From Bacteroidota bacterium (lineage in GTDB: Bacteria; Bacteroidota; Bacteroidia; CAILMK01): 48,782 bases of DNA. A program made the translations under genes and the position numbers. Location of the stretch: contig DAIUCM010000005.1 in NCBI GenBank assembly GCA_036846145.1, positions 11,032 to 59,813 on the forward strand. The letters are read 5' to 3'. Each line of letters opens with the position of its first letter. Within the stretch, counting starts at the first letter, position 1. The notes under the pieces are model-generated. The model was not told the origin of the DNA. It did not search any database and saw only the letters and a list, made by a program, of their open reading frames with translations. Positions 1 to 48,782 of the stretch are shown here, piece by piece.

Positions 1-1057
1 CGCCGCCGTAGCCGCCTTGTGAACCTTGTCCGCCAGACTGGCCGTAAGAAGAACCGCCATAGTTGCCTTGTGAGCCATAAGAAGAGCCACCCTGGTTACC
101 GCCCATAGAGCCTGAACCGTAGTTACCGCCCTGAGAACCGTAAGAAGAGCCACCCTGCGAACCGTAAGAACCCTGGTTTCCGCCGCCCCAGTTCTGAGAA
201 CCTGAGTTGCCGCCGTAATTGCCTTGCGATCCGTAAGAAGAACCACCGCCATAGTTTCCTTGTGAGCCTGAACCATAAGATGAACCCTGGTTGCCGCCTT
301 GTGAGCCGTAGCTTCCTTGTGAATTATAGGAAGAACCTCCTTGTGAGCCGCCCCATCCCTGGTTGCCTTGTCCGCTCATGCCTGAACCGTAGCTTCCGCC
401 GCCGTAGCCGCCTTGTGAACCTTGTCCGCCAGACTGGCCGTAAGAAGAACCACTTTGTGATCCGCCCCAGTTTCCTTGTCCGCTATCACCCATTCCTAAA
501 GATGATGAGCCGTATGAGCCCTGGTTAAAGCCGCTGTTTCCGCTGCCCTGGTTATAACCGCTGTTCTGGCTTCCTTGTCCGTAGCTACCGCCACTCATGC
601 CTGAGCCCTGGCTGCCGGACTGGCCATAAGAACTACCTTGAGATCCTGAGCCATAATTTCCGCCTCCTTGACCGCCAGACTGGTCATAGGAACTGCCTTG
701 TGATGATGAACCATAGCTGCTTTGGCTTCCGCTTTGCGAACCTGAGCCAGTTGAGCCGCTGCCAGATGATGAACCTGTGCTGCCGCTGCGTGAAGAAGTA
801 CTGCCAGACTTGCTGCCGGTTGCTGTGCTTCTTGTTGATTTTGCTGTTGTTCCTGTAGATTTTCCTTTTGATGAGGAAGATGAACCTGTAGAACCGCTTT
901 TCGCAGAACCAGATGAACTTCCGGAAGAGCCTGAACCCTGTGAAGTTGTTGTGTTGCCTGAGTTGGTAGAGCCGCTCATACCTGATGATGAGGATGAAGA
1001 GCCGCTGTTTTGGGATTGACTGGATTGTGAAGATGAGTTTTTGTTGTCTGTGGCCAT
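1..1057 (-). CDS. Low-complexity G/S/Y/Q/N-rich repeat protein (FUS-like SYGQ/GG repeats), 3' partial because the gene runs off the window start
   Basis: Minus-strand ATG at 1057..1055 opens an uninterrupted frame to position 1 (MATDNKNSSSQSSQSQNSGSSSSSSGMSG...). It then becomes degenerate repeats such as SSYGQSGGQGSQGGYGG and NYGGSS. The DNA carries a roughly 55-bp exact direct repeat at 1-56 and 397-452. The plus-strand ORFs 262..528 and 777..1019 are antisense artefacts of this repeat. Confidence 0.55.
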   Translation of the reverse strand, partial: MATDNKNSSSQSSQSQNSGSSSSSSGMSGSTNSGNTTTSQGSGSSGSSSGSAKSGSTGSSSSSKGKSTGTTAKSTRSTATGSKSGSTSSRSGSTGSSSGSGSTGSGSQSGSQSSYGSSSQGSSYDQSGGQGGGNYGSGSQGSSYGQSGSQGSGMSGGSYGQGSQNSGYNQGSGNSGFNQGSYGSSSLGMGDSGQGNWGGSQSGSSYGQSGGQGSQGGYGGGSYGSGMSGQGNQGWGGSQGGSSYNSQGSYGSQGGNQGSSYGSGSQGNYGGGSSYGSQGNYGGNSGSQNWGGGNQGSYGSQGGSSYGSQGGNYGSGSMGGNQGGSSYGSQGNYGGSSYGQSGGQGSQGGYGG

Positions 1058-1575
1058 AATAGATTAATTTATTTGGTTCGGTTTAGACAACATGAAAACT
1101 AAAAAAGTGTTTAACACCGCTTTTTTATGTTGTTTAATACAAATGCTTTATCATTTTTTAGAAACCTTAGTTTAAGTTTTATACTGCCGCAATTTTCGCA
1201 TGCATATCAGTTAACAAAACACTTTGCACATATATACCAGGCGCTAAAAATGCTTCGGGCTTATTACATGGTGGCAGTATGGTCATCTGAAATATGACCG
1301 TAAAACCGGCTGTTAAATTACGAAAATTCGGAGCTTGAAAATCAAGGCTTTACCAAATTCTTCTAAACACTATATACATTTCTGCTTTTATATAGTAAAG
1401 GATTAAGGAACATTTTTACGAATAAGTATTAATGGGAATTTAGTTTACATTAAAGTACACTGCTGAAAATAATAAATGGCGTTTTTACAGCACTTTGCTC
1501 CTGTATTTTTTCTGTATGCATTACGCAATGCTTTTGTCCTGATACTTAGAATTAAATTGTTTTTAAAATATAAAT

Positions 1576-2196
1576 ATGCCGGTTTCAAATATTGTAAAAA
1601 ACATAAAGCACGAAATTAACGCGCTCGCAGGCAAGGAAGCGAAAGACAAACAATTTTGCGCTGAACATATATATGAGCGTGAGGATGATGCTATAACAGC
1701 TTTCATTTTGTCGAAGGAAAAGCTCTTCGATGTAAATGCCTGGAGCGAAATTCCGGGTATAAATTCTACTTTTATTCTGTATGATGATAACGGAAAAAAA
1801 GCCGAAGGCAAAGTACTTGAAGGATATTTTATAAAGATATTGCTGCCAGGCGCAAAAATAAAGAATTGGGTACACATAAAATCAGTAACCAATGAGGCCG
1901 ATTTCGCGCAGTTTATAGTTCATCCGAGTGAAAAACCAGCCGACCGTAATAAACCGGATGCGGAAGTGAAACATTTTTTTGCGGAAGAAGCCAGCAGTAC
2001 TTTCAGGGTAATGAGAGAAGGCAATAAAATTACAGCATTTGAGATTGGCCGAAATGAAGTAATTAACAACAACGGCCATGAAGCCGGCAGCAGAGCCCTG
2101 TTAAATACACTGATAGCGGAAGGTGGCTGGGCCGGTTTCCAGAAAATACAATGGGAAAAGCTTACCCGCTATCTTGTGCATCTGGAGGAAGACTGA
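1576..2196 (+). CDS. Hypothetical protein, 206 aa, with no motif I recognise
   Basis: Clean ORF with ATG start and protein-like composition, in a clean gap between neighbouring genes. Confidence 0.5.
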   Translation: MPVSNIVKNIKHEINALAGKEAKDKQFCAEHIYEREDDAITAFILSKEKLFDVNAWSEIPGINSTFILYDDNGKKAEGKVLEGYFIKILLPGAKIKNWVHIKSVTNEADFAQFIVHPSEKPADRNKPDAEVKHFFAEEASSTFRVMREGNKITAFEIGRNEVINNNGHEAGSRALLNTLIAEGGWAGFQKIQWEKLTRYLVHLEED

Positions 2197-2426
2197 GTTT
2201 TTAAATTAAAAATTAAAAATTAAAAATGCTTCTGAGTTCGGTACCTTCTTGCTGTTTAGTATAGTTGAAACCCATATATGTTTATGATGCGGACTTGGGG
2301 CGTTGCCCCAAGCTGTGTTCTCTCACCCTTTTAGGGTGTTAATAAAGTATTTTTAGCATCAGTGATATATGAAATGCAGTTTGCAAAATGCATCACGCTT
2401 AACGCATCTCGCCCAGCGCATAACCA

Positions 2427-3398
2427 TTAAGTACTTAAAATACTTGCCAGCTCCATTAGCTCGTCCGCTACAGGTTTCTTTTTTTCTACTGCTTCGCGAA
2501 GGGAAACAAAATGCAGCTTTTCATTGCATAAGCCTAGCGCTACATTTTTTTTGCCATCCAGTAAAGCTTGTACGGCGCCAGCGCCCAGGCGCGATGCTAA
2601 AACACGGTCGCGCGCAGTTGGTGAGCCGCCTCGTTGAATATGGCCGAGCACAACAATACGGTATTCAATGCCATCAACCTGAGCTTTTATTTTCTCGACT
2701 ACTTCAAAAACACCACCCGCATCATCGCCTTCGGAAACCACTATCAGCTGCGAGCCTTTCTTTCTGCCCCAGCCATTGCGTATGGTTTCTACCAGGTCCT
2801 GCAGATTGGTTTTAAATTCAGGAACAAGAATGGCTTCCGCACCGCCGCTAATGCCAACATCCATGGCAATAAAACCTGCATCGCGGCCCATTACTTCCAC
2901 AAAAAACATACGGTCGTTACTATCTGCCGTATCCCGGATTTTATCTATAGCTTCCAGCGCTGTGTTAATTGCCGTGTCATAGCCGATAGTGTAATCTGTA
3001 CCGTAAAGATCGTTATCTATGGTTCCGGGTACGCCAATAATAGGTATGCCATGCTCTTCGAATAATTTGTAAGCGCCTGTGTATGTCCCATTTCCGCCAA
3101 TGGCAACAATTCCATCAATACATTTATCTCTTAACTGATCTGCAGCTATTTGCCGGCCTTCAGGCGTTAAGAAGCTTTTGCTGCGAGCCGTTTTTAAGAT
3201 TGTGCCTCCGCGTTGTATAATATTTGAAACAGAAACAGAGGTCATTTCTTCAATTCTGCCTTCAATCATGCCCTGGTAACCACGCTTGATGCCGTAAACC
3301 TGCAAACCATGGTATAAACCTGCGCGCACCACAGCACGTATACAGGCATTCATACCGGGTGCATCACCGCCGGAACAGAAAACAGCTATTTTTTTCAT
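2427..3398 (-). CDS. pfkA: ATP-dependent 6-phosphofructokinase
   Basis: MKKIAVFCSGGDAPGMNACIRAVV...GIVAIGGNGTYTGA...GTIDNDLYGTDYTIGYDTA...MGRDAGFIA are canonical PfkA motifs. The start is trimmed to the internal Met at 3398; the upstream 157 codons of the ORF track (to 3869) are non-protein-like and overlap the GH3 gene. Confidence 0.9.
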   Translation of the reverse strand: MKKIAVFCSGGDAPGMNACIRAVVRAGLYHGLQVYGIKRGYQGMIEGRIEEMTSVSVSNIIQRGGTILKTARSKSFLTPEGRQIAADQLRDKCIDGIVAIGGNGTYTGAYKLFEEHGIPIIGVPGTIDNDLYGTDYTIGYDTAINTALEAIDKIRDTADSNDRMFFVEVMGRDAGFIAMDVGISGGAEAILVPEFKTNLQDLVETIRNGWGRKKGSQLIVVSEGDDAGGVFEVVEKIKAQVDGIEYRIVVLGHIQRGGSPTARDRVLASRLGAGAVQALLDGKKNVALGLCNEKLHFVSLREAVEKKKPVADELMELASILST

Positions 3399-3512
3399 TT
3401 TGGCAAATCTTTCAACCGCAAAGAAAACTAAATTATTGCTACCTTTGGCTGAAATATTTTCCATTATAGTCATATAAATACAGGCCGGAAAATACTTAAG
3501 CCTTGTAAAAGC

Positions 3513-5033
3513 ATGGGAATAAAAGCTTTCGCTGCGAGAATTTTGGCTAAGCAGGTTCATAAAAGCACGCTCAACTGGAGCCGGAATCCTGCGCAGGTAC
3601 AAAAGAAAATACTTGAACAACTTGTGAAGGTTGGTAAGGAGACGCTTTTTGGTGATGACCACGATTTCAACTACATCAAAAATTATTCTGATTTTAAGGA
3701 AGTAGTTCCAATCCGTGATTATGAAGGTTTGCGCCCTTATGTAAAGAAAATACTGGAAGGCGAGGACGATGTCTTGTGGAAAGGCAAACCTTTGTATTTT
3801 GCTAAAACCAGCGGCACTACAAGCGGTGTAAAATATATTCCTATTTCCGATGAAAGCATGCCGTATCATATTAATGCGGCGCGAAATGCTTTGCTTGCAT
3901 ATATATATGAAACAGGAAATGCTTCATTTTTAGATGGTAAGCTTATTTTTTTAAGCGGCAGCCCGGTGCTTGAAGAAAAAAGCGGCATACAAACCGGCAG
4001 GTTATCAGGCATTGTAAATCATCATGTTCCATCTTATTTGCGTGGCGGCCAGCTGCCGAGCTATAAAACCAATTGTATTGAAGACTGGGAAACCAAAGTT
4101 GATAAAATTGTAGAGGAAACCATAAGCCAGGATATGCGCCTGATAAGCGGAATACCACCGTGGATGCAGATGTATTTCGATAAATTGCAGGAAAAGAGCG
4201 GCAAGAAAATAGGCGAGCTGTTCCCCAATTTTTCATTGATGGTGCAAGGTGGTGTAAACTTTGAGCCGTATAGAGAAAAACTTTTCCAAAGCATTGGCAG
4301 AAAGATAGATACGGTTGAGACTTTCCCTGCCAGCGAAGGCTTTATGGCTTACCAGAACAGCCAGAAAGAAGAAGGTTTGCTGCTATTGCTGAACCATGGA
4401 ATTTTTTACGAATTTATCCCGGCAAGCGAGGTTCATAACAATAATCCTACGCGCTTAAATATTTCTCAGGTGGAGCTTGGTGTAAATTACGCCATTATTC
4501 TAAATACAAATGCAGGTTTGTGGGGCTATAATATTGGCGATACAGTGAAATTTGTTTCTAAAGATCCGTACAAAATAATTGTAACCGGCCGTATAAAACA
4601 CTTCATTTCTGCTTTTGGCGAACACGTTATTGGCGAAGAGGTGGAAAGCAGTATTACAGAAGTTGCGCGCGAACAAGGTGTGAATATTATTGAATTTACG
4701 GTTGCGCCAAATATCAATCCGGCAGAGGGCGGCCTGCCTTACCACGAATGGTTTGTAGAGTTCGAGAATATTCCTGAAAACCTGGATAATTTCCGCATGA
4801 AAGTGGATGAAAGGCTGCAGCGCCGCAATATTTATTATAAAGATCTTATTGCCGGAAAAATCCTCCAGCCGTTGTGTATTCGCCCAATGCAGAAAGATAG
4901 TTTTATCAATTACATGAAATCTATAGGTAAGCTGGGCGGGCAAAATAAATTACCAAGATTAAGCAACGACAGGACAATTGCTGATAAGCTTGGAGATTAT
5001 GTTTTGCAAAGGCATAATTCAATTACGAATTAG
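3513..5033 (+). CDS. GH3 family protein (auxin-responsive GH3-like acyl-adenylate / acyl acid amido synthetase superfamily)
   Basis: 506 aa with a GH3-family-like N-terminal region (PLYFAKTSGTTSGVKYIPIS, KNYSDFKEVVPIRDYEGLRPY); full-length. Confidence 0.85.
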   Translation: MGIKAFAARILAKQVHKSTLNWSRNPAQVQKKILEQLVKVGKETLFGDDHDFNYIKNYSDFKEVVPIRDYEGLRPYVKKILEGEDDVLWKGKPLYFAKTSGTTSGVKYIPISDESMPYHINAARNALLAYIYETGNASFLDGKLIFLSGSPVLEEKSGIQTGRLSGIVNHHVPSYLRGGQLPSYKTNCIEDWETKVDKIVEETISQDMRLISGIPPWMQMYFDKLQEKSGKKIGELFPNFSLMVQGGVNFEPYREKLFQSIGRKIDTVETFPASEGFMAYQNSQKEEGLLLLLNHGIFYEFIPASEVHNNNPTRLNISQVELGVNYAIILNTNAGLWGYNIGDTVKFVSKDPYKIIVTGRIKHFISAFGEHVIGEEVESSITEVAREQGVNIIEFTVAPNINPAEGGLPYHEWFVEFENIPENLDNFRMKVDERLQRRNIYYKDLIAGKILQPLCIRPMQKDSFINYMKSIGKLGGQNKLPRLSNDRTIADKLGDYVLQRHNSITN

Positions 5034-5107
5034 TAATTACGAATTACGAATGAAAGCATTTTTGAGGATTTAGATATATGCAGATTATTTAGTTTGATAG
5101 AAATAAA

Positions 5108-5590
5108 ATGGAAATTCCTGTTGCAGAATGGTTAAATTCTGATGATAAACTTGTTTCGATTATTAGTAATATTAATTCAGGAGAAAAATCTTTTATAGAG
5201 CAAGCAACTGAGGCGTTTAACAAAATTTCTGAAGTCTATAAATTACCTAAATTTCCTGATGATATTACTAAAAATCTATTGAATGAATATCAAGAGAGAG
5301 GAGTTGAGAATCCACGATCTGTGTATGAAGAAATTGGAATTATAAGATTTTTACAACCAAATGACGATCCAAGAGGCATTGTATTGGCTGCATTATACAA
5401 TGTAAAAAACACGCAATATATTGATATTGATATTTGTGCAGCTGAGTTTTTCGGAAGTTTTGAAAATATTCCAGATGAATATGTTATCTATTATGAAGGC
5501 GAAGGTGCCGAATGCAAATTATGTTTCTTAAAAAAAGGTGAGCGCTGGGCAAAACCAGGCATAAAATATGCCTCGAAGATAATTTCATAA
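5108..5590 (+). CDS. Hypothetical protein, 160 aa, inside an AT-rich islet
   Basis: ORF with ATG start in a visibly AT-rich segment following the GH3 terminator region; no motif I recognise. Confidence 0.5.
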   Translation: MEIPVAEWLNSDDKLVSIISNINSGEKSFIEQATEAFNKISEVYKLPKFPDDITKNLLNEYQERGVENPRSVYEEIGIIRFLQPNDDPRGIVLAALYNVKNTQYIDIDICAAEFFGSFENIPDEYVIYYEGEGAECKLCFLKKGERWAKPGIKYASKIIS

Positions 5591-5695
5591 TATCCTTATT
5601 CGCGCAGCATTTTCCATATATACTTCCTCCCAAAAATATCTCAAATCTGATATTCTCCACCCTCATTCATTTGCAAAAATAGATTTTAATTAGAG

Positions 5696-6373
5696 ATGAA
5701 AGCAATTTCAAAGAAGTGGATACACGTTATAATTTTTTGCTTTGCATCTATTTCATGTAATTTTAATTCTAATGATTTGAACAAAGACTCTGCAAACTCT
5801 CCTAAAATTATAATATCTGAGTTAAGAAAAATTGGATTCTTTGAGAATTTTAGTTCTTTAACTGATGAAGAAGTTTTTGATACGCTACATCAACAAAGAA
5901 TAAATCATTATACTAAGATTTTTGGCAGACATTATGATCCGGGCATGAATCTTTCGGACTATGAAATTTTGATGTTAGATAACAAAAGAGTTGTAAGTGG
6001 AGATTATGAAGCAGATGTTGGAAAAGACAATGATGTTTATATAGCCATTCTGGAAACATTTTCTCGTGCTTCGGGTGGACTTTTTAATCCTGAAAATATA
6101 GTTGAGAAATGGGAAAGTGATGAAGGACCAGTTACCGTTTCATTTCATAACTATAATAATACCGTTGAATTTAAGCCTGAATATCAAGATGATTGGCTCT
6201 CTGGAAAAGTTTTCAGCATAATTAATGAACAGATGGCTATAAAAGGTAATGAAAAATTCTATTTGTTTTTAGGTAAAGATGAGTTCGGACTTGGACAAAA
6301 TTTTATTTATGTTAGAATGAGTGAAATCCAAAAAGATGCATTTCAAAAGCATTTCGGCTGGAAATTCTTATAG
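5696..6373 (+). CDS. Hypothetical lipoprotein, 225 aa
   Basis: N-terminal MKAISKKWIHVIIFCFASISC is a signal peptide with a lipobox-like Cys; the gene is AT-rich like its upstream neighbour. Confidence 0.55.
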   Translation: MKAISKKWIHVIIFCFASISCNFNSNDLNKDSANSPKIIISELRKIGFFENFSSLTDEEVFDTLHQQRINHYTKIFGRHYDPGMNLSDYEILMLDNKRVVSGDYEADVGKDNDVYIAILETFSRASGGLFNPENIVEKWESDEGPVTVSFHNYNNTVEFKPEYQDDWLSGKVFSIINEQMAIKGNEKFYLFLGKDEFGLGQNFIYVRMSEIQKDAFQKHFGWKFL

Positions 6374-7168
6374 TTCTTTTTGCATGTCTTATTTTGCTTT
6401 GCATATAAGTAATAGCCAAATAATGCTTTGAAAAGCAGTTGAAATAAGATTTAAATCCTCACCAGCGAAACAATATTTTCTACATGGTAGGTATGCGGAA
6501 ACATATCTACCGGCTGAACTTGGGTTACTTTGTAAGCATCCCAAACTTCGCTCAGCTCGGGATGAGTGATTTACTGATGCCCTATGGCCGTGTAGAATAA
6601 TACTTTTGTCCATGACCTTGATATACTTATCACCTTGCTGTAGTCGTGCCACTGGCAGGAGGTTAATTTTCCGTCTTTGAAACAGCGCTTTACATATAAT
6701 ATTGCCTGTAAGAGAACGTATTTAGTATAGATTAAATTACAATACTGAATTAACTGCAAGAAGCTAATTTACAGTAATTTGCTGCTGTATTATTTCTGAA
6801 CCAACATACAATACTTTTGCCTCAATACTTACCTGATAATACTTTTAGTTTAACAGCATAAAGCATTTTTTTAGAGGTACCTATATGGAAGCTGAATAAA
6901 AAACCGGTTAAAGAAGCACAATTGCTTTGAAAATAAATTGCTATTCACTAATTTTGCACCCTTAATTATTAGTATCATGGGAAAAGGAAGTAAAACTACG
7001 CGCAATATGAATGTTCTTATAACAAGAATACTTCGCAAGCGCCAGCTAAAGAAAGGTGCGGCTAAAACTTTTGCAAGGCCCGATAATATTGGTCCTGCAC
7101 CGAAGATCAGCGACAGCAATTCAGAAGCATAATTTAAGCTGCAGGTAAAGCTGCGGTACGTACGATTT

Positions 7169-7771
7169 CTACTTATAGCCAAGGAATGCGATTGCAGATT
7201 CAATTTCCGGCTCTTTGGCAGGGTCGTATTTTTCTTTCAGGTTCATATCAAAAGCGGAAGCAAAACCTTGCCAAACCAAGGCGGTAAGGCCGTTTTTATA
7301 TTCCTTAATAAGCTGGTAAGATGACCGGCCGGTTTGCCTGTCAATTAGTTTAATTAGCAGCTTGCCACGGCGGTAGCTGAGGTTCTTCAGCTTATCTTCA
7401 TATTCTTCTTTCAGCTTTTTTTCTTCATCTTTCAGGAATTTTCGCTTATCCTTGTTTTTAGGCAGTTCTGCCATCTGCTGGTCTATATCTTTCAGCTTTT
7501 TAGAGAAATCCTGCACATAAGGCCAAACTACCTGTACATCACGTATCAGGCGCGCCCAATCCTTTTGTTTCTTAAGATCCTCGGCGCTCATTTGCTCCTC
7601 GGCAACCGCTTCTTCAAGTATATAAACAGGCAAAGTGTCCTGCCCGATGATCTGCACCGGTAGCTTTATGCCGGTTTTTTCTGTTTCGGGCTGTGCTGCA
7701 GCCTGCTGTAGAAATCCGAACATACATATCAAAACAAAAACTGCCTTTCTCATAATGTTCCAAATTTTCAT
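7169..7771 (-). CDS. Secreted hypothetical protein (DUF4294-like, Bacteroidota-specific)
   Basis: Signal peptide (MRKAVFVLICMFGFLQQAAAQ) followed by a charged, K/E-rich, alpha-helical body. The family assignment is from memory of DUF4294 architecture and was not verified. Confidence 0.55.
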   Translation of the reverse strand: MKIWNIMRKAVFVLICMFGFLQQAAAQPETEKTGIKLPVQIIGQDTLPVYILEEAVAEEQMSAEDLKKQKDWARLIRDVQVVWPYVQDFSKKLKDIDQQMAELPKNKDKRKFLKDEEKKLKEEYEDKLKNLSYRRGKLLIKLIDRQTGRSSYQLIKEYKNGLTALVWQGFASAFDMNLKEKYDPAKEPEIESAIAFLGYK

Positions 7772-7827
7772 AATAGCAAATAATATTCAATATACATGCC
7801 ATTAATAAGCAGCATTGTTTTACAGCC

Positions 7828-9480
7828 TTACAGGAAGCTGTAGCTTAAGCCGCCTGTAATTTGAAACCCGCGAGAAGGGTAAAAGTTCCAGAGCTGGTAT
7901 TGCGTGCCCAGTATGTTTTTGAGTTCGAGGTGCGCTTTTAAGCCTTTTGCATTGCCGCCAAAAGCATAGCTGATATTTGTATTAAGATCTATAATATTGC
8001 CCAGGTCGTAATCAGTCAATTTATAGGTATTGCTGGCCGAATCTTTAAGCCAGGTGCCGCCATAACGCTTGCCTGCGAAAAACAGGTCGGCGCCAATGCC
8101 AATTTTATTGGCGATGTTGTAACGACCGGTAATTACGGCATCAAAATTAGGCCTGTGGTAAGCTTTTGTTAAGGTAGATAAATTGTACGAATTTAAGTTT
8201 ACGGCCGCGCCAAGTATAAAATTTTCCATGATGGATAAACCTGCCTCGGCATGTACATTAAATACGTTTGTATTAGAATCGTACAGTACATTAAAGCGGC
8301 GCTTATCAACAGAATCGTTCAGGTAAAACGGCAGGTATTTGTAGTTTTTATACGCAAGCCCAACCGCAAAAGTTGATGTATTGCTGAAACTGCCTTTGGC
8401 GCCACCAAATAGGTTGAGCTTTTCATTGGTATTTTTTAACCTTATATCAGATGCTATAAAGTGGTTCTCGTAAGCAAACTGCCTGAAAGTATTTTCCTGT
8501 ATGTTACCGGTAATGCCGCCATAAAGCGTTAAGTATTTGGCAATTATATCAGCTTCCAGCTTTGCGTTCGGGTAAAAATGGAATGTTTCGTCCGATGCGG
8601 TTTTTATGCCAACATCTGCCCGGAAACCATTTACAATAAATTTATAACCGGCTGCTAGCCTCAATAAACCACGATCTATGGAAGTATCGGTTCTGTATTT
8701 CCAGTACTGGTAGCTTGCATCTGCATATATCCTGCTGCCGCGAAATGGTTCAACACCGGATGCGCCGATCCTAAAACCCGTTTCGCCAGTTTTATAGAAA
8801 TCGCTGAAATTATAAATGCCAAGATCTGCACCATACTGGAATTTTCCGGTATCGGCATTGGCACGTGCAAATTTTGTGTTGAAATAAATATCGTTAAAAC
8901 GCTGCTTTGTGCTGTCGGCATCGGTTATAGAATCTCCCGGAATCTGCGCATAGAACCTGTTTGCAAGCCTTTGGTAACCAAGGTTGCCGGTAATGCTATG
9001 GCCGGAGAAAACACGTTTGCCAAAAGCATCAATCATGTTTTCGGAAAAGCGCGAATCTTTAACCGGCCCGTTGCCCGAATGATGTTTGCCATGTAAAGTA
9101 AACAGGCTGTTTTTATTTCTTAAAGTATTGAAAATATATTCGCCATTCACATCAGCATAATTTCCAAACATAAGCTTTGCATAGTGATGATGCAGTTCTG
9201 ATACCGGTCCTTGTTTTAAGGTAGGCGCGCTTAGTTTGGCTTTAAAAGGCTCTGTATTGTAAATAAAAGCCGGTATTTTGTAGGTGATTTCCGGTTTGGC
9301 TGTATTAATGTTTTCCTGCACAGGCACAACGTCAATTTTTACGGCATCGCTAAGCTTTGGTTTGTAGCCCGTTACAATTATTACAGTTTCATCGCCCATG
9401 CTTTTTCTATCATTCTGTGCATAAGCTGCTGCAGAACTTAGTACAAGCAGCGCTGCTAAAGCATTTTTTGGGCCAATGAT
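7828..9480 (-). CDS. Outer-membrane beta-barrel protein with an uncertain start
   Basis: Long ORF ending ...GGLSYSFL, an aromatic C-terminal residue typical of OM beta-barrels, with alternating beta-strand-like composition. A signal-peptide-like segment KNALAALLVLSSAAAYAQ lies about 50 codons into the 7828..9621 ORF. No ATG/GTG/TTG is adjacent to it; the nearest candidates are ATC/ATT codons at 9480/9477. The upstream 9504-9558 carries a perfect 16-bp inverted repeat, so the real start is probably downstream of the ORF-track start. Confidence 0.6.
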   Translation of the reverse strand: MIGPKNALAALLVLSSAAAYAQNDRKSMGDETVIIVTGYKPKLSDAVKIDVVPVQENINTAKPEITYKIPAFIYNTEPFKAKLSAPTLKQGPVSELHHHYAKLMFGNYADVNGEYIFNTLRNKNSLFTLHGKHHSGNGPVKDSRFSENMIDAFGKRVFSGHSITGNLGYQRLANRFYAQIPGDSITDADSTKQRFNDIYFNTKFARANADTGKFQYGADLGIYNFSDFYKTGETGFRIGASGVEPFRGSRIYADASYQYWKYRTDTSIDRGLLRLAAGYKFIVNGFRADVGIKTASDETFHFYPNAKLEADIIAKYLTLYGGITGNIQENTFRQFAYENHFIASDIRLKNTNEKLNLFGGAKGSFSNTSTFAVGLAYKNYKYLPFYLNDSVDKRRFNVLYDSNTNVFNVHAEAGLSIMENFILGAAVNLNSYNLSTLTKAYHRPNFDAVITGRYNIANKIGIGADLFFAGKRYGGTWLKDSASNTYKLTDYDLGNIIDLNTNISYAFGGNAKGLKAHLELKNILGTQYQLWNFYPSRGFQITGGLSYSFL

Positions 9481-9641
9481 ATATGGAAAAATGTTGGAAT
9501 GTAGTAAAGTTGAAAAGTTATAAGGTTGCTTTGCACCGCAGTAAGTTTTCAACTTTTCAACTTTACAACCTTGTAACCTCATAAAAGCATTTTTTGCGTA
9601 TGTTATATATGGAAGCTTCATTTTTGGCTGAATTTTTAATG

Positions 9642-12600
9642 TTATTTGCTTGATTTTTCTCTGGCTAAAATTGCTTTCAGTTTTTCCTGGGCAGTGGCTT
9701 TTATCTCATCATTACCTTTGTAATTATCAATAATACTCTGTAATGTATTTTTCGCCTGGAAATCATCTGCAAGCTTCACAAACACATCGGCCAGCAAAAT
9801 AAAACCCTTGGCTTTCCAGTAATTGTAAAATCCGTATTTATCTTTTATATCGAAAATAGAATTCTGTGCATCTTCGTATTTTTCCTGCATATAATATATG
9901 TTGGCGATATTATATGTGGCTTCTGCGCCGGCTTCGGTTTTACTTGCTTTTTGTACCGAAATAAAGTTAGCGAGCGCTTGGTCCAGCTGGTTAAGCGCCA
10001 GGTAACTTTTAGCAATATACAGCTGCGCTTCGGTCTTGTTTTCTTCGCTGGCAATACCTAAGTCGAGTATTTTGTTACCAACGGTTATCGTTTTCTGGTA
10101 ATTGTTAAGCAGGTATTGCGAGCGCAGCTGGCCTAAAATAGCCAGGTAAACGTTTTGCTTGTTGTTGGCGATTTCCTCCAGCTGCTCATAACGTTTCAGC
10201 GCGAAATTGTAATCCTTATCCTGGAAATAAAGCTCCGCCGATGTTTTCAAGGCTTTCTCCATATGCTGGTTAGGGCTTTTGCTGATAACGTAATTATAAT
10301 GCTGGCCGGCTCTCGCATTCATTCCCGATTTTACTTCGCACTCTGCCAGGTAAAAATTCGCATCTACCGCAAAGTAACCGTTCGGGTATTTGGCCAGGTA
10401 TTTCTCCAGCGAGCTTATTGCAGCTTTGCAATCATTCTTTTTATAATTATTAAATGCTGAAATATACATAAGCGAATCCTGAGAGTTCATCTGCAGGTTG
10501 CTGTTCGGATTATCGCGGTAGAAACGATCAAGGCTATCGGTTAAACCACGATCAATATAGCTGTTCTGTATAAACTTAAGCGCTTGTTTTGCTTCAGGGC
10601 TGGCCGGATATTTTTGCACTACCGATTTAAAAACAGCGACAGCTTTATCATCCTGCTCAAGCGCCTGGTGCGCCAAACCAATACTAAGTTGTGCGGAAAT
10701 ATAATAGTTGTTTTTCGGGTAATTGTAATTCAGGTTCTGGAACTCTTTTATAGCCTGGCTGAAGTTTGCGGAGTTCATATAAGATTCTGCAATGCTGAAC
10801 AATGCATCATCTACATACGCAGAGTTGGGGAAAGATTTTGTAAGGCTGCGGAGTGTGGCAATTTTAGCGTCAGCATTTCCCTGCAAACCCTGTATAATGC
10901 CTTTCTGGTAAGTGGCATAATCAGATTCCTGCGCGCGGGAAGCAATAATTTCCTCATAGCCGCTAATGGCAGGTCCGTAGTTCTTCAGCGCAAAATTACA
11001 GTCGGCCATTCGTATCACAGCATCGGTATAGCGGTTGTTCTTCCTGCCGCTTTCTGCATCTAAATACTGTTTAAAATAATTCCTGCTTTGTACATAATCT
11101 TCAGATTGCCAGTAACAATAGCCGAGGTTGTAATACGCCATGCTATGGTAAGGCGTTTGGCGAGATTCACCCATGGCCAGGAAATTCTTGTAATTGGCCT
11201 GTGCGTTTGCTATTTCATTCTGCTTGTACTGGCTTTCTGCAATCCAGAAATAACTCAGCGCTTTAATTTTTTTATCGTTTGGCTGCCCTATGCTTTTACG
11301 GAACTGTTCTTCGGCCTCGGCAAATTGTTTGTTCCCGAAAAGCGCCAGGCCGTGCATATAAAGTATTTTCTGGTAAGCCTCATCCAGCTTTCCGCTGCGG
11401 TTAGGTATGCTTTCAATTACCGATAAAGCCTCGTTCGGGTTGTTGGCCGCAAGCAGCATCTGGCTTAAAAGCTCCTTTGCTTCATTATTATTGGCCGACC
11501 TTGGGTAGTTCTTAATATAGCTCTGTAAAGCGTCAATCGCTTCTTTCTCAAAATTAAGCTCGTATGATAATTTTGCGTAATTTAATATAGAAAGCTCCTG
11601 TACAGATGGAATAAATTTAAGCTTGGATGCGAAATCGTAACTGTTCCTGGCCTTTAATTTATCGCCGGTTTTTACATACGCGCTCGCCAGGTGATACGAA
11701 ATATTCTGGCCAACGGAATCTTTCTCGATCTTTATTTTATTGAAAGCTTTTACCGCATCGGCATAACGTTGCGCAATAAAAAGCGTATAGCCGTACTGGT
11801 ATAAATGATGCTCGGGCAAGCTGCCGGATTTCGAGTAGGCTTCATACAATTCCAATGCGCGCGTAAAATTTTTCTGTATGAAATGCGCTTCTGCAACGGC
11901 AAGCATAATTTCATCGGTTTTTTCGGCCTTATCTTCACCTTTTGCCGCCAAAGCAGCTTCGCCGGTAGAAATCACTTTATCGTATTTTTTCTGCAGCAAA
12001 TATATCTGCGTAATGTACAGCGGAATCATGGTTTTGAACCGCTTATCGTCCTTAATTTTCTGAAACTCTGTCAGCGCCTCATTATATTTACCTTCCTGGT
12101 AAGAAATATAGCCAAAATAATAGGCTGCAATTGCCTGGTTATCATTCGGTATATCTTTAATCTGCGCGAATTGCTCTTTAGCCTTTTTATTATCGTTATT
12201 TTTAAAATAAGAATAACCGAGCATAAATTTATATTCCGATTGCTCTTTTTGGCTCAGATCGCCGGCATCAACCTTTTCAAAGGCTGCAACTGCCTTGTCA
12301 AAATCTTTCTGGCGGAACTGGAATTTACCCAGGTAATAATTCACCAGCCGGGCTTTTGGGTGCTCGGGATAATTTTGTGTAAACTGTGTAAGCAGAATTT
12401 CAGCATCATCCTGGTAAAGCTCCATGCTGGATAAAGCAATAAAATAGTTAGCTTCCGCACGCAGATTATTGTTATTATCGCCGGAATTCAAATATTGCGT
12501 AAATAGCTTTTGCGCTGCCGCATAGTGCTGGCTTTCATACAATTCCTGGCCTTTTTTAAACAACTCCAGCGGATGTATATCAGCCATTGTCTGCTGGCCG

Positions 12601-12668
12601 TAAACCTGCGCCGATGCAATAAAAACTAAAAAAATTGATATACGAAGAACTCTTGAAATAGGATTCAT
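9642..12668 (-). CDS. Large tetratricopeptide-repeat (TPR) protein with a signal peptide, 1008 aa
   Basis: MNPISRVLRISIFLVFIASAQVYGQ signal peptide. The body shows many W/Y-x-x-LG/AxxYxxxxxYxxA TPR-like repeats (for example AIAAYYFGYISYQEGKYNEAL and YYNLGYCYWQSEDY). The plus-strand ORFs inside it are antisense artefacts. Confidence 0.85.
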   Translation of the reverse strand: MNPISRVLRISIFLVFIASAQVYGQQTMADIHPLELFKKGQELYESQHYAAAQKLFTQYLNSGDNNNNLRAEANYFIALSSMELYQDDAEILLTQFTQNYPEHPKARLVNYYLGKFQFRQKDFDKAVAAFEKVDAGDLSQKEQSEYKFMLGYSYFKNNDNKKAKEQFAQIKDIPNDNQAIAAYYFGYISYQEGKYNEALTEFQKIKDDKRFKTMIPLYITQIYLLQKKYDKVISTGEAALAAKGEDKAEKTDEIMLAVAEAHFIQKNFTRALELYEAYSKSGSLPEHHLYQYGYTLFIAQRYADAVKAFNKIKIEKDSVGQNISYHLASAYVKTGDKLKARNSYDFASKLKFIPSVQELSILNYAKLSYELNFEKEAIDALQSYIKNYPRSANNNEAKELLSQMLLAANNPNEALSVIESIPNRSGKLDEAYQKILYMHGLALFGNKQFAEAEEQFRKSIGQPNDKKIKALSYFWIAESQYKQNEIANAQANYKNFLAMGESRQTPYHSMAYYNLGYCYWQSEDYVQSRNYFKQYLDAESGRKNNRYTDAVIRMADCNFALKNYGPAISGYEEIIASRAQESDYATYQKGIIQGLQGNADAKIATLRSLTKSFPNSAYVDDALFSIAESYMNSANFSQAIKEFQNLNYNYPKNNYYISAQLSIGLAHQALEQDDKAVAVFKSVVQKYPASPEAKQALKFIQNSYIDRGLTDSLDRFYRDNPNSNLQMNSQDSLMYISAFNNYKKNDCKAAISSLEKYLAKYPNGYFAVDANFYLAECEVKSGMNARAGQHYNYVISKSPNQHMEKALKTSAELYFQDKDYNFALKRYEQLEEIANNKQNVYLAILGQLRSQYLLNNYQKTITVGNKILDLGIASEENKTEAQLYIAKSYLALNQLDQALANFISVQKASKTEAGAEATYNIANIYYMQEKYEDAQNSIFDIKDKYGFYNYWKAKGFILLADVFVKLADDFQAKNTLQSIIDNYKGNDEIKATAQEKLKAILAREKSSK

Positions 12669-13051
12669 ATAAATATAACGAAGCTTATGCTATTGTATTA
12701 TTACTGGAAATGCTCAAAATTAAATTAATTCTCGTTAAGCAAAAGAGATAAGGATAAGTTGTTTGTTTGGCGCAAGTTTATCCACAAAATAAATGTAAGA
12801 ATGAAAGACTGAATGAATGAAAAAATACTTATTTACTTGTTAGTTTTGCTTTGCATTGTTACGCATTCATTCAGCTACTATTCGTTTGTTTTCAAAGTAT
12901 TTTATGGCATTTTGCTATATGGGAAATTTATATTCTTCTTTAGATGAAGCGTAGCAAATGGATTGCCAGTTTTACATGTTAGTTATTAAAATTGGATTAA
13001 TTTCCAGAGCGAGGGAAAACATATATAGCTTACGCAAAAATGATTTGAAAC

Positions 13052-14134
13052 CTAAATTCTGCTCACTTTGCTGCGCAACAAATGATCAGCCATTACCAGA
13101 GCAGCCATGGCCTCTACAATGGGTACAGCACGCGGAACAACACAAGGGTCGTGCCTTCCTTTCCCTTCCACCTCTGCTTTTTCGCCCTGCTGGTTTACGG
13201 TTTGCTGTTTTTGCGCAATCGTGGCAACCGGTTTAAAGGCTACTCTGAAATAAATATCCTCACCGTTGGAAATACCGCCTTGCACGCCACCGGAATTATT
13301 TGTTTTTGTGTGAATCTGATTTTCGGAAGTTGAAACAAATTCATCGTTATGTTCGCTTCCACGCATACTTGCAGCATCAAATCCACTGCCAATATCAAAA
13401 CCTTTTACCGCATTTATACTCAACATGGCTTTCCCAAGATCGGCATGTAATTTATCGAAAACAGGTTCACCTAATCCGGTTGGTGCATTCTGAATAACAC
13501 AAGTAATAATTCCACCCAAACTATCGCCTGCATCGCGCGCTTCTTCAATAGCCTGAAGCATTTTTTCGGCAGTTGGCATATGCGGGCAGCGAATAAGATT
13601 GGCCTCGGTTTGATTTAAATCTAATTCATTGTAAGGAATTTCGAGTTTTATTTTACCGACCTGGCTTACAAAAGCCTGTATTTTTATATTGGATTGCTTT
13701 AGCAGTAATTTGGCAATGGCGCCCGCTGCAACACGTGCCGCCGTTTCCCTGGCCGATGATCTTCCACCACCGCGATAATCACGGAAACCATATTTTTCAT
13801 CGTACGTAAAATCTGCGTGGCTCGGGCGATAAACATCCTTTAACTTATCATAATCCTGGCTTCGCTGATCTTTGTTCTGGATCAATAAAGTAATCGGAGC
13901 ACCTGTAGATATTTTTTCAAAAACGCCGGAAATGATCTCAACCGTATCATCTTCCTTACGCTGTGTTGTGATTTGAGATTGGCCGGGTTTTCTGCGAGAC
14001 ATTTCACTGGCGATAAAATCCTCATCAATTTCAAAACCAGCCGGGCAGCCGTCAATCACCACGCCAATGGCTTTTCCATGGCTTTCGCCGAAGGTTGTTA
14101 TGCGAAATAAAGTGCCAAATGAATTGCCTGCCAT
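13052..14134 (-). CDS. aroC: Chorismate synthase
   Basis: [33 protein letters not shown]...[19 protein letters not shown] are canonical AroC motifs. Confidence 0.92.
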
Positions 14135-14180
14135 TTTCTGAGTTTTAAAGCATTTTATGTGATTAAGTTATATGGATTTT

Positions 14181-14296
14181 GATGGATTAAAATCCATCCC
14201 TACAAAATTTGATCGTCCCGATGGGACTTAATCAGCGCTAAGGACAAAGTTCCGTAGGAACGGTCAAATATTGTAGCAACGGATTTCAATCCGTTG
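14181..14296. promoter_or_regulatory. Compact multi-hairpin element in the aroA-aroC intergenic region
   Basis: Four hairpins: H1 GATGGATT-aa-AATCCATC (14181-14198), H2 GTCCC-gat-GGGAC (14215-14227), H3 GTTCC-gta-GGAAC (14249-14261) and H4 CAACGGATT-tc-AATCCGTTG (14277-14296). A long-range pairing CTACAAAATTTGA (14200-14212) with TCAAATATTGTAG (14264-14276) encloses H2 and H3. Confidence 0.4.
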
Positions 14297-14301
14297 AAAA
14301 G

Positions 14302-15546
14302 TTAAATTTCTTTTGTTTCAAAAATAAACTCTTTTTCCTGCATCACGCTCCAAAAACCAGGATAAGATTTCTCTACACAATCAGGGTTTTCGATCCAAAT
14401 ATTTGAATGTTGCGACGCTAAAACGCTCCAGCTCATTGCCATTCTGTGATCGTCATACGTTTTCATCCATATCTCATCTTGTGGAAAAATGCTTTGGTTG
14501 TATGATTTACAACTCAAACTATTTTCTGTGATTTCAATTTCAAATCCCAATTTCGCCAGTTCCGTTTTCAATACTTCTGCACGATGGCTTTCCTTGTATT
14601 TCAGCGTTTTTGTGCCTGTAATGTTGAATGGAATTTGTTTCGCGCAACATAAAGTTATGAAAGTTGGAATTAGGTCCGGATAATCTATAAAATCAGCTTC
14701 GAAAATTGTTTGTTTTGCATTTTCAGAATAATTTGAAATTGTACAAACTGTACTTCCAAAAGTTGTTTCAATCCAGAAATGTTGCATGAATTTTTGTAGG
14801 ATGGAATCGCCCTGGTAACTGTCTTCAAACAGGTTATGAAAATCTATTTGTGATTCCTGTAAAACGGTAGCCAAAGCGTACCAGTAAGAAGCGGAAGACC
14901 AGTCATTTTCTACCTGGAAAGGTTTAGCTAGGTATTTTTGCGGTTCTATATATATGGAATTCCTATCGCGTGAATATTTGATGCCAAAATAGGAAAGCAT
15001 TTTTAACGTTAGATCCAGATACGGCGCAGAAACAATTTCACCTTCCAAAACTATTTTTAATGTCGATGAAAGGGTAGGAGCAATCAGCAAAATGGCGCTT
15101 GCGAACTGGCTGCTTTGTGATGCAGATAACCCAATTTCTCCACCGGATAATTTTGTGCCTGTAATGTGCAGCGGCGGGTAATTTTCCTTCCCCGTATATT
15201 CTATTTGCGCGCCGAGTTTACGTAATGCATCTACCAATGGTGAAATGGGCCTTTCGTGCATTCTCTGGCTGCCGCTGAGGTAAATATCACCGGGCTTTTG
15301 CGCAAAATAAGCCGTGAGAAACCGCATGGCTGTTCCTGCATTTTTGATATATAATTCCTCTTCGTCTGATTCTAAAATGGCTTTTAATAGCAAAGTATCA
15401 TCTGCCATGGAAAGATTGTGAATCGGGAATTTTTCACTGCATAAAGCCTGTATAATTAAGGCGCGGTTGCTGATGCTTTTTGAGGCCTGTAAACGTACAA
15501 ATCCGCTGAGTTTTTCAGGAGTTTTTACGATTCGAAGCCATTTCAT
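14302..15546 (-). CDS. aroA: 3-phosphoshikimate 1-carboxyvinyltransferase (EPSP synthase)
   Basis: MKWLRIVKTPEKLSGFVRLQASKSISNRALI..., 414 aa with EPSP synthase architecture; overlaps the aroB start by 4 nt. Confidence 0.9.
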   Translation of the reverse strand: MKWLRIVKTPEKLSGFVRLQASKSISNRALIIQALCSEKFPIHNLSMADDTLLLKAILESDEEELYIKNAGTAMRFLTAYFAQKPGDIYLSGSQRMHERPISPLVDALRKLGAQIEYTGKENYPPLHITGTKLSGGEIGLSASQSSQFASAILLIAPTLSSTLKIVLEGEIVSAPYLDLTLKMLSYFGIKYSRDRNSIYIEPQKYLAKPFQVENDWSSASYWYALATVLQESQIDFHNLFEDSYQGDSILQKFMQHFWIETTFGSTVCTISNYSENAKQTIFEADFIDYPDLIPTFITLCCAKQIPFNITGTKTLKYKESHRAEVLKTELAKLGFEIEITENSLSCKSYNQSIFPQDEIWMKTYDDHRMAMSWSVLASQHSNIWIENPDCVEKSYPGFWSVMQEKEFIFETKEI

Positions 15547-16589
15547 ATCAGGCTGCGGTAAAAATCCAATGCTTTGCGAACCTCATTTTCCGAGCATGGA
15601 ACATCAAAAACAGCTTTTCCGATTTTATCCAGCAACACCAGTCGGAAATTACCTCGTGAGTTCTTTTTATCGTTCCGCATCAGGGCAAAAAGTTCTTCGT
15701 AATCCGCTTCAGAAATCTCGTATGGTTTAAAGAATTTCAGAATATAATCTACAACTGACTGCATTTGCTCCAGCGGCATTCCGTTGATGATGTGCGAAAG
15801 ATATGCTTCAGCAATCATGCCCATGGCTACCGCTTCACCGTGATGCAAAGGTTCTTCATCGTGCTGCATCGAGAAACTTTCCAACCCATGCCCAACGGTA
15901 TGGCCGAAATTGAGTATTTTTCGGATGTTTTTTTCGGTCGGGTCGGTATCCGTAATCTGTTGCTTGATCTTCATGCAGGTTTGCAGAATTTCCGGTTGTA
16001 AAATCAGTTGTTGCGGATTGAAAATGATCTTCAGGTTTTCCCAGAGTTCCGCATCGGAAATTAACGCATATTTTATCACTTCCGCATATCCGGAACGCAA
16101 TTCCCGCTCGGGCAAAGTGTATAAAAACGGCGTGTGGAAAATGATGGAATGTGGCTGCGCGAAAGTACCGATGGCGTTTTTCACCTCGCCGAAATTAATC
16201 CCTGTTTTTCCACCAATAGCTGCATCTACCATTCCTAAAAGTGTTGTTGGAATATTGATGTAGCTGATGCCGCGTTTATAAGTTGATGCCGCGAAACTTC
16301 CCAGATCTGTAACCATTCCGCCACCTAAATTTATTAAAACAGCGTTCCTGTCTGTTTCTTTTTCAAGCAACTGGTTCCAGATCTTTTCTGCGTTCTGCAG
16401 GTTTTTGCTTTCTTCACCGGCGGGCACTGAAATAAGCGTTGCAGTATCCTGTAACTCCTGCGGAATCAGCGGCAAACAATGGATGAAAGTATTTCTGTCG
16501 GTGAGTATATATGTAGATGTGAAGTTGCCTTTCTGCAAAAGCAAGGTTAAATCCTGGAACAGATCCTGCGAAAAAACAAGTTTCTCCAT
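15543..16589 (-). CDS. aroB: 3-dehydroquinate synthase
   Basis: LINLGGGMVTDLGSFAASTYKRGISYINIPTTLLGMVDAAIGGKTGINF...HTVGHGLE are DHQ synthase NAD-binding and metal-binding motifs. Confidence 0.9.
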   Translation of the reverse strand: MEKLVFSQDLFQDLTLLLQKGNFTSTYILTDRNTFIHCLPLIPQELQDTATLISVPAGEESKNLQNAEKIWNQLLEKETDRNAVLINLGGGMVTDLGSFAASTYKRGISYINIPTTLLGMVDAAIGGKTGINFGEVKNAIGTFAQPHSIIFHTPFLYTLPERELRSGYAEVIKYALISDAELWENLKIIFNPQQLILQPEILQTCMKIKQQITDTDPTEKNIRKILNFGHTVGHGLESFSMQHDEEPLHHGEAVAMGMIAEAYLSHIINGMPLEQMQSVVDYILKFFKPYEISEADYEELFALMRNDKKNSRGNFRLVLLDKIGKAVFDVPCSENEVRKALDFYRSLI

Positions 16590-16591
16590 TT

Positions 16592-17275
16592 TTATTCTTT
16601 TACTTTTTTTTGCACCATTTCGTACACCAGCAGCAACTGTTCTTGTGGCGTTAAGTTGCTGTTATTAAGCACAATGGCGTCATCCGCCTGTTTCAATGGG
16701 CTTTCTTCCCGGTGTGTATCAATGTAATCGCGGCGTTTAATGTTCTCGCGGACGTCTTCAAGATCAATATTTTCACCATTGGCTTTCAGTTCATCGTAGC
16801 GGCGCTCAATGCGAATATCTTCATCGGCAGTCATAAACAATTTTAACTCAGCCTGTGGGAAAACAACAGTTCCAATATCGCGGCCATCCATCACAATACC
16901 TTTATTATCACCCATTTTCTGCTGCTGCGCTACTAAAAAACTACGAACTTCTTTAATAGCTGCCACAGGACTTACTTTGTTGGAAATTTCAGGACTTCGT
17001 ATTTCTTTTTCTACACTGTAGCCATTCAGAATCGTGATCTGCTTGCCTGTGTTTTCATCGTAATCGAAATCTATGGAAATATCCTTCAGGGCTTTTTCTA
17101 CAGCTTCATGTTCTTTGATATTCACATCATTTTCCTCGAAATAATACGTTACAGCCCTGTACATGGCGCCCGTGTCTATATACCTGTATCCCAACTTTTT
17201 GGCAAGGTCTTTAGCGAGCGTGCTTTTGCCGCAGGAAGAGAAACCGTCAATGGCAATAATTATCTTTTTCGACAT
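16592..17275 (-). CDS. cmk: Cytidylate kinase
   Basis: MSKKIIIAIDGFSSCGKSTLAKDLAKKLGYRYIDTGAMYRAVT is the P-loop and CMP-kinase N-terminus; the gene abuts aroB. Confidence 0.9.
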   Translation of the reverse strand: MSKKIIIAIDGFSSCGKSTLAKDLAKKLGYRYIDTGAMYRAVTYYFEENDVNIKEHEAVEKALKDISIDFDYDENTGKQITILNGYSVEKEIRSPEISNKVSPVAAIKEVRSFLVAQQQKMGDNKGIVMDGRDIGTVVFPQAELKLFMTADEDIRIERRYDELKANGENIDLEDVRENIKRRDYIDTHREESPLKQADDAIVLNNSNLTPQEQLLLVYEMVQKKVKE

Positions 17276-17366
17276 ACAGAATATATGGGCTGCTTTCGGT
17301 GGCGAATTTAAGGATAATTAAAGCATTTTTCAGGGTTTGGGGATATGGTTTTAGAATCTACCTTTG

Positions 17367-17666
17367 CTACCAATTCAAAACATCATTTGATAAATCTTTC
17401 CATTCAGGATTGGTTTTAATTATTAGTTCGTCCTTCCATTCGCGTTTCCAGCTTTTCAATTGTTTTTCTCTGGCAATTGCTTCTTCGATTGAATGGAAGC
17501 ATTCGTAATAGACCAGTTTAGTGCAGTTGAATTTTGATGTAAAGGAGTTTGGGTAAATTTTGGATTTGCGTTCTTGATTGCGTGTTTGTAAATCAGAGGT
17601 TACGCCGATGTATAAAACTGTGTGATGTTTGTTTGTGAGTATATAGATGCATCCGCCGCTTTCCAT
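17367..17666 (-). CDS. GIY-YIG nuclease family protein (UPF0213-like)
   Basis: CIYILTNKHHTVLYIGVTSDLQTRNQER...EEAIAREKQLKSWKREWK matches the GIY-YIG domain signature. Confidence 0.8.
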   Translation of the reverse strand: MESGGCIYILTNKHHTVLYIGVTSDLQTRNQERKSKIYPNSFTSKFNCTKLVYYECFHSIEEAIAREKQLKSWKREWKDELIIKTNPEWKDLSNDVLNW

Positions 17667-17764
17667 ACGTTGATAGATAATGGGTTTTATTGAATGTTGA
17701 TTTGAATTGCCTTCTTGAAGGATGATTTAGTTGTGCGTTACTTCTTCTGGGTTGTGATTTTATT

Positions 17765-17893
17765 CCTTCGAATCGGGGGATTCCGGGTCAAGCCCGGAAT
17801 GACGTAAGTTGTTCGAGGAACTTCGAATGGTCTGAATAGCGCCTCGTCCTTAACCGTCATTCCGGGCTTGACCCGGAATCCCCAACATCGAAG
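17765..17893. repeat. MITE-like palindromic repeat, copy A
   Basis: Terminal inverted repeats of about 38 bp (CTTCGAATCGGGGGATTCCGGGTCAAGCCCGGAATGACG ... CGTCATTCCGGGCTTGACCCGGAATCCCCAACATCGAAG). Each arm contains its own ATTCCGGG-N5-CCCGGAAT hairpin. It has no ORF, and a second copy sits at 37876-38053. Confidence 0.6.
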
Positions 17894-17953
17894 CTATGTA
17901 CAGTATTAACAGAATTAAACAACAAATACCAAGTTTTGAAAATGCAACAGTTC

Positions 17954-20900
17954 TTAAGCCTCAAAGAATAACTCCAACTTCTTCCCACCCAAATCCAGCA
18001 AATAAGCCTTCACTTTACCTCCGCTTTTCAAAGCCAAAAACTCAGCATACTTCCTATAAGCAACCAAAACATCTTCCTCAGCAAAAGCATCATTCACAGC
18101 ATGCAACAAATAAATTTCATTATTAAAAGAAAAAGCTTTTAGAGGATTAAAGTTGCCGAAACCGGGTATGAGTAGGGTTTTACCAATAGCAGGATCATTT
18201 TTCTGGTACAACAACAAATTGGCTACGGCGCCCAGAGCACTTTCTGAGGATTCTATATATGTAAAAAGATTGGCTTCAGAAGGGAGATTTGATAATAGAA
18301 TATCGTGGGCTAAAGTATTTTCGGCGTCATCGTTATATAGCTTTTCCAGGTCTATTTCTGCACGCCATGCGTAAACAGGATATTCCGGTAATTCGAGGTA
18401 TTCTGCAGTGGAATTTAGGACTATTTCAGAATGATGAACAGCTGGTTCGCCGAACTGGAGAACGCGCTCTTCGGTTAGTTTTTCGTTGGGCAATAAAACA
18501 GTAGCAAGCAGTTGGGCGATGTTTTTTATGCCTTCCGATTCGGATTTATGAATGTGCGTAGAAATGAGGAGCCTTTCGCGGGCGCGGGTGAAAGCGACGT
18601 ATAAAAGGTTCAGGTTATCAATAGAAATTAAAGCTTCTTCACGTTCAAAATCGGCGGCGAAAGTACTTTCTGCGAGGTTTTTGGAATGGTTTATGGGTAA
18701 GCGGGTGAAACGGTTAAATGGAGCTTCTTCCGGTTCTACCCAAAGGATGTTGGTGTTGCGGCTGCTGCTGAATTCCCAGTTACAAAACGGCATTATCACG
18801 ACAGGAAATTCCAGGCCTTTCGATTTATGAATGGTCATGATTTGCACTGCATCCTGGTCTTCAGGTAAAACAACGGTGTAGCGGCCGGCCTGCCACCAAT
18901 CCAGGAAACCTTTTATGCTCTGGTTTTTGGTTAGGGCATATTCTAAAACCACATCCTGGAAACGCTGCAAATACGCATCCGGCTCACGATTCAAACGGAA
19001 AATGCGCACCAATTCTTCCACCAGTTCGTACAAAGGCAAAAGGCTGAGCTCGAAAATGTGTTTGGTGAAATCGGTAGGTAAAACACGCGCGTACAAACCA
19101 TCATCGTGGCGCGTAAAATCATTTAATAATTCACTGAAAGTTACTTCGGTTTCCGGCTTTTCGAAATAAGTTAAATACAGGAAAGTGATCTGTGTTTTGG
19201 CGAGATCATTCCGCGGATCGTTAAGGAAAAATAGCAAACTAAAAAGCAGGCGGACAGCAGGAGAGTGGTCCACACTTAAAGAATCCTGCGTAATGAAGGC
19301 AATATTTTCCTTGAAAAGTGTTCTGGCTACTTCATTGGCATCTTTTTTATCGCGCACCAAAACACTTATATCTTTCAGGCTATAACCACTTTGCAAACAA
19401 TTTTGAATGCTATCCAGCAAATATTGACGGGCTTTGGCGTTGTAGCTTTCCTTGCCGCGACCTTCCTTCGCAAAAAACTGTACTTCCACATAGCCGCCTT
19501 CCGCTTTTTTAGAGCCGACCTGCTGTTCTACATCCTCAAAGATCTGCCCTAAAAGCTTGTACTCATATATGTCTTTGGCAAATAATGCTTTAATGCTTTT
19601 GAAAAATCGGTTATTGAAATGGATGACCTCGGTTTTGGAGCGGAAATTCTGCGCCAGCGTAAGCCGCGAAACCTGTTCAGGAAAATCGCGCTCGCTGATC
19701 TGTTTTTCAATCAATTCCACCTCGCCGCCGCGCCAGCGGTAAATAGCCTGTTTGCTGTCGCCGACCAAAAGACAGTTAGAACCCTGCGAAACGGCATTTT
19801 CCACCAGTGGGCGCAAACCCAGCCATTGCAAACTGCTCGTATCCTGGAATTCATCAATCAAAAAATGATCGTAGCGTGCGCCTATCTTGCTGTAAATAAA
19901 AGAAATATCTTCGTTGATGATGTGTTTGGCAATGATCTTCGTAAAATCGGAAACCAGTATCACATCATTCTCCGTACGGTATTCGGTCAGCAGCTTGTTC
20001 AGCTCATCGTACACCGCGAAAGTGTAGATGTTGCGCAGCACTTCTTTGGCGGAAATATATTTCGGGTAATCGGCTGTGTATAAATTAAATATCTCATTGG
20101 CAATGGGCATGAGGAAAGTTTCTATGGCTTCCTCGCATTGGCGCGCATTGAGCGCTTTGGCATTCAGCCACTCGGCGCTTTCCGATAATCCGCGTGTAAA
20201 TCGCACACCGGGCGGGTATTTTTTCCTGTTTTTCAGGATGTTCTGGAAATGACCTGCCGGGCCGCTGCCTTTGTATTTAAAATCATCTACACAAAGCCCG
20301 TATTCATCTATTTGCTGCAAAGCTTTGCGGCCAAGCGCATCCATCCGGTTCTCGAATTGGGCAATCAGCGCGCGAAGCTCATCTATAAAAGCGGCAATTT
20401 CGGCAAGGTCCGTTTCGCCCTGTAAAATGCTGTTGTCCTTTACCAGTTCCTGCGCCATGCGGCTGAGGTTGCTGCGCACGTTCCATGAACTTCCCTGCTC
20501 GATCCGCTCGCGCACATACGCTACCAATACACGATGCACATCGGCATGCATGTGGCTGCGGTACAGGAAATTATCTACGGCATAATCCAACGCTTCCTGC
20601 GTATCCAGGAAGATATCGAAATTCATGGGCAGGTTCAGCTCCTTGCTGAAAGCGCGCAGTATTTTATGGAAAAAACTATCAATGGTGCTGATGTGGAAAT
20701 CGGCATAATTGTACAAGATCTCCTCTAGCAATCTGGCGGCATTGTTAATATGTGCCTGTGTAAGTCCTTCGTTGAGAAGCATTTGCTCATACGGCAGATC
20801 CTCGTGCATGGCCAGCTGCTCCAGCTTGCTTACAATGCGCTCCTTCATTTCGCTGGCGGCCGCATTGGTAAAGGTAATGGCCACTACGCGCCTGAACTTC

Positions 20901-21010
20901 TCCGGCTGCGGCAGGCATATTTTGAGGTACTCTTTTACCAGCGTAAAGGTTTTGCCGCTGCCGGCCGATGATTTGTACAGTTTGAGGTGTTGTGTTTCCG
21001 CGAGCGCCAT
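17954..21010 (-). CDS. UvrD/REP-type helicase with a C-terminal extension (AddA-like helicase-nuclease architecture)
   Basis: Walker A LYKSSAGSGKTFTL, helicase motifs (ITFTNAAASEM, DEFQDTS, IHKSKGLEFP, LLYVAFTRARERL) and about 250 aa C-terminal to motif VI. The start is set at the internal Met (MALAETQ...) at 21010 rather than the ORF-track 21079. Confidence 0.85.
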   Translation of the reverse strand: MALAETQHLKLYKSSAGSGKTFTLVKEYLKICLPQPEKFRRVVAITFTNAAASEMKERIVSKLEQLAMHEDLPYEQMLLNEGLTQAHINNAARLLEEILYNYADFHISTIDSFFHKILRAFSKELNLPMNFDIFLDTQEALDYAVDNFLYRSHMHADVHRVLVAYVRERIEQGSSWNVRSNLSRMAQELVKDNSILQGETDLAEIAAFIDELRALIAQFENRMDALGRKALQQIDEYGLCVDDFKYKGSGPAGHFQNILKNRKKYPPGVRFTRGLSESAEWLNAKALNARQCEEAIETFLMPIANEIFNLYTADYPKYISAKEVLRNIYTFAVYDELNKLLTEYRTENDVILVSDFTKIIAKHIINEDISFIYSKIGARYDHFLIDEFQDTSSLQWLGLRPLVENAVSQGSNCLLVGDSKQAIYRWRGGEVELIEKQISERDFPEQVSRLTLAQNFRSKTEVIHFNNRFFKSIKALFAKDIYEYKLLGQIFEDVEQQVGSKKAEGGYVEVQFFAKEGRGKESYNAKARQYLLDSIQNCLQSGYSLKDISVLVRDKKDANEVARTLFKENIAFITQDSLSVDHSPAVRLLFSLLFFLNDPRNDLAKTQITFLYLTYFEKPETEVTFSELLNDFTRHDDGLYARVLPTDFTKHIFELSLLPLYELVEELVRIFRLNREPDAYLQRFQDVVLEYALTKNQSIKGFLDWWQAGRYTVVLPEDQDAVQIMTIHKSKGLEFPVVIMPFCNWEFSSSRNTNILWVEPEEAPFNRFTRLPINHSKNLAESTFAADFEREEALISIDNLNLLYVAFTRARERLLISTHIHKSESEGIKNIAQLLATVLLPNEKLTEERVLQFGEPAVHHSEIVLNSTAEYLELPEYPVYAWRAEIDLEKLYNDDAENTLAHDILLSNLPSEANLFTYIESSESALGAVANLLLYQKNDPAIGKTLLIPGFGNFNPLKAFSFNNEIYLLHAVNDAFAEEDVLVAYRKYAEFLALKSGGKVKAYLLDLGGKKLELFFEA

Positions 21011-21216
21011 ATATAAAATACTCAAAAATACTTCAAATTTGCGGAATGCGGGAGCGAAAAGCACCGAAACGGCAAACAACCTTTGGCTACCCGAAGCATT
21101 TTTGGCGCTATGCCTATATGGAAACCTATATTCATTAATTTATGTGGTGTTTTAATAGTCCACTTTATGATGAAAATTTAAATATTTATAGATGGCTTAA
21201 TTTGTACCTTTGTATT

Positions 21217-21624
21217 ATGGTTGATATTCATGATAAGGCGACGCGCAGCTATAATATGAGCCAAATCAAGGGGAAGAATACAAAACCGGAAATCAAAGTG
21301 AGAAAATTTCTTTTTTCACATGGTTTTAGATTCCGTATTCATGATAAAAAACTTCCCGGAAAACCAGATATTGTATTACCTAAGTATAGAACAATAATTT
21401 TTGTGCAAGGATGTTTTTGGCATGGACATGAGCATTGTAAATATTTTAAACTTCCATCTACAAGACATGAGTGGTGGAAGGCAAAAATCGAAAAAAACAT
21501 TTCAAATGATAAAAAGACTCAAGAAACTTTAAAACAGCTTGGATATAAGATAATTGTAGTTTGGGAGTGTCAAATTAAAAATGATAGTTTTAAAGAAAGT
21601 CTAATAGAAGATGTCAGAAAATAA
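21217..21624 (+). CDS. vsr: Very-short-patch repair endonuclease
   Basis: RSYNMSQIKGKNTKPEIKVRKFLF...IIFVQGCFWHGHEHC...WWKAKIEKN is the Vsr signature (FxDGCFWHGH-like). The start is chosen at MVDIHD; the stop overlaps the dcm start by 14 nt. Confidence 0.85.
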   Translation: MVDIHDKATRSYNMSQIKGKNTKPEIKVRKFLFSHGFRFRIHDKKLPGKPDIVLPKYRTIIFVQGCFWHGHEHCKYFKLPSTRHEWWKAKIEKNISNDKKTQETLKQLGYKIIVVWECQIKNDSFKESLIEDVRK

Positions 21625-22819
21625 ATCTAAATATAAAGTTAAGAATATAAGTGAGCAAGAAGACTGGAGAGACAAAGTGTTTTCTAATCCTGAAGCTGAA
21701 ATAAGAATAGGGACTTTATTTAGTGGGATTGGTGCCGTAGAGCATGCTTTAAATAGATTAAAGTTAAAACATTCTATAGTTTTTGCTAGTGATATAGATC
21801 GTTTTGTCAAAGAAAATTATTTTGCAAACTATAATATATCACCAATTGATTGGTATGATGATGTGACTAAATTTAATGCCAAAAAGTACGAAGGAAAAGT
21901 TGATATCATTGTTGGCGGTAGCCCTTGTCAGGCTTTTTCAATGGTTGGTAAAAGGTTAGGCCTAGAAGATATAAGAGGTACATTATTTTATGATTTTGCA
22001 CGAATTGTTTCAGAAACACAGCCCAAAGTATTTATTTTTGAGAATGTTAAAGGCTTAATGAATCATGACGGAGGTAAAACATGGCAGGTAGTTCAAGATG
22101 TATTTAATGAACTTAAATATAATATTTTCTCAGATATTTTAAACAGTAAAGATTATGGGATCCCTCAACATCGTGAAAGGGTTTTTGTAGTGGGCTTTAA
22201 AGATCCGAATATAAAATTTGAGTTTCCCAAAAAAATTCAACTAGAGTATTCTATGCAGGATTTTCTTGAAGATTTTATAGAATCTAAATATTATCTTAAA
22301 GAAAAAGGAGTGAAGTTTGTTACAAGTTCAAAAAATAAGCAAAAACGATATACGCAGATAAATGGTGAAGTAATGCTTTGCCAAAAAGCCAACCAGCAGT
22401 TTAACTGGCATGGTGATTTTATCTATGAAGATGCGGATGATAACGATTTTAACGAGTTTGTCTTTGATATTGGCACTGTTGAAGAGAAATATTATCTTTC
22501 TGAAAAGGTAAAAACCTATGTTCTAAAAAATGGTACGAAAAATTTTAAAACAAGTGTTAAAACAGATTTAGAAATTGCCAGGCCTCTTTTACAGACTATG
22601 CACAAAATGCATAGGGCTGGAGTTGATAATTATGTAACGCATAAAGGAAGAATCAGAAAATTAACTCCGCGCGAATGTCTAAGATTAATGGGTTTCAGAG
22701 ATGATTTTAAAATTGCTGTAAGCGATACACAAATGTATAGGCAAGCCGGTAATAGTATAGTTGTTGATGTTTTAATAGCTTTGTTAAAGCAAATGGACAT
22801 TACCCAATTTGGAAAATAA
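21611..22819 (+). CDS. dcm: DNA (cytosine-5)-methyltransferase
   Basis: C5-MTase motifs in canonical order: I LFSGIGAVE, IV GGSPCQAFS, VI FIFENVKGL, VIII QHRERVFVVG, X AGNSIVVDV. The stop TAA overlaps the next ATG (TAATG). Confidence 0.9.
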   Translation: MSENKSKYKVKNISEQEDWRDKVFSNPEAEIRIGTLFSGIGAVEHALNRLKLKHSIVFASDIDRFVKENYFANYNISPIDWYDDVTKFNAKKYEGKVDIIVGGSPCQAFSMVGKRLGLEDIRGTLFYDFARIVSETQPKVFIFENVKGLMNHDGGKTWQVVQDVFNELKYNIFSDILNSKDYGIPQHRERVFVVGFKDPNIKFEFPKKIQLEYSMQDFLEDFIESKYYLKEKGVKFVTSSKNKQKRYTQINGEVMLCQKANQQFNWHGDFIYEDADDNDFNEFVFDIGTVEEKYYLSEKVKTYVLKNGTKNFKTSVKTDLEIARPLLQTMHKMHRAGVDNYVTHKGRIRKLTPRECLRLMGFRDDFKIAVSDTQMYRQAGNSIVVDVLIALLKQMDITQFGK

Positions 22820-24495
22820 TGCAAGAAATAAATATTCAGGGTATTCAATATAGTATTGTTGATAAGAAAGAAAGAATTACAATTGCCGATTCTTTTGTCT
22901 TACCATCAAATAAAATGGGTGGAGGTAACGGAGAGGCAAAGTTATACGTAGGGCAGAATGACTCAACATTAAGATCTTTTTTCGGCGAAAGAGGTTTCAA
23001 AGTTGATTGTTTTCTTTTGAAAGAAGATCTTCTTAGATTTATGAGTGAGATCAGGACAGAATATTTTGAACCATTTCAAAACTATAGAGAAAAAGAGAGT
23101 TTGCCAAAACTTTGGTTACAACGTTTAAATAAAGTAAAAGAATTACCAGAAAGGATTGATTTTAAATTTATTGACCAAGATCAAATTGCTGGCCCAAGGG
23201 TATATGTAAATTCAGATGGTGCAGGGTATAAATTAATTCGTGAACTGGCACTACCAGTTGTTTCATATTTAGATATTCTAAAGCTTCAAAATAATTCTAC
23301 ATTTAAGTATTATCTGAAATTAAATGTAGTTGACTCTGATATTACAATTGAGAAAGAAGTCGAAAATGAAGTGGAGTTTAAAATGCCCTTTGATCCAAAC
23401 AAAATAAAGGTTCGAACTATACCGTCAACAATTGGACAGATTATTCAAGACTTAGAAGATAAAATAATAAATTTAGACACAGAATTTCAAAGACATCCAA
23501 ACCTTTGGGATGAAAAAAAACAAAGTCGGTTTATTGAGTCTTTATTACTCAGATTGCCTATTCCTGCATTTTATTTTAACGAACGTGAAGAGAATTCGCT
23601 TGAAGTTATTGATGGTTTACAAAGAATAAGTACAATAAAAAATTTTGCGATTGATAAATCGCTTATTTTAAGAGATTTGGAATACCTGAAAGAATATAAT
23701 AATTTTTCTTTTGATCAATTGCCAAACTTATATAGTCGAAGAATTAAAACGTTCCCTATTATAACGTATGTAATTGAAAAGGATACTCCAGATGAGGTTA
23801 AATTTAATATTTTTAAAAGGGTAAATACTGGAGGTTTAGTTTTAACCCAGCAAGAAATCAGGCATGCAATAAATCAAGGGACACCATCCGAACTGGTTGC
23901 CGAGTTAGTACGTAGTAAAAGTGAAGAAATTGATGATAATGAAACTGTTATAGAATTAAAAGCGACACCTGAAGGTATTGCTTTTAAAGAAGCAACTGGC
24001 GATAAAATAGGGTCCTTTAGAATGGAGGATAGAGATTTTGCAACTCGTTTTGTTTCTTTTTATCTGATTCCATATACAGAATATGAACCTGATTTAGATA
24101 CTTTTTTAAATAGGGGAATGAGCAAAATTAGAGATTTATCTAAATACGAAATTGATGAACTAAAAAATAACTTTCGTGAAGCAATGAATTTAGCAAAGGA
24201 TATTTTTGGAGATGATGCTTTTAGAAAAAGATTTAATTTATCAGATAGCAGAAAACCAATAAATAAGGCCCTTTTTGAAGTATTAAGCGTGAATTTCGCC
24301 AAATTGTCTCAAAATGAAAGAAATATTTTACGCCTGAGAAAAGATATTTTTAAGAAATATTTGATGGAGTTACATAACAGACAAGATGGTAAGTTTTTAA
24401 GATCAATAACTCAAGGTACAGCTCAGAAAGAATCCGTTGATCAAAGATTCAGAGATATTGAGAAAATTATAAAGCAAACTTTAGAAAATGATTAA
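22819..24495 (+). CDS. DUF262 (ParB/Srx-like nuclease/NTPase domain) protein with about 190 aa of unknown N-terminal domain
   Basis: The central segment IIQDLEDKIINLDTEFQRHPNLWDEKKQSRFIESLLLRLPIPAFYFNE...LEVIDGLQRISTI matches the DUF262 DGQQR-type motif region seen in GmrSD/DndB/SspE families. No DUF1524/HNH C-terminus is visible. The stop overlaps the next start by 8 nt (ATGATTAA). Confidence 0.8.
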   Translation: MQEINIQGIQYSIVDKKERITIADSFVLPSNKMGGGNGEAKLYVGQNDSTLRSFFGERGFKVDCFLLKEDLLRFMSEIRTEYFEPFQNYREKESLPKLWLQRLNKVKELPERIDFKFIDQDQIAGPRVYVNSDGAGYKLIRELALPVVSYLDILKLQNNSTFKYYLKLNVVDSDITIEKEVENEVEFKMPFDPNKIKVRTIPSTIGQIIQDLEDKIINLDTEFQRHPNLWDEKKQSRFIESLLLRLPIPAFYFNEREENSLEVIDGLQRISTIKNFAIDKSLILRDLEYLKEYNNFSFDQLPNLYSRRIKTFPIITYVIEKDTPDEVKFNIFKRVNTGGLVLTQQEIRHAINQGTPSELVAELVRSKSEEIDDNETVIELKATPEGIAFKEATGDKIGSFRMEDRDFATRFVSFYLIPYTEYEPDLDTFLNRGMSKIRDLSKYEIDELKNNFREAMNLAKDIFGDDAFRKRFNLSDSRKPINKALFEVLSVNFAKLSQNERNILRLRKDIFKKYLMELHNRQDGKFLRSITQGTAQKESVDQRFRDIEKIIKQTLEND

Positions 24496-25606
24496 TAGAC
24501 TCAGAGTAAAGAATTTCAAATCTCATAAGAATACAGAATTAACATTAGGAAATCTTACTGTTCTAAGTGGACAAAACGGGGCCGGAAAATCTTCACTTAT
24601 CCAAGCATTACTTCTTCTGCGGCAAACGGATTTGAAGAAAAGATTAAATGAAATTTTGGATTTAAATGATCCACTATGCTATATTGGTAAAACAAAAGAT
24701 GCGCTATATCAGTACGCTGATAAAGATGAGGGTGATGAAATTGCTTTTGTTTTGTCAGGATCGCAAGGTGAACATTCTTGGATCTTCGAAACCTCTAGGG
24801 AGTCAACATATTTGCGGCGTGTTAATGATCTTATTGATAGTGAAGGTTATGAAGATCTGCCATTGTTTTCACCAAATTTTCAATACATAAGTGCAAGTAG
24901 AAATTCGGAGTATACCACAAATGATTATGAAGTAGAAGTTCTTAGGCAAATCTCGCTAAAAGAAGGTAAAGGTGAACTAGTAGCTCAGTATTTGGTGAAA
25001 TATGGAAAAAGCTTAAAAGTCATTGAGAGTTTAAGACATAATGATGAGCCCGATGAATTTTTATTAAGTCAAACTACTGCTTGGGAAAGAGAGATTAGCA
25101 AAGGAGTAAATGTAAATCCTAATACGGTAGGAGAAAACTATGAGATCAGATATTCATTTGATACAGAGAAATATGGAACTACAGATAAATTCTCGGCAAA
25201 AAATGTTGGATTTGGCCTTTCTTATTCTCTTCCAGTGATCGTTTCAGTTTTAGCTTCTAGCCCTGGTGCAATTTTATTTATTGAGAATCCTGAAGCACAT
25301 ATTCATCCTTATGGTCAAGCCAAATTAGCTGAATTATTATGTTTAGGTGCTCAAGCTGGTATTCAAATTATTGTTGAAACACATTCAGATCATATTATAA
25401 ATGGAATATTAGTTCAATGTAAAAAGTTTGAGAATAATGGTAAAGGAATTAACAGAAATAATGTAAAAATATATCATTTTGATAGGGAAGAACAGACACA
25501 TTCAACTGTATATACTGAAATAGAAATTAATGAGAGGATTAGGTTAAATAATAGACCTTTAGGCTTTTTTGATCAAATGAGCAAAGACTTAAGCTCTCTT
25601 ATTTAA
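24488..25606 (+). CDS. ABC-type AAA ATPase (AAA_21/DUF3696-like, OLD-family ATPase without a Toprim domain)
   Basis: Walker A LSGQNGAGKSSLIQAL; Walker B and D-loop region AILFIENPEAHIHPYGQ...IQIIVETHSDHII with the HIHP motif; 372 aa; stop TAA overlaps the next ATG. Confidence 0.8.
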   Translation: MINRLRVKNFKSHKNTELTLGNLTVLSGQNGAGKSSLIQALLLLRQTDLKKRLNEILDLNDPLCYIGKTKDALYQYADKDEGDEIAFVLSGSQGEHSWIFETSRESTYLRRVNDLIDSEGYEDLPLFSPNFQYISASRNSEYTTNDYEVEVLRQISLKEGKGELVAQYLVKYGKSLKVIESLRHNDEPDEFLLSQTTAWEREISKGVNVNPNTVGENYEIRYSFDTEKYGTTDKFSAKNVGFGLSYSLPVIVSVLASSPGAILFIENPEAHIHPYGQAKLAELLCLGAQAGIQIIVETHSDHIINGILVQCKKFENNGKGINRNNVKIYHFDREEQTHSTVYTEIEINERIRLNNRPLGFFDQMSKDLSSLI

Positions 25607-26532
25607 TGAATAAATTAATGAACACTTTTTATTTATATATAAAATTTCCAGATAATATTGAAGAATTAATAAATTCTGCAGATAAAAAAGATAATTTTAT
25701 TAAAGATGTTAAAATGCTCATTAATAGAGCAGATTGTGAGAGAGGAGCAATAGTTTATTATGATAATTTATCACTAGAAGTTTTTTTAGATGAATTAGAA
25801 GCCTATGAAGAGTTTTATGATACGTTGAGTTTAAAGGATATTATTCGTCTTCTTTTATTTAATAATGATGTACGCAACTGGAAAGATTACCAAAGACATG
25901 AATTAAATGAAGACATATTTTACTATAGAGAATGGGTTCCGGAAAATCGATGCTCAAATGATGATTTCCCTGCCATATTTAAAGAAGTCGCTGAATGTAC
26001 TTTTCAGATAGTAAATAAAGATCTTGAATTTTGTCTTCTAATATCCGTTGGACATAAACACACTAATAAATATATTTATATAATAAAAGATAATAGGTTT
26101 GGTGCGCCAATGTTAACTGCTTTTGAAGTAGTTAAAAACTTTAGTGATTTAGAAGAGTGGTTTAAGACCAAAAGATTAAAAAGAAACTATAATTTTGATG
26201 ATAATAGACATGTTGAAACTCATCCCGAATATAGAAATGGGAAATCACCTTTGATTAATGGACTTGCAGGTAAAAAAAATGCTGAAGAATTGTTGGTGGA
26301 TGCTGTTGGAGACCAAAAGGAATCAAAAGATCTAGTTAATTTTGATGGTTTACATAGCTGTTATATATGGTATGAATATGAAAATGCTAGTAATCAATAT
26401 CATGGTTATCATTTAGTAATAAATAATGGAACTAGGTATATTCGTGATGTTAAAGAGGAAGAAAAAATGATACCTGATCGAGCTAAGGAAATAATAGAAT
26501 ATAGAAAAAGTCTCACATCTATAACTGCGTGA
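25606..26532 (+). CDS. Hypothetical protein, 308 aa; last gene of the vsr-dcm-DUF262-ATPase operon with no recognisable motifs
   Basis: ATG overlaps the ATPase stop (TAATG); AT-rich; protein-like composition, including an acidic, aromatic-rich C-terminal half. Confidence 0.6.
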   Translation: MNKLMNTFYLYIKFPDNIEELINSADKKDNFIKDVKMLINRADCERGAIVYYDNLSLEVFLDELEAYEEFYDTLSLKDIIRLLLFNNDVRNWKDYQRHELNEDIFYYREWVPENRCSNDDFPAIFKEVAECTFQIVNKDLEFCLLISVGHKHTNKYIYIIKDNRFGAPMLTAFEVVKNFSDLEEWFKTKRLKRNYNFDDNRHVETHPEYRNGKSPLINGLAGKKNAEELLVDAVGDQKESKDLVNFDGLHSCYIWYEYENASNQYHGYHLVINNGTRYIRDVKEEEKMIPDRAKEIIEYRKSLTSITA

Positions 26533-26764
26533 AGGATGGAAGCGGTTACCCCGCAGCGATAGCGAGGAGTAAAAGCGGACAGCCTGACCCGCAGGGGCAC
26601 GCCCAAAAAGTCAATTAAAAATTATCAATTAAAAATTAAAAATTGGCTTCGCCATATATGCCATGGCTGAAAAATGCTTTGTACAGTGATCAGTTACAAG
26701 TAAAAAGTGATGTCTGCCTTTTGCGCTGAAAACTCCTTATTTTACCGCCTGCCGCGCGAGGAAT

Positions 26765-28195
26765 TTATTCTATAATTACTTTATTGTTGCTTATTGCGCC
26801 CTGTGCCGATATCTGCAAAATATACAGCCCTGCAGGGAGCCCGGAAACATCGGTATTGTAAGTGCCTGCATGGCTTGCGTGAAAGCGGATATTTTTTATT
26901 TCGCTGCCGTTGCTGCTAAACAGGCGTATGTTTATAGGAGATTGCGTATTGTGGTGGAGCTGTAAAAACAGGTTGTGGCTGGCCGGGTTGGGGTAAACCG
27001 TTGTACGCAGGGTTGCCGTATTTTCTGCCAAAGCGGTGTGCTGCAACTGGCAGCCTATGGCCGGCGCCTTGGTTGTGCCGATGGTATCTGAAACCTGTAT
27101 GAGCCTGTTTAAAATTAAATTATATTTGCCTTCACTGTTGGTTAAGATCACCACGCCGGTTTTCTTTTGCGGGTCAAAAAGCATCATGGTTCCTACGCCA
27201 AAATCGCCCCCGTTATGAAACCAGAATGTTCTTCCGCCGCTGATCAGTTTAGACCATATCAAGCCCTGTTTTGAATCTATAGCTGGTATTTGCGGCGTGA
27301 ATATTTCGTTTACGGTTGCTTCCTGCAGGAATTGTTTATTATCGTACAGGCCATTGTTGATATGCGCGAACATAAACCGTGCGACATCAATCACAGAGCT
27401 GCGCAGCTGTCCATCGGGATAATCGGGGTAACCATATAAGCCATAGTCGTAAAATGCGCCGTTCTCGTAACCATAAGGCCGCGCAATATTGGTTGTATCC
27501 AGCGCGGCGAGTTTCCAGGCGGTATGGCTCATGCACAACTCTGTAAATATCTTTTCCTTGCTGTATTGGTCGAAAGGCTGCCCGGAAATGGTTTCTACCA
27601 GGTAACCGATCAGCGCCGTGCCGATGTTGGAATATTCGGCTTTTGTTCCCGGCGCGCTGGCAGAAAAATGCTTCGCTTCATCGTAGTGTTTTCCTGCCGG
27701 CGTTAAATAATCCTGCAGAAACTCGCCCAGCGGAATCGGCGAATCGCCATTTACGTAATTGGGTATCATTACATCCCAGTTATCCCGTATGCCGCTGGTA
27801 TGGGTAAGCAGGTGCCTGAAAGTAATGGGCGTGCTTTTAAATTTGGGGTGATGTACTTTATAAGGCAGAAAAGTATTGATAGAATCATCAAGCCCGAATT
27901 TTCCTGCCTCGTACAGTTTCATTAAAGCCGCAGAAGTAAATGGTTTGGAAACCGATGCCAGCATGAAAATAGTATTTGGCGTTACAGGTTTCTTCTCATC
28001 TAAATTCGCCCAGCCGTAACCTTTCGTCCAGGCCAGTTTTCCATCTTTTATAATACATGCCGCCAGACCTGGAATATTGTTGGTTTTCATTTGCCCGGTA
28101 ATGTAATTATCCAGTGCGGTTTGGGCTTCTAGGTTTATGGTGAGGAAGCAGAATAAAAATGCTAAAACGGAAGCCTGTATTTTGCTGGTTTTCAT
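26765..28195 (-). CDS. Beta-lactamase-family serine hydrolase with a C-terminal T9SS sorting domain
   Basis: Signal peptide MKTSKIQASVLAFLFCFLTINLEAQ; SxxK active-site motif FMLASVSKPF. The C-terminal roughly 80 aa (VYPNPASHNLFLQL...VSGLPAGLYILQISAQ) is typical of the Por/T9SS C-terminal domain. Confidence 0.8.
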   Translation of the reverse strand: MKTSKIQASVLAFLFCFLTINLEAQTALDNYITGQMKTNNIPGLAACIIKDGKLAWTKGYGWANLDEKKPVTPNTIFMLASVSKPFTSAALMKLYEAGKFGLDDSINTFLPYKVHHPKFKSTPITFRHLLTHTSGIRDNWDVMIPNYVNGDSPIPLGEFLQDYLTPAGKHYDEAKHFSASAPGTKAEYSNIGTALIGYLVETISGQPFDQYSKEKIFTELCMSHTAWKLAALDTTNIARPYGYENGAFYDYGLYGYPDYPDGQLRSSVIDVARFMFAHINNGLYDNKQFLQEATVNEIFTPQIPAIDSKQGLIWSKLISGGRTFWFHNGGDFGVGTMMLFDPQKKTGVVILTNSEGKYNLILNRLIQVSDTIGTTKAPAIGCQLQHTALAENTATLRTTVYPNPASHNLFLQLHHNTQSPINIRLFSSNGSEIKNIRFHASHAGTYNTDVSGLPAGLYILQISAQGAISNNKVIIE

Positions 28196-28524
28196 GTTGG
28201 TTTGATTGGTTTAAGTGGTATGCAAATATATTAATTGCCTGTGTATTTTTACTTTTAGGATGGAATGAATTCCGTCTCTACAAAATTGGTCGTCCTTACA
28301 GGACTTTTTCGTAGTGCTGAAACCAGTACCGGAGGGACCGCCGATTCTATTGTAACGAATTTCAACCCGATGTTCTCAGAAAATCATTTAAAATTCATCA
28401 TTCATCATTCAAAATTTCTCTCAGTTTTCCATATATGTGGTGGCTAAAAAATGCTTTGGCAGTGAAAAGTACAGGCAACTTAGGGGATTGTGTTTCCGTC
28501 TTTATCATATTAAAAACCAACAAC

Positions 28525-29388
28525 ATGAAGCCGCAAACAAAAACCACAACCTTGCAAAGCAACTGCATAGCTTTTGTCATCTTATTCCTCTTCACATTTG
28601 CCATGAGCAATCAGCAGGCGAAGGCGCAATGCAAAGCGCAGTTTACCGTGAAATATATTAATGACAGTACCGTGGAAGTTACCGATACATCTGTAGTAAA
28701 CGGGCCTTACAAACTCGTTTTTAATACGGGATCTGGTGATACTGCCATGCGTAAGAAATTTGTTTATACTTATTATGCAAGCGGTTATTATACCATTTGC
28801 CTCGATGTTTGGGATTCTGCCGGCACATGTCATGACAGGATTTGTAAGGAGATAAAAATAAAAACCTGGGGTTGCCAGGCAAATTATACTTTCACTAATA
28901 AAGGTCCGCAAATTTCCTTTATCAACAAATCAGTGACTAATGCGGGTTTTACAAGCCATTGGGATTTGGGGGATGGCACAACAAGCCAGCTGGAGAACCC
29001 TGCCAAAGTGTACACATTGCCCGGCATATACACTGTTTGCTTAAAGGTAAAGGATACAGCCAATAATTGCGAAGCTGAAATTTGCCAGCCTGTTACAGTT
29101 GAGTTTATGGCCACCGGAAGCGCGAAAAAGAGAATCTCTGATCAGGTAAAATTATATCCAAATCCTGTAAATGACAGGCTGAATATTCAGCTGCCGGGAA
29201 ACATGAACAATGCAGCCTTAATTTTCACGGTTTATAATATGCAGGGCCAGAAAATGCTTCAGCTGAACTATCCTGCTTACAGTAAAACTGCCGAGCTGAA
29301 CACAACAGCAATAGATAAAGGTCTGTATATTTTACAGGTACAGTCTGCCGATGGCTTTATCTATGCATCTACTTTTAGTAAGCAATAG
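28525..29388 (+). CDS. Secreted PKD-like repeat protein with a T9SS C-terminal sorting domain
   Basis: The start is chosen at MKPQTKTTTLQSNCIAFVILFLFTFAMSNQQAKAQ, a signal peptide. The ORF-track start at 28435 lies inside the intergenic CCATATATG motif. Two beta-rich, Cys-containing repeats (YTICLDVWDSAGTCHDRIC / YTVCLKVKDTANNCEAEIC) precede the CTD KLYPNPVNDRLNIQL...GLYILQVQSADG. Confidence 0.7.
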   Translation: MKPQTKTTTLQSNCIAFVILFLFTFAMSNQQAKAQCKAQFTVKYINDSTVEVTDTSVVNGPYKLVFNTGSGDTAMRKKFVYTYYASGYYTICLDVWDSAGTCHDRICKEIKIKTWGCQANYTFTNKGPQISFINKSVTNAGFTSHWDLGDGTTSQLENPAKVYTLPGIYTVCLKVKDTANNCEAEICQPVTVEFMATGSAKKRISDQVKLYPNPVNDRLNIQLPGNMNNAALIFTVYNMQGQKMLQLNYPAYSKTAELNTTAIDKGLYILQVQSADGFIYASTFSKQ

Positions 29389-29420
29389 TTGGTTTTTGGT
29401 TTTACTTCTTTATTCAATAT

Positions 29421-29457
29421 AAAGGCTTCAGTTTTGTGCTGAAGCCTTTTTTGTTTT
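29421..29457 (+). terminator. Rho-independent terminator downstream of the PKD/T9SS gene
   Basis: AAAGGCTTCAG-ttttgtg-CTGAAGCCTTT stem-loop followed by TTTTTTGTTTT. Confidence 0.6.
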
Positions 29458-29634
29458 CTACTAGATAATGCTGGTTTGTGTGCCACGAAACCAGGGATAT
29501 CGCTACGAAACTTCGTGACCTGTGGCTCACAAGACACTTTTCTAACGCGTACCATTCATGCTAAATTGGTATTACTGTAAAAACGTGAGCCCAGTAATTA
29601 CCTTGCTAAAAAAACATTCCAGTTAGTTGTCTGC

Positions 29635-29746
29635 CAGTCGCTCCGCTGCAGCCGAGTAACTGATAGGCTTAGGCTTCTGGCATTTTGTGAATTTTTTTGG
29701 CCAGAGGCCTGGTGATACTTGTCACTCGGCTGGAGCCAAGCGACTG
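29635..29746. other. Imperfect long hairpin, possibly a structured RNA, in a roughly 450-bp gene-free gap
   Basis: CAGTCGCTCCGCTGCAGCCGAGT (29635-29657) pairs with ACTCGGCTGGAGCCAAGCGACTG (29724-29746), about 20 bp with one or two mismatches. It encloses sub-palindromes (GGCCAGAGGCCTGG) and a T-run. Confidence 0.3.
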
Positions 29747-29932
29747 AATTTCCAAACCAAAGCATTTTTCAGTATAAACAGATATGGAAAGTTAGATTAG
29801 TGTACTGTAAATCAATTATTTAATTTCCAGGTTCACATTATAAAAACTTAAATCTTTTTTTCTGCAAAATTGCAACAAACTAATTTCATTTATATGAAGT
29901 TGATTTTTCACATCTCGCTGTATATAAATCTG

Positions 29933-30820
29933 CTAATGCGTATGTTTAGGCTCGTAGATCAGTCGTACAAATGAGCTTAAACGATCATTCTGGCGGCTAA
30001 CCGGTACGCCGGCCACAATGCCAACAATCAGGTTATCGGCAAGGCTTACACGCATTTGCGGGCGTATTGTCATTTTAAAGTCGTGCTCATCAATTTCTTT
30101 ATTGAACTCGACACCGATAAAATTGCGCGTGCCGGTGATCATATAATGAAAGTTGCTGTTTATATGGTACGCGTAATGCAGGTGGCTGCTGCCGAATGTT
30201 TGCGCAATATGCGGCCCGGTATAAATAAGCGTATGGAAATTATTTCCCCAGCGTTTTGCGCCCACAAAAAACGGGTTGTATATGTTACCCTGCAGCATAG
30301 GCGTTGTGGTGATTTTATCTATATCGGTTAAAACAAGCTCATTAATATAACCAAGCGCCAGCGTGGTGTTCCATTTCTGTGAAACAAAAAAGCTCCATTG
30401 CGCCGCTGTTTTTATAGATTCCAGCCGGTGCGATGGCAGGCTGTTCGGGCGGTCTTTTGAGTTTGGTGTATAAAAGGTAAAAGGAAGCTCAATTTCCAGG
30501 CCCAGGCGGTTTACCGGCGCCCACTCATATTCCACAAGCGCCTCGTAATGATCGTAATTAAGATTATCAGTAATTCCCATGCCAATATTCCATTCGCTTT
30601 CGCCTTTGCGTGCGCCAAGGTCGCGGATAAGGTCAATATACAAAGGTTCGGCGTGCAGTACTTTGTCGGGTTCCTGGTGTTCCTGCACTTCAATAATATA
30701 TTTTTTGTCTCTTTTTTTCTTTTTTATGGTGGTAGAATCGGTTTGTGCGAATACAGCTGTTGTAAAAATAAGCGCAATGCAGGTAAATATTAATCTCCTC
30801 ATTATAAATTTAAAATTCAT
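29933..30820 (-). CDS. Hypothetical secreted/outer-membrane protein, 295 aa
   Basis: Signal peptide MRRLIFTCIALIFTTAVFAQ; beta-rich body with aromatic residues near the C-terminus; no recognised family. Confidence 0.55.
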   Translation of the reverse strand: MNFKFIMRRLIFTCIALIFTTAVFAQTDSTTIKKKKRDKKYIIEVQEHQEPDKVLHAEPLYIDLIRDLGARKGESEWNIGMGITDNLNYDHYEALVEYEWAPVNRLGLEIELPFTFYTPNSKDRPNSLPSHRLESIKTAAQWSFFVSQKWNTTLALGYINELVLTDIDKITTTPMLQGNIYNPFFVGAKRWGNNFHTLIYTGPHIAQTFGSSHLHYAYHINSNFHYMITGTRNFIGVEFNKEIDEHDFKMTIRPQMRVSLADNLIVGIVAGVPVSRQNDRLSSFVRLIYEPKHTH

Positions 30821-30999
30821 GGTTGGTTCTTGAAAAACGTAAAAATCGGTATCTGGGAAAAAATGAACTTTGGGCCGATAATTAAATGCTTTGGCAAAGC
30901 AGCAATACGCATAGCCGCACGCATATATGGCTATTGTAAAAAATGCCCTAATTATTTAATGGCCTAAGATCGTGAAAAAATAAAGCGGAAGAAAATGTG

Positions 31000-31383
31000 T
31001 TATGCTTCGGGCGGGGGAGAATTAAGCGAACCTATGTAATTGGTATATTGCTGCTTAAGGAAACAAACCTGTGATAAAACCGGCTGGTAATACTGCAATT
31101 GAGGCTGCCCGGCACGAAAACCAGTATAGAAATCTATTTTTTTTACGGGCTGCTTGCTTTCCGGCTCCTGCTCGGTACCTTCGGGTATGGCATCGGCATC
31201 CAGGTTTGTACTTTCAAGCACAAGCTCTACAAGGCTTTCCACCTCGTTCTGCTCATGGGTATAAGCATCGGAATGGGTAAAGCCATAAAGTGTTGAATCT
31301 ATAGTGTTTACGCTGATATTGAGCATATACAGCGCAGTGAAAAGGCTCAGCAATCGTATATAAAAATTTGGCCTGTTTTTCAC
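31000..31383 (-). CDS. Hypothetical protein with an N-terminal hydrophobic segment, 127 aa
   Basis: ORF with ATG start; RLLSLFTALYMLNISV is a TM/signal-like segment; acidic middle region. Confidence 0.4.
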   Translation of the reverse strand: MKNRPNFYIRLLSLFTALYMLNISVNTIDSTLYGFTHSDAYTHEQNEVESLVELVLESTNLDADAIPEGTEQEPESKQPVKKIDFYTGFRAGQPQLQYYQPVLSQVCFLKQQYTNYIGSLNSPPPEA

Positions 31384-31619
31384 TGTTTTTGATTTTGGTT
31401 TCTGTTTAAATTGTTTATTGGGTTAAAACAGCACAAATTATACCGTTGTTGTTGCAAATGATATTGTTCCGGCTTAATTTAATGGTATTTTAATGGATAA
31501 CGTGAATTCGGTAAAGATCGATGTGCAAATAAATTCGTTGCTAAAAATCCATATAATATACTTTCCAGAAATGCTTTCATGTAAAATAATCTGGTTAAGA
31601 AATGTTTGGCGTTTGGAAA

Positions 31620-31815
31620 CCCGGAACTCATCCGCACGCGTTGGGAAACGCGCGCGAGCCTCTACGACTGGCCAGCCGCTACGATAGGAAAAACTAATGG
31701 GCAATGTTTGTTTTACTTTTTATAACAGGCAAAAAAAACGCTCAGGCTAGCTCAAACAAATAGAAACAATCCGAAGGCAGCTCGCGCGCGTTTCCTAACG
31801 CGTGCGGATGAGTTC
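31620..31815. repeat. Roughly 190-bp element with 36-40-bp near-perfect terminal inverted repeats (MITE-like or large hairpin)
   Basis: GGAACTCATCCGCACGCGTTGGGAAACGCGCGCGAG (31623-31658) and CTCGCGCGCGTTTCCTAACGCGTGCGGATGAGTTCC (31777-31812) are reverse complements with one mismatch. Each arm contains the CGCGTT-N4-AACGCG sub-hairpin, and there is no ORF between them. Confidence 0.5.
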
Positions 31816-32045
31816 CGCGTCTCGGACGCTTGTAACAATTCTCAGATTCACCTCTAATTCCCAGGTCCCGTTTGGATACTTATTTTGTGCTCAAACCATT
31901 CTGTCTTCAATGATAAACCGTTAAAATTTTAAATTTATGGCATTCTGCATATATAAAGCTTCCGGAAAATGCTTTGTATCGAGGTTAGATTTATACTAAA
32001 ATCATATTTACCGAGTTATAAACAGGTAACCAAAACTTAAACAAT

Positions 32046-32462
32046 ATGAAAATCATAACATTTCAATGGCTGGTTCCTGTTTTTGTAATCGCAGTTTTTT
32101 GCTCCTTCACCAGTCCGGAGGTGCAGCAGAAAGACGCGCTTGATTTAACCGGCACCAATACAACCGACAGAATAAGCCGCGGGCAATTAGCGGCGTACAA
32201 GCAGGTTCGCGCTGGTTTTGGAGAAGATTTCGCTTTCGACGGGCTGAAGCTGAAAGTAACTTCTTATACTTTTGTGCATGCGCCCAAAAACGGGAACGCT
32301 TTTATAGAATCTGTAAATGGTAATACGTTTACGCCAAGCATAAAAGCGCGCTTATTACAGGTAAAACCCGGCGATATGGTTATCATCAGCGCAGTAAATG
32401 TAAAAGGCGATGGCTGGGATTATAAACGAATTATCAACGGTAAAGTGTTTACAGTTTATTAA
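32046..32462 (+). CDS. Hypothetical secreted protein, 138 aa
   Basis: N-terminal hydrophobic signal-like segment (WLVPVFVIAVFCSF); clean ORF preceded by the motif-bearing intergenic region. Confidence 0.5.
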   Translation: MKIITFQWLVPVFVIAVFCSFTSPEVQQKDALDLTGTNTTDRISRGQLAAYKQVRAGFGEDFAFDGLKLKVTSYTFVHAPKNGNAFIESVNGNTFTPSIKARLLQVKPGDMVIISAVNVKGDGWDYKRIINGKVFTVY

Positions 32463-32477
32463 TAACCATTTGTTTAC

Positions 32478-32514
32478 ATAAAGCCTTGTAATTCTGCATT
32501 GCAGGGCTTTATGC
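32478..32514. terminator. Bidirectional stem-loop between convergent genes
   Basis: CATAAAGCC-N19-GGCTTTATG, a perfect 9-bp stem, lies between the 32046..32462 (+) and 32509..33525 (-) 3' ends and overlaps the minus-strand stop codon. Confidence 0.4.
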
Positions 32515-33525
32515 TTCCAGGTTTGCCAGCCTGATAATTTCCTGCTGGTATTTTTCCACTTCTTCCATGGGAATGAAATGTGCAGATTGCCGGAACCATA
32601 TTTTCTGCTTTTCCGGTGCGGTAATTTTATCGAAATAAGCTTCTGCCAGTTCCGGTAAAATTGTCAGGTCATATTTCCCGAGGAAAAAATAAACCGGAAT
32701 TTCAAAAACCAACGAATTTCCATATAAGGACGATTCGGAAAATGGTTTCCATAAACGCCTGATGCTGAACAATTGCGCCTGCAGGAACCTGATTTTATCC
32801 AGCCAGGAATATTCAGTTGCGCGAAGCAGGTTTTTGGTGATGAAATACATAACATTGCCTTTGTACATGGCGCCATTGTACTTATGCACTATTTTTCGTT
32901 GTATGAAAATAGCTTTTTTCCAGTCTGTAAAAGGCGGCTTGCCTGCAGCTTCCAATTGCTTTAACACAAGCTTATCTTTTCGGCTAAGCGCAATATTTCT
33001 TATTTTTCCGTACACTAAAACTTCGTTGGATGGCATATCACTCACCTGCCCGATTCCAAAATAAGCGAAATATAATTCCGGCGCCTGCTGAATAGCCTTT
33101 GTTCCCAGCAATGTTCCCCATGAGTGGGCAACAAGATAAAGCTTATCCTTCTTTAAGTATTGCAGAATCGTCCTGGTAACTTCAATAGTATCAGCTATTA
33201 ATTGCGCAATTGATACTTCCTGTTTTCGTATTTCGGCATGGTAAGATAATCCTGCGCCACGCTGATCCCAGTTCACTACCACAAAATACTCCTCCAATAT
33301 TTGCTGGTAATGCCTTGCATAAAATATTGCGCCTGTTCCCGGTCCGCCATGGAGAAACAGCAATGCAGGCTTACTTTTATCCTTTCCGCGAATCATCAGC
33401 CATTGGTCAACACAATTGATTTTGAATTTCCTTAGTTCTGCAATGCTGCCGTGAATTTCATTGCCATCTTCATCTGAAAATGGTGGTGTAAATCTGCCGA
33501 AAAATTTTCTCCATATATACTTCAT
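32509..33525 (-). CDS. Alpha/beta hydrolase (proline iminopeptidase-like family)
   Basis: LLFLHGGPGTG...NWDQRGAGLS...YLVAHSWGTLLG shows the HGGPG motif and GxSxG nucleophile elbow typical of prolyl aminopeptidase-type alpha/beta hydrolases. Confidence 0.8.
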   Translation of the reverse strand: MKYIWRKFFGRFTPPFSDEDGNEIHGSIAELRKFKINCVDQWLMIRGKDKSKPALLFLHGGPGTGAIFYARHYQQILEEYFVVVNWDQRGAGLSYHAEIRKQEVSIAQLIADTIEVTRTILQYLKKDKLYLVAHSWGTLLGTKAIQQAPELYFAYFGIGQVSDMPSNEVLVYGKIRNIALSRKDKLVLKQLEAAGKPPFTDWKKAIFIQRKIVHKYNGAMYKGNVMYFITKNLLRATEYSWLDKIRFLQAQLFSIRRLWKPFSESSLYGNSLVFEIPVYFFLGKYDLTILPELAEAYFDKITAPEKQKIWFRQSAHFIPMEEVEKYQQEIIRLANLEA

Positions 33526-33993
33526 GAAGCAAATGCTTTGAAGCTATAACATTCAGTTTTTGCAAAATGTAAATTTACTATGGCAAAAAATATTTCCACC
33601 ACTTTCCCAAACATTTTAAAACATCATTTGTAATTCCTGTATATAATTTGGCGCCGATGTGCGTTGAACGAATGTAACCACTAACCAAAATATCCATATA
33701 AGGCAAAGCTGAAAAATGCTTTTACATTGCGAATCCGCAATCACGTGCCTTCTGTACCCAATCCCTTTAAGATTAAAAAATCTAAAAGCTGCAGCTGCAG
33801 GTTTTATGTCTGATCCGCGTTAAAAATTTGCGAATTGCAATTATTTTTCCGCAATTCCATATTTTTTGTATCTTTGATTTATTCAAATGACTTGAAGCAT
33901 TTTTACGCGAAAGCAGATATGCAATGAGCGATTTTGTGTAAATTTTTTCATAATTTGTAAACCTTAACCAGTCAACTATAAACTAAACATATT

Positions 33994-34743
33994 ATGTCAT
34001 TATTCAAACGCCTCTTCAAAATTGGCCAGGCCGAAGCGCATGCTGCAGTAGATAACCTGGAAGATCCGATAAAATTAACCGAGCAAAGCCTGCGCGATAT
34101 GCGTGCCGATCTGGAGAAAAGCCTTCATGGTTTGGCGGAAATCAAAGCGATGGTAATTCGTACGCAAAATGAAATTACAGATGCCAACAACCGTGCGAAT
34201 GAGTACGAAACCAAAGCTGTGCAGTTGTTGCAGAAATCGGCGAAAGGCTTACTTCCGGCCAGCGAAGCAGACAGGTTAGCCACAGAAGCCTTGGTAAAAA
34301 AAGAAGCATCAGAGAAATTTGCGCTGAATTCTAAAGCCATCAAAGAGAAATACGAAGCATCGGAATCGCAGATGCTGGAAAATATCAATACATTAAAAAG
34401 CCAGATAAGCAAATGGGAAGACGAGCTGAAAGATCTGAAAGCACGCGTAAAAGTGAGCTCAGCCGCAGTAAATCTCAACAAGCAAATGGCGCAATTGGAT
34501 AGCTCCGGAACTATCGCAACACTGAACCGCATGAAGGAAAAAGTGGCACAGCAAGAAGCGTTGGCGCAATCTTACGGGCAAATTGCTATTGAAAGTAAAA
34601 GCATAGACGAAGAAATTGACAAAGCTTTGGATGATATTGAACGCATCGAGGCGCAGGGAAAACTGGCTGCCTTAAAAGCAAAAATGGCCATTGAAATTAC
34701 TTCGCCAAACCCACCTTTACAAATAGAAAGAGGTACTGAGTAA
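33994..34743 (+). CDS. pspA: PspA/IM30 (phage shock protein A / Vipp1) family protein
   Basis: MSLFKRLFKIGQAEAHAAVDNLEDPIKLTEQSLRDMRADLEK... is the characteristic PspA N-terminus, with coiled-coil composition throughout. Confidence 0.85.
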   Translation: MSLFKRLFKIGQAEAHAAVDNLEDPIKLTEQSLRDMRADLEKSLHGLAEIKAMVIRTQNEITDANNRANEYETKAVQLLQKSAKGLLPASEADRLATEALVKKEASEKFALNSKAIKEKYEASESQMLENINTLKSQISKWEDELKDLKARVKVSSAAVNLNKQMAQLDSSGTIATLNRMKEKVAQQEALAQSYGQIAIESKSIDEEIDKALDDIERIEAQGKLAALKAKMAIEITSPNPPLQIERGTE

Positions 34744-34978
34744 TTCATTCTAAAAGCATTTTTCACCAAAACTATATATGGAAGAATTGGAAAATTGAAA
34801 GATTGAAAAATTGAAAAATTACTTCGCGCCGCTGCATTTTTAAAAGCGCCCGATGTTCAATCCCGACTGTTTCGGGATGGAACATCTATTTTTGATATAA
34901 AAATAAAAATTGCTTCGCATCTCGGAAAATATTTACTCATGTACTCAATTACTCATTCACTCATTGTAAAAAACTAAC

Positions 34979-35602
34979 ATGGAATTACTGGACGCGGCTT
35001 TCTCGCCTGTAAATTTACTGCCTACACTTTTGCTCATGATCATGCTAGTGTACTGGGTGTTCGTAATGGTTGGGATGATTGATATTCATATCGGCGATTT
35101 CCACCTTGACTTGCACGCAGACGGGCATGGCGATGGCATTGATGTTTCGGTGCTTAACAATGTACTTGCGTTTTTTAACCTCGGGCATATTCCGCTCATG
35201 GTTTTCCTCAGTTTCCTGATTTTGCCCATGTGGATCCTGTCTATTTTGGCGAATCATTACTCTGGAAATTCCACAGTGTGGCTGTCTTTTGCTTTTCTGC
35301 TTCCTAACTTTATCGTATCACTTTTTGTAGCGAAATTTCTTACTATGCCATTTATAAAAGTATTTAAAGCACTTGGCAAAGATCATGATATTGATGAAGT
35401 TGTAATTGGCAAAATGTGCACGGTATTAATTGCCGCCAGCGAAGACAGAACCGGCCAGGCAAGTATAAAAATAGATGGCGCGCCGCTCATGCTAAACATA
35501 AGAACCACAGCCGGAAAGATGATCGAAAAAGGTAAATCCGGACTGGTAATAGATTATAATTCAGACAAAAACATATACACTGTAGAACCTTACGAAATTT
35601 AA
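34979..35602 (+). CDS. YqiJ/DUF1449-like inner-membrane protein (NfeD-like partner of flotillin)
   Basis: Several TM helices in the N-terminal half and a beta-rich OB-fold-like C-terminal segment (GKMCTVLIAASEDRTGQASIKIDGAPLMLNIRT); sits immediately upstream of a flotillin gene, as E. coli yqiJ sits before yqiK. Confidence 0.6.
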   Translation: MELLDAAFSPVNLLPTLLLMIMLVYWVFVMVGMIDIHIGDFHLDLHADGHGDGIDVSVLNNVLAFFNLGHIPLMVFLSFLILPMWILSILANHYSGNSTVWLSFAFLLPNFIVSLFVAKFLTMPFIKVFKALGKDHDIDEVVIGKMCTVLIAASEDRTGQASIKIDGAPLMLNIRTTAGKMIEKGKSGLVIDYNSDKNIYTVEPYEI

Positions 35603-35615
35603 CACACAAATCATT

Positions 35616-37784
35616 ATGCTTCAACAACTTTCACTGGCTACTGCAGCCATTTTCGCCTTCGTACTTGTGGGCGTGGTAGCATTAATTGCTAAATGCTACA
35701 AAAGAGCCGTTCAGGGCGAGGCGCTAATCCGCACCGGCTTCGGCGATGCCAAAGTTTCATTCAGCGGCATGCTTGTATTTCCCGTTATTCATAAAATGGA
35801 AATAATGGATATTTCCCTCAAAACGGTGATTATTGGCCGTACCGGGAAAGAAGGCCTTATTTGCATGGACAATATGCGTGCGGATATAAAAGTTACTTTC
35901 TTCGTGAAGGTGAATAAAACGCGCGAAGATGTTTTGCAGGTTGCGCAGGCCATTGGTTGCCGCCGTGCCAGCGACCAGGCTGCGCTGGAACATCTTTTTG
36001 ATGCGAAATTCTCGGAAGCCCTGAAAACTGTTGGTAAACGTTTCGATTTCGTGGAATTGTACAACAGCCGCGATAAATTCAAAGCGGAGATTTTACAAAT
36101 TATTGGCACAGACTTAAATGGTTATATTTTAGATGACTGCGCCATTGACTTCCTGGAGCAAACGCCTTTGGAATCGTTAAATGAGCGTAATATTTTGGAT
36201 GCGGAAGGTATCAAGAAAATTATTGAACTGACGGCAAAACAAAAAATACTTTCCAATCAAATAGAAAGAGAAAAGGAAAAAACCATTACGCAGCAAAACG
36301 TAATTGCTAAAGAAGCTGTGTTGGAACTCGAGCGTCAATTAGCGGAAACGGAAGAAAAGCAGAAACGCGAAATTGCATCAATCAAAGCACATGAGCAGGC
36401 GGAAATTATGATCGTTCAGCAGAATGAAAGATTAAAATCTGAGAAAGCGCGTATTACAACCGATGAAGAACTTCAGGTTGCGAATGAAAATAAATATCGC
36501 CAGATAATAGTTGCTGCTAAAAATAAAGAACGCACAGAAGCTGTTGAAACAGAACGTGTTGAAAAAGACCGCGCATTGGAAGCAACAGAGCGTGAGCGTT
36601 TGGTAAAATTAGCTGAAATTGCCAAAGAAAAAGCCATTGAAGAGCAGCGTAGAGACATACAGGAAGTAATCCGTGAGCGTGTTGCGGTGCAGAAATCTGT
36701 GGTTCAGGAAGAAGAAAAAATTAAAGATACCAGCGCATTCGCAGAGGCAGAACGTAAAAAAGCTGTCGCCATTAAAAATGCGGAAATGCTGGCGGAAGAA
36801 GCTTTGGTACAGCAGATTAAAGCTGCTGATGCCGGAAGACAAGCCGCAGAATTCGCAGCCAAACAAAAACTTATTGAAGCAGAAGCAGACCAGGTTACAG
36901 CCAGCAAACGTGCGGAAGCCATCAAGATTATGGCAGATGCAGAATCGGTTCACGCTGCAGCGCCTGGCTTAGCGGAAGCGCGCGTAATGGAAGCCAAAGC
37001 CATCGCCCTGGAAAAACAAGGTGAAGCGGAAGCAAATATCATAGAATTGAAAGCCATTGCTGATGCGAAAGGTATTAAACTCACCAGCACAGCACAAAGC
37101 GAAGCTTACCAGATGCAGGGCTTATTCGAAGCAAATGTGGCCAAAGAAAAAGGTATTGCAGATGCGAATGTAATTGAGCTGAAAGCTGTTGCAGATGAGA
37201 AAAAAGGCCTTGTAGAAGCAAAAGTGCTTGGCGAAAAAATGTTTGCCGAAGCGAAAGGTATCCAGGAAAAAGCAGATGCCATGAAGAAACTGGATGGCGT
37301 TGGTAAAGACCACGAAGAATTTAAGCTGCGCTTAGAGAAAGAAAGAGCCATAGAACTTGCTACTATAGATATACAATCACGCATTGCGGAAGCGCAGGCG
37401 CAGGTAATTTCCGAGGCATTGAAATCTGCGAAAATAGATATCGTTGGCGGTGAAACCATGTTTTTCGAGAAGATTATGGGCTCAATTACCAAAGGTAAAT
37501 CTATTGACAATATGGTGAAACGCAGCGATGTTTTGACCGAGGTGAAAAACCTTGTTCTGAGTCCAGTGGATGAAGCCGGCATCAAGCTGAACCTGAAGGA
37601 GCATATCACCAAATTCGGTTTAAGTATTGATGATATCAAGAACCTGAGCATCGCTACTTTAATCCTGAAAATGACACAACTCAGCGACAGTCCAGAAACA
37701 CGTAAAACGCTTCATGACTTGCTGGAATCCGCGAAAAAAGCTGGCATGGCGAATCATACAACGGATATTCTGGAGCTGGTGTAA
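35616..37784 (+). CDS. Flotillin-family (SPFH/band-7) protein, YqiK-like, 722 aa
   Basis: N-terminal TM segment plus an SPFH domain (AKCYKRAVQGEALIRTGFGDAKVSF...ISLKTVIIGRTGKEGLICMDNMRADIKVTFFVKVN). It is followed by a long A/E/K-rich coiled-coil typical of flotillins. The many ORFs inside 36.4-37.7 kb are antisense artefacts. Confidence 0.85.
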   Translation: MLQQLSLATAAIFAFVLVGVVALIAKCYKRAVQGEALIRTGFGDAKVSFSGMLVFPVIHKMEIMDISLKTVIIGRTGKEGLICMDNMRADIKVTFFVKVNKTREDVLQVAQAIGCRRASDQAALEHLFDAKFSEALKTVGKRFDFVELYNSRDKFKAEILQIIGTDLNGYILDDCAIDFLEQTPLESLNERNILDAEGIKKIIELTAKQKILSNQIEREKEKTITQQNVIAKEAVLELERQLAETEEKQKREIASIKAHEQAEIMIVQQNERLKSEKARITTDEELQVANENKYRQIIVAAKNKERTEAVETERVEKDRALEATERERLVKLAEIAKEKAIEEQRRDIQEVIRERVAVQKSVVQEEEKIKDTSAFAEAERKKAVAIKNAEMLAEEALVQQIKAADAGRQAAEFAAKQKLIEAEADQVTASKRAEAIKIMADAESVHAAAPGLAEARVMEAKAIALEKQGEAEANIIELKAIADAKGIKLTSTAQSEAYQMQGLFEANVAKEKGIADANVIELKAVADEKKGLVEAKVLGEKMFAEAKGIQEKADAMKKLDGVGKDHEEFKLRLEKERAIELATIDIQSRIAEAQAQVISEALKSAKIDIVGGETMFFEKIMGSITKGKSIDNMVKRSDVLTEVKNLVLSPVDEAGIKLNLKEHITKFGLSIDDIKNLSIATLILKMTQLSDSPETRKTLHDLLESAKKAGMANHTTDILELV

Positions 37785-37875
37785 AGCATTTTTTGAAGGG
37801 TTGAAATATGGAAGTTTTGAATGTGCAGATGTGAAGATATGCAAATGTGAAAATTGGTTTGTATAGTTCTGTCTG

Positions 37876-38053
37876 CACTTCAAATGTTCGGGATTCCCGG
37901 TCAAGCCCGGAATGACGTAAGTTGTTCGAGAATCTCCGAATGAACTGTATAGCGCCTTGTCAATTTCGTCAACAGGAATAAGCTAGAAAAGAACTTAGTA
38001 GCGCCTCGTCAGTAACCGTCATTCCGGCGCAGGCCGGAATCCCGAACTTCAAA
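37876..38053. repeat. MITE-like palindromic repeat, copy B (same family and orientation as 17765-17893)
   Basis: Left arm CTTCAAATGTTCGGGATTCCCGGTCAAGCCCGGAATGACGTAAGTTGTTCGAG is near-identical to copy A. The right arm ...CGTCATTCCGGCGCAGGCCGGAATCCCGAACTTCAAAG is diverged but still self-palindromic. The interior is lengthened by a tandem duplication of the TAGCGCCTYGTC segment. Confidence 0.6.
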
Positions 38054-38088
38054 GCAATGAATCAACTTTTCAATCAATTCTAATTAAA

Positions 38089-38616
38089 ATGGATGAGTAT
38101 ACTAAATGGCAGCAAAACTATAAGTTAAACTTTGCTACCAAAAGCAAAAATTCTAAAGTACTCGACGTTTATGATTATATTTTAAAACACGAATATTCTG
38201 ATGGTGACTTCTGGCATCATGAAGGTAATGCTCAACTTGCAATGAAATTATGCAAGTTTGAAGAAGCTGACTTCATAGATTTAAAAAACGATGTAAATAA
38301 TTGGAATTACGAACAGTTTGAGATGTTGATTAATAGCCTAACAGAAATTACTAAATGGAAAGATCAACCGAGTTTGCCAACATTCAGTTATTTTTTTACA
38401 AGCTTATTCGCTGTCATTAAGGATGAATTTAAACCGTTAATTCTGGAGAATTCATATTTTCTTTGGATGGGAGATGCTAAACCCATCGAAATGCTTTTGC
38501 CAATAAGAAAATATTTTTTCGATAAAGCGATAAAATCATATTCAAAAGAGGAAGTAGAATCTAATCCTTTTTTCAAGGATATCGATAAAGCTCTTGAAGT
38601 AGCAAATCGTAATTAG
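38089..38616 (+). CDS. Hypothetical protein, 175 aa, AT-rich
   Basis: Clean ORF with ATG start; visibly lower GC than the flanking genes; no recognised motif. Confidence 0.5.
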   Translation: MDEYTKWQQNYKLNFATKSKNSKVLDVYDYILKHEYSDGDFWHHEGNAQLAMKLCKFEEADFIDLKNDVNNWNYEQFEMLINSLTEITKWKDQPSLPTFSYFFTSLFAVIKDEFKPLILENSYFLWMGDAKPIEMLLPIRKYFFDKAIKSYSKEEVESNPFFKDIDKALEVANRN

Positions 38617-38680
38617 AAAAATAGATTTCAACCCAATCCATTTTCCACACAACCCATATATGGAAATTTAACGCACACCC

Positions 38681-41600
38681 ATGACCACAACACCGGAAAC
38701 AAAGCAACCAACAGACCAGCTCGAGAAAGGCACGTATGAAGTAATTCGCAACAGGCTACTGAACCAGGGCATCGATTTGCAACAGCGCATTGGCAAACTG
38801 AACGATGCGCGCAAAAGCATTTTTGGTACGCTGGAGAGTAAGCTGGTGGCCACAGAACGTATTACCACGGAGCACAATTGCATCCCGATGGACATGATTC
38901 CCGTGGGCGATTTTTTCCTGTTTGGTTACAATGTACGTTTCGGCCTTAAGACAGAGATTGCGCTGGAGGATGTTTTTTCCATATATAAGAAGTCCGAAAA
39001 ATATTTTCAGCATGTTGGGCTTGAGCTGATTTCCGATGCGCGTTTTGCCGAAGATTTCAGGAATTTATACAAGTATTTCCGCGAAACAAGGTTTATAAAG
39101 TTTGCGCAGATCGGGCCGCATTTGTTCATGGTTTTCCAGGTTGGCAAAACGGTGAACGATGTGAAAACTTTTAAATGGACGCTCTCGCCAAAAGGTGAAC
39201 TGGTTTACCTCGATAATCGCAGCGACCATGAATTTACTTATCCGCAACAATACGAATTCAGCTGGAAACGCACTACACGCGAGCAGCATCGCGAAGGTTT
39301 GCATCCGCATATTTCTATTGAAGACAAGGTTTTTGTAGAGACTATTGGCGGCGACTTAACCATAAAAATTGAAGATAATACGAGCACCGGCAAGGGAATT
39401 TACAGCGAGGAAGTTGAGCTGAAAGACCAGACTTTGGATGACGGTGAGATCTATTATTCCATATTGGGAAATATTATTCTGCTGAAAATTCGCCCGTACA
39501 AAGAGAACAAATACCGCTACCTGGTTTACAACCAGAAATTGCAACAGGCGCTGCGGATTAACGCGCTGGAAGACAGTTGTATTTTGCTTCCTGAAGGCCA
39601 AGGAATTATTTTCAGCAACGGCTTTTACCTGCAAACCGGCGAGCACAAATTATTCGAAGGCAAGCAGGAGAAAATGATCTTCGAAAAGCGAATTGCTTCA
39701 CCCAATGGCGAGGATTTCCTGTTCGTTTATTTTAAGCCGGAAGACACTTCTTACCTGCTGCTTTTTTATAACCTCATTGAGCAAAAAATTACCAATACCA
39801 TTTTTTGCCACGGTTACAGTTTGTTCGAAAATGGCGAGCTGAGTTTTTTCCGTGCCGATACCGAACCGCAGAAATTTCACACCATTTCTACCTGGCAAAC
39901 TGCTTTCACCGGCCCGAATTATGTTTGGGATACACAAAGCGATTCGTATTTGTATAAGGTTGGAAATAAGGAAATTGTGAAGGCAATGGCCGATTGCCGC
40001 GCGCTGCACACTTTGCTCAACAAGGAAGATTCTTACCTGAACCTATATATAGATCTTTCGAAAAAAGCTTCGGAAATTCTGGATGCGTATCATTGGCTCG
40101 ATAAACCCGATGCGTACGAGTTGATTCAGCCCTTGTCCACCATTCGCGAGGCAGCTTCTTCGGCCATTAATGAGTTCGAAAAAGTTAGCGCCATACGAAA
40201 AAACACTGCGCAGGAAGTTGAAAAAGTAACCGAAAAATTCAGTAAACTAAGTAAAATTGTAAAGCATGATGCAGACAATATTACAGAATTTGTTCAGCAT
40301 TTGTCTGATTTGCGTGTGTTACGTGGCGAGCTGATTTCAGCCAAAAAACTTCGCTATGCAGATGTAAAATCTTTGCATGATTTTGAAGTCCAAACTGAAG
40401 TTTTAAGTGATGATGTTTCACAAAGATGCGTTACTTTTTTACTCGGGGAAAAAGCGCTTTCGCCATACGAGGAACAGGTAAAAACGCTGAGCCAATCTAT
40501 TCCTGCGCTGACCAAAACTACCGATGCAGATGCGGTTGAAGAGCAGGCGAAAAAATTATCAGCCGAACTGGAAATGCTCATAGAAACGGTGAGCAACCTG
40601 AAGATAAAAGACCCGACAGAAACAACGCGGATTATTGATGCTATTTCCGCAATTTATTCCGGCTTTAACCAGATTCGCGCGGCACTAAAAAACAAGCGCC
40701 AAAACCTGGCAGGAGAGGAGGGAAAAGCTGAATTTAATGCGCAGTTAAAGCTTGTCGATCAGTCGGTTATAAACTTTCTGGATGTTTGTGATAAGCCCGA
40801 AAAATGCGATCAGTACCTGAATAAACTGATGGTGATGCTGGAAGAAATGGAAGGCAAATTTTCTGCTTTCGATGAATTCGTATCACTTATCACTGAAAAG
40901 CGCGAAGAGGTTTATTCCGCTTTTGATGCACGAAAAATTCAGCTTACCGAAGCGCAGCAAAAACGCGCTGCGAGTTTAATGGCTTCTGCAGAACGGATTC
41001 TGAATGGCGTGAAAAACCGTTCCCTGAGTTTCAGTGAAGCGGCAGATGTAAACGGTTATTTCGCTGCGGATGCGATGGTTTCGAAGGTTCGCGATATTGC
41101 AAGTCAGCTGAAAGAAATTGGTGAAAACCTGAAAGCTGATGAGCTGGAAGGCAAACTGAAAACGCTGAATGAAGATGCGCTGCGCCAGTTGAAAGACAAG
41201 AAGGAAATGTACCTTTCCGGCGGGAATGTCATCAAGATCGGCAAGCACCAGTTCTCTGTAAACACGCAGCCGATCGATCTTTCCATCATCGCCAAAGAAG
41301 ACAAACTTTTCTTCCATTTAAGCGGCACAAAATTCTACGAAGAAATTAAGGATGAATCGCTTCAAAGCGCTAAAAATCTTTGGGAGCAACATCTTGTTTC
41401 TGAAAATAATGATGTTTATCGGTCTGAATATTTAGCATGGAAAATCTTCGCGGCAACCAAAGGAAACCGCATACTTTCAATAGCAGAAAATGAAAAAGTC
41501 AATATAAGCGAACTGCAAAAAATGCTTTCGGCAGATTTACTATTGTACGTGCAGAAATGCATGGCGCCGCTGTACAATGAAGGTTATATTAAAGGTGTTC

Positions 41601-43606
41601 ATGATGCAGATGCGGCGAAGATTTTAGAAGTTTTGGTTGCGACGGATTCAGGTGCGGATTTGCTGCGTTACAACAGTAATTCACGGGCTTGTGCGAGTTT
41701 ATACTGGCATCATTTTGTGGCAGATGAACGCAAACAATTGCTGCAGCACAGGCTCAAAGGAGTTGGTATAATTCTACAGGTTTTCCCGAATTCAAAACAG
41801 TTTCAACAGCTTGTAAACGAAATTGATGCGGATATTAAGAACTTCATCAAAGAAACAGAATTATTTGAGGTTGAAATCGCTGATGAAGCAGCAGAATACT
41901 TGTTCCATGAGATCAGCCGCGATGATGAATTTATTGTGGATGCGCAAGCCGTTCACCTGCAAACCATGTTCACCGATTATCTTACGCAGCACAATTTTTA
42001 CCACGATTTTGAGAAATCTGTAAAGGCGCTTGATGGCAACTGGACCGCTAAATACCGCTTGCTGAGAAAATGGATCGCCGCATATATAGAATTCGCAGAA
42101 AATGCTTCAAGTCATGGATTTAGAGATGAAATAGCAGCGTTGCTACTGCATCACAATTCGCATACAGAAAAAATTCATGCGGTTGCCTTGCAGCAGGAAA
42201 TTGATGGAATGAACGGAAATCATCATTTAATTCAAAACGGAAAATACCAGTTCGATTTCCACCAATTCAATAAAAAATTACTGGCTTTCCATAAAGAATC
42301 TGTTCCTGCATTTATAGAATTTCAGCATCGTAAAAAAGCCCTTACGGACCAGTTCCGCAAGCAGTTAAGATTGGAAGAATTCCAGCCGAAAGTGCTTACA
42401 TCTTTTGTGCGAAACAAGCTTCTGGATAATGCCTATTTGCCATTTATCGGCGATAATCTCGCGAAGCAATTGGGAACAGTTGGCGATACAAAACTCAGCG
42501 ACAGAATGGGAATGTTACTGTTGATCTCGCCGCCGGGTTACGGTAAAACCACATTGATGGAATACTTGTGCAGCCGATTGGGATTGGTTTTCATGAAGAT
42601 AAACGGACCAGCTATTGGCCACAATGTAATGTCTGTTGATCCGAAAGAAACCGGAAATGCTGCTGCTGCAGAAGAACTGGAAAAGCTGAATCTTGCGCTG
42701 GAAATGGGTGATAATATGATGTTGTATCTTGATGATATTCAGCATTGTAATCCGGAGTTTTTACAGAAATTTATTTCGCTTTGTGATGCGCAACGGAAAA
42801 TGGAAGGTGTTTACAAAGGCAGAAGCAAAACCTATGATCTGAAAGGCAGGAAAGTTTGCGTGGTGATGGCCGGAAATCCATATACAGAAAGCGGCGAGAA
42901 ATTCCGTATTCCGGATATGTTGGCGAACCGTGCGGATATTTATAATCTGGGTGATGTTGTTGGCAGCGCGAACCATTTTTTCACATTGTCCTATATAGAA
43001 AATTGCCTTAGCGTAAATCCTGTGCTCAATAAATTAGCCACAAAAAGCCAGGCTGATATTTATTCTTTCCTGAAAATGGCCGAGAATGAAGGGGCAGAAG
43101 GTTTGAATTTTGAAGCCTCATATTCCGCTGCAGAAGTACAGGAAATTGTAAGCGTTTTACGCAAGTTAACGAAAATTCGCGATGTGATTTTCCGTGTGAA
43201 CCAGGAATATATTCATTCTGCTGCGCAAGCTGAAGAATATCGTACTGAGCCTGCTTTCCGCTTACAGGGTTCTTACCGCGATATGAGCAAGATTGCCGTT
43301 AAAGTTTTGCCTGTTTTAAATGATGCTGAATTGGATGAATTGCTGCTTTCACATTATACCAACGAATCGCAAACCTTAACTAGCGGCGCTGAAGCTAATC
43401 TGCTGAAGTTTAAGGAAATGGTTGGCTGGATGAATGAAAAAGATAAACAGCGCTGGGAAGACATTAAAACAACTTTCGTGAAGAATAACAAGTATAAATC
43501 GCTTGGTGAAAGTTCTGTTAATCATGTTATTACGCATATGGAGAATATGACGGAAGGGATTAATTCGATTGCGCAGGTTTTGGCGAAAGCGGTTGAAGGG
43601 AAGTAA
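38681..43606 (+). CDS. Very large (1641 aa) protein with a C-terminal AAA+ ATPase domain (AAA_5/MoxR-McrB-like) and an N-terminal roughly 1250 aa of mostly alpha/coiled-coil region of unknown function
   Basis: Walker A LLISPPGYGKTTLMEYL, Walker B MMLYLDDIQHCNPE and sensor/arginine-finger region VCVVMAGNPYTE...RIPDMLANRADIYNLG are placed around residues 1290-1450. The ORF is uninterrupted. Confidence 0.8.
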   Translation: MTTTPETKQPTDQLEKGTYEVIRNRLLNQGIDLQQRIGKLNDARKSIFGTLESKLVATERITTEHNCIPMDMIPVGDFFLFGYNVRFGLKTEIALEDVFSIYKKSEKYFQHVGLELISDARFAEDFRNLYKYFRETRFIKFAQIGPHLFMVFQVGKTVNDVKTFKWTLSPKGELVYLDNRSDHEFTYPQQYEFSWKRTTREQHREGLHPHISIEDKVFVETIGGDLTIKIEDNTSTGKGIYSEEVELKDQTLDDGEIYYSILGNIILLKIRPYKENKYRYLVYNQKLQQALRINALEDSCILLPEGQGIIFSNGFYLQTGEHKLFEGKQEKMIFEKRIASPNGEDFLFVYFKPEDTSYLLLFYNLIEQKITNTIFCHGYSLFENGELSFFRADTEPQKFHTISTWQTAFTGPNYVWDTQSDSYLYKVGNKEIVKAMADCRALHTLLNKEDSYLNLYIDLSKKASEILDAYHWLDKPDAYELIQPLSTIREAASSAINEFEKVSAIRKNTAQEVEKVTEKFSKLSKIVKHDADNITEFVQHLSDLRVLRGELISAKKLRYADVKSLHDFEVQTEVLSDDVSQRCVTFLLGEKALSPYEEQVKTLSQSIPALTKTTDADAVEEQAKKLSAELEMLIETVSNLKIKDPTETTRIIDAISAIYSGFNQIRAALKNKRQNLAGEEGKAEFNAQLKLVDQSVINFLDVCDKPEKCDQYLNKLMVMLEEMEGKFSAFDEFVSLITEKREEVYSAFDARKIQLTEAQQKRAASLMASAERILNGVKNRSLSFSEAADVNGYFAADAMVSKVRDIASQLKEIGENLKADELEGKLKTLNEDALRQLKDKKEMYLSGGNVIKIGKHQFSVNTQPIDLSIIAKEDKLFFHLSGTKFYEEIKDESLQSAKNLWEQHLVSENNDVYRSEYLAWKIFAATKGNRILSIAENEKVNISELQKMLSADLLLYVQKCMAPLYNEGYIKGVHDADAAKILEVLVATDSGADLLRYNSNSRACASLYWHHFVADERKQLLQHRLKGVGIILQVFPNSKQFQQLVNEIDADIKNFIKETELFEVEIADEAAEYLFHEISRDDEFIVDAQAVHLQTMFTDYLTQHNFYHDFEKSVKALDGNWTAKYRLLRKWIAAYIEFAENASSHGFRDEIAALLLHHNSHTEKIHAVALQQEIDGMNGNHHLIQNGKYQFDFHQFNKKLLAFHKESVPAFIEFQHRKKALTDQFRKQLRLEEFQPKVLTSFVRNKLLDNAYLPFIGDNLAKQLGTVGDTKLSDRMGMLLLISPPGYGKTTLMEYLCSRLGLVFMKINGPAIGHNVMSVDPKETGNAAAAEELEKLNLALEMGDNMMLYLDDIQHCNPEFLQKFISLCDAQRKMEGVYKGRSKTYDLKGRKVCVVMAGNPYTESGEKFRIPDMLANRADIYNLGDVVGSANHFFTLSYIENCLSVNPVLNKLATKSQADIYSFLKMAENEGAEGLNFEASYSAAEVQEIVSVLRKLTKIRDVIFRVNQEYIHSAAQAEEYRTEPAFRLQGSYRDMSKIAVKVLPVLNDAELDELLLSHYTNESQTLTSGAEANLLKFKEMVGWMNEKDKQRWEDIKTTFVKNNKYKSLGESSVNHVITHMENMTEGINSIAQVLAKAVEGK

Positions 43607-43644
43607 GGTTTTTTGTCTATTGTGATTGAGCTATGAATGTTTGG

Positions 43645-44274
43645 TTTCGTACTTTTGTCTTAACACAAAAGTACCAAAAAGTCAAGGCTGTAAAGTCTTT
43701 GCTAAAAATCAACTAAAAGCATTTACCCACCCGTAAAAGGAGCCGCCAGTCTGTTTTGTGCATATTGGTTGCGTTGCATTGGCTCGCCTTTTACTTTGTA
43801 TGTTTGATTTACTTATCTTTAACTTTCTGCGTTTCAACTTACTAATACAATTATGCTTTTAGCTGATTTTCTTAACGCAAAGGCTTTAAGGCCAGTCCTA
43901 TAATCAGTGAGTAATTAACAAGGGTCAATGAAGTATTTTTCATTAAATAACCATCTGGAAAATTATTCACTCATTTACTCAATCACAAATTTGCTCATTG
44001 TATTTTGGGATCGGCATCTAAACTATTTGCGTGAAGAAAATGGTTGGAAAACATTTACTCTAATGGTGAATTGTAACTGGCAAATGTTAAAATAATGCTT
44101 AAAGAACTTACACAGCAACAGGCGAGCCAACGCAGTTTTAAGAAAAAGCACAAATTGATCTGGCGGCTCCTGTTGCGGGTGGAATCATGTTTTAAAACCA
44201 TTTTTAGCAAATTGTTTTAAGCCTTGACTTTTTGGTACTTTTGTATTAAGACAAAAGTACGAAAGCAAATAGTT
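43645..44274. repeat. 630-bp foldback-type element with about 45-bp near-perfect terminal inverted repeats; imperfect palindromic similarity extends about 130 bp inward
   Basis: TTTCGTACTTTTGTCTTAACACAAAAGTACCAAAAAGTCAAGGCT (43645-43689) and AGCCTTGACTTTTTGGTACTTTTGTATTAAGACAAAAGTACGAAA (44230-44274) are reverse complements with one mismatch. Each arm contains GTACTTTTGT-N6-ACAAAAGTAC. Matches continue inward (CCACCCG..AGGAGCCGCCAG..TTTGTGC on both sides), and the unit has no ORF. Confidence 0.55.
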
Positions 44275-44311
44275 GAAAAGCAATGTGTTCATTTTCAAAT
44301 AATTAAAAAAT

Positions 44312-44971
44312 TTAATCCTCCAAAGGCATTTTTTTGTAATCGCTTATATGGGGAATATCTGCAGAATTATCTTTCTCATTCATCCAATCGGGTTTTTCGG
44401 GCGGTTGCGGGCCGTGTTTTCGGTATAAAAAAGCTACCAAGCTTCCGGTAATGGCGCCAAACAAATGTGCTTCCCAGCTAATGCCTTCTTCACCGGGTAA
44501 AATCCCCCAAAGCATACTGCCATAAAACGCAATGATCAGGAGCGAGATGGCCATAAAAGAGCGGATTTTTTTGATTATTCCACTGAAAAACAGGAAGAAA
44601 GCGAAACCGTAAATAAGTCCGCTTGCACCGATGTGGTAGGTTCCGCCACGCGCGAAGATCCATATAAGCAAGCCTGTAAAAATGCTTATTAGGCTTATTA
44701 CCTGCCAGGCTTTCTGCCTGTAGAAATACAAAATGCCTATGCTTAAAACAAGTACCGGGCTGGTGTTAGATAGCAAATGCTTTAAATCGCCATGTATAAA
44801 TGGTGAAGAAATTATGCCTTTTAAGCCACTAATCTCGCGAGGCAAAATTCCCAGTTTGTACAGATCGAAGCCAAAAGTAATTTCCGCCCATTTTATCAGC
44901 CATATTACTATAACGAATAAAAAAGGCGGAATAAAACTTTTTATAATTGAAGTATTTTCCGGCATCTGCAT
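44312..44971 (-). CDS. Rhomboid-family intramembrane serine protease
   Basis: Multi-TM protein with the GxSG active-site motif (YHIGASGLIYGF) and a downstream conserved His region (LWGILPGEEGISWEAHLFGAITG). Confidence 0.8.
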   Translation of the reverse strand: MQMPENTSIIKSFIPPFLFVIVIWLIKWAEITFGFDLYKLGILPREISGLKGIISSPFIHGDLKHLLSNTSPVLVLSIGILYFYRQKAWQVISLISIFTGLLIWIFARGGTYHIGASGLIYGFAFFLFFSGIIKKIRSFMAISLLIIAFYGSMLWGILPGEEGISWEAHLFGAITGSLVAFLYRKHGPQPPEKPDWMNEKDNSADIPHISDYKKMPLED

Positions 44972-45035
44972 ATATGCATTTTTGCAAACTCAGCGCCAGT
45001 AAATTTCCTGATCACTTTGTCAGTTCAATCTATAA

Positions 45036-47723
45036 TTATATGGGATGTACAGGCTGCTTTGCGGGTTGAGGCGTTTTATCCAGGTTCGGAATTTCGCTAC
45101 GGTTAAGTTCAAAAGCATCCTCTTTTTCCTTGTAGCTCATCACTGTCTCCAGCGTTTCCTGTACCACATCACTGCAAATAGTTATAAAACTGCCTTTTTG
45201 CGCGTTATTAATAGCGAACTCTATAGCTTCAGCTTCATCTTTTACAATTGTAACTTTTTTGTTTGTTGAAGATTTTTCTATCCCCTGCAACAGCAAATCA
45301 TTCACTTCATTTTCCTTCCTGCCGCGCATGTCTTTATCATGGCGGATAATAATTTCATCGAACATGGTAGCTGCTATTTCGCCAACGCAAATAATATCTT
45401 CATCTCTTCTGTCGCCAACGCCTGCAATTACACCCACTTTTGGCGCGTCATCTATTTTCTCAAGGAATTTGCTTACCGCTTTCATGCCCGCCGGGTTATG
45501 CGCGTAATCTACCATCAGCTGGAAATCCTTGAAACGGAAAATATTCATTCTGCCAGGTGTTTGCGCCGGTGAAGGAATAAAGGTTTCCAGGGCAAGTTTC
45601 ATGTCCTCGATTTTAAAATTGCGAACATAACCGGCCAAAACGGCAGGCAAAATATTCTGGATCATGAATAATGCTTTACCGGAAAAAGTAAGCGGAATAT
45701 TTACAATTTTGCTAACGCGGATCTTCCAGTCGCCTTTACAAATAGTGATGAAGCCATTTTCCGCTACAGCAGCCAGTCCGCCATTTTCGCAATGCCTTAA
45801 TATTCTGGGGTTATTTTCATCCATGCTGAACAATGCTATTTTACAGTCGAGCGTTTTGCGCATGGCATAAACCAGGTCATCATCAGCATTTAAGATAGCG
45901 TAACCTTCCGGGAAAACACTTTCCGGAACTACAGCTTTAACCCGTGCAAGGTCATCGAGTGTGTTGATGCCTTTCAAACCTAAATGATCTGCCGCAATGT
46001 TAGTTACTATCCCAATATCGCAATTATGAAAGCCTAAACCTGATTTTAAGATTCCGCCACGCGCACATTCCAGAACAGCGAAATTTACAGTTGGGTCTTT
46101 CAATACAAATTCTGCGCTTCGGGCGCCGGTTGTATCTCCCCGTTCAACCATTCGGTTTTGGATGTAAATGCCATCTGAAGTGCAGAAACCAACTTTATAG
46201 CCCATCGTTTTCACCATGTGCGCGATAAGCCTGGTTGTTGTGGTCTTTCCGTTTGTACCGGTAACCGCAATAATCGGTATTCGTGCATCACTACCTGGCG
46301 GGAAAAGCATATCAATAACCGGTTCAGCAACGTTGCGCGGCAAACCTTGTGTTGGTGCCACATGCATTCTGAAACCGGGTGCAGCATTCACTTCTAAAAC
46401 AGCAGCGCCATTTTCGTTTACCGGAACTGTAATATCAGGCGTCATCAGGTCAATTCCGCAAATATCCAGGCCAATAATTCGTGCAATGCGTTCTGCCATA
46501 AATATATTATACGGGTGAACCATATCTGTAACATCTATTGCCGTGCCGCCGGTACTGATGTTGGCCGTAGTTTTAAGATACAGTTCTTCACCTTGTGGAA
46601 TTACGCTATCTAAAGTGAGGTTTTTCTCCTTTAAAATTGTGCGGGTGTTGTTGTCCACTTTTATAGCGGTGAGCACTTTTTCATGTCCGTAACCTCTGCG
46701 CGGATCTTTATTAACTTCATCAATTAATTCCTGTATGGTAGATTTTCCATCGCCTTTAACCATAGCAGGTACGCGCTTGGCAGCAGCTACAAATTTGTAA
46801 TTGATCACCAGCAAACGATGATCATGCCCGGTGATGTATTTTTCTATAATTACCGCTTTGTCGTACTTCTGCGCAGCTTTAAAACCTTCAATCGCCTGCT
46901 CAAGATTCTGAATATTTATAGAAGCGCCTTTGCCGTGATTTCCGTTGATAGGTTTTGTAACCAGCGGATAGCCAATATTTTCTATTGCTTCTTTCAGTTC
47001 ACTTTCATTGTAAACTATTTCGCCAGTAGGAACCGGTATATTGGCTTTTTGCAATAAATACTTGGTTTCCTCTTTATCGCCTGCAATTTCTACAGCTATG
47101 GAGCTTGTTGTGCTTGCAATGGTAGCCTGTACCCGGCGCTGGTTAATGCCATAGCCTAATTGTACAAGCGAATGTTTATTTAAGCGGATATGCGGAATAC
47201 CACGCGCACAAGCTTCGTTTACAAGTGACCCGGTACTTGGCCCTAAACGCTCCTGCTCGCGAATTTCTCGCATACGCTGTATATCTGTGGCAAGATCGTA
47301 TTCTTTTCCATCAATCAAAGCCTGCACAATATCTACGGCAGCTCTCGCTGCAAAACGGCCAACACGTTCCTCGGTATAAGCAAAAACCACATTGTAAATA
47401 CCGTATTCACCGGTTCCCCGGGTGCGCCCAAAGCCCACTTCCATGCCTGCAAGGGTTTGTATTTCAAGCGCAATATGTTCTACAATATGGCCCATCCATG
47501 TTCCTTGTTCAACCCTATCGAAAAAGCCACCGCGGTAACCTTCCGAGCAGCGATGCTCATACATACTTGGAAGCATTTTCTCTAACCTGCCAATAAATCC
47601 CGGAATTTTATTGCTGGGTTTTTCTTCCATTTCTTCCAGGTCCAGCTTCATGGCAATTAATTTATGTCTCCATATCGACCAGTAATTGGGCCCATCTAAT
47701 GCACGTATTTCTAATATCTTCAT
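45036..47723 (-). CDS. cphA: Cyanophycin synthetase
   Basis: MKILEIRALDGPNYWSIW... is a typical CphA N-terminus. An ATP-grasp domain (GYPLVTKPINGNHGKG) is followed by a Mur-ligase-like domain (IIAVTGTNGKTTTTRLIAHM); 895 aa. Confidence 0.92.
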   Translation of the reverse strand: MKILEIRALDGPNYWSIWRHKLIAMKLDLEEMEEKPSNKIPGFIGRLEKMLPSMYEHRCSEGYRGGFFDRVEQGTWMGHIVEHIALEIQTLAGMEVGFGRTRGTGEYGIYNVVFAYTEERVGRFAARAAVDIVQALIDGKEYDLATDIQRMREIREQERLGPSTGSLVNEACARGIPHIRLNKHSLVQLGYGINQRRVQATIASTTSSIAVEIAGDKEETKYLLQKANIPVPTGEIVYNESELKEAIENIGYPLVTKPINGNHGKGASINIQNLEQAIEGFKAAQKYDKAVIIEKYITGHDHRLLVINYKFVAAAKRVPAMVKGDGKSTIQELIDEVNKDPRRGYGHEKVLTAIKVDNNTRTILKEKNLTLDSVIPQGEELYLKTTANISTGGTAIDVTDMVHPYNIFMAERIARIIGLDICGIDLMTPDITVPVNENGAAVLEVNAAPGFRMHVAPTQGLPRNVAEPVIDMLFPPGSDARIPIIAVTGTNGKTTTTRLIAHMVKTMGYKVGFCTSDGIYIQNRMVERGDTTGARSAEFVLKDPTVNFAVLECARGGILKSGLGFHNCDIGIVTNIAADHLGLKGINTLDDLARVKAVVPESVFPEGYAILNADDDLVYAMRKTLDCKIALFSMDENNPRILRHCENGGLAAVAENGFITICKGDWKIRVSKIVNIPLTFSGKALFMIQNILPAVLAGYVRNFKIEDMKLALETFIPSPAQTPGRMNIFRFKDFQLMVDYAHNPAGMKAVSKFLEKIDDAPKVGVIAGVGDRRDEDIICVGEIAATMFDEIIIRHDKDMRGRKENEVNDLLLQGIEKSSTNKKVTIVKDEAEAIEFAINNAQKGSFITICSDVVQETLETVMSYKEKEDAFELNRSEIPNLDKTPQPAKQPVHPI

Positions 47724-47848
47724 AATTGCTTTTTAACTTATGGGAAACGAGTTTGTAAGATAAGTATTTTTTAATAAGTGTATATATGTAAATAAATATA
47801 TTGGTATGATGTTTGGGTGAAGTACTTTTGTAACAAAATATATATGGC

Positions 47849-48748
47849 GTGATTATACCAAAAGGAAAACTGATAGCTATAGGCGGGGCGGAAGATAAAG
47901 GCACACAGCCTGAGCCAAATTTTATACAAAAAAACAATCTTCACTTTTTTGAGCTTGGTATTCTGAAGCGTATTCTTGAGGAAATGAAAGGAGATAACCC
48001 TGTAATAGAAGTAATTACAACCGCTTCTGTTATTCCTGAAGAAGTAGGTCAGAATTATTTGAATGCCTTTGGTAAACTTGGATGCACTAATGTAAATGTT
48101 ATGCATATTAAGGATAGGGAAGACGTTATGCAAGCCGAGTATATTGAACGTATTAAAAAAGCAAGCGGCATAATGTTTACCGGTGGCAACCAATTGCGTT
48201 TAAGCACCATATTTGGCGGCACCGAAATTATACGTATCTTAAAGCACCGTTACCAGCACGAGGAAGGCTTTGTAATTGCAGGCACAAGTGCCGGCGCAAT
48301 GGCTATGAGCAATCCAATGATTTATCTTGGTACTGCAGCAGAATCTCACTTAAAAGGTGCAGTAAAAATTACGACCGGCTTTGGTTTTATACAGGATGTA
48401 GTAATAGATTCGCACTTTGAGAAGCGCGGACGTTTTGGCAGGCTGGCACAAGCCGTTGCCGGAAACCCAACCAGTTTAGGAATAGGTTTGGGTGAAGATA
48501 CCGGCGTACTTATTACCAATGGAGATCACATGGAAATAATCGGTTCGGGCAGGGTTGTAATTTTAGATGGAAGGCAGATCCGCCACAGCAATATTGCTGA
48601 TATTCCGTTAGGAACGCCGATTGCTATGGAAGGAATGGTAGCGCATTTCTTAACCAAAGGAAATACGTACGAAATTTATGAAAGAAAATATAGTTATATA
48701 GCTCCCCCAGCTGTAATTGCCCAGCCAACAGAAGATAACGACTGGTAA
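47849..48748 (+). CDS. cphB: Cyanophycinase (peptidase S51)
   Basis: KLIAIGGAEDKG...IMFTGGNQLRL...GTSAGAMAMS carries the catalytic-Ser motif of S51 cyanophycinases. It is divergent from cphA, and the ORF track uses a GTG start. Confidence 0.88.
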   Translation: MIIPKGKLIAIGGAEDKGTQPEPNFIQKNNLHFFELGILKRILEEMKGDNPVIEVITTASVIPEEVGQNYLNAFGKLGCTNVNVMHIKDREDVMQAEYIERIKKASGIMFTGGNQLRLSTIFGGTEIIRILKHRYQHEEGFVIAGTSAGAMAMSNPMIYLGTAAESHLKGAVKITTGFGFIQDVVIDSHFEKRGRFGRLAQAVAGNPTSLGIGLGEDTGVLITNGDHMEIIGSGRVVILDGRQIRHSNIADIPLGTPIAMEGMVAHFLTKGNTYEIYERKYSYIAPPAVIAQPTEDNDW

Positions 48749-48782
48749 AATTAAACCTGAAGCATTTTACAGTATATTATAT

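What the first reader, a model, noticed from the sequence alone, without database searches (positions are those of the whole stretch)
1..1057. FUS-like SYGQ/GG low-complexity domain protein encoded by internally repetitive DNA
The minus-strand gene encodes a protein composed almost entirely of G, S, Y, Q and N, with degenerate [S/G]Y[G/S]Q, NYGG and QGG repeats after a Ser/Thr-rich N-terminus. The composition strongly resembles eukaryotic prion-like and FUS low-complexity domains that phase-separate. Bacterial counterparts include hydrophilin, desiccation and KGG-type stress proteins. The DNA carries a 55-bp exact direct repeat (1-56 and 397-452), implying recent repeat expansion or contraction and possible length polymorphism between strains.
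Basis: seen in the sequence. Interest (0 to 1): 0.55.

Follow-up and report, generated by a model that had tools for sequence, protein, structure and literature searches.

The report
Bacterial FUS-like disordered protein gene
The window starts inside a real, conserved gene of an uncultured Sphingobacteriales bacterium that encodes a fully disordered glycine/serine/glutamine/tyrosine protein resembling the FUS low-complexity domain in composition only; its function is untested, and the "55-bp repeat" is where short-read assemblies break.

Summary
The minus-strand ORF 1057..2 is the only stop-free frame and runs off the window. It encodes 352+ residues that are 88% G/S/Q/N/Y, with a Ser/Thr-rich basic head.

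It is a real gene. Two related uncultured Sphingobacteriales lineages carry orthologues upstream of the same pfk gene. One is complete at 605 aa and ends in an acidic Trp/Tyr tail and a terminator hairpin. dN/dS is about 0.25.

Aromatic residues are spaced far more evenly than chance, and AlphaFold predicts no structure.

It meets the compositional definition of a hydrophilin. It is not a KGG, LEA or FET family member. Default BLAST and HMMER are blind to it, so the "no homologues" results mean nothing.

The 55-nt exact repeat is real, but its length is set by the assembler. Two other assemblies break at the same repeat, and 55 equals the default largest SPAdes k. The true extent and copy number are unknown.

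Length differs between lineages, not demonstrably between strains.

Best guess, unproven: a cytoplasmic self-associating stress-protectant or condensate scaffold. A conserved AAC-N16-TGT two-box upstream element may be an alternative-sigma promoter.

Interest is moderate.

The parts
2..1057 (-). LC1 coding sequence, 5' part. It covers 352 codons from ATG 1057-1055. The C-terminus lies beyond the window/contig end.
   Evidence: It is the only stop-free frame of six; translation. Orthologues in L009 (605 aa, complete) and L022 (>=377 aa) share the same start MATDNKN. dN/dS is 0.25-0.26, and third-position mismatch is 0.47-0.51 against 0.21-0.31 at positions 1 and 2.
719..1057 (-). Basic Ser/Thr/Gly-rich head, aa 1-113.
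   Evidence: It has 8 K/R against 1 D/E and pI 11.3. Residues 1-115 are S 45% and T 13%. It is the best-conserved part between lineages.
2..718 (-). Uncharged G/S/Q/N core studded with Tyr/Trp/Phe, aa 114-352.
   Evidence: Residues 116-352 are G 39%, S 26%, Q 13.5%, Y 9.3% and N 7.2%. The core (114-352) has 0 K/R and 2 D/E. Its 27 aromatic residues are spaced 5-15 residues apart, CV 0.32 against 0.89+-0.16 in shuffles, 0 of 5000 shuffles as even. AlphaFold pLDDT is 34.6 with no secondary structure.
1..55 (.). Terminal copy of the exact 55-nt repeat. It encodes GSSYGQSGGQGSQGGYGG, and the contig ends in it.
   Evidence: It is identical to 397-451. It is the only repeated peptide of 6 aa or more whose copies use identical codons, 0 of 18 different.
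397..451 (.). Internal copy of the 55-nt repeat. This is the break point of two other assemblies.
   Evidence: ENA ERZ1669374 NODE_216 (48386 nt, which is the window minus 396) equals the window from 397 with 0 mismatches. The Logan SRR3961739 contig equals the window from 422, that is 30 nt before the repeat's 3' boundary.
56..396 (-). 341-nt unique segment between the two repeat copies. It acts as a 396-nt 'loop' in a k=55 assembly graph, and its copy number is unresolved.
   Evidence: It is present in the window but absent from the otherwise identical ENA contig. This graph interpretation is my inference.
1073..1114 (-). Conserved two-box upstream element: TTAAACA (1114-1108), a 15-nt variable spacer, then TGTTGTCTAAACCGAACCAA (1092-1073). 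It ends 16 nt before the ATG and is a candidate promoter / 5' leader.
   Evidence: It is invariant in three lineages whose remaining intergenic DNA is unalignable. The 20-mer is unique in the window at up to 3 mismatches. AAC-N17-GTT lies at -54/-55 in all three lineages. A similar GAACA-N15-TGTC lies upstream of the paralogue LC2 in L009.
1058..1575 (.). 518-nt AT-rich (GC 0.30) divergent intergenic region between LC1 and the 206-aa gene.
   Evidence: There is no Rfam family at gathering threshold and only one chance-level hit at E 0.32, which lies inside the CDS.

Best explanation
Window 1057..2 is the 5' two-thirds or less of a real, monocistronic chromosomal gene, here called LC1, of an uncultured Sphingobacteriales bacterium.

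Shown:
- The protein has no foldable domain and no hydrophobic segment.
- Judged from the complete orthologue, it is tripartite. A basic Ser/Thr-rich head of about 115-125 aa (pI ~11) is followed by a long, practically uncharged Gly/Ser/Gln/Asn core. In that core a Tyr/Trp/Phe residue recurs every 5-15 residues, mostly as [S/N/G]-aromatic-G. A short acidic Trp/Tyr-containing tail (pI ~4) ends the protein.

Inferred mechanism:
- The protein stays in the cytoplasm as a disordered chain.
- The evenly spaced aromatic 'stickers' in a polar Gly/Ser 'spacer' matrix give multivalent weak self-association, as in the FUS low-complexity domain.
- The oppositely charged head and tail add head-to-tail attraction.
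- At high concentration, or on water loss, heat or osmotic stress, it would therefore condense into a liquid, gel or glass-like phase that protects or organises cytoplasmic components. That would make it a hydrophilin-type stress protectant.
- Transcription is probably driven by the conserved AAC-N16-TGT(T/C) two-box element, which looks more like an alternative (ECF-type) sigma promoter than the Bacteroidota housekeeping TAnnTTTG type.

The 55-nt exact repeat is a real internal repeat of at least 55 nt that short-read assemblers cannot cross. Its apparent length equals the assembler's k-mer, and the number of 396-nt units in the true gene is unknown.

My confidence that this is a real gene for a disordered protein is about 0.95. 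My confidence in the assembly interpretation of the repeat is about 0.85. My confidence in the condensate/stress-protectant mechanism is about 0.35. The overall figure given for this explanation (0.4) is weighted towards the mechanism.
For: Gene reality:
- It is the single open frame.
- Orthologues lie in L009 and L022, upstream of the same pfk-GH3 gene pair.
- dN/dS is 0.25-0.26 at saturated dS, with a third-position excess of mismatches.
- Identical repeated peptides use different codons at 54% of codons, so selection acts on the protein rather than on the DNA repeat.
- Gly codon usage equals the window background.
- In L009 the orthologue has a stop followed by a hairpin terminator, and the downstream paralogue LC2 has its own upstream boxes and terminator.

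Disorder and sticker-spacer pattern:
- pLDDT is 34.6 with no secondary structure.
- Aromatic spacing CV is 0.32 against 0.89 in shuffles, 0 of 5000 as even. The same holds in both orthologues.
- The core has 0 K/R.

Hydrophilin criteria: Gly 32% and GRAVY -1.16.

Cytoplasmic location: there is no I, V, C or P, only one L and one F, and no Por_Secre_tail or other domain in the complete orthologue.

Promoter: the two boxes are invariant in three lineages with a variable spacer.

Habitat: an identical contig occurs in SRR3961739, a run deposited with a study of central-Indian hot springs (PMC5214690).

Assembly.
Against: - There is no expression, localisation or biochemical data of any kind. The function rests on composition and architecture alone.
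- Even aromatic spacing follows automatically from a repeat-derived sequence, so it is not independent proof of selection for patterning.
- The AlphaFold run used a single sequence, which often gives low confidence.
- The family was found in only three close lineages. It was absent from the same locus in relatives with 70-74% GH3 identity and in a MAG in the same 90%-identity GH3 cluster as the window. A general stress role would not obviously predict this. Other genomic locations could not be searched.
- Known bacterial hydrophilins are charged and much smaller.
- The promoter assignment comes from resemblance to consensus sequences recalled from memory. An exact TAnnTTTG is also missing from 18 of 23 other upstream regions in the window, so its absence here says little.
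- The codon bias (AAC 86%, few G-ending codons) is only weak evidence for high expression.
Confidence: 0.4

Rival explanations
1. LC1 is a nucleic-acid-associated scaffold that organises RNA or the nucleoid, as a FUS-like RNP-granule or nucleoid condensate protein. The basic Ser/Thr/Lys/Arg head would bind RNA or DNA, and the Tyr-rich core would drive co-condensation.
For: The head is basic, pI 11.1-11.3. The composition is FUS-LC-like. Bacterial RNA and DNA chaperones are known to carry Gly/Gln/aromatic tails, namely the Acinetobacter Hfq C-terminus (cited in PMC13552118) and the SSB linker with its acidic tip (my own knowledge).
Against: The window protein has only 8 K/R in 352 aa, 0 RGG motifs, and no RRM, KH, OB or any other domain. 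Charge density is very low for a nucleic-acid binder. No RNA-metabolism genes are linked to it.
Confidence: 0.15
2. LC1 is an extracellular or surface structural or adhesive material, like the Gly/Ser/Tyr-rich resilin, silk or tick-cement proteins. It would be released by lysis or a non-classical route, and possibly cross-linked through tyrosines in a mat or biofilm matrix.
For: The G/S/Y-rich, evenly patterned composition resembles secreted elastomeric and adhesive proteins that phase-separate, for example the tick glycine-rich protein (PMC11794139, listed). An identical contig comes from a run deposited with a hot-spring metagenome study.
Against: There is no signal peptide or any hydrophobic stretch. 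The complete orthologue has no T9SS C-terminal sorting domain, whereas two neighbouring window proteins do have one and it is detectable. No Pro is present. No secretion or cross-linking genes are adjacent.
Confidence: 0.08
3. LC1 is a young, fast-evolving lineage-restricted orphan whose sequence is shaped mainly by repeat expansion and contraction. It would have little or no specific function, being tolerated 'filler' or at most an amino-acid/nitrogen reserve.
For: It was found in only three close lineages and is absent from the same locus in the next relatives. dN is about 5 times that of the neighbours. Large repeat-unit indels separate the orthologues. Higher-order 195- and 351-nt tandem units occur in L009.
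Against: dN/dS of 0.25 has been maintained over saturated synonymous divergence. The start, head, C-terminal tail type and upstream boxes are conserved. Repeated peptides are kept despite codon divergence. A second paralogue with the same core and tail type is retained.
Confidence: 0.2
4. The ORF is not a gene. It would be an antisense or chance open frame in repetitive DNA, or an assembly chimera.
For: No database hit appears in any HMMER or BLAST-default search. In L022 the gene caller called wrong-frame 101-aa ORFs instead. The contig ends inside the gene.
Against: The negative searches are uninformative. Default tblastn misses even the true orthologue, while E = 7e-126 is obtained with filters off. 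The frame is conserved in three lineages, with a synonymous excess and a proper stop and terminator. Three independent assemblies give identical sequence. The plus-strand ORFs are short and Cys/Leu/Arg-rich.
Confidence: 0.02

Closest known systems
FUS / FET-family low-complexity (SYGQ-rich, prion-like) domain of eukaryotes
   Same: Composition is similar: G 0.39, S 0.26, Q 0.135, Y 0.093 in LC1 residues 116-352, against G 0.25, S 0.24, Q 0.20, Y 0.126 in FUS 1-214. The core carries almost no charge. It has 27 aromatic residues, evenly spaced at a mean of 9 residues against 7.8 in FUS. It is predicted to be fully disordered.
   Different: There is no sequence homology and no RRM, zinc finger or RGG region (0 RGG motifs). 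It is a stand-alone bacterial protein. It has no Pro, less Gln and more Gly, uses Trp as well as Tyr, and adds a basic Ser/Thr head and an acidic tail. The resemblance is convergent and compositional.
Hydrophilins, defined by Gly >6% and hydrophilicity index >1 (Garay-Arroyo et al. 2000, cited in PMC7139818). Bacterial examples are E. coli YciG and B. subtilis GsiB (KGG repeat, PF10685) and A. baumannii DtpA/DtpB (Green et al. 2022, cited in PMC13552118).
   Same: It meets both compositional criteria (Gly 32%, GRAVY -1.16). It is disordered, cytoplasmic, repeat-built and monocistronic.
   Different: It has no KGG motif and no Pfam or NCBIfam hit. The core is uncharged and aromatic-rich instead of Lys/Glu/Asp-rich. 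It is several times larger. Induction by water deficit is untested.
Glycine/glutamine/aromatic-rich disordered tails of bacterial nucleic-acid chaperones: the Acinetobacter Hfq glycine-rich C-terminus (Sharma et al. 2018, cited in PMC13552118) and the SSB linker with its acidic tip (my own knowledge)
   Same: These are bacterial, Gly-rich repeats with interspersed aromatic residues. The acidic aromatic C-terminal tip of the LC1 orthologue (…DWMGSGWMDDDNDSRY) recalls the SSB tip.
   Different: Those are appendages of folded Sm or OB domains. LC1 has no folded domain at all.
Computationally predicted bacterial prion-like proteins (Harrison 2019, PMC6400439)
   Same: [quoted passage not shown] LC1 would plausibly be flagged by such composition scans.
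   Different: Those sets are Q/N-driven predictions, mostly domains within larger proteins. LC1 is G/S-dominated (Q+N 17%) and consists only of low-complexity sequence. PLAAC could not be run here.
Secreted Gly/Ser/Tyr-rich structural proteins that phase-separate, such as the tick cement glycine-rich protein (PMC11794139) and resilin or silk (my own knowledge)
   Same: They share G/S/Y-rich repetitive sequence with aromatic residues at regular intervals.
   Different: Those proteins are eukaryotic, secreted and often contain Pro. LC1 has no export signal.

Membership tests
Hydrophilin (compositional class) | Gly content >6% | tested here: met
   Gly is 32% in the window protein and 23-32% in the two orthologues and the paralogue LC2.
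Hydrophilin (compositional class) | Mean hydrophilicity index >1 (GRAVY < -1) | tested here: met
   GRAVY is -1.16 for the window protein, -1.34 for L009 LC1 and -1.41 for L022.
Hydrophilin (compositional class) | Accumulation under water deficit, or a protective activity | not testable with these tools
   No expression or biochemical data are available.
KGG-repeat stress proteins (Pfam PF10685; GsiB/YciG) | KGG-containing repeat detectable by the Pfam model | tested here: not met
   There are 0 KGG tripeptides and 0 Pfam or NCBIfam families. HMMER is weak on this composition, but the motif itself is absent.
FET family (FUS/EWS/TAF15) | SYGQ-rich low-complexity domain | tested here: inconclusive
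   The G/S/Q/Y composition and aromatic patterning are similar. Only 4 strict [SG]Y[GS]Q motifs occur, and no alignment-based homology could be tested.
FET family (FUS/EWS/TAF15) | RRM, RanBP2-type zinc finger and RGG regions | tested here: not met
   No Pfam domains were found in the window protein or the complete 605-aa orthologue, and there are 0 RGG motifs.
LEA / CsbD / YtxH and other named bacterial stress IDP families | Match to the family profile | tested here: not met
   No Pfam or NCBIfam hit appeared up to E = 1-10.
Prion-like domain (PLAAC-type) | Q/N-rich composition scoring above the PLAAC threshold over 60 residues or more | not testable with these tools
   PLAAC is not available. 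Q+N is 17% and the composition is G/S-dominated.
Secreted / T9SS cargo of Bacteroidota | N-terminal signal peptide and C-terminal Por_Secre_tail domain | tested here: not met
   There is no hydrophobic stretch: no I or V, and only 1 L and 1 F. The complete orthologue gives 0 Pfam families, and its 45-aa acidic tail is too short for that domain. The same model does detect two neighbouring window proteins.
Collagen-like / Gly-X-Y repeat proteins | Strict Gly every third residue | tested here: not met
   The sequence shows no G-X-Y periodicity. The Pfam Collagen model hit only the N-terminal fragment of paralogue LC2, at E 1.1 and 9.5 bits against a cut-off of 27.2.

The most novel reading that the evidence does not exclude
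LC1, together with its paralogue LC2, is a natural stand-alone prokaryotic counterpart of the FUS low-complexity domain. It would be an aromatic-sticker, polar-spacer scaffold that evolved convergently in a Sphingobacteriales lineage detected in a hot-spring metagenome. Under an alternative-sigma stress promoter it would form a reversible cytoplasmic condensate, gel or glass, tuned by a basic head and an acidic tail and by rapid changes in repeat number. Because SEG and composition filters hide such proteins from BLAST and HMMER, a whole class of them may be unrecognised in bacterial genomes.
Probability: 0.25. Interest if true: 0.7.

Novelty: new variant of a known kind. Interest (0 to 1): 0.4.

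Why it matters
If LC1 really self-associates through its evenly spaced Tyr/Trp residues, it would be a natural bacterial test case for the sticker-and-spacer rules worked out on eukaryotic FUS-type domains. It would also be a new compositional type of bacterial hydrophilin: uncharged and aromatic rather than charged. Either way it is a candidate stress protectant or a biomaterial-like sequence.

There are two practical lessons:
- Default homology searches, and at least one gene call, fail on such genes. Their apparent orphan status is therefore partly an artefact.
- Short-read assemblies end inside them, so repeats seen at contig ends reflect the assembler's k-mer rather than biology.

None of the functional claims has been tested.

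Tried and rejected
Searches that found nothing and are uninformative:
- The search for homologous proteins with LC1: 8000 word candidates, none scored.
- The exhaustive phmmer search against 1.84 billion representatives: 0 hits.
- phmmer against PDB sequences: 0 hits.
- Pfam, NCBIfam, PHROGs and PADLOC: 0 hits.
- The search for related loci on viral contigs: no confirmed hit.
- These negatives carry no weight. Default tblastn misses the true orthologue, whereas -seg no -comp_based_stats 0 gives E = 7e-126.
- A search with the less repetitive N-terminal 178 aa of paralogue LC2 also gave nothing.
- Exact look-up of the LC proteins found them absent from the clustered collection.

- The single genome-contig scan went on the neighbouring 206-aa gene. 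It found relatives at 46-52% identity, mostly in Cytophagales, with no LC gene nearby.
- The single metagenome scan used the conserved upstream 20-mer. It returned two chance hits inside unrelated genes.

Other negative results:
- blastn 'distant' against plasmids and phages gave no match.
- Rfam gave nothing in the region.
- The synteny walk through GH3 homologues at 70-74% identity found no LC gene beside pfk-GH3.
- The sigma-70 consensus scan was no better than shuffles.
- An exact Bacteroidota -7 motif TAnnTTTG is absent upstream of LC1. It is also absent from 18 of 23 other upstream regions, so this was dropped as evidence.
- Literature searches found no described bacterial stand-alone SYGQ/GYG-type protein, but the library is limited.

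Rejected readings: antisense or chance ORF, KGG family, T9SS cargo, collagen-like.
Full report
**1. What is in the sequence**

The window begins inside a minus-strand ORF. Its ATG is at 1057-1055, and the frame is open for 352 codons down to position 2. It is the only one of the six frames without stops; the others have 4 to 41.

The product is 32% Ser, 32% Gly, 11% Gln, 6.5% Tyr and 6% Asn. It contains no Cys, Glu, His, Ile, Pro or Val. No other ORF of the window exceeds 52% G/S/Y/Q/N in any 50-residue stretch.

Residues 1-115 are Ser/Thr-rich (45% and 13%). Residues 1-113 are basic, with 8 K/R against 1 D/E and pI 11.3. Residues 114-352 have no K/R at all, and residues 116-352 are 39% Gly, 26% Ser, 13.5% Gln, 9.3% Tyr and 7.2% Asn.

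- The exact repeat is 55 nt (1-55 = 397-451), not 56.
- The strict [S/G]Y[G/S]Q motif occurs only four times.
- The real unit is [S/N/G]-[Y/W/F]-Gly, at 23 of 27 aromatic residues.

**2. Is it a gene? Yes**

Standard searches gave nothing at all. I show that this is a blind spot of the methods. Default tblastn, with SEG masking and composition-based statistics, fails to find even the true orthologue. With both switched off the match has E = 7e-126.

The orthologues were reached through neighbouring genes instead. The window's GH3-family protein belongs to a 90% cluster whose members led to two loci:
- L009 (ENA ERZ25038114, a 224-kb contig) carries a complete 605-aa orthologue with the same start, MATDNKNSS….
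- L022 (ENA ERZ1761215) carries a third orthologue of at least 377 aa that again runs off its contig.

In both loci the gene sits immediately upstream of the same pfk-GH3 pair.

The three lineages are well separated. PFK is 90-92% identical between them and dS is about 1 or more. Even so, the alignable N-terminal 166-175 codons of LC1 give dN/dS of 0.25-0.26. Third-position mismatch is 0.47-0.51 against 0.21-0.31 at positions 1 and 2.

Within the window protein, peptides of 6 aa or more that occur twice are encoded by different codons at 54% of codons. All repeat spacings are multiples of three. Selection therefore acts on the protein.

In L009 the gene ends with a stop and a hairpin terminator. 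It is followed by a second, 464-aa paralogue, LC2. LC2 has its own upstream region and terminator, a charged Asp/Arg/Asn/Tyr-rich N-terminal part, and the same kind of Tyr-studded core and acidic tail.

The gene caller used for L022 called two wrong-frame 101-aa ORFs instead of the true frame.

**3. The 55-nt repeat**

The repeat is real in the assembly, but its length is not a biological measurement.

The ENA contig ERZ1669374 NODE_216 has SPAdes-style naming and is 48,386 nt long, which is the window minus 396. It is identical to the window from position 397 onwards, so it starts exactly at the internal copy of the repeat.

A Logan contig from SRR3961739 is identical from position 422. That is 30 nt before the point (451/452) where the two copies diverge. 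From my own knowledge, Logan uses k = 31, so 30 nt is k-1.

This is what de Bruijn assemblers produce when they enter a repeat from its unique side. The contig stops at the first shared k-mer (my inference). 55 is the largest default k of SPAdes for short reads (my own knowledge).

The window goes once round a 396-nt 'loop' (56-396 plus one copy of the 55-mer) and stops at the same 55-mer. The true repeat is therefore at least 55 nt. It may extend further to the left, and the number of 396-nt (132-aa) units is undetermined.

The 55-mer is the only repeated peptide whose two copies use identical codons, 0 of 18 different.

Between lineages the repeat region clearly changes by whole units. The lengths are 605 aa in L009, at least 377 in L022 and at least 352 here, with large in-frame gaps in the alignment. 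L009 shows 195-nt and 351-nt higher-order tandem units at 80-89% identity. Strain-level polymorphism was not seen, since the three assemblies of the window's lineage are identical where they overlap.

**4. Anatomy and likely mechanism**

The complete orthologue is tripartite:
- a basic Ser/Thr head, residues 1-125, pI 11.1;
- an uncharged core, residues 126-560, with 0 K/R and 2 D/E;
- an acidic aromatic tail, residues 561-605, pI 4.1, ending …DWMGSGWMDDDNDSRY.

Aromatic residues in the core are spaced 5-15 residues apart. The CV is 0.32, against 0.89 ± 0.16 for shuffled sequences, and none of 5000 shuffles was as even. The same holds in both orthologues. The caveat is that a repeat-derived sequence is regular by construction.

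AlphaFold, run on a single sequence, gives pLDDT 34.6 and no secondary structure. No hydrophobic segment, signal peptide or T9SS sorting domain is present.

Gly at 32% and GRAVY at -1.16 satisfy the compositional definition of hydrophilins. That definition is Gly >6% and hydrophilicity >1, from Garay-Arroyo et al. 2000 as I know it; the reference is listed in PMC7139818.

From this I infer, without direct evidence, a cytoplasmic disordered protein that self-associates in two ways. The first is many weak aromatic contacts in a polar Gly/Ser matrix. The second is head-to-tail electrostatics. Under crowding or water loss it would then form a condensate, gel or glass that protects or organises the cytoplasm.

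**5. Regulation**

The 518-nt intergenic region is unalignable between lineages except for one element just upstream of the ATG. That element is TTAAACA, then 15 variable nt, then TGTTGTCTAAACCG(A/T)ACCAA (window 1114-1073, minus strand). It is invariant in all three lineages.

LC2 in L009 has GAACA-N15-TGTC at a comparable place. The shared AAC-N16-TGT(T/C) pattern, two boxes with a free spacer, resembles ECF-type sigma promoters. Those have an 'AAC' -35 element and a 'GT(C/T)' -10 element about 16-17 nt apart, which I recall from memory and did not test.

The absence of an exact Bacteroidota TAnnTTTG motif is not informative, because 18 of 23 other upstream regions in the window lack it too. 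No Rfam family matches the region.

**6. Organism and distribution**

The window is ordinary Bacteroidota chromosome. It carries pfk, a GH3-family gene, the shikimate genes, cmk, a UvrD-family helicase and T9SS cargo proteins.

The closest named GH3 homologues are Pedobacter at about 67% identity. Near relatives are annotated as 'MAG: Sphingobacteriales bacterium'.

SRR3961739 is among the shotgun runs deposited with a study of hot springs in central India (PMC5214690).

LC genes were absent from the pfk-GH3 locus in relatives at 70-74% GH3 identity. They were also absent from a MAG in the same 90%-identity GH3 cluster as the window, which keeps the 206-aa gene.

**7. Comparison with known families and verdict**

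LC1 works, at most, like a FUS-type low-complexity domain or a hydrophilin.

It is not a member of these families:
- FET family: no RRM, zinc finger or RGG.
- KGG family: no KGG motif and no PF10685 hit.
- LEA or CsbD-type families.
- Secreted or T9SS proteins.

It does meet the purely compositional hydrophilin definition. However, it differs from described bacterial hydrophilins (DtpA/DtpB and the KGG proteins; PMC13552118) in being uncharged, aromatic-rich and large.

Surveys have already noted many predicted prion-like proteins in Bacteroidetes (PMC6400439). I found no described stand-alone bacterial protein of this type in the searchable literature, which is weak negative evidence.

I rate it a new variant of a known kind, namely bacterial disordered stress or low-complexity proteins. 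It is of moderate interest: the gene is real and conserved, the FUS-like grammar is striking, and the mechanism is wholly untested.

Noticed in passing
window 21142-26532 (+ strand): This is a low-GC island (0.29-0.32 against about 0.42 elsewhere, GC skew about +0.2). It holds five co-directional, overlapping or abutting genes. They are a Vsr mismatch endonuclease, a C5 cytosine DNA methylase, and three proteins matching the PADLOC models NsnA (E 5e-128), NsnB (E 1e-99) and NsnC (E 1e-36). It looks like a horizontally acquired methylase/Vsr plus Nsn defence cassette.
   Followed up: partly
L009 5004-6398 (- strand), directly downstream of the LC1 orthologue: This is a second low-complexity paralogue, LC2, of 464 aa. 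It has an unusual N-terminal part: Asp runs, Arg/Asn/Tyr-rich sequence and one non-repetitive motif, GNFFSRIGQGIRNTWNDIVGG. A Tyr-studded G/S/Q/N core follows, and the tail ends …SWRDNDYDM. It has its own AAC-N16-TGTC boxes and a strong terminator. Whether the window's organism has it is unknown, because it would lie beyond the contig end.
   Followed up: partly
L022 321-965, and the tool behaviour: The gene caller for ENA ERZ1761215 called two wrong-frame 101-aa ORFs (Ala/Val/Lys-rich) over the LC gene. SEG and composition filters in BLAST and HMMER remove even 100%-related matches. Proteins of this kind are therefore systematically mis-annotated and look like orphans.
   Followed up: yes
window 1576-2196 (+ strand): This 206-aa gene is divergent from LC1 and has no Pfam or NCBIfam family. 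Homologues at 46-52% identity occur, mostly in Cytophagales (Cyclobacterium, Pontibacter, Spirosoma, Aquiflexum). It is present in the related MAG GCA_004144165.1 but absent from the LC1 loci of L009 and L022, so it is not part of the LC1 unit.
   Followed up: partly
window 2427-3869 (- strand): The mechanical ORF for phosphofructokinase is 480 aa. The Pfam PFK domain starts at residue 160, and orthologues start at MKKIAVFC (323 aa, start at 3398). The long N-terminal extension is therefore almost certainly not translated.
   Followed up: yes
window 38681-43606 (+) and 45036-47723 (-): The first is a 1641-aa protein with DUF3686 ('ATPase involved in DNA repair'), DUF7902 and AAA domains. The second is an 895-aa cyanophycin-synthetase-like protein with Cyanophycin_syn, ATP-grasp and Mur ligase domains.
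   Followed up: no
window 2213-2312: A short 'aaattaaaaattaaaaattaaaaa' A/T repeat lies directly after the stop of the 206-aa gene. It is followed by a GC-rich hairpin, CTTGGGGCGTTGCCCCAAG (2294-2312), which is probably the terminator shared with or facing pfk.
   Followed up: no

Follow-up and report, generated by a model that had tools for sequence, protein, structure and literature searches.

An abundant bipartite DNA word in a small group of uncultured Bacteroidia resembles uptake sequences more than promoters

What is the two-part word that recurs along this stretch of Bacteroidia DNA, and what might read it? The whole stretch of 48,782 nucleotides, here called the window, was analyzed. 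The motif is a 29-base bipartite word, AAAGCATTTTT-N11-TATATGG, which occurred in eight exact copies (Table 1). With up to two mismatches allowed, 27 copies were found as compared to 0.02 expected after shuffling; with up to three, 39 as compared to 0.27. The excess over chance was about 1000-fold. When spacers from N5 to N18 were scanned, N11 yielded 27 matches and every other length 0 to 2, and a PWM revealed that the 11 bases between the half-sites are nearly free. Strand usage was even. The observation is real and stronger than first described: the preliminary description had reported at least 13 copies on both strands at a fixed 11-nt spacing, and about three times as many were obtained. 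Every copy that it listed was present, with small corrections to three of them, as the copy at 14147-14175, given as N12, is an N11 copy with one mismatch, the one given as 44313-44341 lies at 44323-44351, and the one given as 31948 starts at 31947. It had also placed variants directly on two start codons, which is correct for the UvrD-like gene; the variant at cphB ends just before the GTG and is off the start codon.

Table 1. Copies of the motif in the window. L099, L100, L115 and L116 denote loci of relatives; a number after them locates the copy there.
Position	Strand	Form	Mismatches	Setting	Relatives and further features
1228..1256	-	motif	2	divergent intergenic region
2344..2372	+	motif	2	convergent region; PFK stop 54 nt away
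5053..5081	+	motif	1	GH3 stop 19 nt before, next ATG 26 nt after
6401..6429	-	motif	2	27 nt past stop of 5696-6373
6860..6888	+	motif	exact	overlaps stop of 6871-7203(-)
9458..9486	+	motif	exact	left flank of 38-nt-arm hairpin (9493-9577)
9584..9612	+	motif	exact	right flank of hairpin 9493-9577; TPR-gene stop 29 nt away
12894..12922	+	motif	2	between aroC stop and TPR-gene start	orthologous copy at L100 1901, spacer and flanks diverged
13019..13046	-	N10 variant	2	immediately past aroC stop	full N11 copy in L100 (1358)
13555..13583	+	motif	3	within aroC, antisense	1-2 mismatches in relatives
14147..14175	+	motif	1	12 nt upstream of aroC ATG, antisense	kept in L100 (231); missing in L099, which has aroA directly next to aroC
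14467..14495	-	motif	1	within aroA, sense; encodes SIFPQDEIW	exact motif in L099 (9808)
14929..14957	+	motif	3	within aroA, antisense	kept in L099 9346
16486..16514	+	motif	3	within aroB, antisense	kept in L099 7789
17320..17348	+	motif	1	GIY-YIG stop 18 nt, cmk start 44 nt; antisense to both
18312..18340	+	motif	3	within UvrD-like gene, antisense	kept in L099 5521
19563..19591	-	motif	2	within UvrD-like gene, sense	identical in L099 4270
21007..21034	-	N10 variant	2	UvrD start called at its ATG	includes canonical TATTTTTG box
21093..21121	+	motif	1	divergent UvrD/vsr region; vsr ATG 20 nt after
26652..26680	-	motif	exact	convergent region; Flavo-1-like element 58 nt away
28429..28457	-	motif	exact	divergent region
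29759..29787	+	motif	1	convergent region; 12 nt past 47-nt-arm hairpin
30921..30949	-	weak motif	3	intergenic 30821-30999
31549..31577	-	motif	1	divergent region
31947..31975	-	motif	2	divergent region shared with 31549..31577
32720..32748	-	motif	2	within alpha/beta-hydrolase gene, sense; encodes TIFxxxxIW
33511..33539	-	motif	2	overlaps hydrolase start codon
33694..33722	-	motif	exact	divergent region
33894..33922	+	weak motif	3	divergent region shared with 33694..33722
34753..34781	+	motif	exact	9 nt past pspA stop	precedes terminator-like hairpin (about 100 nt on) and TATTTTTG box of next gene (34887)
37783..37811	+	motif	1	first bases complete TAA stop of 35616-37784
38635..38663	+	weak motif	3	intergenic	kept in L115 19852
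38979..39007	-	motif	2	within 1641-aa DUF3686/AAA gene, antisense	kept in L115 19509
40043..40071	-	motif	3	within DUF3686/AAA gene, antisense	kept in L115 18445
41500..41528	-	motif	1	within DUF3686/AAA gene, antisense; encodes NISELQKML	exact motif in L115 (16988)
42080..42108	-	motif	3	within DUF3686/AAA gene, antisense	kept in L115 16408
42970..42998	+	motif	3	within DUF3686/AAA gene, sense	kept in L115 15518
44323..44351	+	motif	1	last 13 codons of rhomboid gene, antisense; encodes PHISDYKKMPL	kept in L115 and L116
44660..44688	-	motif	1	within rhomboid gene, sense; encodes SIFTGLLIW	kept in L115 and L116, spacer diverged
47761..47789	+	weak motif	3	cphA/cphB divergent region	kept in L115 9867 and L116 9935
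47819..47847	+	weak motif (N11)	3	1 nt before cphB GTG	includes TACTTTTG box

At a density of about one per 1-2 kb, the motif is dispersed genome-wide in a small group of uncultured Bacteroidia. It recurred at similar density in four loci of three close relatives, including territory outside the window, as the suggestion of a genome-wide motif had implied. Copies with up to two mismatches numbered 56 in 104 kb as compared to one in 1008 kb of related genomes; the motif is essentially absent from this comparison set of 1.008 Mb from 80 more distant relatives. Copies were balanced between the strands (40 plus/42 minus). Its edges drift within the group, position 1 being G instead of A in L115 and position 29 being T instead of G in L116. 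Between relatives, specified positions diverged by 5.0%, spacers by 20.8%, and flanks by 27.8%, a comparison that is somewhat biased because it used sites recognizable in both genomes.

A miniature mobile repeat of the REP, BIME, or MITE type, transposing into intergenic DNA, would account for the high abundance of the motif and its mostly extragenic location. In this lineage, the DNA between genes is full of other repeats, and the aroA-aroC spacer varies among relatives through inserted elements. However, different copies had neither common flanks, except at orthologous loci, nor common spacers; fold energies were not better than those of shuffles (z -0.6 to +0.3), with no palindrome or hairpin; and the coding copies came without motif-length insertions and arose by substitution. 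The REP and BIME elements of Enterobacteria and Pseudomonas are likewise short, very abundant, mostly extragenic, often located near 3′ ends and variable in their flanks, and BIMEs bind IHF and gyrase. REPs, however, are by definition extragenic and imperfect palindromes, are mobilized as hairpins by RAYT transposases and do not occur in coding DNA, whereas the motif lacks dyad symmetry and is present there. Unshared flanks and spacers, missing hairpins, and an origin by substitution largely refute a mobile repeat, which we regard as extremely improbable. We read the motif as a recognition word in duplex DNA, and as neither an RNA nor a mobile element.

Copies were called coding or intergenic by the position of the motif midpoint. 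Motif density in the window was 2.66 per kb in intergenic and 0.21 per kb in coding DNA, a difference of about 12-fold. The motif had been described as almost exclusively intergenic; it is indeed not equally frequent in genes, but 9 of the 27 copies with up to two mismatches and 16 of the 39 with up to three are coding, and its density in coding sequence is still about 30 times that of the 1 Mb of related genomes. Sites were present in 16 of 24 intergenic regions (11.3 ± 1.5 expected, P = 0.0017), an excess that is partly due to other repeats filling long regions. Most intergenic regions of at least 75 nt carried at least one copy, whether convergent, divergent, or tandem. Within tandem regions, the median distance was 36 nt from the upstream stop codon as compared to 160 nt from the next start, and 11 of 15 copies were closer to the stop. 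Across the whole window, the copies were spaced only slightly more evenly than at random (CV 0.88), and the CV was 0.77 (P about 0.05) without the defense island described below. Native genes lacking copies include the TPR gene and cphA.

The orientation of the motif relative to gene starts and ends was random, as had been noted before: the AAAGC end pointed toward a 3′ end 16 times and toward a 5′ end in 20 cases, with 17 and 19 cases, respectively, for the TATGG end. This result bears on a promoter, in which a -35-like AAAGCA and a -10-like TATATG, separated by 16 nt, would be recognized by a sigma factor, either an alternative one or a second housekeeping-like one, giving rise to small RNAs and pervasive antisense RNAs as well as mRNAs. 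The geometry is sigma-70-like, with a strictly kept distance of about 21-23 bp between the two elements and a TATA-rich downstream element. Furthermore, an ATG follows a few copies at 20-26 nt (the one at 5108 after copy 5053; that of vsr after copy 21093), a 108-aa signal-peptide gene of L100 starts at the ATG of a motif copy, and a small RNA is conceivable at 34753 because of the terminator-like hairpin that follows. Yet co-directional copies mostly lie 165-277 nt from the ATG, and the intervening DNA of at least one such region contains both a terminator-like hairpin and a canonical TAnnTTTG box. Separate canonical TAnnTTTG boxes occur near several gene starts, one of them kept in a relative; the sequence downstream of orthologous copies is not conserved; many copies are coding, 9 of about 14 being antisense, and were built by protein-changing substitutions; and the distant relatives share the Bacteroidota transcription machinery, yet are without the motif. 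Like the Bacteroidota sigma-A promoter (-33 TTG, -7 TAnnTTTG), the motif is bipartite, intergenic, and AT-rich, and its weak variants at 21007 and 47819 happen to include a true TAnnTTTG box. In sequence and spacing, however, it differs from this promoter, confirming the earlier remark that it does not match TTG-N19-TAnnTTTG, and it fits none of the experimentally mapped Bacteroidota classes, namely TAnnTTTG (sigma-A), TAnnTTGY, sigma-54, and the ECF CGT box (PMC9723704). A promoter is therefore quite unlikely in our judgment. On this evidence, and because copies in tandem regions are closer to the upstream stop codon than to the next start, two proposals of the preliminary description found no support: an alternative-sigma or regulator site, and a promoter for antisense or small RNAs.

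The origin of the copies within genes was deduced from relatives. Orthologous outgroup DNA fits 6-12 of the 18 specified positions of coding copies as compared to 15-18 in the lineage; about 16 coding copies thus arose by amino-acid-changing substitutions. In chorismate synthase (aroC), a conserved RCPD has become RCPH within a copy that encodes PH(I/M)xTA(E/K)KML; the outgroup proteins read PD(A/S)ETAxxMI at this place. The aroA copy is located in a variable loop without a large insertion. Unrelated proteins share peptides that the motif encodes: SIFxxxxIW is common to aroA and the rhomboid gene, with TIFxxxxIW in the hydrolase, and PHI...KKM(L/P) is common to aroC and the rhomboid gene, with NIS...QKML in the DUF3686 gene. 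All 13 coding copies of the window that lie in regions covered by relatives were retained there.

The main rival to the reading that we favor is an architectural or boundary site, bound once per gene boundary by an abundant sequence-specific nucleoid protein. This protein, IHF- or HU-like or a partner of gyrase or topoisomerase as at E. coli BIME/REP, would insulate neighboring transcription units and bend the DNA both at the TATA step and at the T tract, with orientation being irrelevant. The site is asymmetric, its two patches are two helical turns apart, and it includes a flexible TATAT as well as a T5-6 tract, as would be expected. A boundary role is also consistent with the occupation of most regions of at least 75 nt in all gene arrangements, with the closeness to 3′ ends, and with about one copy per intergenic region whose position and both half-sites are kept between relatives despite divergent spacers and flanks. 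However, weak selection per site poorly explains the amino-acid-changing coding copies, one of them at a conserved residue, and leaves unexplained why a roughly 500-fold excess appears abruptly in one small lineage and is missing from the 1 Mb of relatives. The motif also differs from the IHF consensus, WATCAANNNNTTR. We consider such a site unlikely.

Our tentative preference is a self-DNA tag, read by a protein and accumulated by mutation and recombination. It was rated most likely because sequence-biased uptake of DNA by naturally competent cells, as with the USS and DUS described below, is the best-known process giving exactly such a signature; the protein reader, the drive, and DNA uptake as the process are what we infer. 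One protein or complex would read two patches, (A/G)AAGCATTTTT and TATATG(G), which would lie on the same face of the helix because their centers are 21 bp or two helical turns apart, the 11 bases between them being free. Copies would arise in place by point substitution and not by copying and insertion, homologous recombination would keep or spread them, and molecular drive or genome-wide selection would favor DNA bearing the motif. As a consequence, copies would gather where they are cheapest, that is, just past stop codons, in free intergenic DNA, and in tolerant protein stretches. Newly imported DNA would be without the motif, and the tag would be recognized while DNA is taken up or at an equivalent self/non-self step. 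A low-GC (0.31) vsr-dcm-GmrSD defense island, missing from the relative L099, contained none of the 28 AAGCATTTT copies; this is a single island, and zero copies there correspond to a P of roughly 0.1 given the native coding density.

The motif behaves like the uptake sequences of Haemophilus and Neisseria more than like a promoter. The DUS of Neisseriaceae, a 12-bp word (ATGCCGTCTGAA) with several dialects, is a self-DNA tag found about once per kb; the motif resembles it in density, in under-representation in ORFs, and in the drifting edge positions, which recall lineage dialects. It differs in that the DUS is short, contiguous, and mostly arranged as inverted pairs in terminators. The DUS is read by ComP, a minor pilin of the type IV pilus. 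The USS of Pasteurellaceae spans about 30 bp with a AAGTGCGGT core and two helically phased T tracts, and such a composite has been described for Haemophilus (PMC3458573). Uptake sequences are in 200-1000-fold excess, occur in both orientations at even spacing, and spread through mutation together with recombination; they are under-represented in coding DNA, rare in transferred genes, and located at poorly conserved residues (PMC2817400). The motif likewise is non-palindromic, family-restricted, and in similar excess in both orientations, its flanks are unshared, consistent with the same mode of spread, and it is rare in transferred genes and composite with a T tract. Furthermore, genes tolerate it at variable residues, the peptides it encodes are enriched, and it occasionally forms terminator-like inverted pairs, here a head-to-head pair in L115 (456/499) with a 13-bp stem and A and T tracts at its flanks. 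Unlike the USS with one core and weak T tracts, however, the motif has two strongly specified blocks and a free 11-nt spacer, and its host is an uncultured Bacteroidia lineage. Against the uptake reading, the intergenic bias is much stronger than that of USS and DUS, which have 35-65% of their copies in ORFs, dyad pairs are scarce (one among about 36 intergenic copies), the spacing is only weakly even, and some native genes are without copies. A literature search returned no uptake sequence reported for Bacteroidota.

The huge excess, the presence of coding as well as intergenic copies, the lineage restriction, and the imported island without the motif would also suit a self marker read by a recombination or defense machine instead of an uptake apparatus, either a Chi-like signal taming a helicase-nuclease or a tag exempting own DNA from defense. 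Cyanobacterial HIP1 (GCGATCGC), Chi, and KOPS are lineage-specific over-represented words in coding and non-coding DNA as well. These words, however, are contiguous and 5-8 nt long, HIP1 being palindromic and Chi and KOPS few-fold over-represented and skewed with the direction of replication, whereas the motif is 29 bp long, bipartite, asymmetric, about 1000-fold over-represented, and free of strand skew. To our knowledge, HIP1 has no settled function, and we know of no bipartite self tag read by a recombination or defense machine; we hold this alternative to be very unlikely. Apart from the motif, the intergenic DNA of the lineage was found to be rich in other repeats, namely hairpin elements, a 630-bp MITE-like element, and a Flavo-1-like element.

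The exact bipartite word AAAGCATTTTT-N11-TATATGG occurs in eight copies in the 48,782-bp window. With up to two mismatches, 27 copies were detected as compared to 0.02 expected from dinucleotide-preserving shuffles; with up to three mismatches, the numbers were 39 and 0.27. The motif is non-palindromic and its excess over chance is ~1000-fold. A spacing of 11 nt gave 27 matches and every other spacing from N5 to N18 only 0 to 2; the fixed spacing noticed in the preliminary description was thus confirmed. All copies listed there were found in the window with small coordinate corrections only: the copy at 14147, described as N12, has N11 spacing and one mismatch, and the copy listed at 44313 is located at 44323.

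A position matrix was built on 56 copies of the lineage and yielded the consensus (A/G)AAGCATTTTT-N11-TATATGG. Here, (A/G)AAGCATTTTT is followed by a weak Y-R-G-S, a free stretch and (C)(A)TATATG(G)(A); no conservation was detected in these copies beyond the 29-32 motif positions. Edge positions drift among relatives, with G at position 1 in one relative locus (L115) and T at position 29 in another (L116).

The window is a metagenome contig (ENA ERZ1669374 NODE_216) with T9SS and GldM markers and DUF4294 among its gene content. Copies were assigned to intergenic or coding DNA by the motif midpoint on the window gene map. At up to two mismatches, 18 copies were intergenic and nine coding; at up to three mismatches, 23 and 16. 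Motif density amounted to 2.66 per kb between genes but 0.21 per kb within coding sequences, hence the motif is strongly yet not exclusively intergenic. The earlier statement that occurrences are almost all intergenic therefore holds as a bias, but not as exclusivity, with 16 of 39 copies lying in coding DNA. A good copy was present in 16 of 24 intergenic regions of at least 60 nt as compared to 11.3 ± 1.5 at random (P = 0.0017), a test weakened by other repeats that occupy part of the long regions. For the window as a whole, the coefficient of variation of all gaps was 0.88, or 0.77 without the low-GC vsr-dcm-GmrSD island (P about 0.05), and spacing is only marginally more even than random.

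Orientation was tallied for 36 intergenic copies from five loci, the window and four loci of close relatives. The AAAGC end pointed toward a gene 3' end in 16 cases and toward a 5' end in 20; for the TATGG end, the numbers were 17 and 19. Copies were found in convergent, divergent and tandem regions alike. Motif orientation is random relative to genes, as the preliminary description had suggested, and bears no relation to transcription units. In tandem regions (n = 15), the upstream stop codon was a median of 36 nt away and the next start codon a median of 160 nt, in either orientation. Both the random orientation and the location nearer to stop than to start codons argue against the motif being a promoter, a reading we consider improbable.

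The Bacteroidota sigma-A promoter consists of a -7 box TAnnTTTG and a -33 TTG about 19 nt upstream. As noticed earlier for the spacing, the motif does not resemble it: the consensus has no conserved upstream element, and the motif shows neither a fixed orientation nor a short distance to a downstream start. Canonical TAnnTTTG boxes were located apart from the motif, close to several gene starts (3440, 12715, 28223, 33869, 34887 and 47823), and the box of the TPR gene was kept in a relative. At 34753, a stop codon is followed by the motif, a simple-sequence stretch, a terminator-like hairpin, a TATTTTTG box and the ATG; in this arrangement, the motif copy does not serve as promoter for the following gene. 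Sigma-54 promoters carry GG-N10-GC (-24/-12) and ECF promoters AAC...CGT boxes; read directly, the motif consensus matched neither. Nor does it fit any class in the experimental promoter map of a flavobacterium, namely sigma-A, TAnnTTGY, sigma-54 and ECF (PMC9723704).

Several further links to transcription or translation were rejected. Simple scans for sigma-70 promoters and intrinsic terminators were neither enriched nor coincident with the motif. Most copies have no hairpin preceding GCATTTTT, as a terminator T tract would require. On the reverse strand, AAAAATGCTTT(G) taken as a -7 box has the sequence ATGCTTTG instead of TAnnTTTG, and no more than 9 of 23 copies carry the final G. Sites of a UP-element or activator type would keep a constant distance to sigma-A boxes, but this distance was 134 and 206 nt in the two regions compared; the small ORFs starting at the motif ATG were short and unrelated.

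A structured RNA was also rejected, as no Rfam family reached its gathering score in the window; the only nearby match, below threshold and at permissive E-values, was a separate Flavo-1-like element. For eight copies, folding did not exceed that of shuffled sequences (z-scores between -0.6 and +0.3), and the two motif halves are not complementary. Motif-masked 100-nt flanks of 38 copies had nothing in common except overlapping neighbours, orthologous loci and one unrelated 80-nt Flavo-1-like element, and spacers of different copies are unrelated. In the absence of common flanks, common spacers and structure, the copies therefore did not descend from a single inserted unit. REP, BIME and MITE elements are characterized by dyad symmetry, hairpins, terminal inverted repeats or copies related by descent; the motif has none of these and is not strictly extragenic. 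A mobile repeat is thus highly improbable, the more so as the coding copies arose by substitution.

Three close relatives were identified by protein searches in independent assemblies, providing four loci (Table). Their copies extend to territory outside the window, including DUF885, H+-PPase and a second cphB-cphA pair, so that the motif recurs beyond the window at comparable density, contrary to the outcome named as refuting in the preliminary description. Over the five lineage loci, 40 copies are on the plus and 42 on the minus strand. With up to two mismatches, 56 copies were present in 104 kb of the lineage as compared to one in 1008 kb of relatives. This outgroup set comprised eighty metagenome loci with aroC of 60-75% identity (1.008 Mb in total) and contained 13 matches at up to three mismatches. 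Two loci around CphA of 73% identity contained no motif copies; not being syntenic, the 73%-CphA locus provided no outgroup for the rhomboid and DUF3686 copies. The idea of a separate hyper-abundant word in every related lineage was not supported, as no non-trivial 10-mer stood out in about 60 outgroup loci of at least 9 kb. An exact-pattern scan of genome contigs returned at least 16 single chance matches in unrelated taxa among the matches listed. In viral contigs, 11 single-copy matches were found in AT-rich phages, and no phage carried multiple copies. The lineage is uncultured and known from metagenome assemblies only.

Table. Relative loci and features in the window and its relatives
Feature	Sequence	Position	Description
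Relative locus L100	ENA ERZ1761215		aroC 92% identical; 5 copies (≤3 mismatches) in 5 kb
Relative locus L099	NCBI MAG GCA_054315415.1		aroC 89% identical; 10 copies (≤3 mismatches) in 11 kb
Relative locus L116	NCBI MAG GCA_054315415.1		CphA 85% identical; 11 copies (≤3 mismatches) in 16.8 kb
Relative locus L115	Logan ERR14173775		CphA 86% identical; 17 copies (≤3 mismatches) in 22.6 kb
Low-GC island	window	21142-26532	vsr-dcm-GmrSD-AAA_15/DUF3696
Alpha/beta-hydrolase gene	window	32509-33525	motif copies at 32720 and 33511
aroA-aroC junction	window	14135-14301	two hairpin elements
aroA-aroC junction	L100	1-271	unrelated 195-nt hairpin element (4-197)
aroA-aroC junction	L099	10001	genes abut
Extra signal-peptide gene	L100	1495-1821	108 aa; between aroC and TPR gene; no counterpart in window
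Motif copy at start of this gene	L100	1470-1498	motif ATG is the start codon
MITE-like element	window	43640-44270	about 630 bp; between DUF3686 and rhomboid genes; imperfect terminal inverted repeats of about 110 nt
Ends of MITE-like element	window	43645-43678; 44231-44264	34-bp palindromes with back-to-back TACTTTTG (sigma-A -7-like) boxes
Flavo-1-like element (RF01705)	window	26519-26593 (+)	31.7 bits, under gathering score 42
Flavo-1-like element	L099	2529-2600	same 80-nt sequence, 95% identical; unrelated locus
Other intergenic repeat families	window	17766-17893; 37890-38050; 14181-14290; 28243-28305; 9490-9577	
DnaA-box-like TGTGGATAA	window	about 12778-12786 (-)	about 110 nt upstream of TPR-gene start
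-7 box TAATTTTG	window	12715-12722	conserved; downstream of DnaA-box-like block
GIY-YIG nuclease gene	window	17367-17666	stand-alone, 99 aa; between UvrD-like and cmk
Cyanophycinase/cyanophycin-synthetase genes	L115	4903-12619	two adjacent, divergently arranged pairs
Cyanophycinase/cyanophycin-synthetase genes	L116	4915-12688	two adjacent, divergently arranged pairs

The coding copies were compared with orthologous DNA. At four coding sites, 6-12 of the 18 specified positions are matched in the outgroups as compared to 15-18 in the lineage, and the coding copies contain no insertion of motif length; judged by this comparison, they were made by substitution. In aroA, the peptide QSIFPQDEIW specified by the copy at 14467 belongs to a loop that is variable among homologues and has no large insertion. 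The antisense copy in aroC (13555) encodes RCPH(I/M)xTA(E/K)KML; since all outgroups examined have RCPD...MI at this site, a conserved Asp has been replaced. Similar peptides recur in unrelated proteins: SIFxxxxIW is common to aroA and rhomboid, with TIFxxxxIW in the hydrolase, and PHI...KKM(L/P) occurs in aroC and the rhomboid C-terminus, with NISELQKML in the DUF3686 protein. Recurrence of motif-encoded peptides together with the origin by substitution suggests that selection or drive acts on DNA and not on protein.

Sequence of relatives covers the sites of 13 window coding copies, and every one of these copies was retained there. In 21 orthologous pairs, for which some ascertainment bias applies, relatives differed at 5.0% of the specified positions, 20.8% of the spacer and 27.8% of the 15-nt flanks (Fisher P = 6e-9 for specified positions versus spacer and 2e-21 versus flanks). 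Two intergenic copies were kept in L100 despite diverged spacer and surroundings: one is located 12 nt upstream of aroC, its flank on the aroC side being conserved as well, the other about 225 nt upstream of the TPR gene. Some intergenic copies turn over with gene content. The 17320 copy is missing in L099, where a different gene precedes cmk, as is the aroA-aroC copy, the genes being abutted there. The aroA-aroC junction differs among three relatives; the motif copy with its 12-nt leader beside aroC is kept wherever an aroA-aroC spacer exists.

The GC content of the island is 0.31 as compared to 0.40-0.43 elsewhere, and the island is not present at the corresponding L099 locus, which carries a DEAD/ResIII/SWI2-SNF2 helicase gene instead. 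It forms a five-gene operon encoding Vsr, a C5 cytosine methylase, a GmrSD-type restriction enzyme, an AAA_15/AAA_21/DUF3696 ATPase and a 308-aa protein without assigned function, and by its sequence looks like a horizontally acquired defence island. These 5.4 kb contain none of the 39 motif copies and none of the 28 AAGCATTTT half-sites, which for one island corresponds to P roughly 0.1 at native coding density. Unlike the island, the alpha/beta-hydrolase gene carries motif copies. Its nearest homologues are only 41-45% identical, many from Firmicutes, with no close relatives in the homologue search, which suggests an older horizontal acquisition.

Taken together, the excess, the geometry, the lack of common flanks and of structure, orientation, the preference of copies for free DNA shortly after stop codons, the coding copies, conservation of the specified positions, lineage restriction and absence from the one island point to a word in duplex DNA, with two-turn geometry and a free spacer, that would be read by a protein and would have accumulated through mutation plus recombination. 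The main rival is a boundary or architectural site that an abundant DNA-binding protein would occupy in either orientation; it would fit the frequency of about one copy per intergenic region. The coding copies and the sudden lineage-specific excess are less well explained by such a site, and we regard it as unlikely. Another self marker, for example a Chi-like signal, appears quite improbable. Polar words of the Chi/KOPS type show a strand skew tied to replication direction; the window count of 22 plus and 17 minus copies refers to the contig strand, not to replication direction.

Judged by its genomic signature alone, the motif may tentatively be assigned the function of an uptake-type self-DNA tag; we rate this as the most likely single explanation because the feature set corresponds to the published list of properties shared by uptake sequences (PMC2817400). 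Like the uptake signal sequence of Pasteurellaceae (USS) and the DNA uptake sequence of Neisseriaceae (DUS), the motif is a non-palindromic word in hundreds- to thousand-fold excess, present in similar numbers in both orientations, with an apparent origin by mutation and recombination instead of copy-and-insert. It is likewise under-represented in coding DNA, located at poorly conserved residues as in aroA, the aroC Asp change being an exception, and associated with enriched motif peptides. Further traits of USS and DUS are a spacing more even than random, rarity in horizontally acquired genes and a receptor with preferential uptake of the word by competent cells; on the first two, the window gave the gap statistics, the one-island P value and the motif-bearing hydrolase gene described above. 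The Haemophilus USS, too, is a composite of roughly 30 bp, in which T tracts in helical phase are included (PMC3458573). The motif differs from USS, DUS, REP, HIP1 and Chi by its two strong blocks, between which 11 nt are free. Whereas USS and DUS frequently form inverted pairs serving as terminators, the approximately 36 intergenic copies included a single head-to-head pair (L115 456/499); its 13-bp stem, flanked by A and T tracts, resembles the terminator-forming pairs. The rare dyad pairs, an intergenic bias much stronger than that of known uptake sequences and the weak overall evenness of spacing point against the uptake reading.

The view that bacteria can direct genetic exchange preferentially toward their own kind relies mainly on self-DNA tags. 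To our knowledge, hyper-abundant tags are experimentally established in just two proteobacterial families, and we know of no uptake sequence or comparable hyper-abundant bipartite word in Bacteroidota. Literature searches for the half-site strings returned nothing relevant, and those for Bacteroidota/Bacteroidetes no such sequence or word. Possibly, although this is rather doubtful, the motif is the first known DNA uptake (self-recognition) signal outside Proteobacteria, with two blocks, a free 11-nt spacer and a candidate receptor in uncultured Bacteroidia. An uptake signal would imply sequence-biased natural transformation in environmental Bacteroidota and a drive so strong that even conserved residues in housekeeping enzymes are rewritten. 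As a third, independent self-tag case with different architecture, it would render the phenomenon more general and provide a sequence bait for finding the receptor as well as a simple marker by which the lineage and the DNA it recently imported could be tracked in metagenomes. If the motif is instead a boundary or architectural site, it would stand out as unusually sharp and countable, allowing direct tests of gene-boundary insulation in a phylum with non-textbook transcription signals. Whatever its function, the motif is a new variant among lineage-specific genomic signature words. Either way, it distorts protein sequences, gives rise to spurious small ORFs and provides start as well as stop codons; annotation of these genomes must therefore account for it. 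The ability to supply start codons follows from the 108-aa gene of L100, and the 37783 copy supplies a stop codon.

Other repeats often adjoin motif copies in no fixed arrangement. They include long GGGATTCCGGGTCAAGCCCGGAATGACG hairpins, GGATTGAAATCC...CTACAA...GGGAC hairpin elements and hairpins with simple-sequence arms (e.g. GTAAAGTTGAAAAGTT). In both occurrences of the Flavo-1-like element, the opposite strand carries a motif copy at a distance of 54-58 nt. The element may be a DNA-level repeat, since Flavo-1 matches of F. psychrophilum were reported as sense, antisense or untranscribed (PMC9723704). At the position of the MITE-like element, L115 and L116 have different content. The DnaA-box-like sequence is part of a block, ATTTTGTGGATAAAC, that is conserved in window and L100 alike. 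L099 carries an Ion_trans_2 channel gene at the position of the GIY-YIG gene, and the window end falls inside the first cyanophycinase/cyanophycin-synthetase pair.

Follow-up and report, generated by a model that had tools for sequence, protein, structure and literature searches.

Menshen is a named and experimentally validated defence system (Millman 2022; Li et al., NAR 2025, PMC12065111). In Solibacillus silvestris StLB046 (Millman et al. [quoted passage not shown] This is a Type I system: NsnA has no N-terminal sensor domain, there is no coupled methylase, and Type I Menshen operates without one (PMC12065111). Li et al. analysed the domain polymorphism of Menshen, the extra N-terminal sensor domains of NsnA and the neighbouring methylases, and listed PS-B3-1, PS-B3-2 and EcoRII-N as the B3-fold classes of N-terminal domain in Type II (PMC12065111). 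[quoted passage not shown] The main text of that paper mentions neither Dcm nor Vsr, and reports neither homology between the NsnA N-domain and the reading half of a neighbouring HNH endonuclease nor a strict one-to-one link to one methylase clade. Menshen is thus already known; it is the shared B3 domain and the strict Dcm link, described below, that are absent from that main text.

The window (the whole stretch of DNA analysed, 48,782 nucleotides) carries the same three families in the same order, behind vsr and dcm, as five tightly packed plus-strand genes spanning 21142-26532:

21142-21624, plus strand: vsr, longest open reading frame
21611-22819, plus strand: dcm, C5-cytosine DNA methyltransferase, 402 aa
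22819-24495, plus strand: nsnA (ORF3), 558 aa
22819-23328, plus strand: nsnA residues 1-170, predicted B3-type DNA-binding pseudobarrel, the Type II Menshen add-on
23338-24495, plus strand: nsnA core, residues ~174-558, ParB-DUF262 NTPase-like domain and C-terminal helical DNA-binding domain (ParBDB)
24488-25606, plus strand: nsnB (ORF4), 372 aa
25606-26532, plus strand: nsnC (ORF5), 308 aa

The three downstream genes are almost certainly a Menshen anti-phage system of Type II, in a horizontally acquired operon. Against the PADLOC models, NsnA scores 5.5e-128 (residues 174-556 matching model positions 23-384 of 385), NsnB 1.4e-99 over its full length and NsnC 1.2e-36 over nearly its full length. 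An earlier sequence-only reading of this DNA had taken the trio to be uncharacterised, a view that does not survive these matches to a characterised system. Compared with S. silvestris, the window adds a 170-aa B3 domain on NsnA and translational coupling to dcm; it belongs to the same architecture class as the Type II Menshen of Li et al. (PMC12065111), which has a B3-fold NsnA N-domain and methylase neighbours.

The core of NsnA is typical. Its motifs I (FQRHPNLW), II (DGLQR, within the IDGLQR that was noticed previously and is confirmed here) and III (FKRVN) agree with the definitions in PMC12065111, and Pfam GmrSD_N (DUF262) matches residues 212-350 at 1.2e-20. The same succession of a ParB-DUF262 NTPase-like domain and a helical DNA-binding domain is found in GmrSD, SspE and DndB. 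Unlike these, NsnA has no fused DUF1524 HNH nuclease, the Pfam domain search finding no DUF1524/HNH half; and whereas they sense modified DNA, the context in the window argues for sensing of unmodified DNA.

In front of the core, and joined to it by a disordered linker reaching to about residue 190, is a domain that, like ORF5, is covered by no Pfam or NCBIfam family. Its predicted fold is B3 (pLDDT 92.6), and it is this modelled 170-aa domain that places the system in Type II. The best bacterial fold matches are all recognition domains of restriction enzymes, namely EcoRII, BfiI (ACTGGG), NgoAVII (GCCGC), UbaLAI (CCWGG) and LlaJI.R1, with sequence identities of only 6-11%. What the window has in common with these enzymes is the B3 reading domain; here it is joined to a ParB-DUF262 sensor whose signal would pass to an ATPase and to a toxin resembling an RNase, and in relatives the attached module is HNH_2. 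Comparison with the LlaJI.R1-like N-domain of locus L103 gave an hhalign probability of 9%, that is, no demonstrable sequence homology.

NsnB is an ABC-type (AAA_15/OLD-ABC) ATPase, with Pfam matches to AAA_15, AAA_21 and DUF3696 (the C-terminal helix). It has the Walker A motif GQNGAGKS, a Walker B motif (LFIENPE) with the EN typical of NsnB, GFG in place of SGG and an H-loop ETHSDH, these deviations being those published for NsnB (PMC12065111). The HIHP motif noticed previously is present as well. No Toprim domain was found in the domain search. PARIS (AriA/AriB), Septu (PtuA/PtuB), Gabija (GajA) and OLD likewise have an ABC/OLD-type ATPase controlling a nuclease effector, but NsnB scores far lower on their models than on its own (AriA 5e-29; GajA, Old and PtuA no better), and the MAD3 match (1.5e-10) is below cutoff. 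The window lacks a Toprim or HNH partner and has a DUF262 sensor that those systems lack. We propose that NsnB is the signal transducer.

NsnC has no significant Pfam match. Its predicted structure is PIN-like for residues ~1-190 and BECR-like toxin for ~191-308; since both folds are typical of RNases, NsnC is a putative RNase, and on these models it is probably an RNase effector rather than a DNase. The fold analysis saw no PD-(D/E)xK, HNH or Toprim fold. The 308-aa protein, previously called unrecognisable and a possible missing nuclease, is a standard NsnC.

The vsr product is, from its sequence matches, a very-short-patch T:G mismatch endonuclease (Pfam Vsr 6.4e-35; TIGR00632 146 bits, cutoff 97.85; PADLOC Vsr 4e-39) with the PDIV and GCFWHGH motifs. 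Vsr also accompanies the cassette in L006/L153, L027, L103, L118, L122, L149, L166 and L167, either 5' of dcm or 3' of nsnC. Dcm matches Pfam DNA_methylase (7.7e-81) and TIGR00675 (287 bits), and its FSGIG, PCQ, ENV, QHRER and GNS motifs are all intact. In the PDB comparison its catalytic part is nearest to M.HhaI (6e-53, over residues 31-228 alone), and nothing in the PDB matches the target-recognition region; the Dcm/M.EcoRII-type structures 3lx6 and 3me5 align to residues 87-232 only, so CCWGG specificity is unsupported. The likeness to E. coli Dcm-Vsr and EcoRII-type systems thus lies in the C5 methylase with Vsr, the overlapping genes and a B3-bearing site reader, and stops at target recognition. 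Among 71 homologues the target-recognition region (residues 229-345) has a mean per-site identity of 0.79, against 0.67 for the less conserved catalytic N-part, which suggests that one specificity is common to the clade, matching one conserved reader. Dcm is proposed as the self-marking, protective component, and the evidence supports the view that Dcm and Vsr are a functional pair.

The junctions are as the sequence-only reading described them: a 14-nt vsr/dcm overlap, TAATG at dcm/nsnA, ATGATTAA at nsnA/nsnB and TAATG at nsnB/nsnC. Two start codons probably lie later than in the longest reading frames, judging from homologues. All three Vsr HMMs and the homologues begin at residue 26, so the true start of vsr is probably ATG 21217 (135 aa). 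For nsnC, the homologues and the ENA gene call start at ATG 25618 (304 aa), which leaves an 11-nt nsnB/nsnC spacer and no TAATG overlap, as in related loci. The packing is tight with either choice, and from this packing only we infer that the five genes are co-transcribed. The 5.4-kb island has a GC content of 0.307 (0.28-0.33 per gene), compared to 0.413 in both flanks, 0.455 in the neighbouring UvrD-like gene and 0.461 in the beta-lactamase gene. It is inserted between housekeeping genes, so there is no defence-island context at the locus. The best explanation is a horizontally acquired Menshen operon, nsnA-nsnB-nsnC having been added to vsr-dcm, the modification half of a Dcm-type restriction-modification cassette. 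The AT-richness, horizontal acquisition, operon-like packing and the pairing of Dcm with Vsr had all been read correctly, as had the domain calls (Vsr, C5 methylase, DUF262 without DUF1524/HNH, ATPase without Toprim).

Comparison of gene neighbourhoods across loci demonstrates that the genomic tie between this Dcm clade and the B3 domain is strict. All 20 loci with a B3-bearing NsnA (window counted) have Dcm upstream on the same strand, against none of the 74 NsnA loci without B3 that has it within ~8 kb. The distance is at most 80 nt in 18 of the 20; in L103 and L166 a restriction gene lies between. Several of the 20 are related (B3 identity 99% for L006/L153, 92% for L118/L122, 86% for L027/L149), so there are fewer than 20 independent observations. 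In the window, and likewise in L002, L004, L167 and L168, the stop codon of dcm overlaps the start of nsnA. This B3 domain also serves as the reading half of HNH endonucleases of ~325 aa whose genes directly follow dcm: 79 B3-HNH_2 reading frames were found, with Dcm at most 80 nt upstream in 62, farther upstream in 12 (8 of these behind a Menshen trio) and missing in 4, all on truncated contigs. The PADLOC HNH models that these proteins match are labelled as Type II restriction enzymes. The Dcm homologues upstream of B3-bearing genes are 58-83% identical to that of the window, and the B3 domains of NsnA and HNH forms are 50-58% identical to each other, as close as those of NsnA forms are among themselves (mean 53.5%). 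The B3 residues that never vary in the endonucleases do not vary in NsnA either, which speaks for an unchanged reading function. The Dcm-B3 pair spans two clades of NsnA core that are 31-36% identical, with Dcm at ~70-77% and B3 at 44-58%. A classical endonuclease is absent from about half of the B3-NsnA loci, window included. In 7 loci with enough sequence, again including the window, there is none and Dcm is intact in all catalytic motifs, so that Menshen is its only partner there. Another 7 carry both a B3-NsnA and a B3-HNH endonuclease, and beside these there is L103, with a LlaJI-type pair; in 6 of the co-occurring loci, the B3 domains of endonuclease and NsnA are only 30-36% identical.

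We consider it somewhat more probable than otherwise, judging from genes and predicted folds, that self DNA is marked by Dcm, with Vsr for repair, B3-NsnA as sensor of unmethylated sites, NsnB as transducer and NsnC as killing effector. Dcm would methylate its target sequence on host DNA, and Vsr would mend T:G mismatches left by deamination of the resulting 5-methylcytosines. The B3 domain would bind the Dcm target only if unmethylated, as in incoming phage or plasmid DNA, thereby loading the ParB-DUF262/ParBDB core onto foreign DNA. This would switch the NsnB ATPase, which would release or activate NsnC; the BECR-like domain of NsnC, and perhaps its PIN-like one, would act as a nuclease that degrades RNA and halts infection, perhaps with loss of the cell. 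As the window has no classical endonuclease, Menshen would stand in for the restriction arm; where a B3-HNH or LlaJI-type endonuclease is present, as in about half of the related loci, it would form a second layer. Translational coupling of dcm and nsnA would guarantee methylase whenever sensor is made. In a B3-HNH enzyme nothing but the B3 half could plausibly read sequence, so methylation sensitivity should reside there. If the model is true, the trigger of this Menshen is DNA without the Dcm methyl mark. BREX, DISARM and MADS follow the same logic, in which a methylase marks self and non-endonuclease machinery attacks unmarked DNA; they use other protein families, with no signature genes here, and the likeness is of logic only. 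Several points weigh against the model: Type I Menshen does without a methylase, so its core must avoid self in another way and B3 may add affinity only; the co-occurring endonuclease could alone explain Dcm in about half of the loci; and Dcm-Vsr could be an orphan remnant in those without one.

It is possible, though unlikely, that Menshen is a hitch-hiker in a mobile Dcm/HNH restriction-modification cassette, uncoupled in function and with a Type I-style trigger. The B3 domain would then be a local gene fusion, a general or sequence-specific DNA anchor ignoring methylation, and Dcm and Vsr would serve an HNH endonuclease that the window has lost, leaving an orphan methylase. In its favour, Type I Menshen needs no methylase; the B3-HNH or LlaJI-type endonuclease, still present in about half of the loci, would explain Dcm; defence genes commonly cluster and recombine; and there are the 27.9% noted above (PMC12065111). 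Yet the 20/20 versus 0/74 association persists across NsnA cores only ~33% identical, the dcm/nsnA overlaps recur, Dcm stays catalytically intact in the 7 endonuclease-less loci, and NsnA keeps the endonuclease-invariant B3 residues. Those 7 loci, window included, also leave nothing to guard if the B3 of NsnA were instead a decoy of the endonuclease reading head, bound by anti-restriction proteins of phages, whether these mimic DNA or bind B3, and triggering NsnB/NsnC as Ocr triggers PARIS, with Dcm present only as part of the guarded system. The AriA match of NsnB, the NsnB-NsnC contacts predicted by Li et al., which resemble PARIS and Septu (PMC12065111), the loci having both B3 proteins, and L103 with its LlaJI-type pair, are in line with this idea; domains 30-36% identical make a poor decoy, however, and the two other DNA-binding domains that NsnA keeps fit a sensor of DNA. 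We regard it as quite improbable.

Recognition of modified foreign DNA, as in a Type IV-like abortive infection with Dcm unrelated or serving another purpose, is very unlikely. DUF262 domains do recognise glucosyl-hmC (GmrSD) and phosphorothioate (SspE), and HNH_2 domains occur in methyl-dependent enzymes too; but an m5C reader coupled directly 3' of an m5C methylase would poison its own cell, the B3-HNH partners belong to classical methylase-endonuclease pairs in 62 loci and match Type II restriction models, and the B3 domains of EcoRII, BfiI, NgoAVII and UbaLAI read unmodified sequence. Hardly credible is the literal form of the original proposal, a new non-canonical restriction system with the 308-aa protein as DNA nuclease: in its favour is the lack of Pfam/NCBIfam families for ORF5 and the NsnA N-domain, and against it are the Menshen matches of all three proteins, the published system and the PIN-like and BECR-like folds. 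With an RNase-like NsnC, the system would not be restriction in the DNA-cleaving sense, and that part of the proposal falls. Its other part gains support from comparison: the B3 domain shared with the HNH partners and the 20/20 versus 0/74 co-occurrence with Dcm favour a trio functionally tied to Dcm and probably aimed at unmethylated DNA.

The five plus-strand reading frames of the island lie exactly where the sequence-only reading had placed them, and direct reading of the junctions agrees with it as well: vsr and dcm overlap by 14 nt, and the junctions that follow are TAATG, ATGATTAA and TAATG.

Genes of the island.
21142-21624, plus strand: vsr
21611-22819, plus strand: dcm
22819-24495, plus strand: nsnA (ORF3), 558 aa
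24488-25606, plus strand: nsnB (ORF4), 372 aa
25606-26532, plus strand: nsnC (ORF5), 308 aa

Two of the genes probably start later than the longest reading frame. For Vsr the probable start is ATG 21217, both the HMMs and the homologues beginning at residue 26, and for ORF5 it is ATG 25618, where the ENA gene call and the aligned homologues begin. The latter start gives an 11-nt gap before ORF5, and related loci have gaps of 9-16 nt. The island genes are presumably co-transcribed. Sigma-70-like sites were not in excess in a promoter and terminator scan, this promoter type likely being the wrong one for the phylum.

The three genes downstream of dcm match PADLOC models for the components of Menshen. 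The NsnA model matches ORF3 (5.5e-128, residues 174-556), the NsnB model matches ORF4 over its full length (1.4e-99), and the NsnC model matches ORF5, also over its full length (1.2e-36), with the rival models AriA, GajA, Old, HEC and MAD3 scoring far below. We regard it as almost certain that the trio is Menshen. It had been described earlier as a set of genes with no assigned function, and this description does not survive, because the trio matches a characterised system, which is the outcome that its author had named as decisive against it.

Menshen was found as an anti-phage system of Solibacillus silvestris, for which alone protection against phage is experimental, and it has been dissected computationally by Li et al. 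(PMC12065111), who report it from 27 phyla. In their scheme NsnA is a sensor composed of ParB-DUF262 and ParBDB, NsnB is an ABC ATPase that has a DUF3696 helix and an atypical Walker B motif (EN), and NsnC joins a PIN-like domain to one of about 15 effector domains, chiefly BECR RNases (PMC12065111). Every defining feature of Menshen that could be tested is present in the locus, and the same holds for Type II Menshen. The NsnA motifs QRxxxW, DGxQR and FxxxN are present as FQRHPNLW, DGLQR and FKRVN, with no DUF1524 and no fused nuclease. NsnB matches Pfam AAA_15, AAA_21 and DUF3696, and has GQNGAGKS, LFIENPE (the EN Walker B), GFG (a GxG replacing SGG) and ETHSDH. NsnC has a PIN-like N-terminal domain and a C-terminal effector (nuclease) domain. 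The three genes are contiguous on one strand (22819-26532), overlapping or nearly abutting, and their order is kept in all related loci.

Other systems fit less well. GmrSD/SspE, the Type IV DUF262-DUF1524 system, shares only GmrSD_N with the window, where the C-terminal part matches the NsnA model and there is no DUF1524. For PARIS, the AriA models reach 5e-29 on the ATPase, far short of the NsnB match, and the window encodes no Toprim (AriB-type) protein. Unlike OLD or Gabija GajA, the 372-aa NsnB has no Toprim and ends in DUF3696, the GajA and Old models matching ATPase segments only. A profile search returned 10,059 cluster representatives of the NsnA family, and we suggest that trios of a DUF262 protein, a DUF3696 ATPase and an unannotated protein of about 300 aa should be annotated as Menshen.

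Residues 1-170 of NsnA are predicted to form a B3 pseudobarrel (pLDDT 92.6), and this region is conserved in 40 long-form homologues. Pfam gave no significant family match for it at E<0.1. The fold matches the recognition domains of restriction enzymes, namely LlaJI.R1 (score 7.2), UbaLAI (6.9), NgoAVII (6.9), EcoRII (6.2 and 5.5) and BfiI (6.2). Since this is an extra folded domain N-terminal to ParB-DUF262, the system is a Type II Menshen of the B3 class in the terms of PMC12065111, and the domain shares its fold class with the PS-B3-1, PS-B3-2 and EcoRII-N families of Li et al. Such forms are rare, making up 5 of the top 150 representatives in the profile search; the B3-architecture profile used there kept the NsnA core columns (550 positions) and so returned mostly the NsnA family. 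One protein from that search, P0197 (677 aa), has a B3 profile match at residues 2-198 and matched the query in three stretches, and may be an additional B3 architecture.

In some loci the B3 domain recurs as the N-terminal half of a protein of 325-375 aa whose C-terminal half is an HNH_2 nuclease (B3-HNH). The HNH_2 half matches PADLOC HNH models, two of them described as Type II restriction enzymes, and a search with B3 alone found more HNH_2 fusions, two of which are named "putative restriction endonuclease" in their source. The NsnA-fused and HNH-fused B3 domains are 50-58% identical (the mean among NsnA forms is 53.5%) and share ten invariant residues; judged by their sequences, they are one family. 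A further sequence link, between the NsnA B3 domain and the N-terminal domain of an LlaJI.R1-like protein in L103, one of the fetched relatives of the island, could not be demonstrated by hhalign (probability 9%, E 0.0035).

The B3 domain is tightly coupled to Dcm. In two homologous loci the stop codon of a C5 methylase gene overlaps the start of a long-form NsnA. When 80 NsnA loci were fetched from genomes and scored by tblastn, each B3-bearing locus had a Dcm directly upstream, 68-82% identical to that of the window, and NsnA loci without B3 had no Dcm homologue within about 8 kb. In a metagenome scan the B3 profile yielded 293 confirmed stretches. The overwhelming arrangement in the 80 loci retained is Dcm with B3-HNH immediately behind it, a classical pair of methylase and endonuclease. 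The counts over all fetched loci are given below.

Position of Dcm relative to B3 and NsnA (all fetched loci, window excluded).
B3-NsnA, n=19: Dcm upstream within 80 nt or less in 17; farther upstream in 2 (L103 and L166, with a restriction gene between)
B3-HNH reading frames, n=79: Dcm upstream within 80 nt or less in 62; farther upstream in 12 (8 of them behind a Menshen trio); elsewhere in the locus in 1; none in 4, on truncated contigs
NsnA core without B3, n=74: Dcm upstream in 0, near or farther; none detected

Many of these loci are related to one another, so that the independent observations are fewer than the counts. The pair of Dcm and B3 occurs with two clades of the NsnA core whose mutual identity is only 31-36%, and thus behaves as a transferable module. 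The sequence-only reading had tied the trio to the methylase and aimed it at unmethylated DNA. This inference gains support from the genomic coupling of Dcm and B3, as seen in the comparison of loci, and is taken up in the proposed mechanism below.

The relatives of the island differ in whether, and where, they carry a restriction enzyme. About half of the loci encode Vsr, before or after the cassette.

Restriction partners of the island and its relatives (handles are those of fetched loci).
B3-HNH after nsnC: L002, L026, L027, L118, L122, L139, L149, L168
B3-HNH between dcm and nsnA: L166
LlaJI-type R1/R2 pair: L103
No restriction partner: the window, L006/L153, L007, L008, L033, L155, L167

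The closest relative of the window is L166, whose NsnA is 67% identical. Its arrangement (50-6744) is Vsr-Dcm-[B3-HNH, 325 aa]-B3-NsnA-NsnB-NsnC, with the endonuclease present between dcm and nsnA, and the stop/start junction after its dcm, AATAATGCA, is common to the dcm/nsnA junction of the window. We considered a recent loss of the endonuclease from the window by recombination between two B3 copies, and rejected it: sliding identity shows no chimera, the B3 of the window tracking the NsnA-type copy of L166 throughout. In L103 (2067-10662) the order is Vsr-Dcm-[AAA_5, 525 aa]-[RE_LlaJI, 448 aa]-B3-NsnA-NsnB-NsnC-DUF2971, and the LlaJI-type R1/R2 pair between Dcm and Menshen adds a third type of effector module to those that accompany this methylase.

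The island itself has no HNH, PD-(D/E)xK, PLD or GIY-YIG restriction gene, and no B3-HNH homologue was found anywhere in the window. It has a predicted C5 methylase with all catalytic motifs present, as in a Type II restriction-modification system, but it has no cognate endonuclease, such as relatives encode. With no DNA endonuclease in the window, it falls outside the Type II restriction-modification class, though its sensing step may operate in the same way. Mobility genes stand beside some B3-Menshen cassettes, namely a tyrosine integrase, an HTH_17 gene and a DUF5906 primase-like gene in L167 (703-4599), and a resolvase and an integrase in L002 (7993-11016). This fits horizontal transfer; the copy in the window has no such genes.

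The identities of Vsr and Dcm are unambiguous. Vsr scores 146.4 bits on TIGR00632 (cutoff 97.85), its gene overlapping the adjoining C5 methylase gene as in a Dcm-Vsr very-short-patch repair pair, and Dcm reaches 287 bits on TIGR00675, every C5-methylase motif being intact. Matches of Dcm in the PDB are confined to the catalytic part (M.HhaI residues 31-228). Over 71 homologues the per-site identity is 0.79 in the target-recognition region and 0.67 in the catalytic N-part; this higher conservation implies one shared specificity. Pooled and per-locus k-mer depletion gave weak pointers to CCAG/CTGG, CCGG, CCNGG and CCWGG, in a test that is confounded because many palindromes differ between the two sets. 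The window shows no depletion of CCGG (O/E 1.14) or CCWGG (0.91). In several relatives Dcm has an N-terminal HTH_3/HTH_31 domain (about 490-508 aa in all) or has a separate HTH_31 gene in front of it (L026 180-1706, L167 6527-8008, L002 1293-1607), an arrangement that resembles controller-type regulation of restriction-modification systems. The Dcm of the window (402 aa) has no HTH, and its upstream gene is vsr.

[quoted passage not shown] This cluster would fit a BECR centre of the H-R-H type, such as the prototype NsnC is described as having (PMC12065111). In the PIN-like half (residues 1-190; window 25606-26175), D43-C44-E45 and E127 are invariant in the same 17 homologues, although conservation does not extend to the first of the canonical PIN aspartates, the one that follows strand 1. 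The activity of Menshen PIN domains is disputed, with one analysis holding them inactive (PMC12065111) and a 2026 BECR preprint possibly active, and the invariance of D43-C44-E45 and E127 bears on this dispute.

The identities, folds and genomic coupling suggest the following mechanism. Dcm would mark the host copies of one specific sequence, with Vsr offsetting the mutagenic cost of the methylation, and the B3 head of NsnA would read that sequence only when it is unmethylated. B3 is the sole plausible sequence reader in the two-domain B3-HNH proteins, and methylation sensitivity should therefore reside in it. Once B3 has bound, the ParB-DUF262/ParBDB core would be loaded on foreign DNA; the NsnB ATPase would next be switched by NsnA and would in turn release NsnC, probably an RNase. 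For the last three of these steps the source is the general model that Li et al. give for Menshen (PMC12065111). With dcm and nsnA translationally coupled, synthesis of the sensor would always be accompanied by synthesis of the methylase. We judge the chain as a whole, from Dcm marking to NsnC release, to be a little better than an even bet; counting against it, Type I Menshen needs no methylase. A broader interpretation makes the system a hybrid of restriction-modification and abortive infection, in which the methylation-sensitive B3 reading head of a restriction enzyme has been moved onto NsnA, the trigger is unmethylated Dcm sites on incoming DNA, Dcm is an essential antidote, the output is an ATPase-controlled RNase and not DNA cleavage, and the kit of Dcm and B3 is interchangeable among HNH, LlaJI-type and Menshen modules. 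For this interpretation we put the chances as evenly balanced.

The main rival explanation is that the genes simply reside together in a mobile restriction-modification cassette, with B3 serving as a methylation-blind anchor; we consider it doubtful. A PARIS-like decoy model fits the data less well and seems to us distinctly improbable, and a Type IV-like reading, which also fits less well, is very improbable indeed.

Li et al. already list B3-fold N-terminal domains and methylase neighbourhoods, and ask whether methylases without a nuclease act with Menshen against non-modified DNA (PMC12065111). Their main text mentions neither Dcm nor Vsr, nor homology between the N-terminal domain and a neighbouring HNH enzyme, nor a strict association with one methylase clade (PMC12065111). 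Menshen itself is therefore already known, and what is new relative to that main text is the Dcm/Vsr link, the B3-HNH homology and the strict one-clade association. The sensor domain of this subfamily has a clear job in its sister proteins, as the reading half of a methylase-paired endonuclease, and the methylase gene is in the same presumed operon. This provides a concrete and testable trigger hypothesis for one Menshen subfamily, and the loci illustrate how defence can evolve when a "reader plus methylase" kit passes from one killing module to another. If the hybrid interpretation is true, no Menshen variant before this one would have had its trigger defined, and Type II restriction-modification recognition modules would be rewirable to effectors that are not DNases.

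The island is more AT-rich than its surroundings, as the sequence-only reading had remarked: the GC content is 0.307 over 21130-26535 against 0.413 in either flank, and 0.455 and 0.461 in the flanking UvrD-like and beta-lactamase genes. It is set among housekeeping genes, those of the shikimate pathway and those for cytidylate kinase, a UvrD-like helicase and T9SS-tailed secreted proteins. No integrase is encoded in the window, and whole-window scans gave no tRNA or Rfam match, hence no tRNA integration site. The segment is thus a compact 5.4-kb insert, not a defence island, in a metagenomic contig of Bacteroidota type (ENA ERZ1669374 NODE_216). About 3.5 kb from the island, between the cytidylate kinase and UvrD-like helicase genes, is a gene for a small GIY-YIG/T5orf172 protein (99 aa, 17367-17666, minus strand), with no evident connection to it.

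A 28-nt imperfect inverted repeat (21094-21121 / 26652-26679) was considered as the terminal repeats of a mobile cassette and rejected. It consists of two copies of a bipartite motif, A-AAGCATTTTT(tg)-N~9-(A)TATATGG-AA, that is found at 35 sites in the window (allowing up to 2 mismatches; 10 are exact) against 0.10 expected from shuffles, and so marks host DNA and not the ends of an element. The insert is thereby located between about 21122 and 26651.

Examples of bipartite-motif sites.
6861-6888
9459-9486
9585-9612
21094-21121
26652-26679
28429-28456
33694-33721
34754-34781
44660-44687

The motif is intergenic at 21 of the 35 sites and lies within genes at the others, five being in a 1641-aa reading frame (38681-43606); it occurs in both orientations, and also between convergent gene ends. 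It had zero matches across 1.66 Mb of the other fetched loci and is thus lineage-specific. It does not correspond to the canonical -33/-7 promoter consensus of Bacteroidota. Candidate roles are a promoter or regulatory box peculiar to the lineage, a REP-like element and an uptake-signal-like sequence.

The stretch 26533-26651 (no Rfam match) begins, next to the nsnC stop codon, with about 70 nt of GC-rich sequence that is single-copy in the window and contains a minus-strand terminator-like hairpin (26592-26575, plus a T-run); a perfect tandem 14-mer (TCAATTAAAAATTA twice, 26611-26638) comes after it. The stretch may be where the insert ends, or else host intergenic DNA (a bla terminator or a uvrD-like leader).
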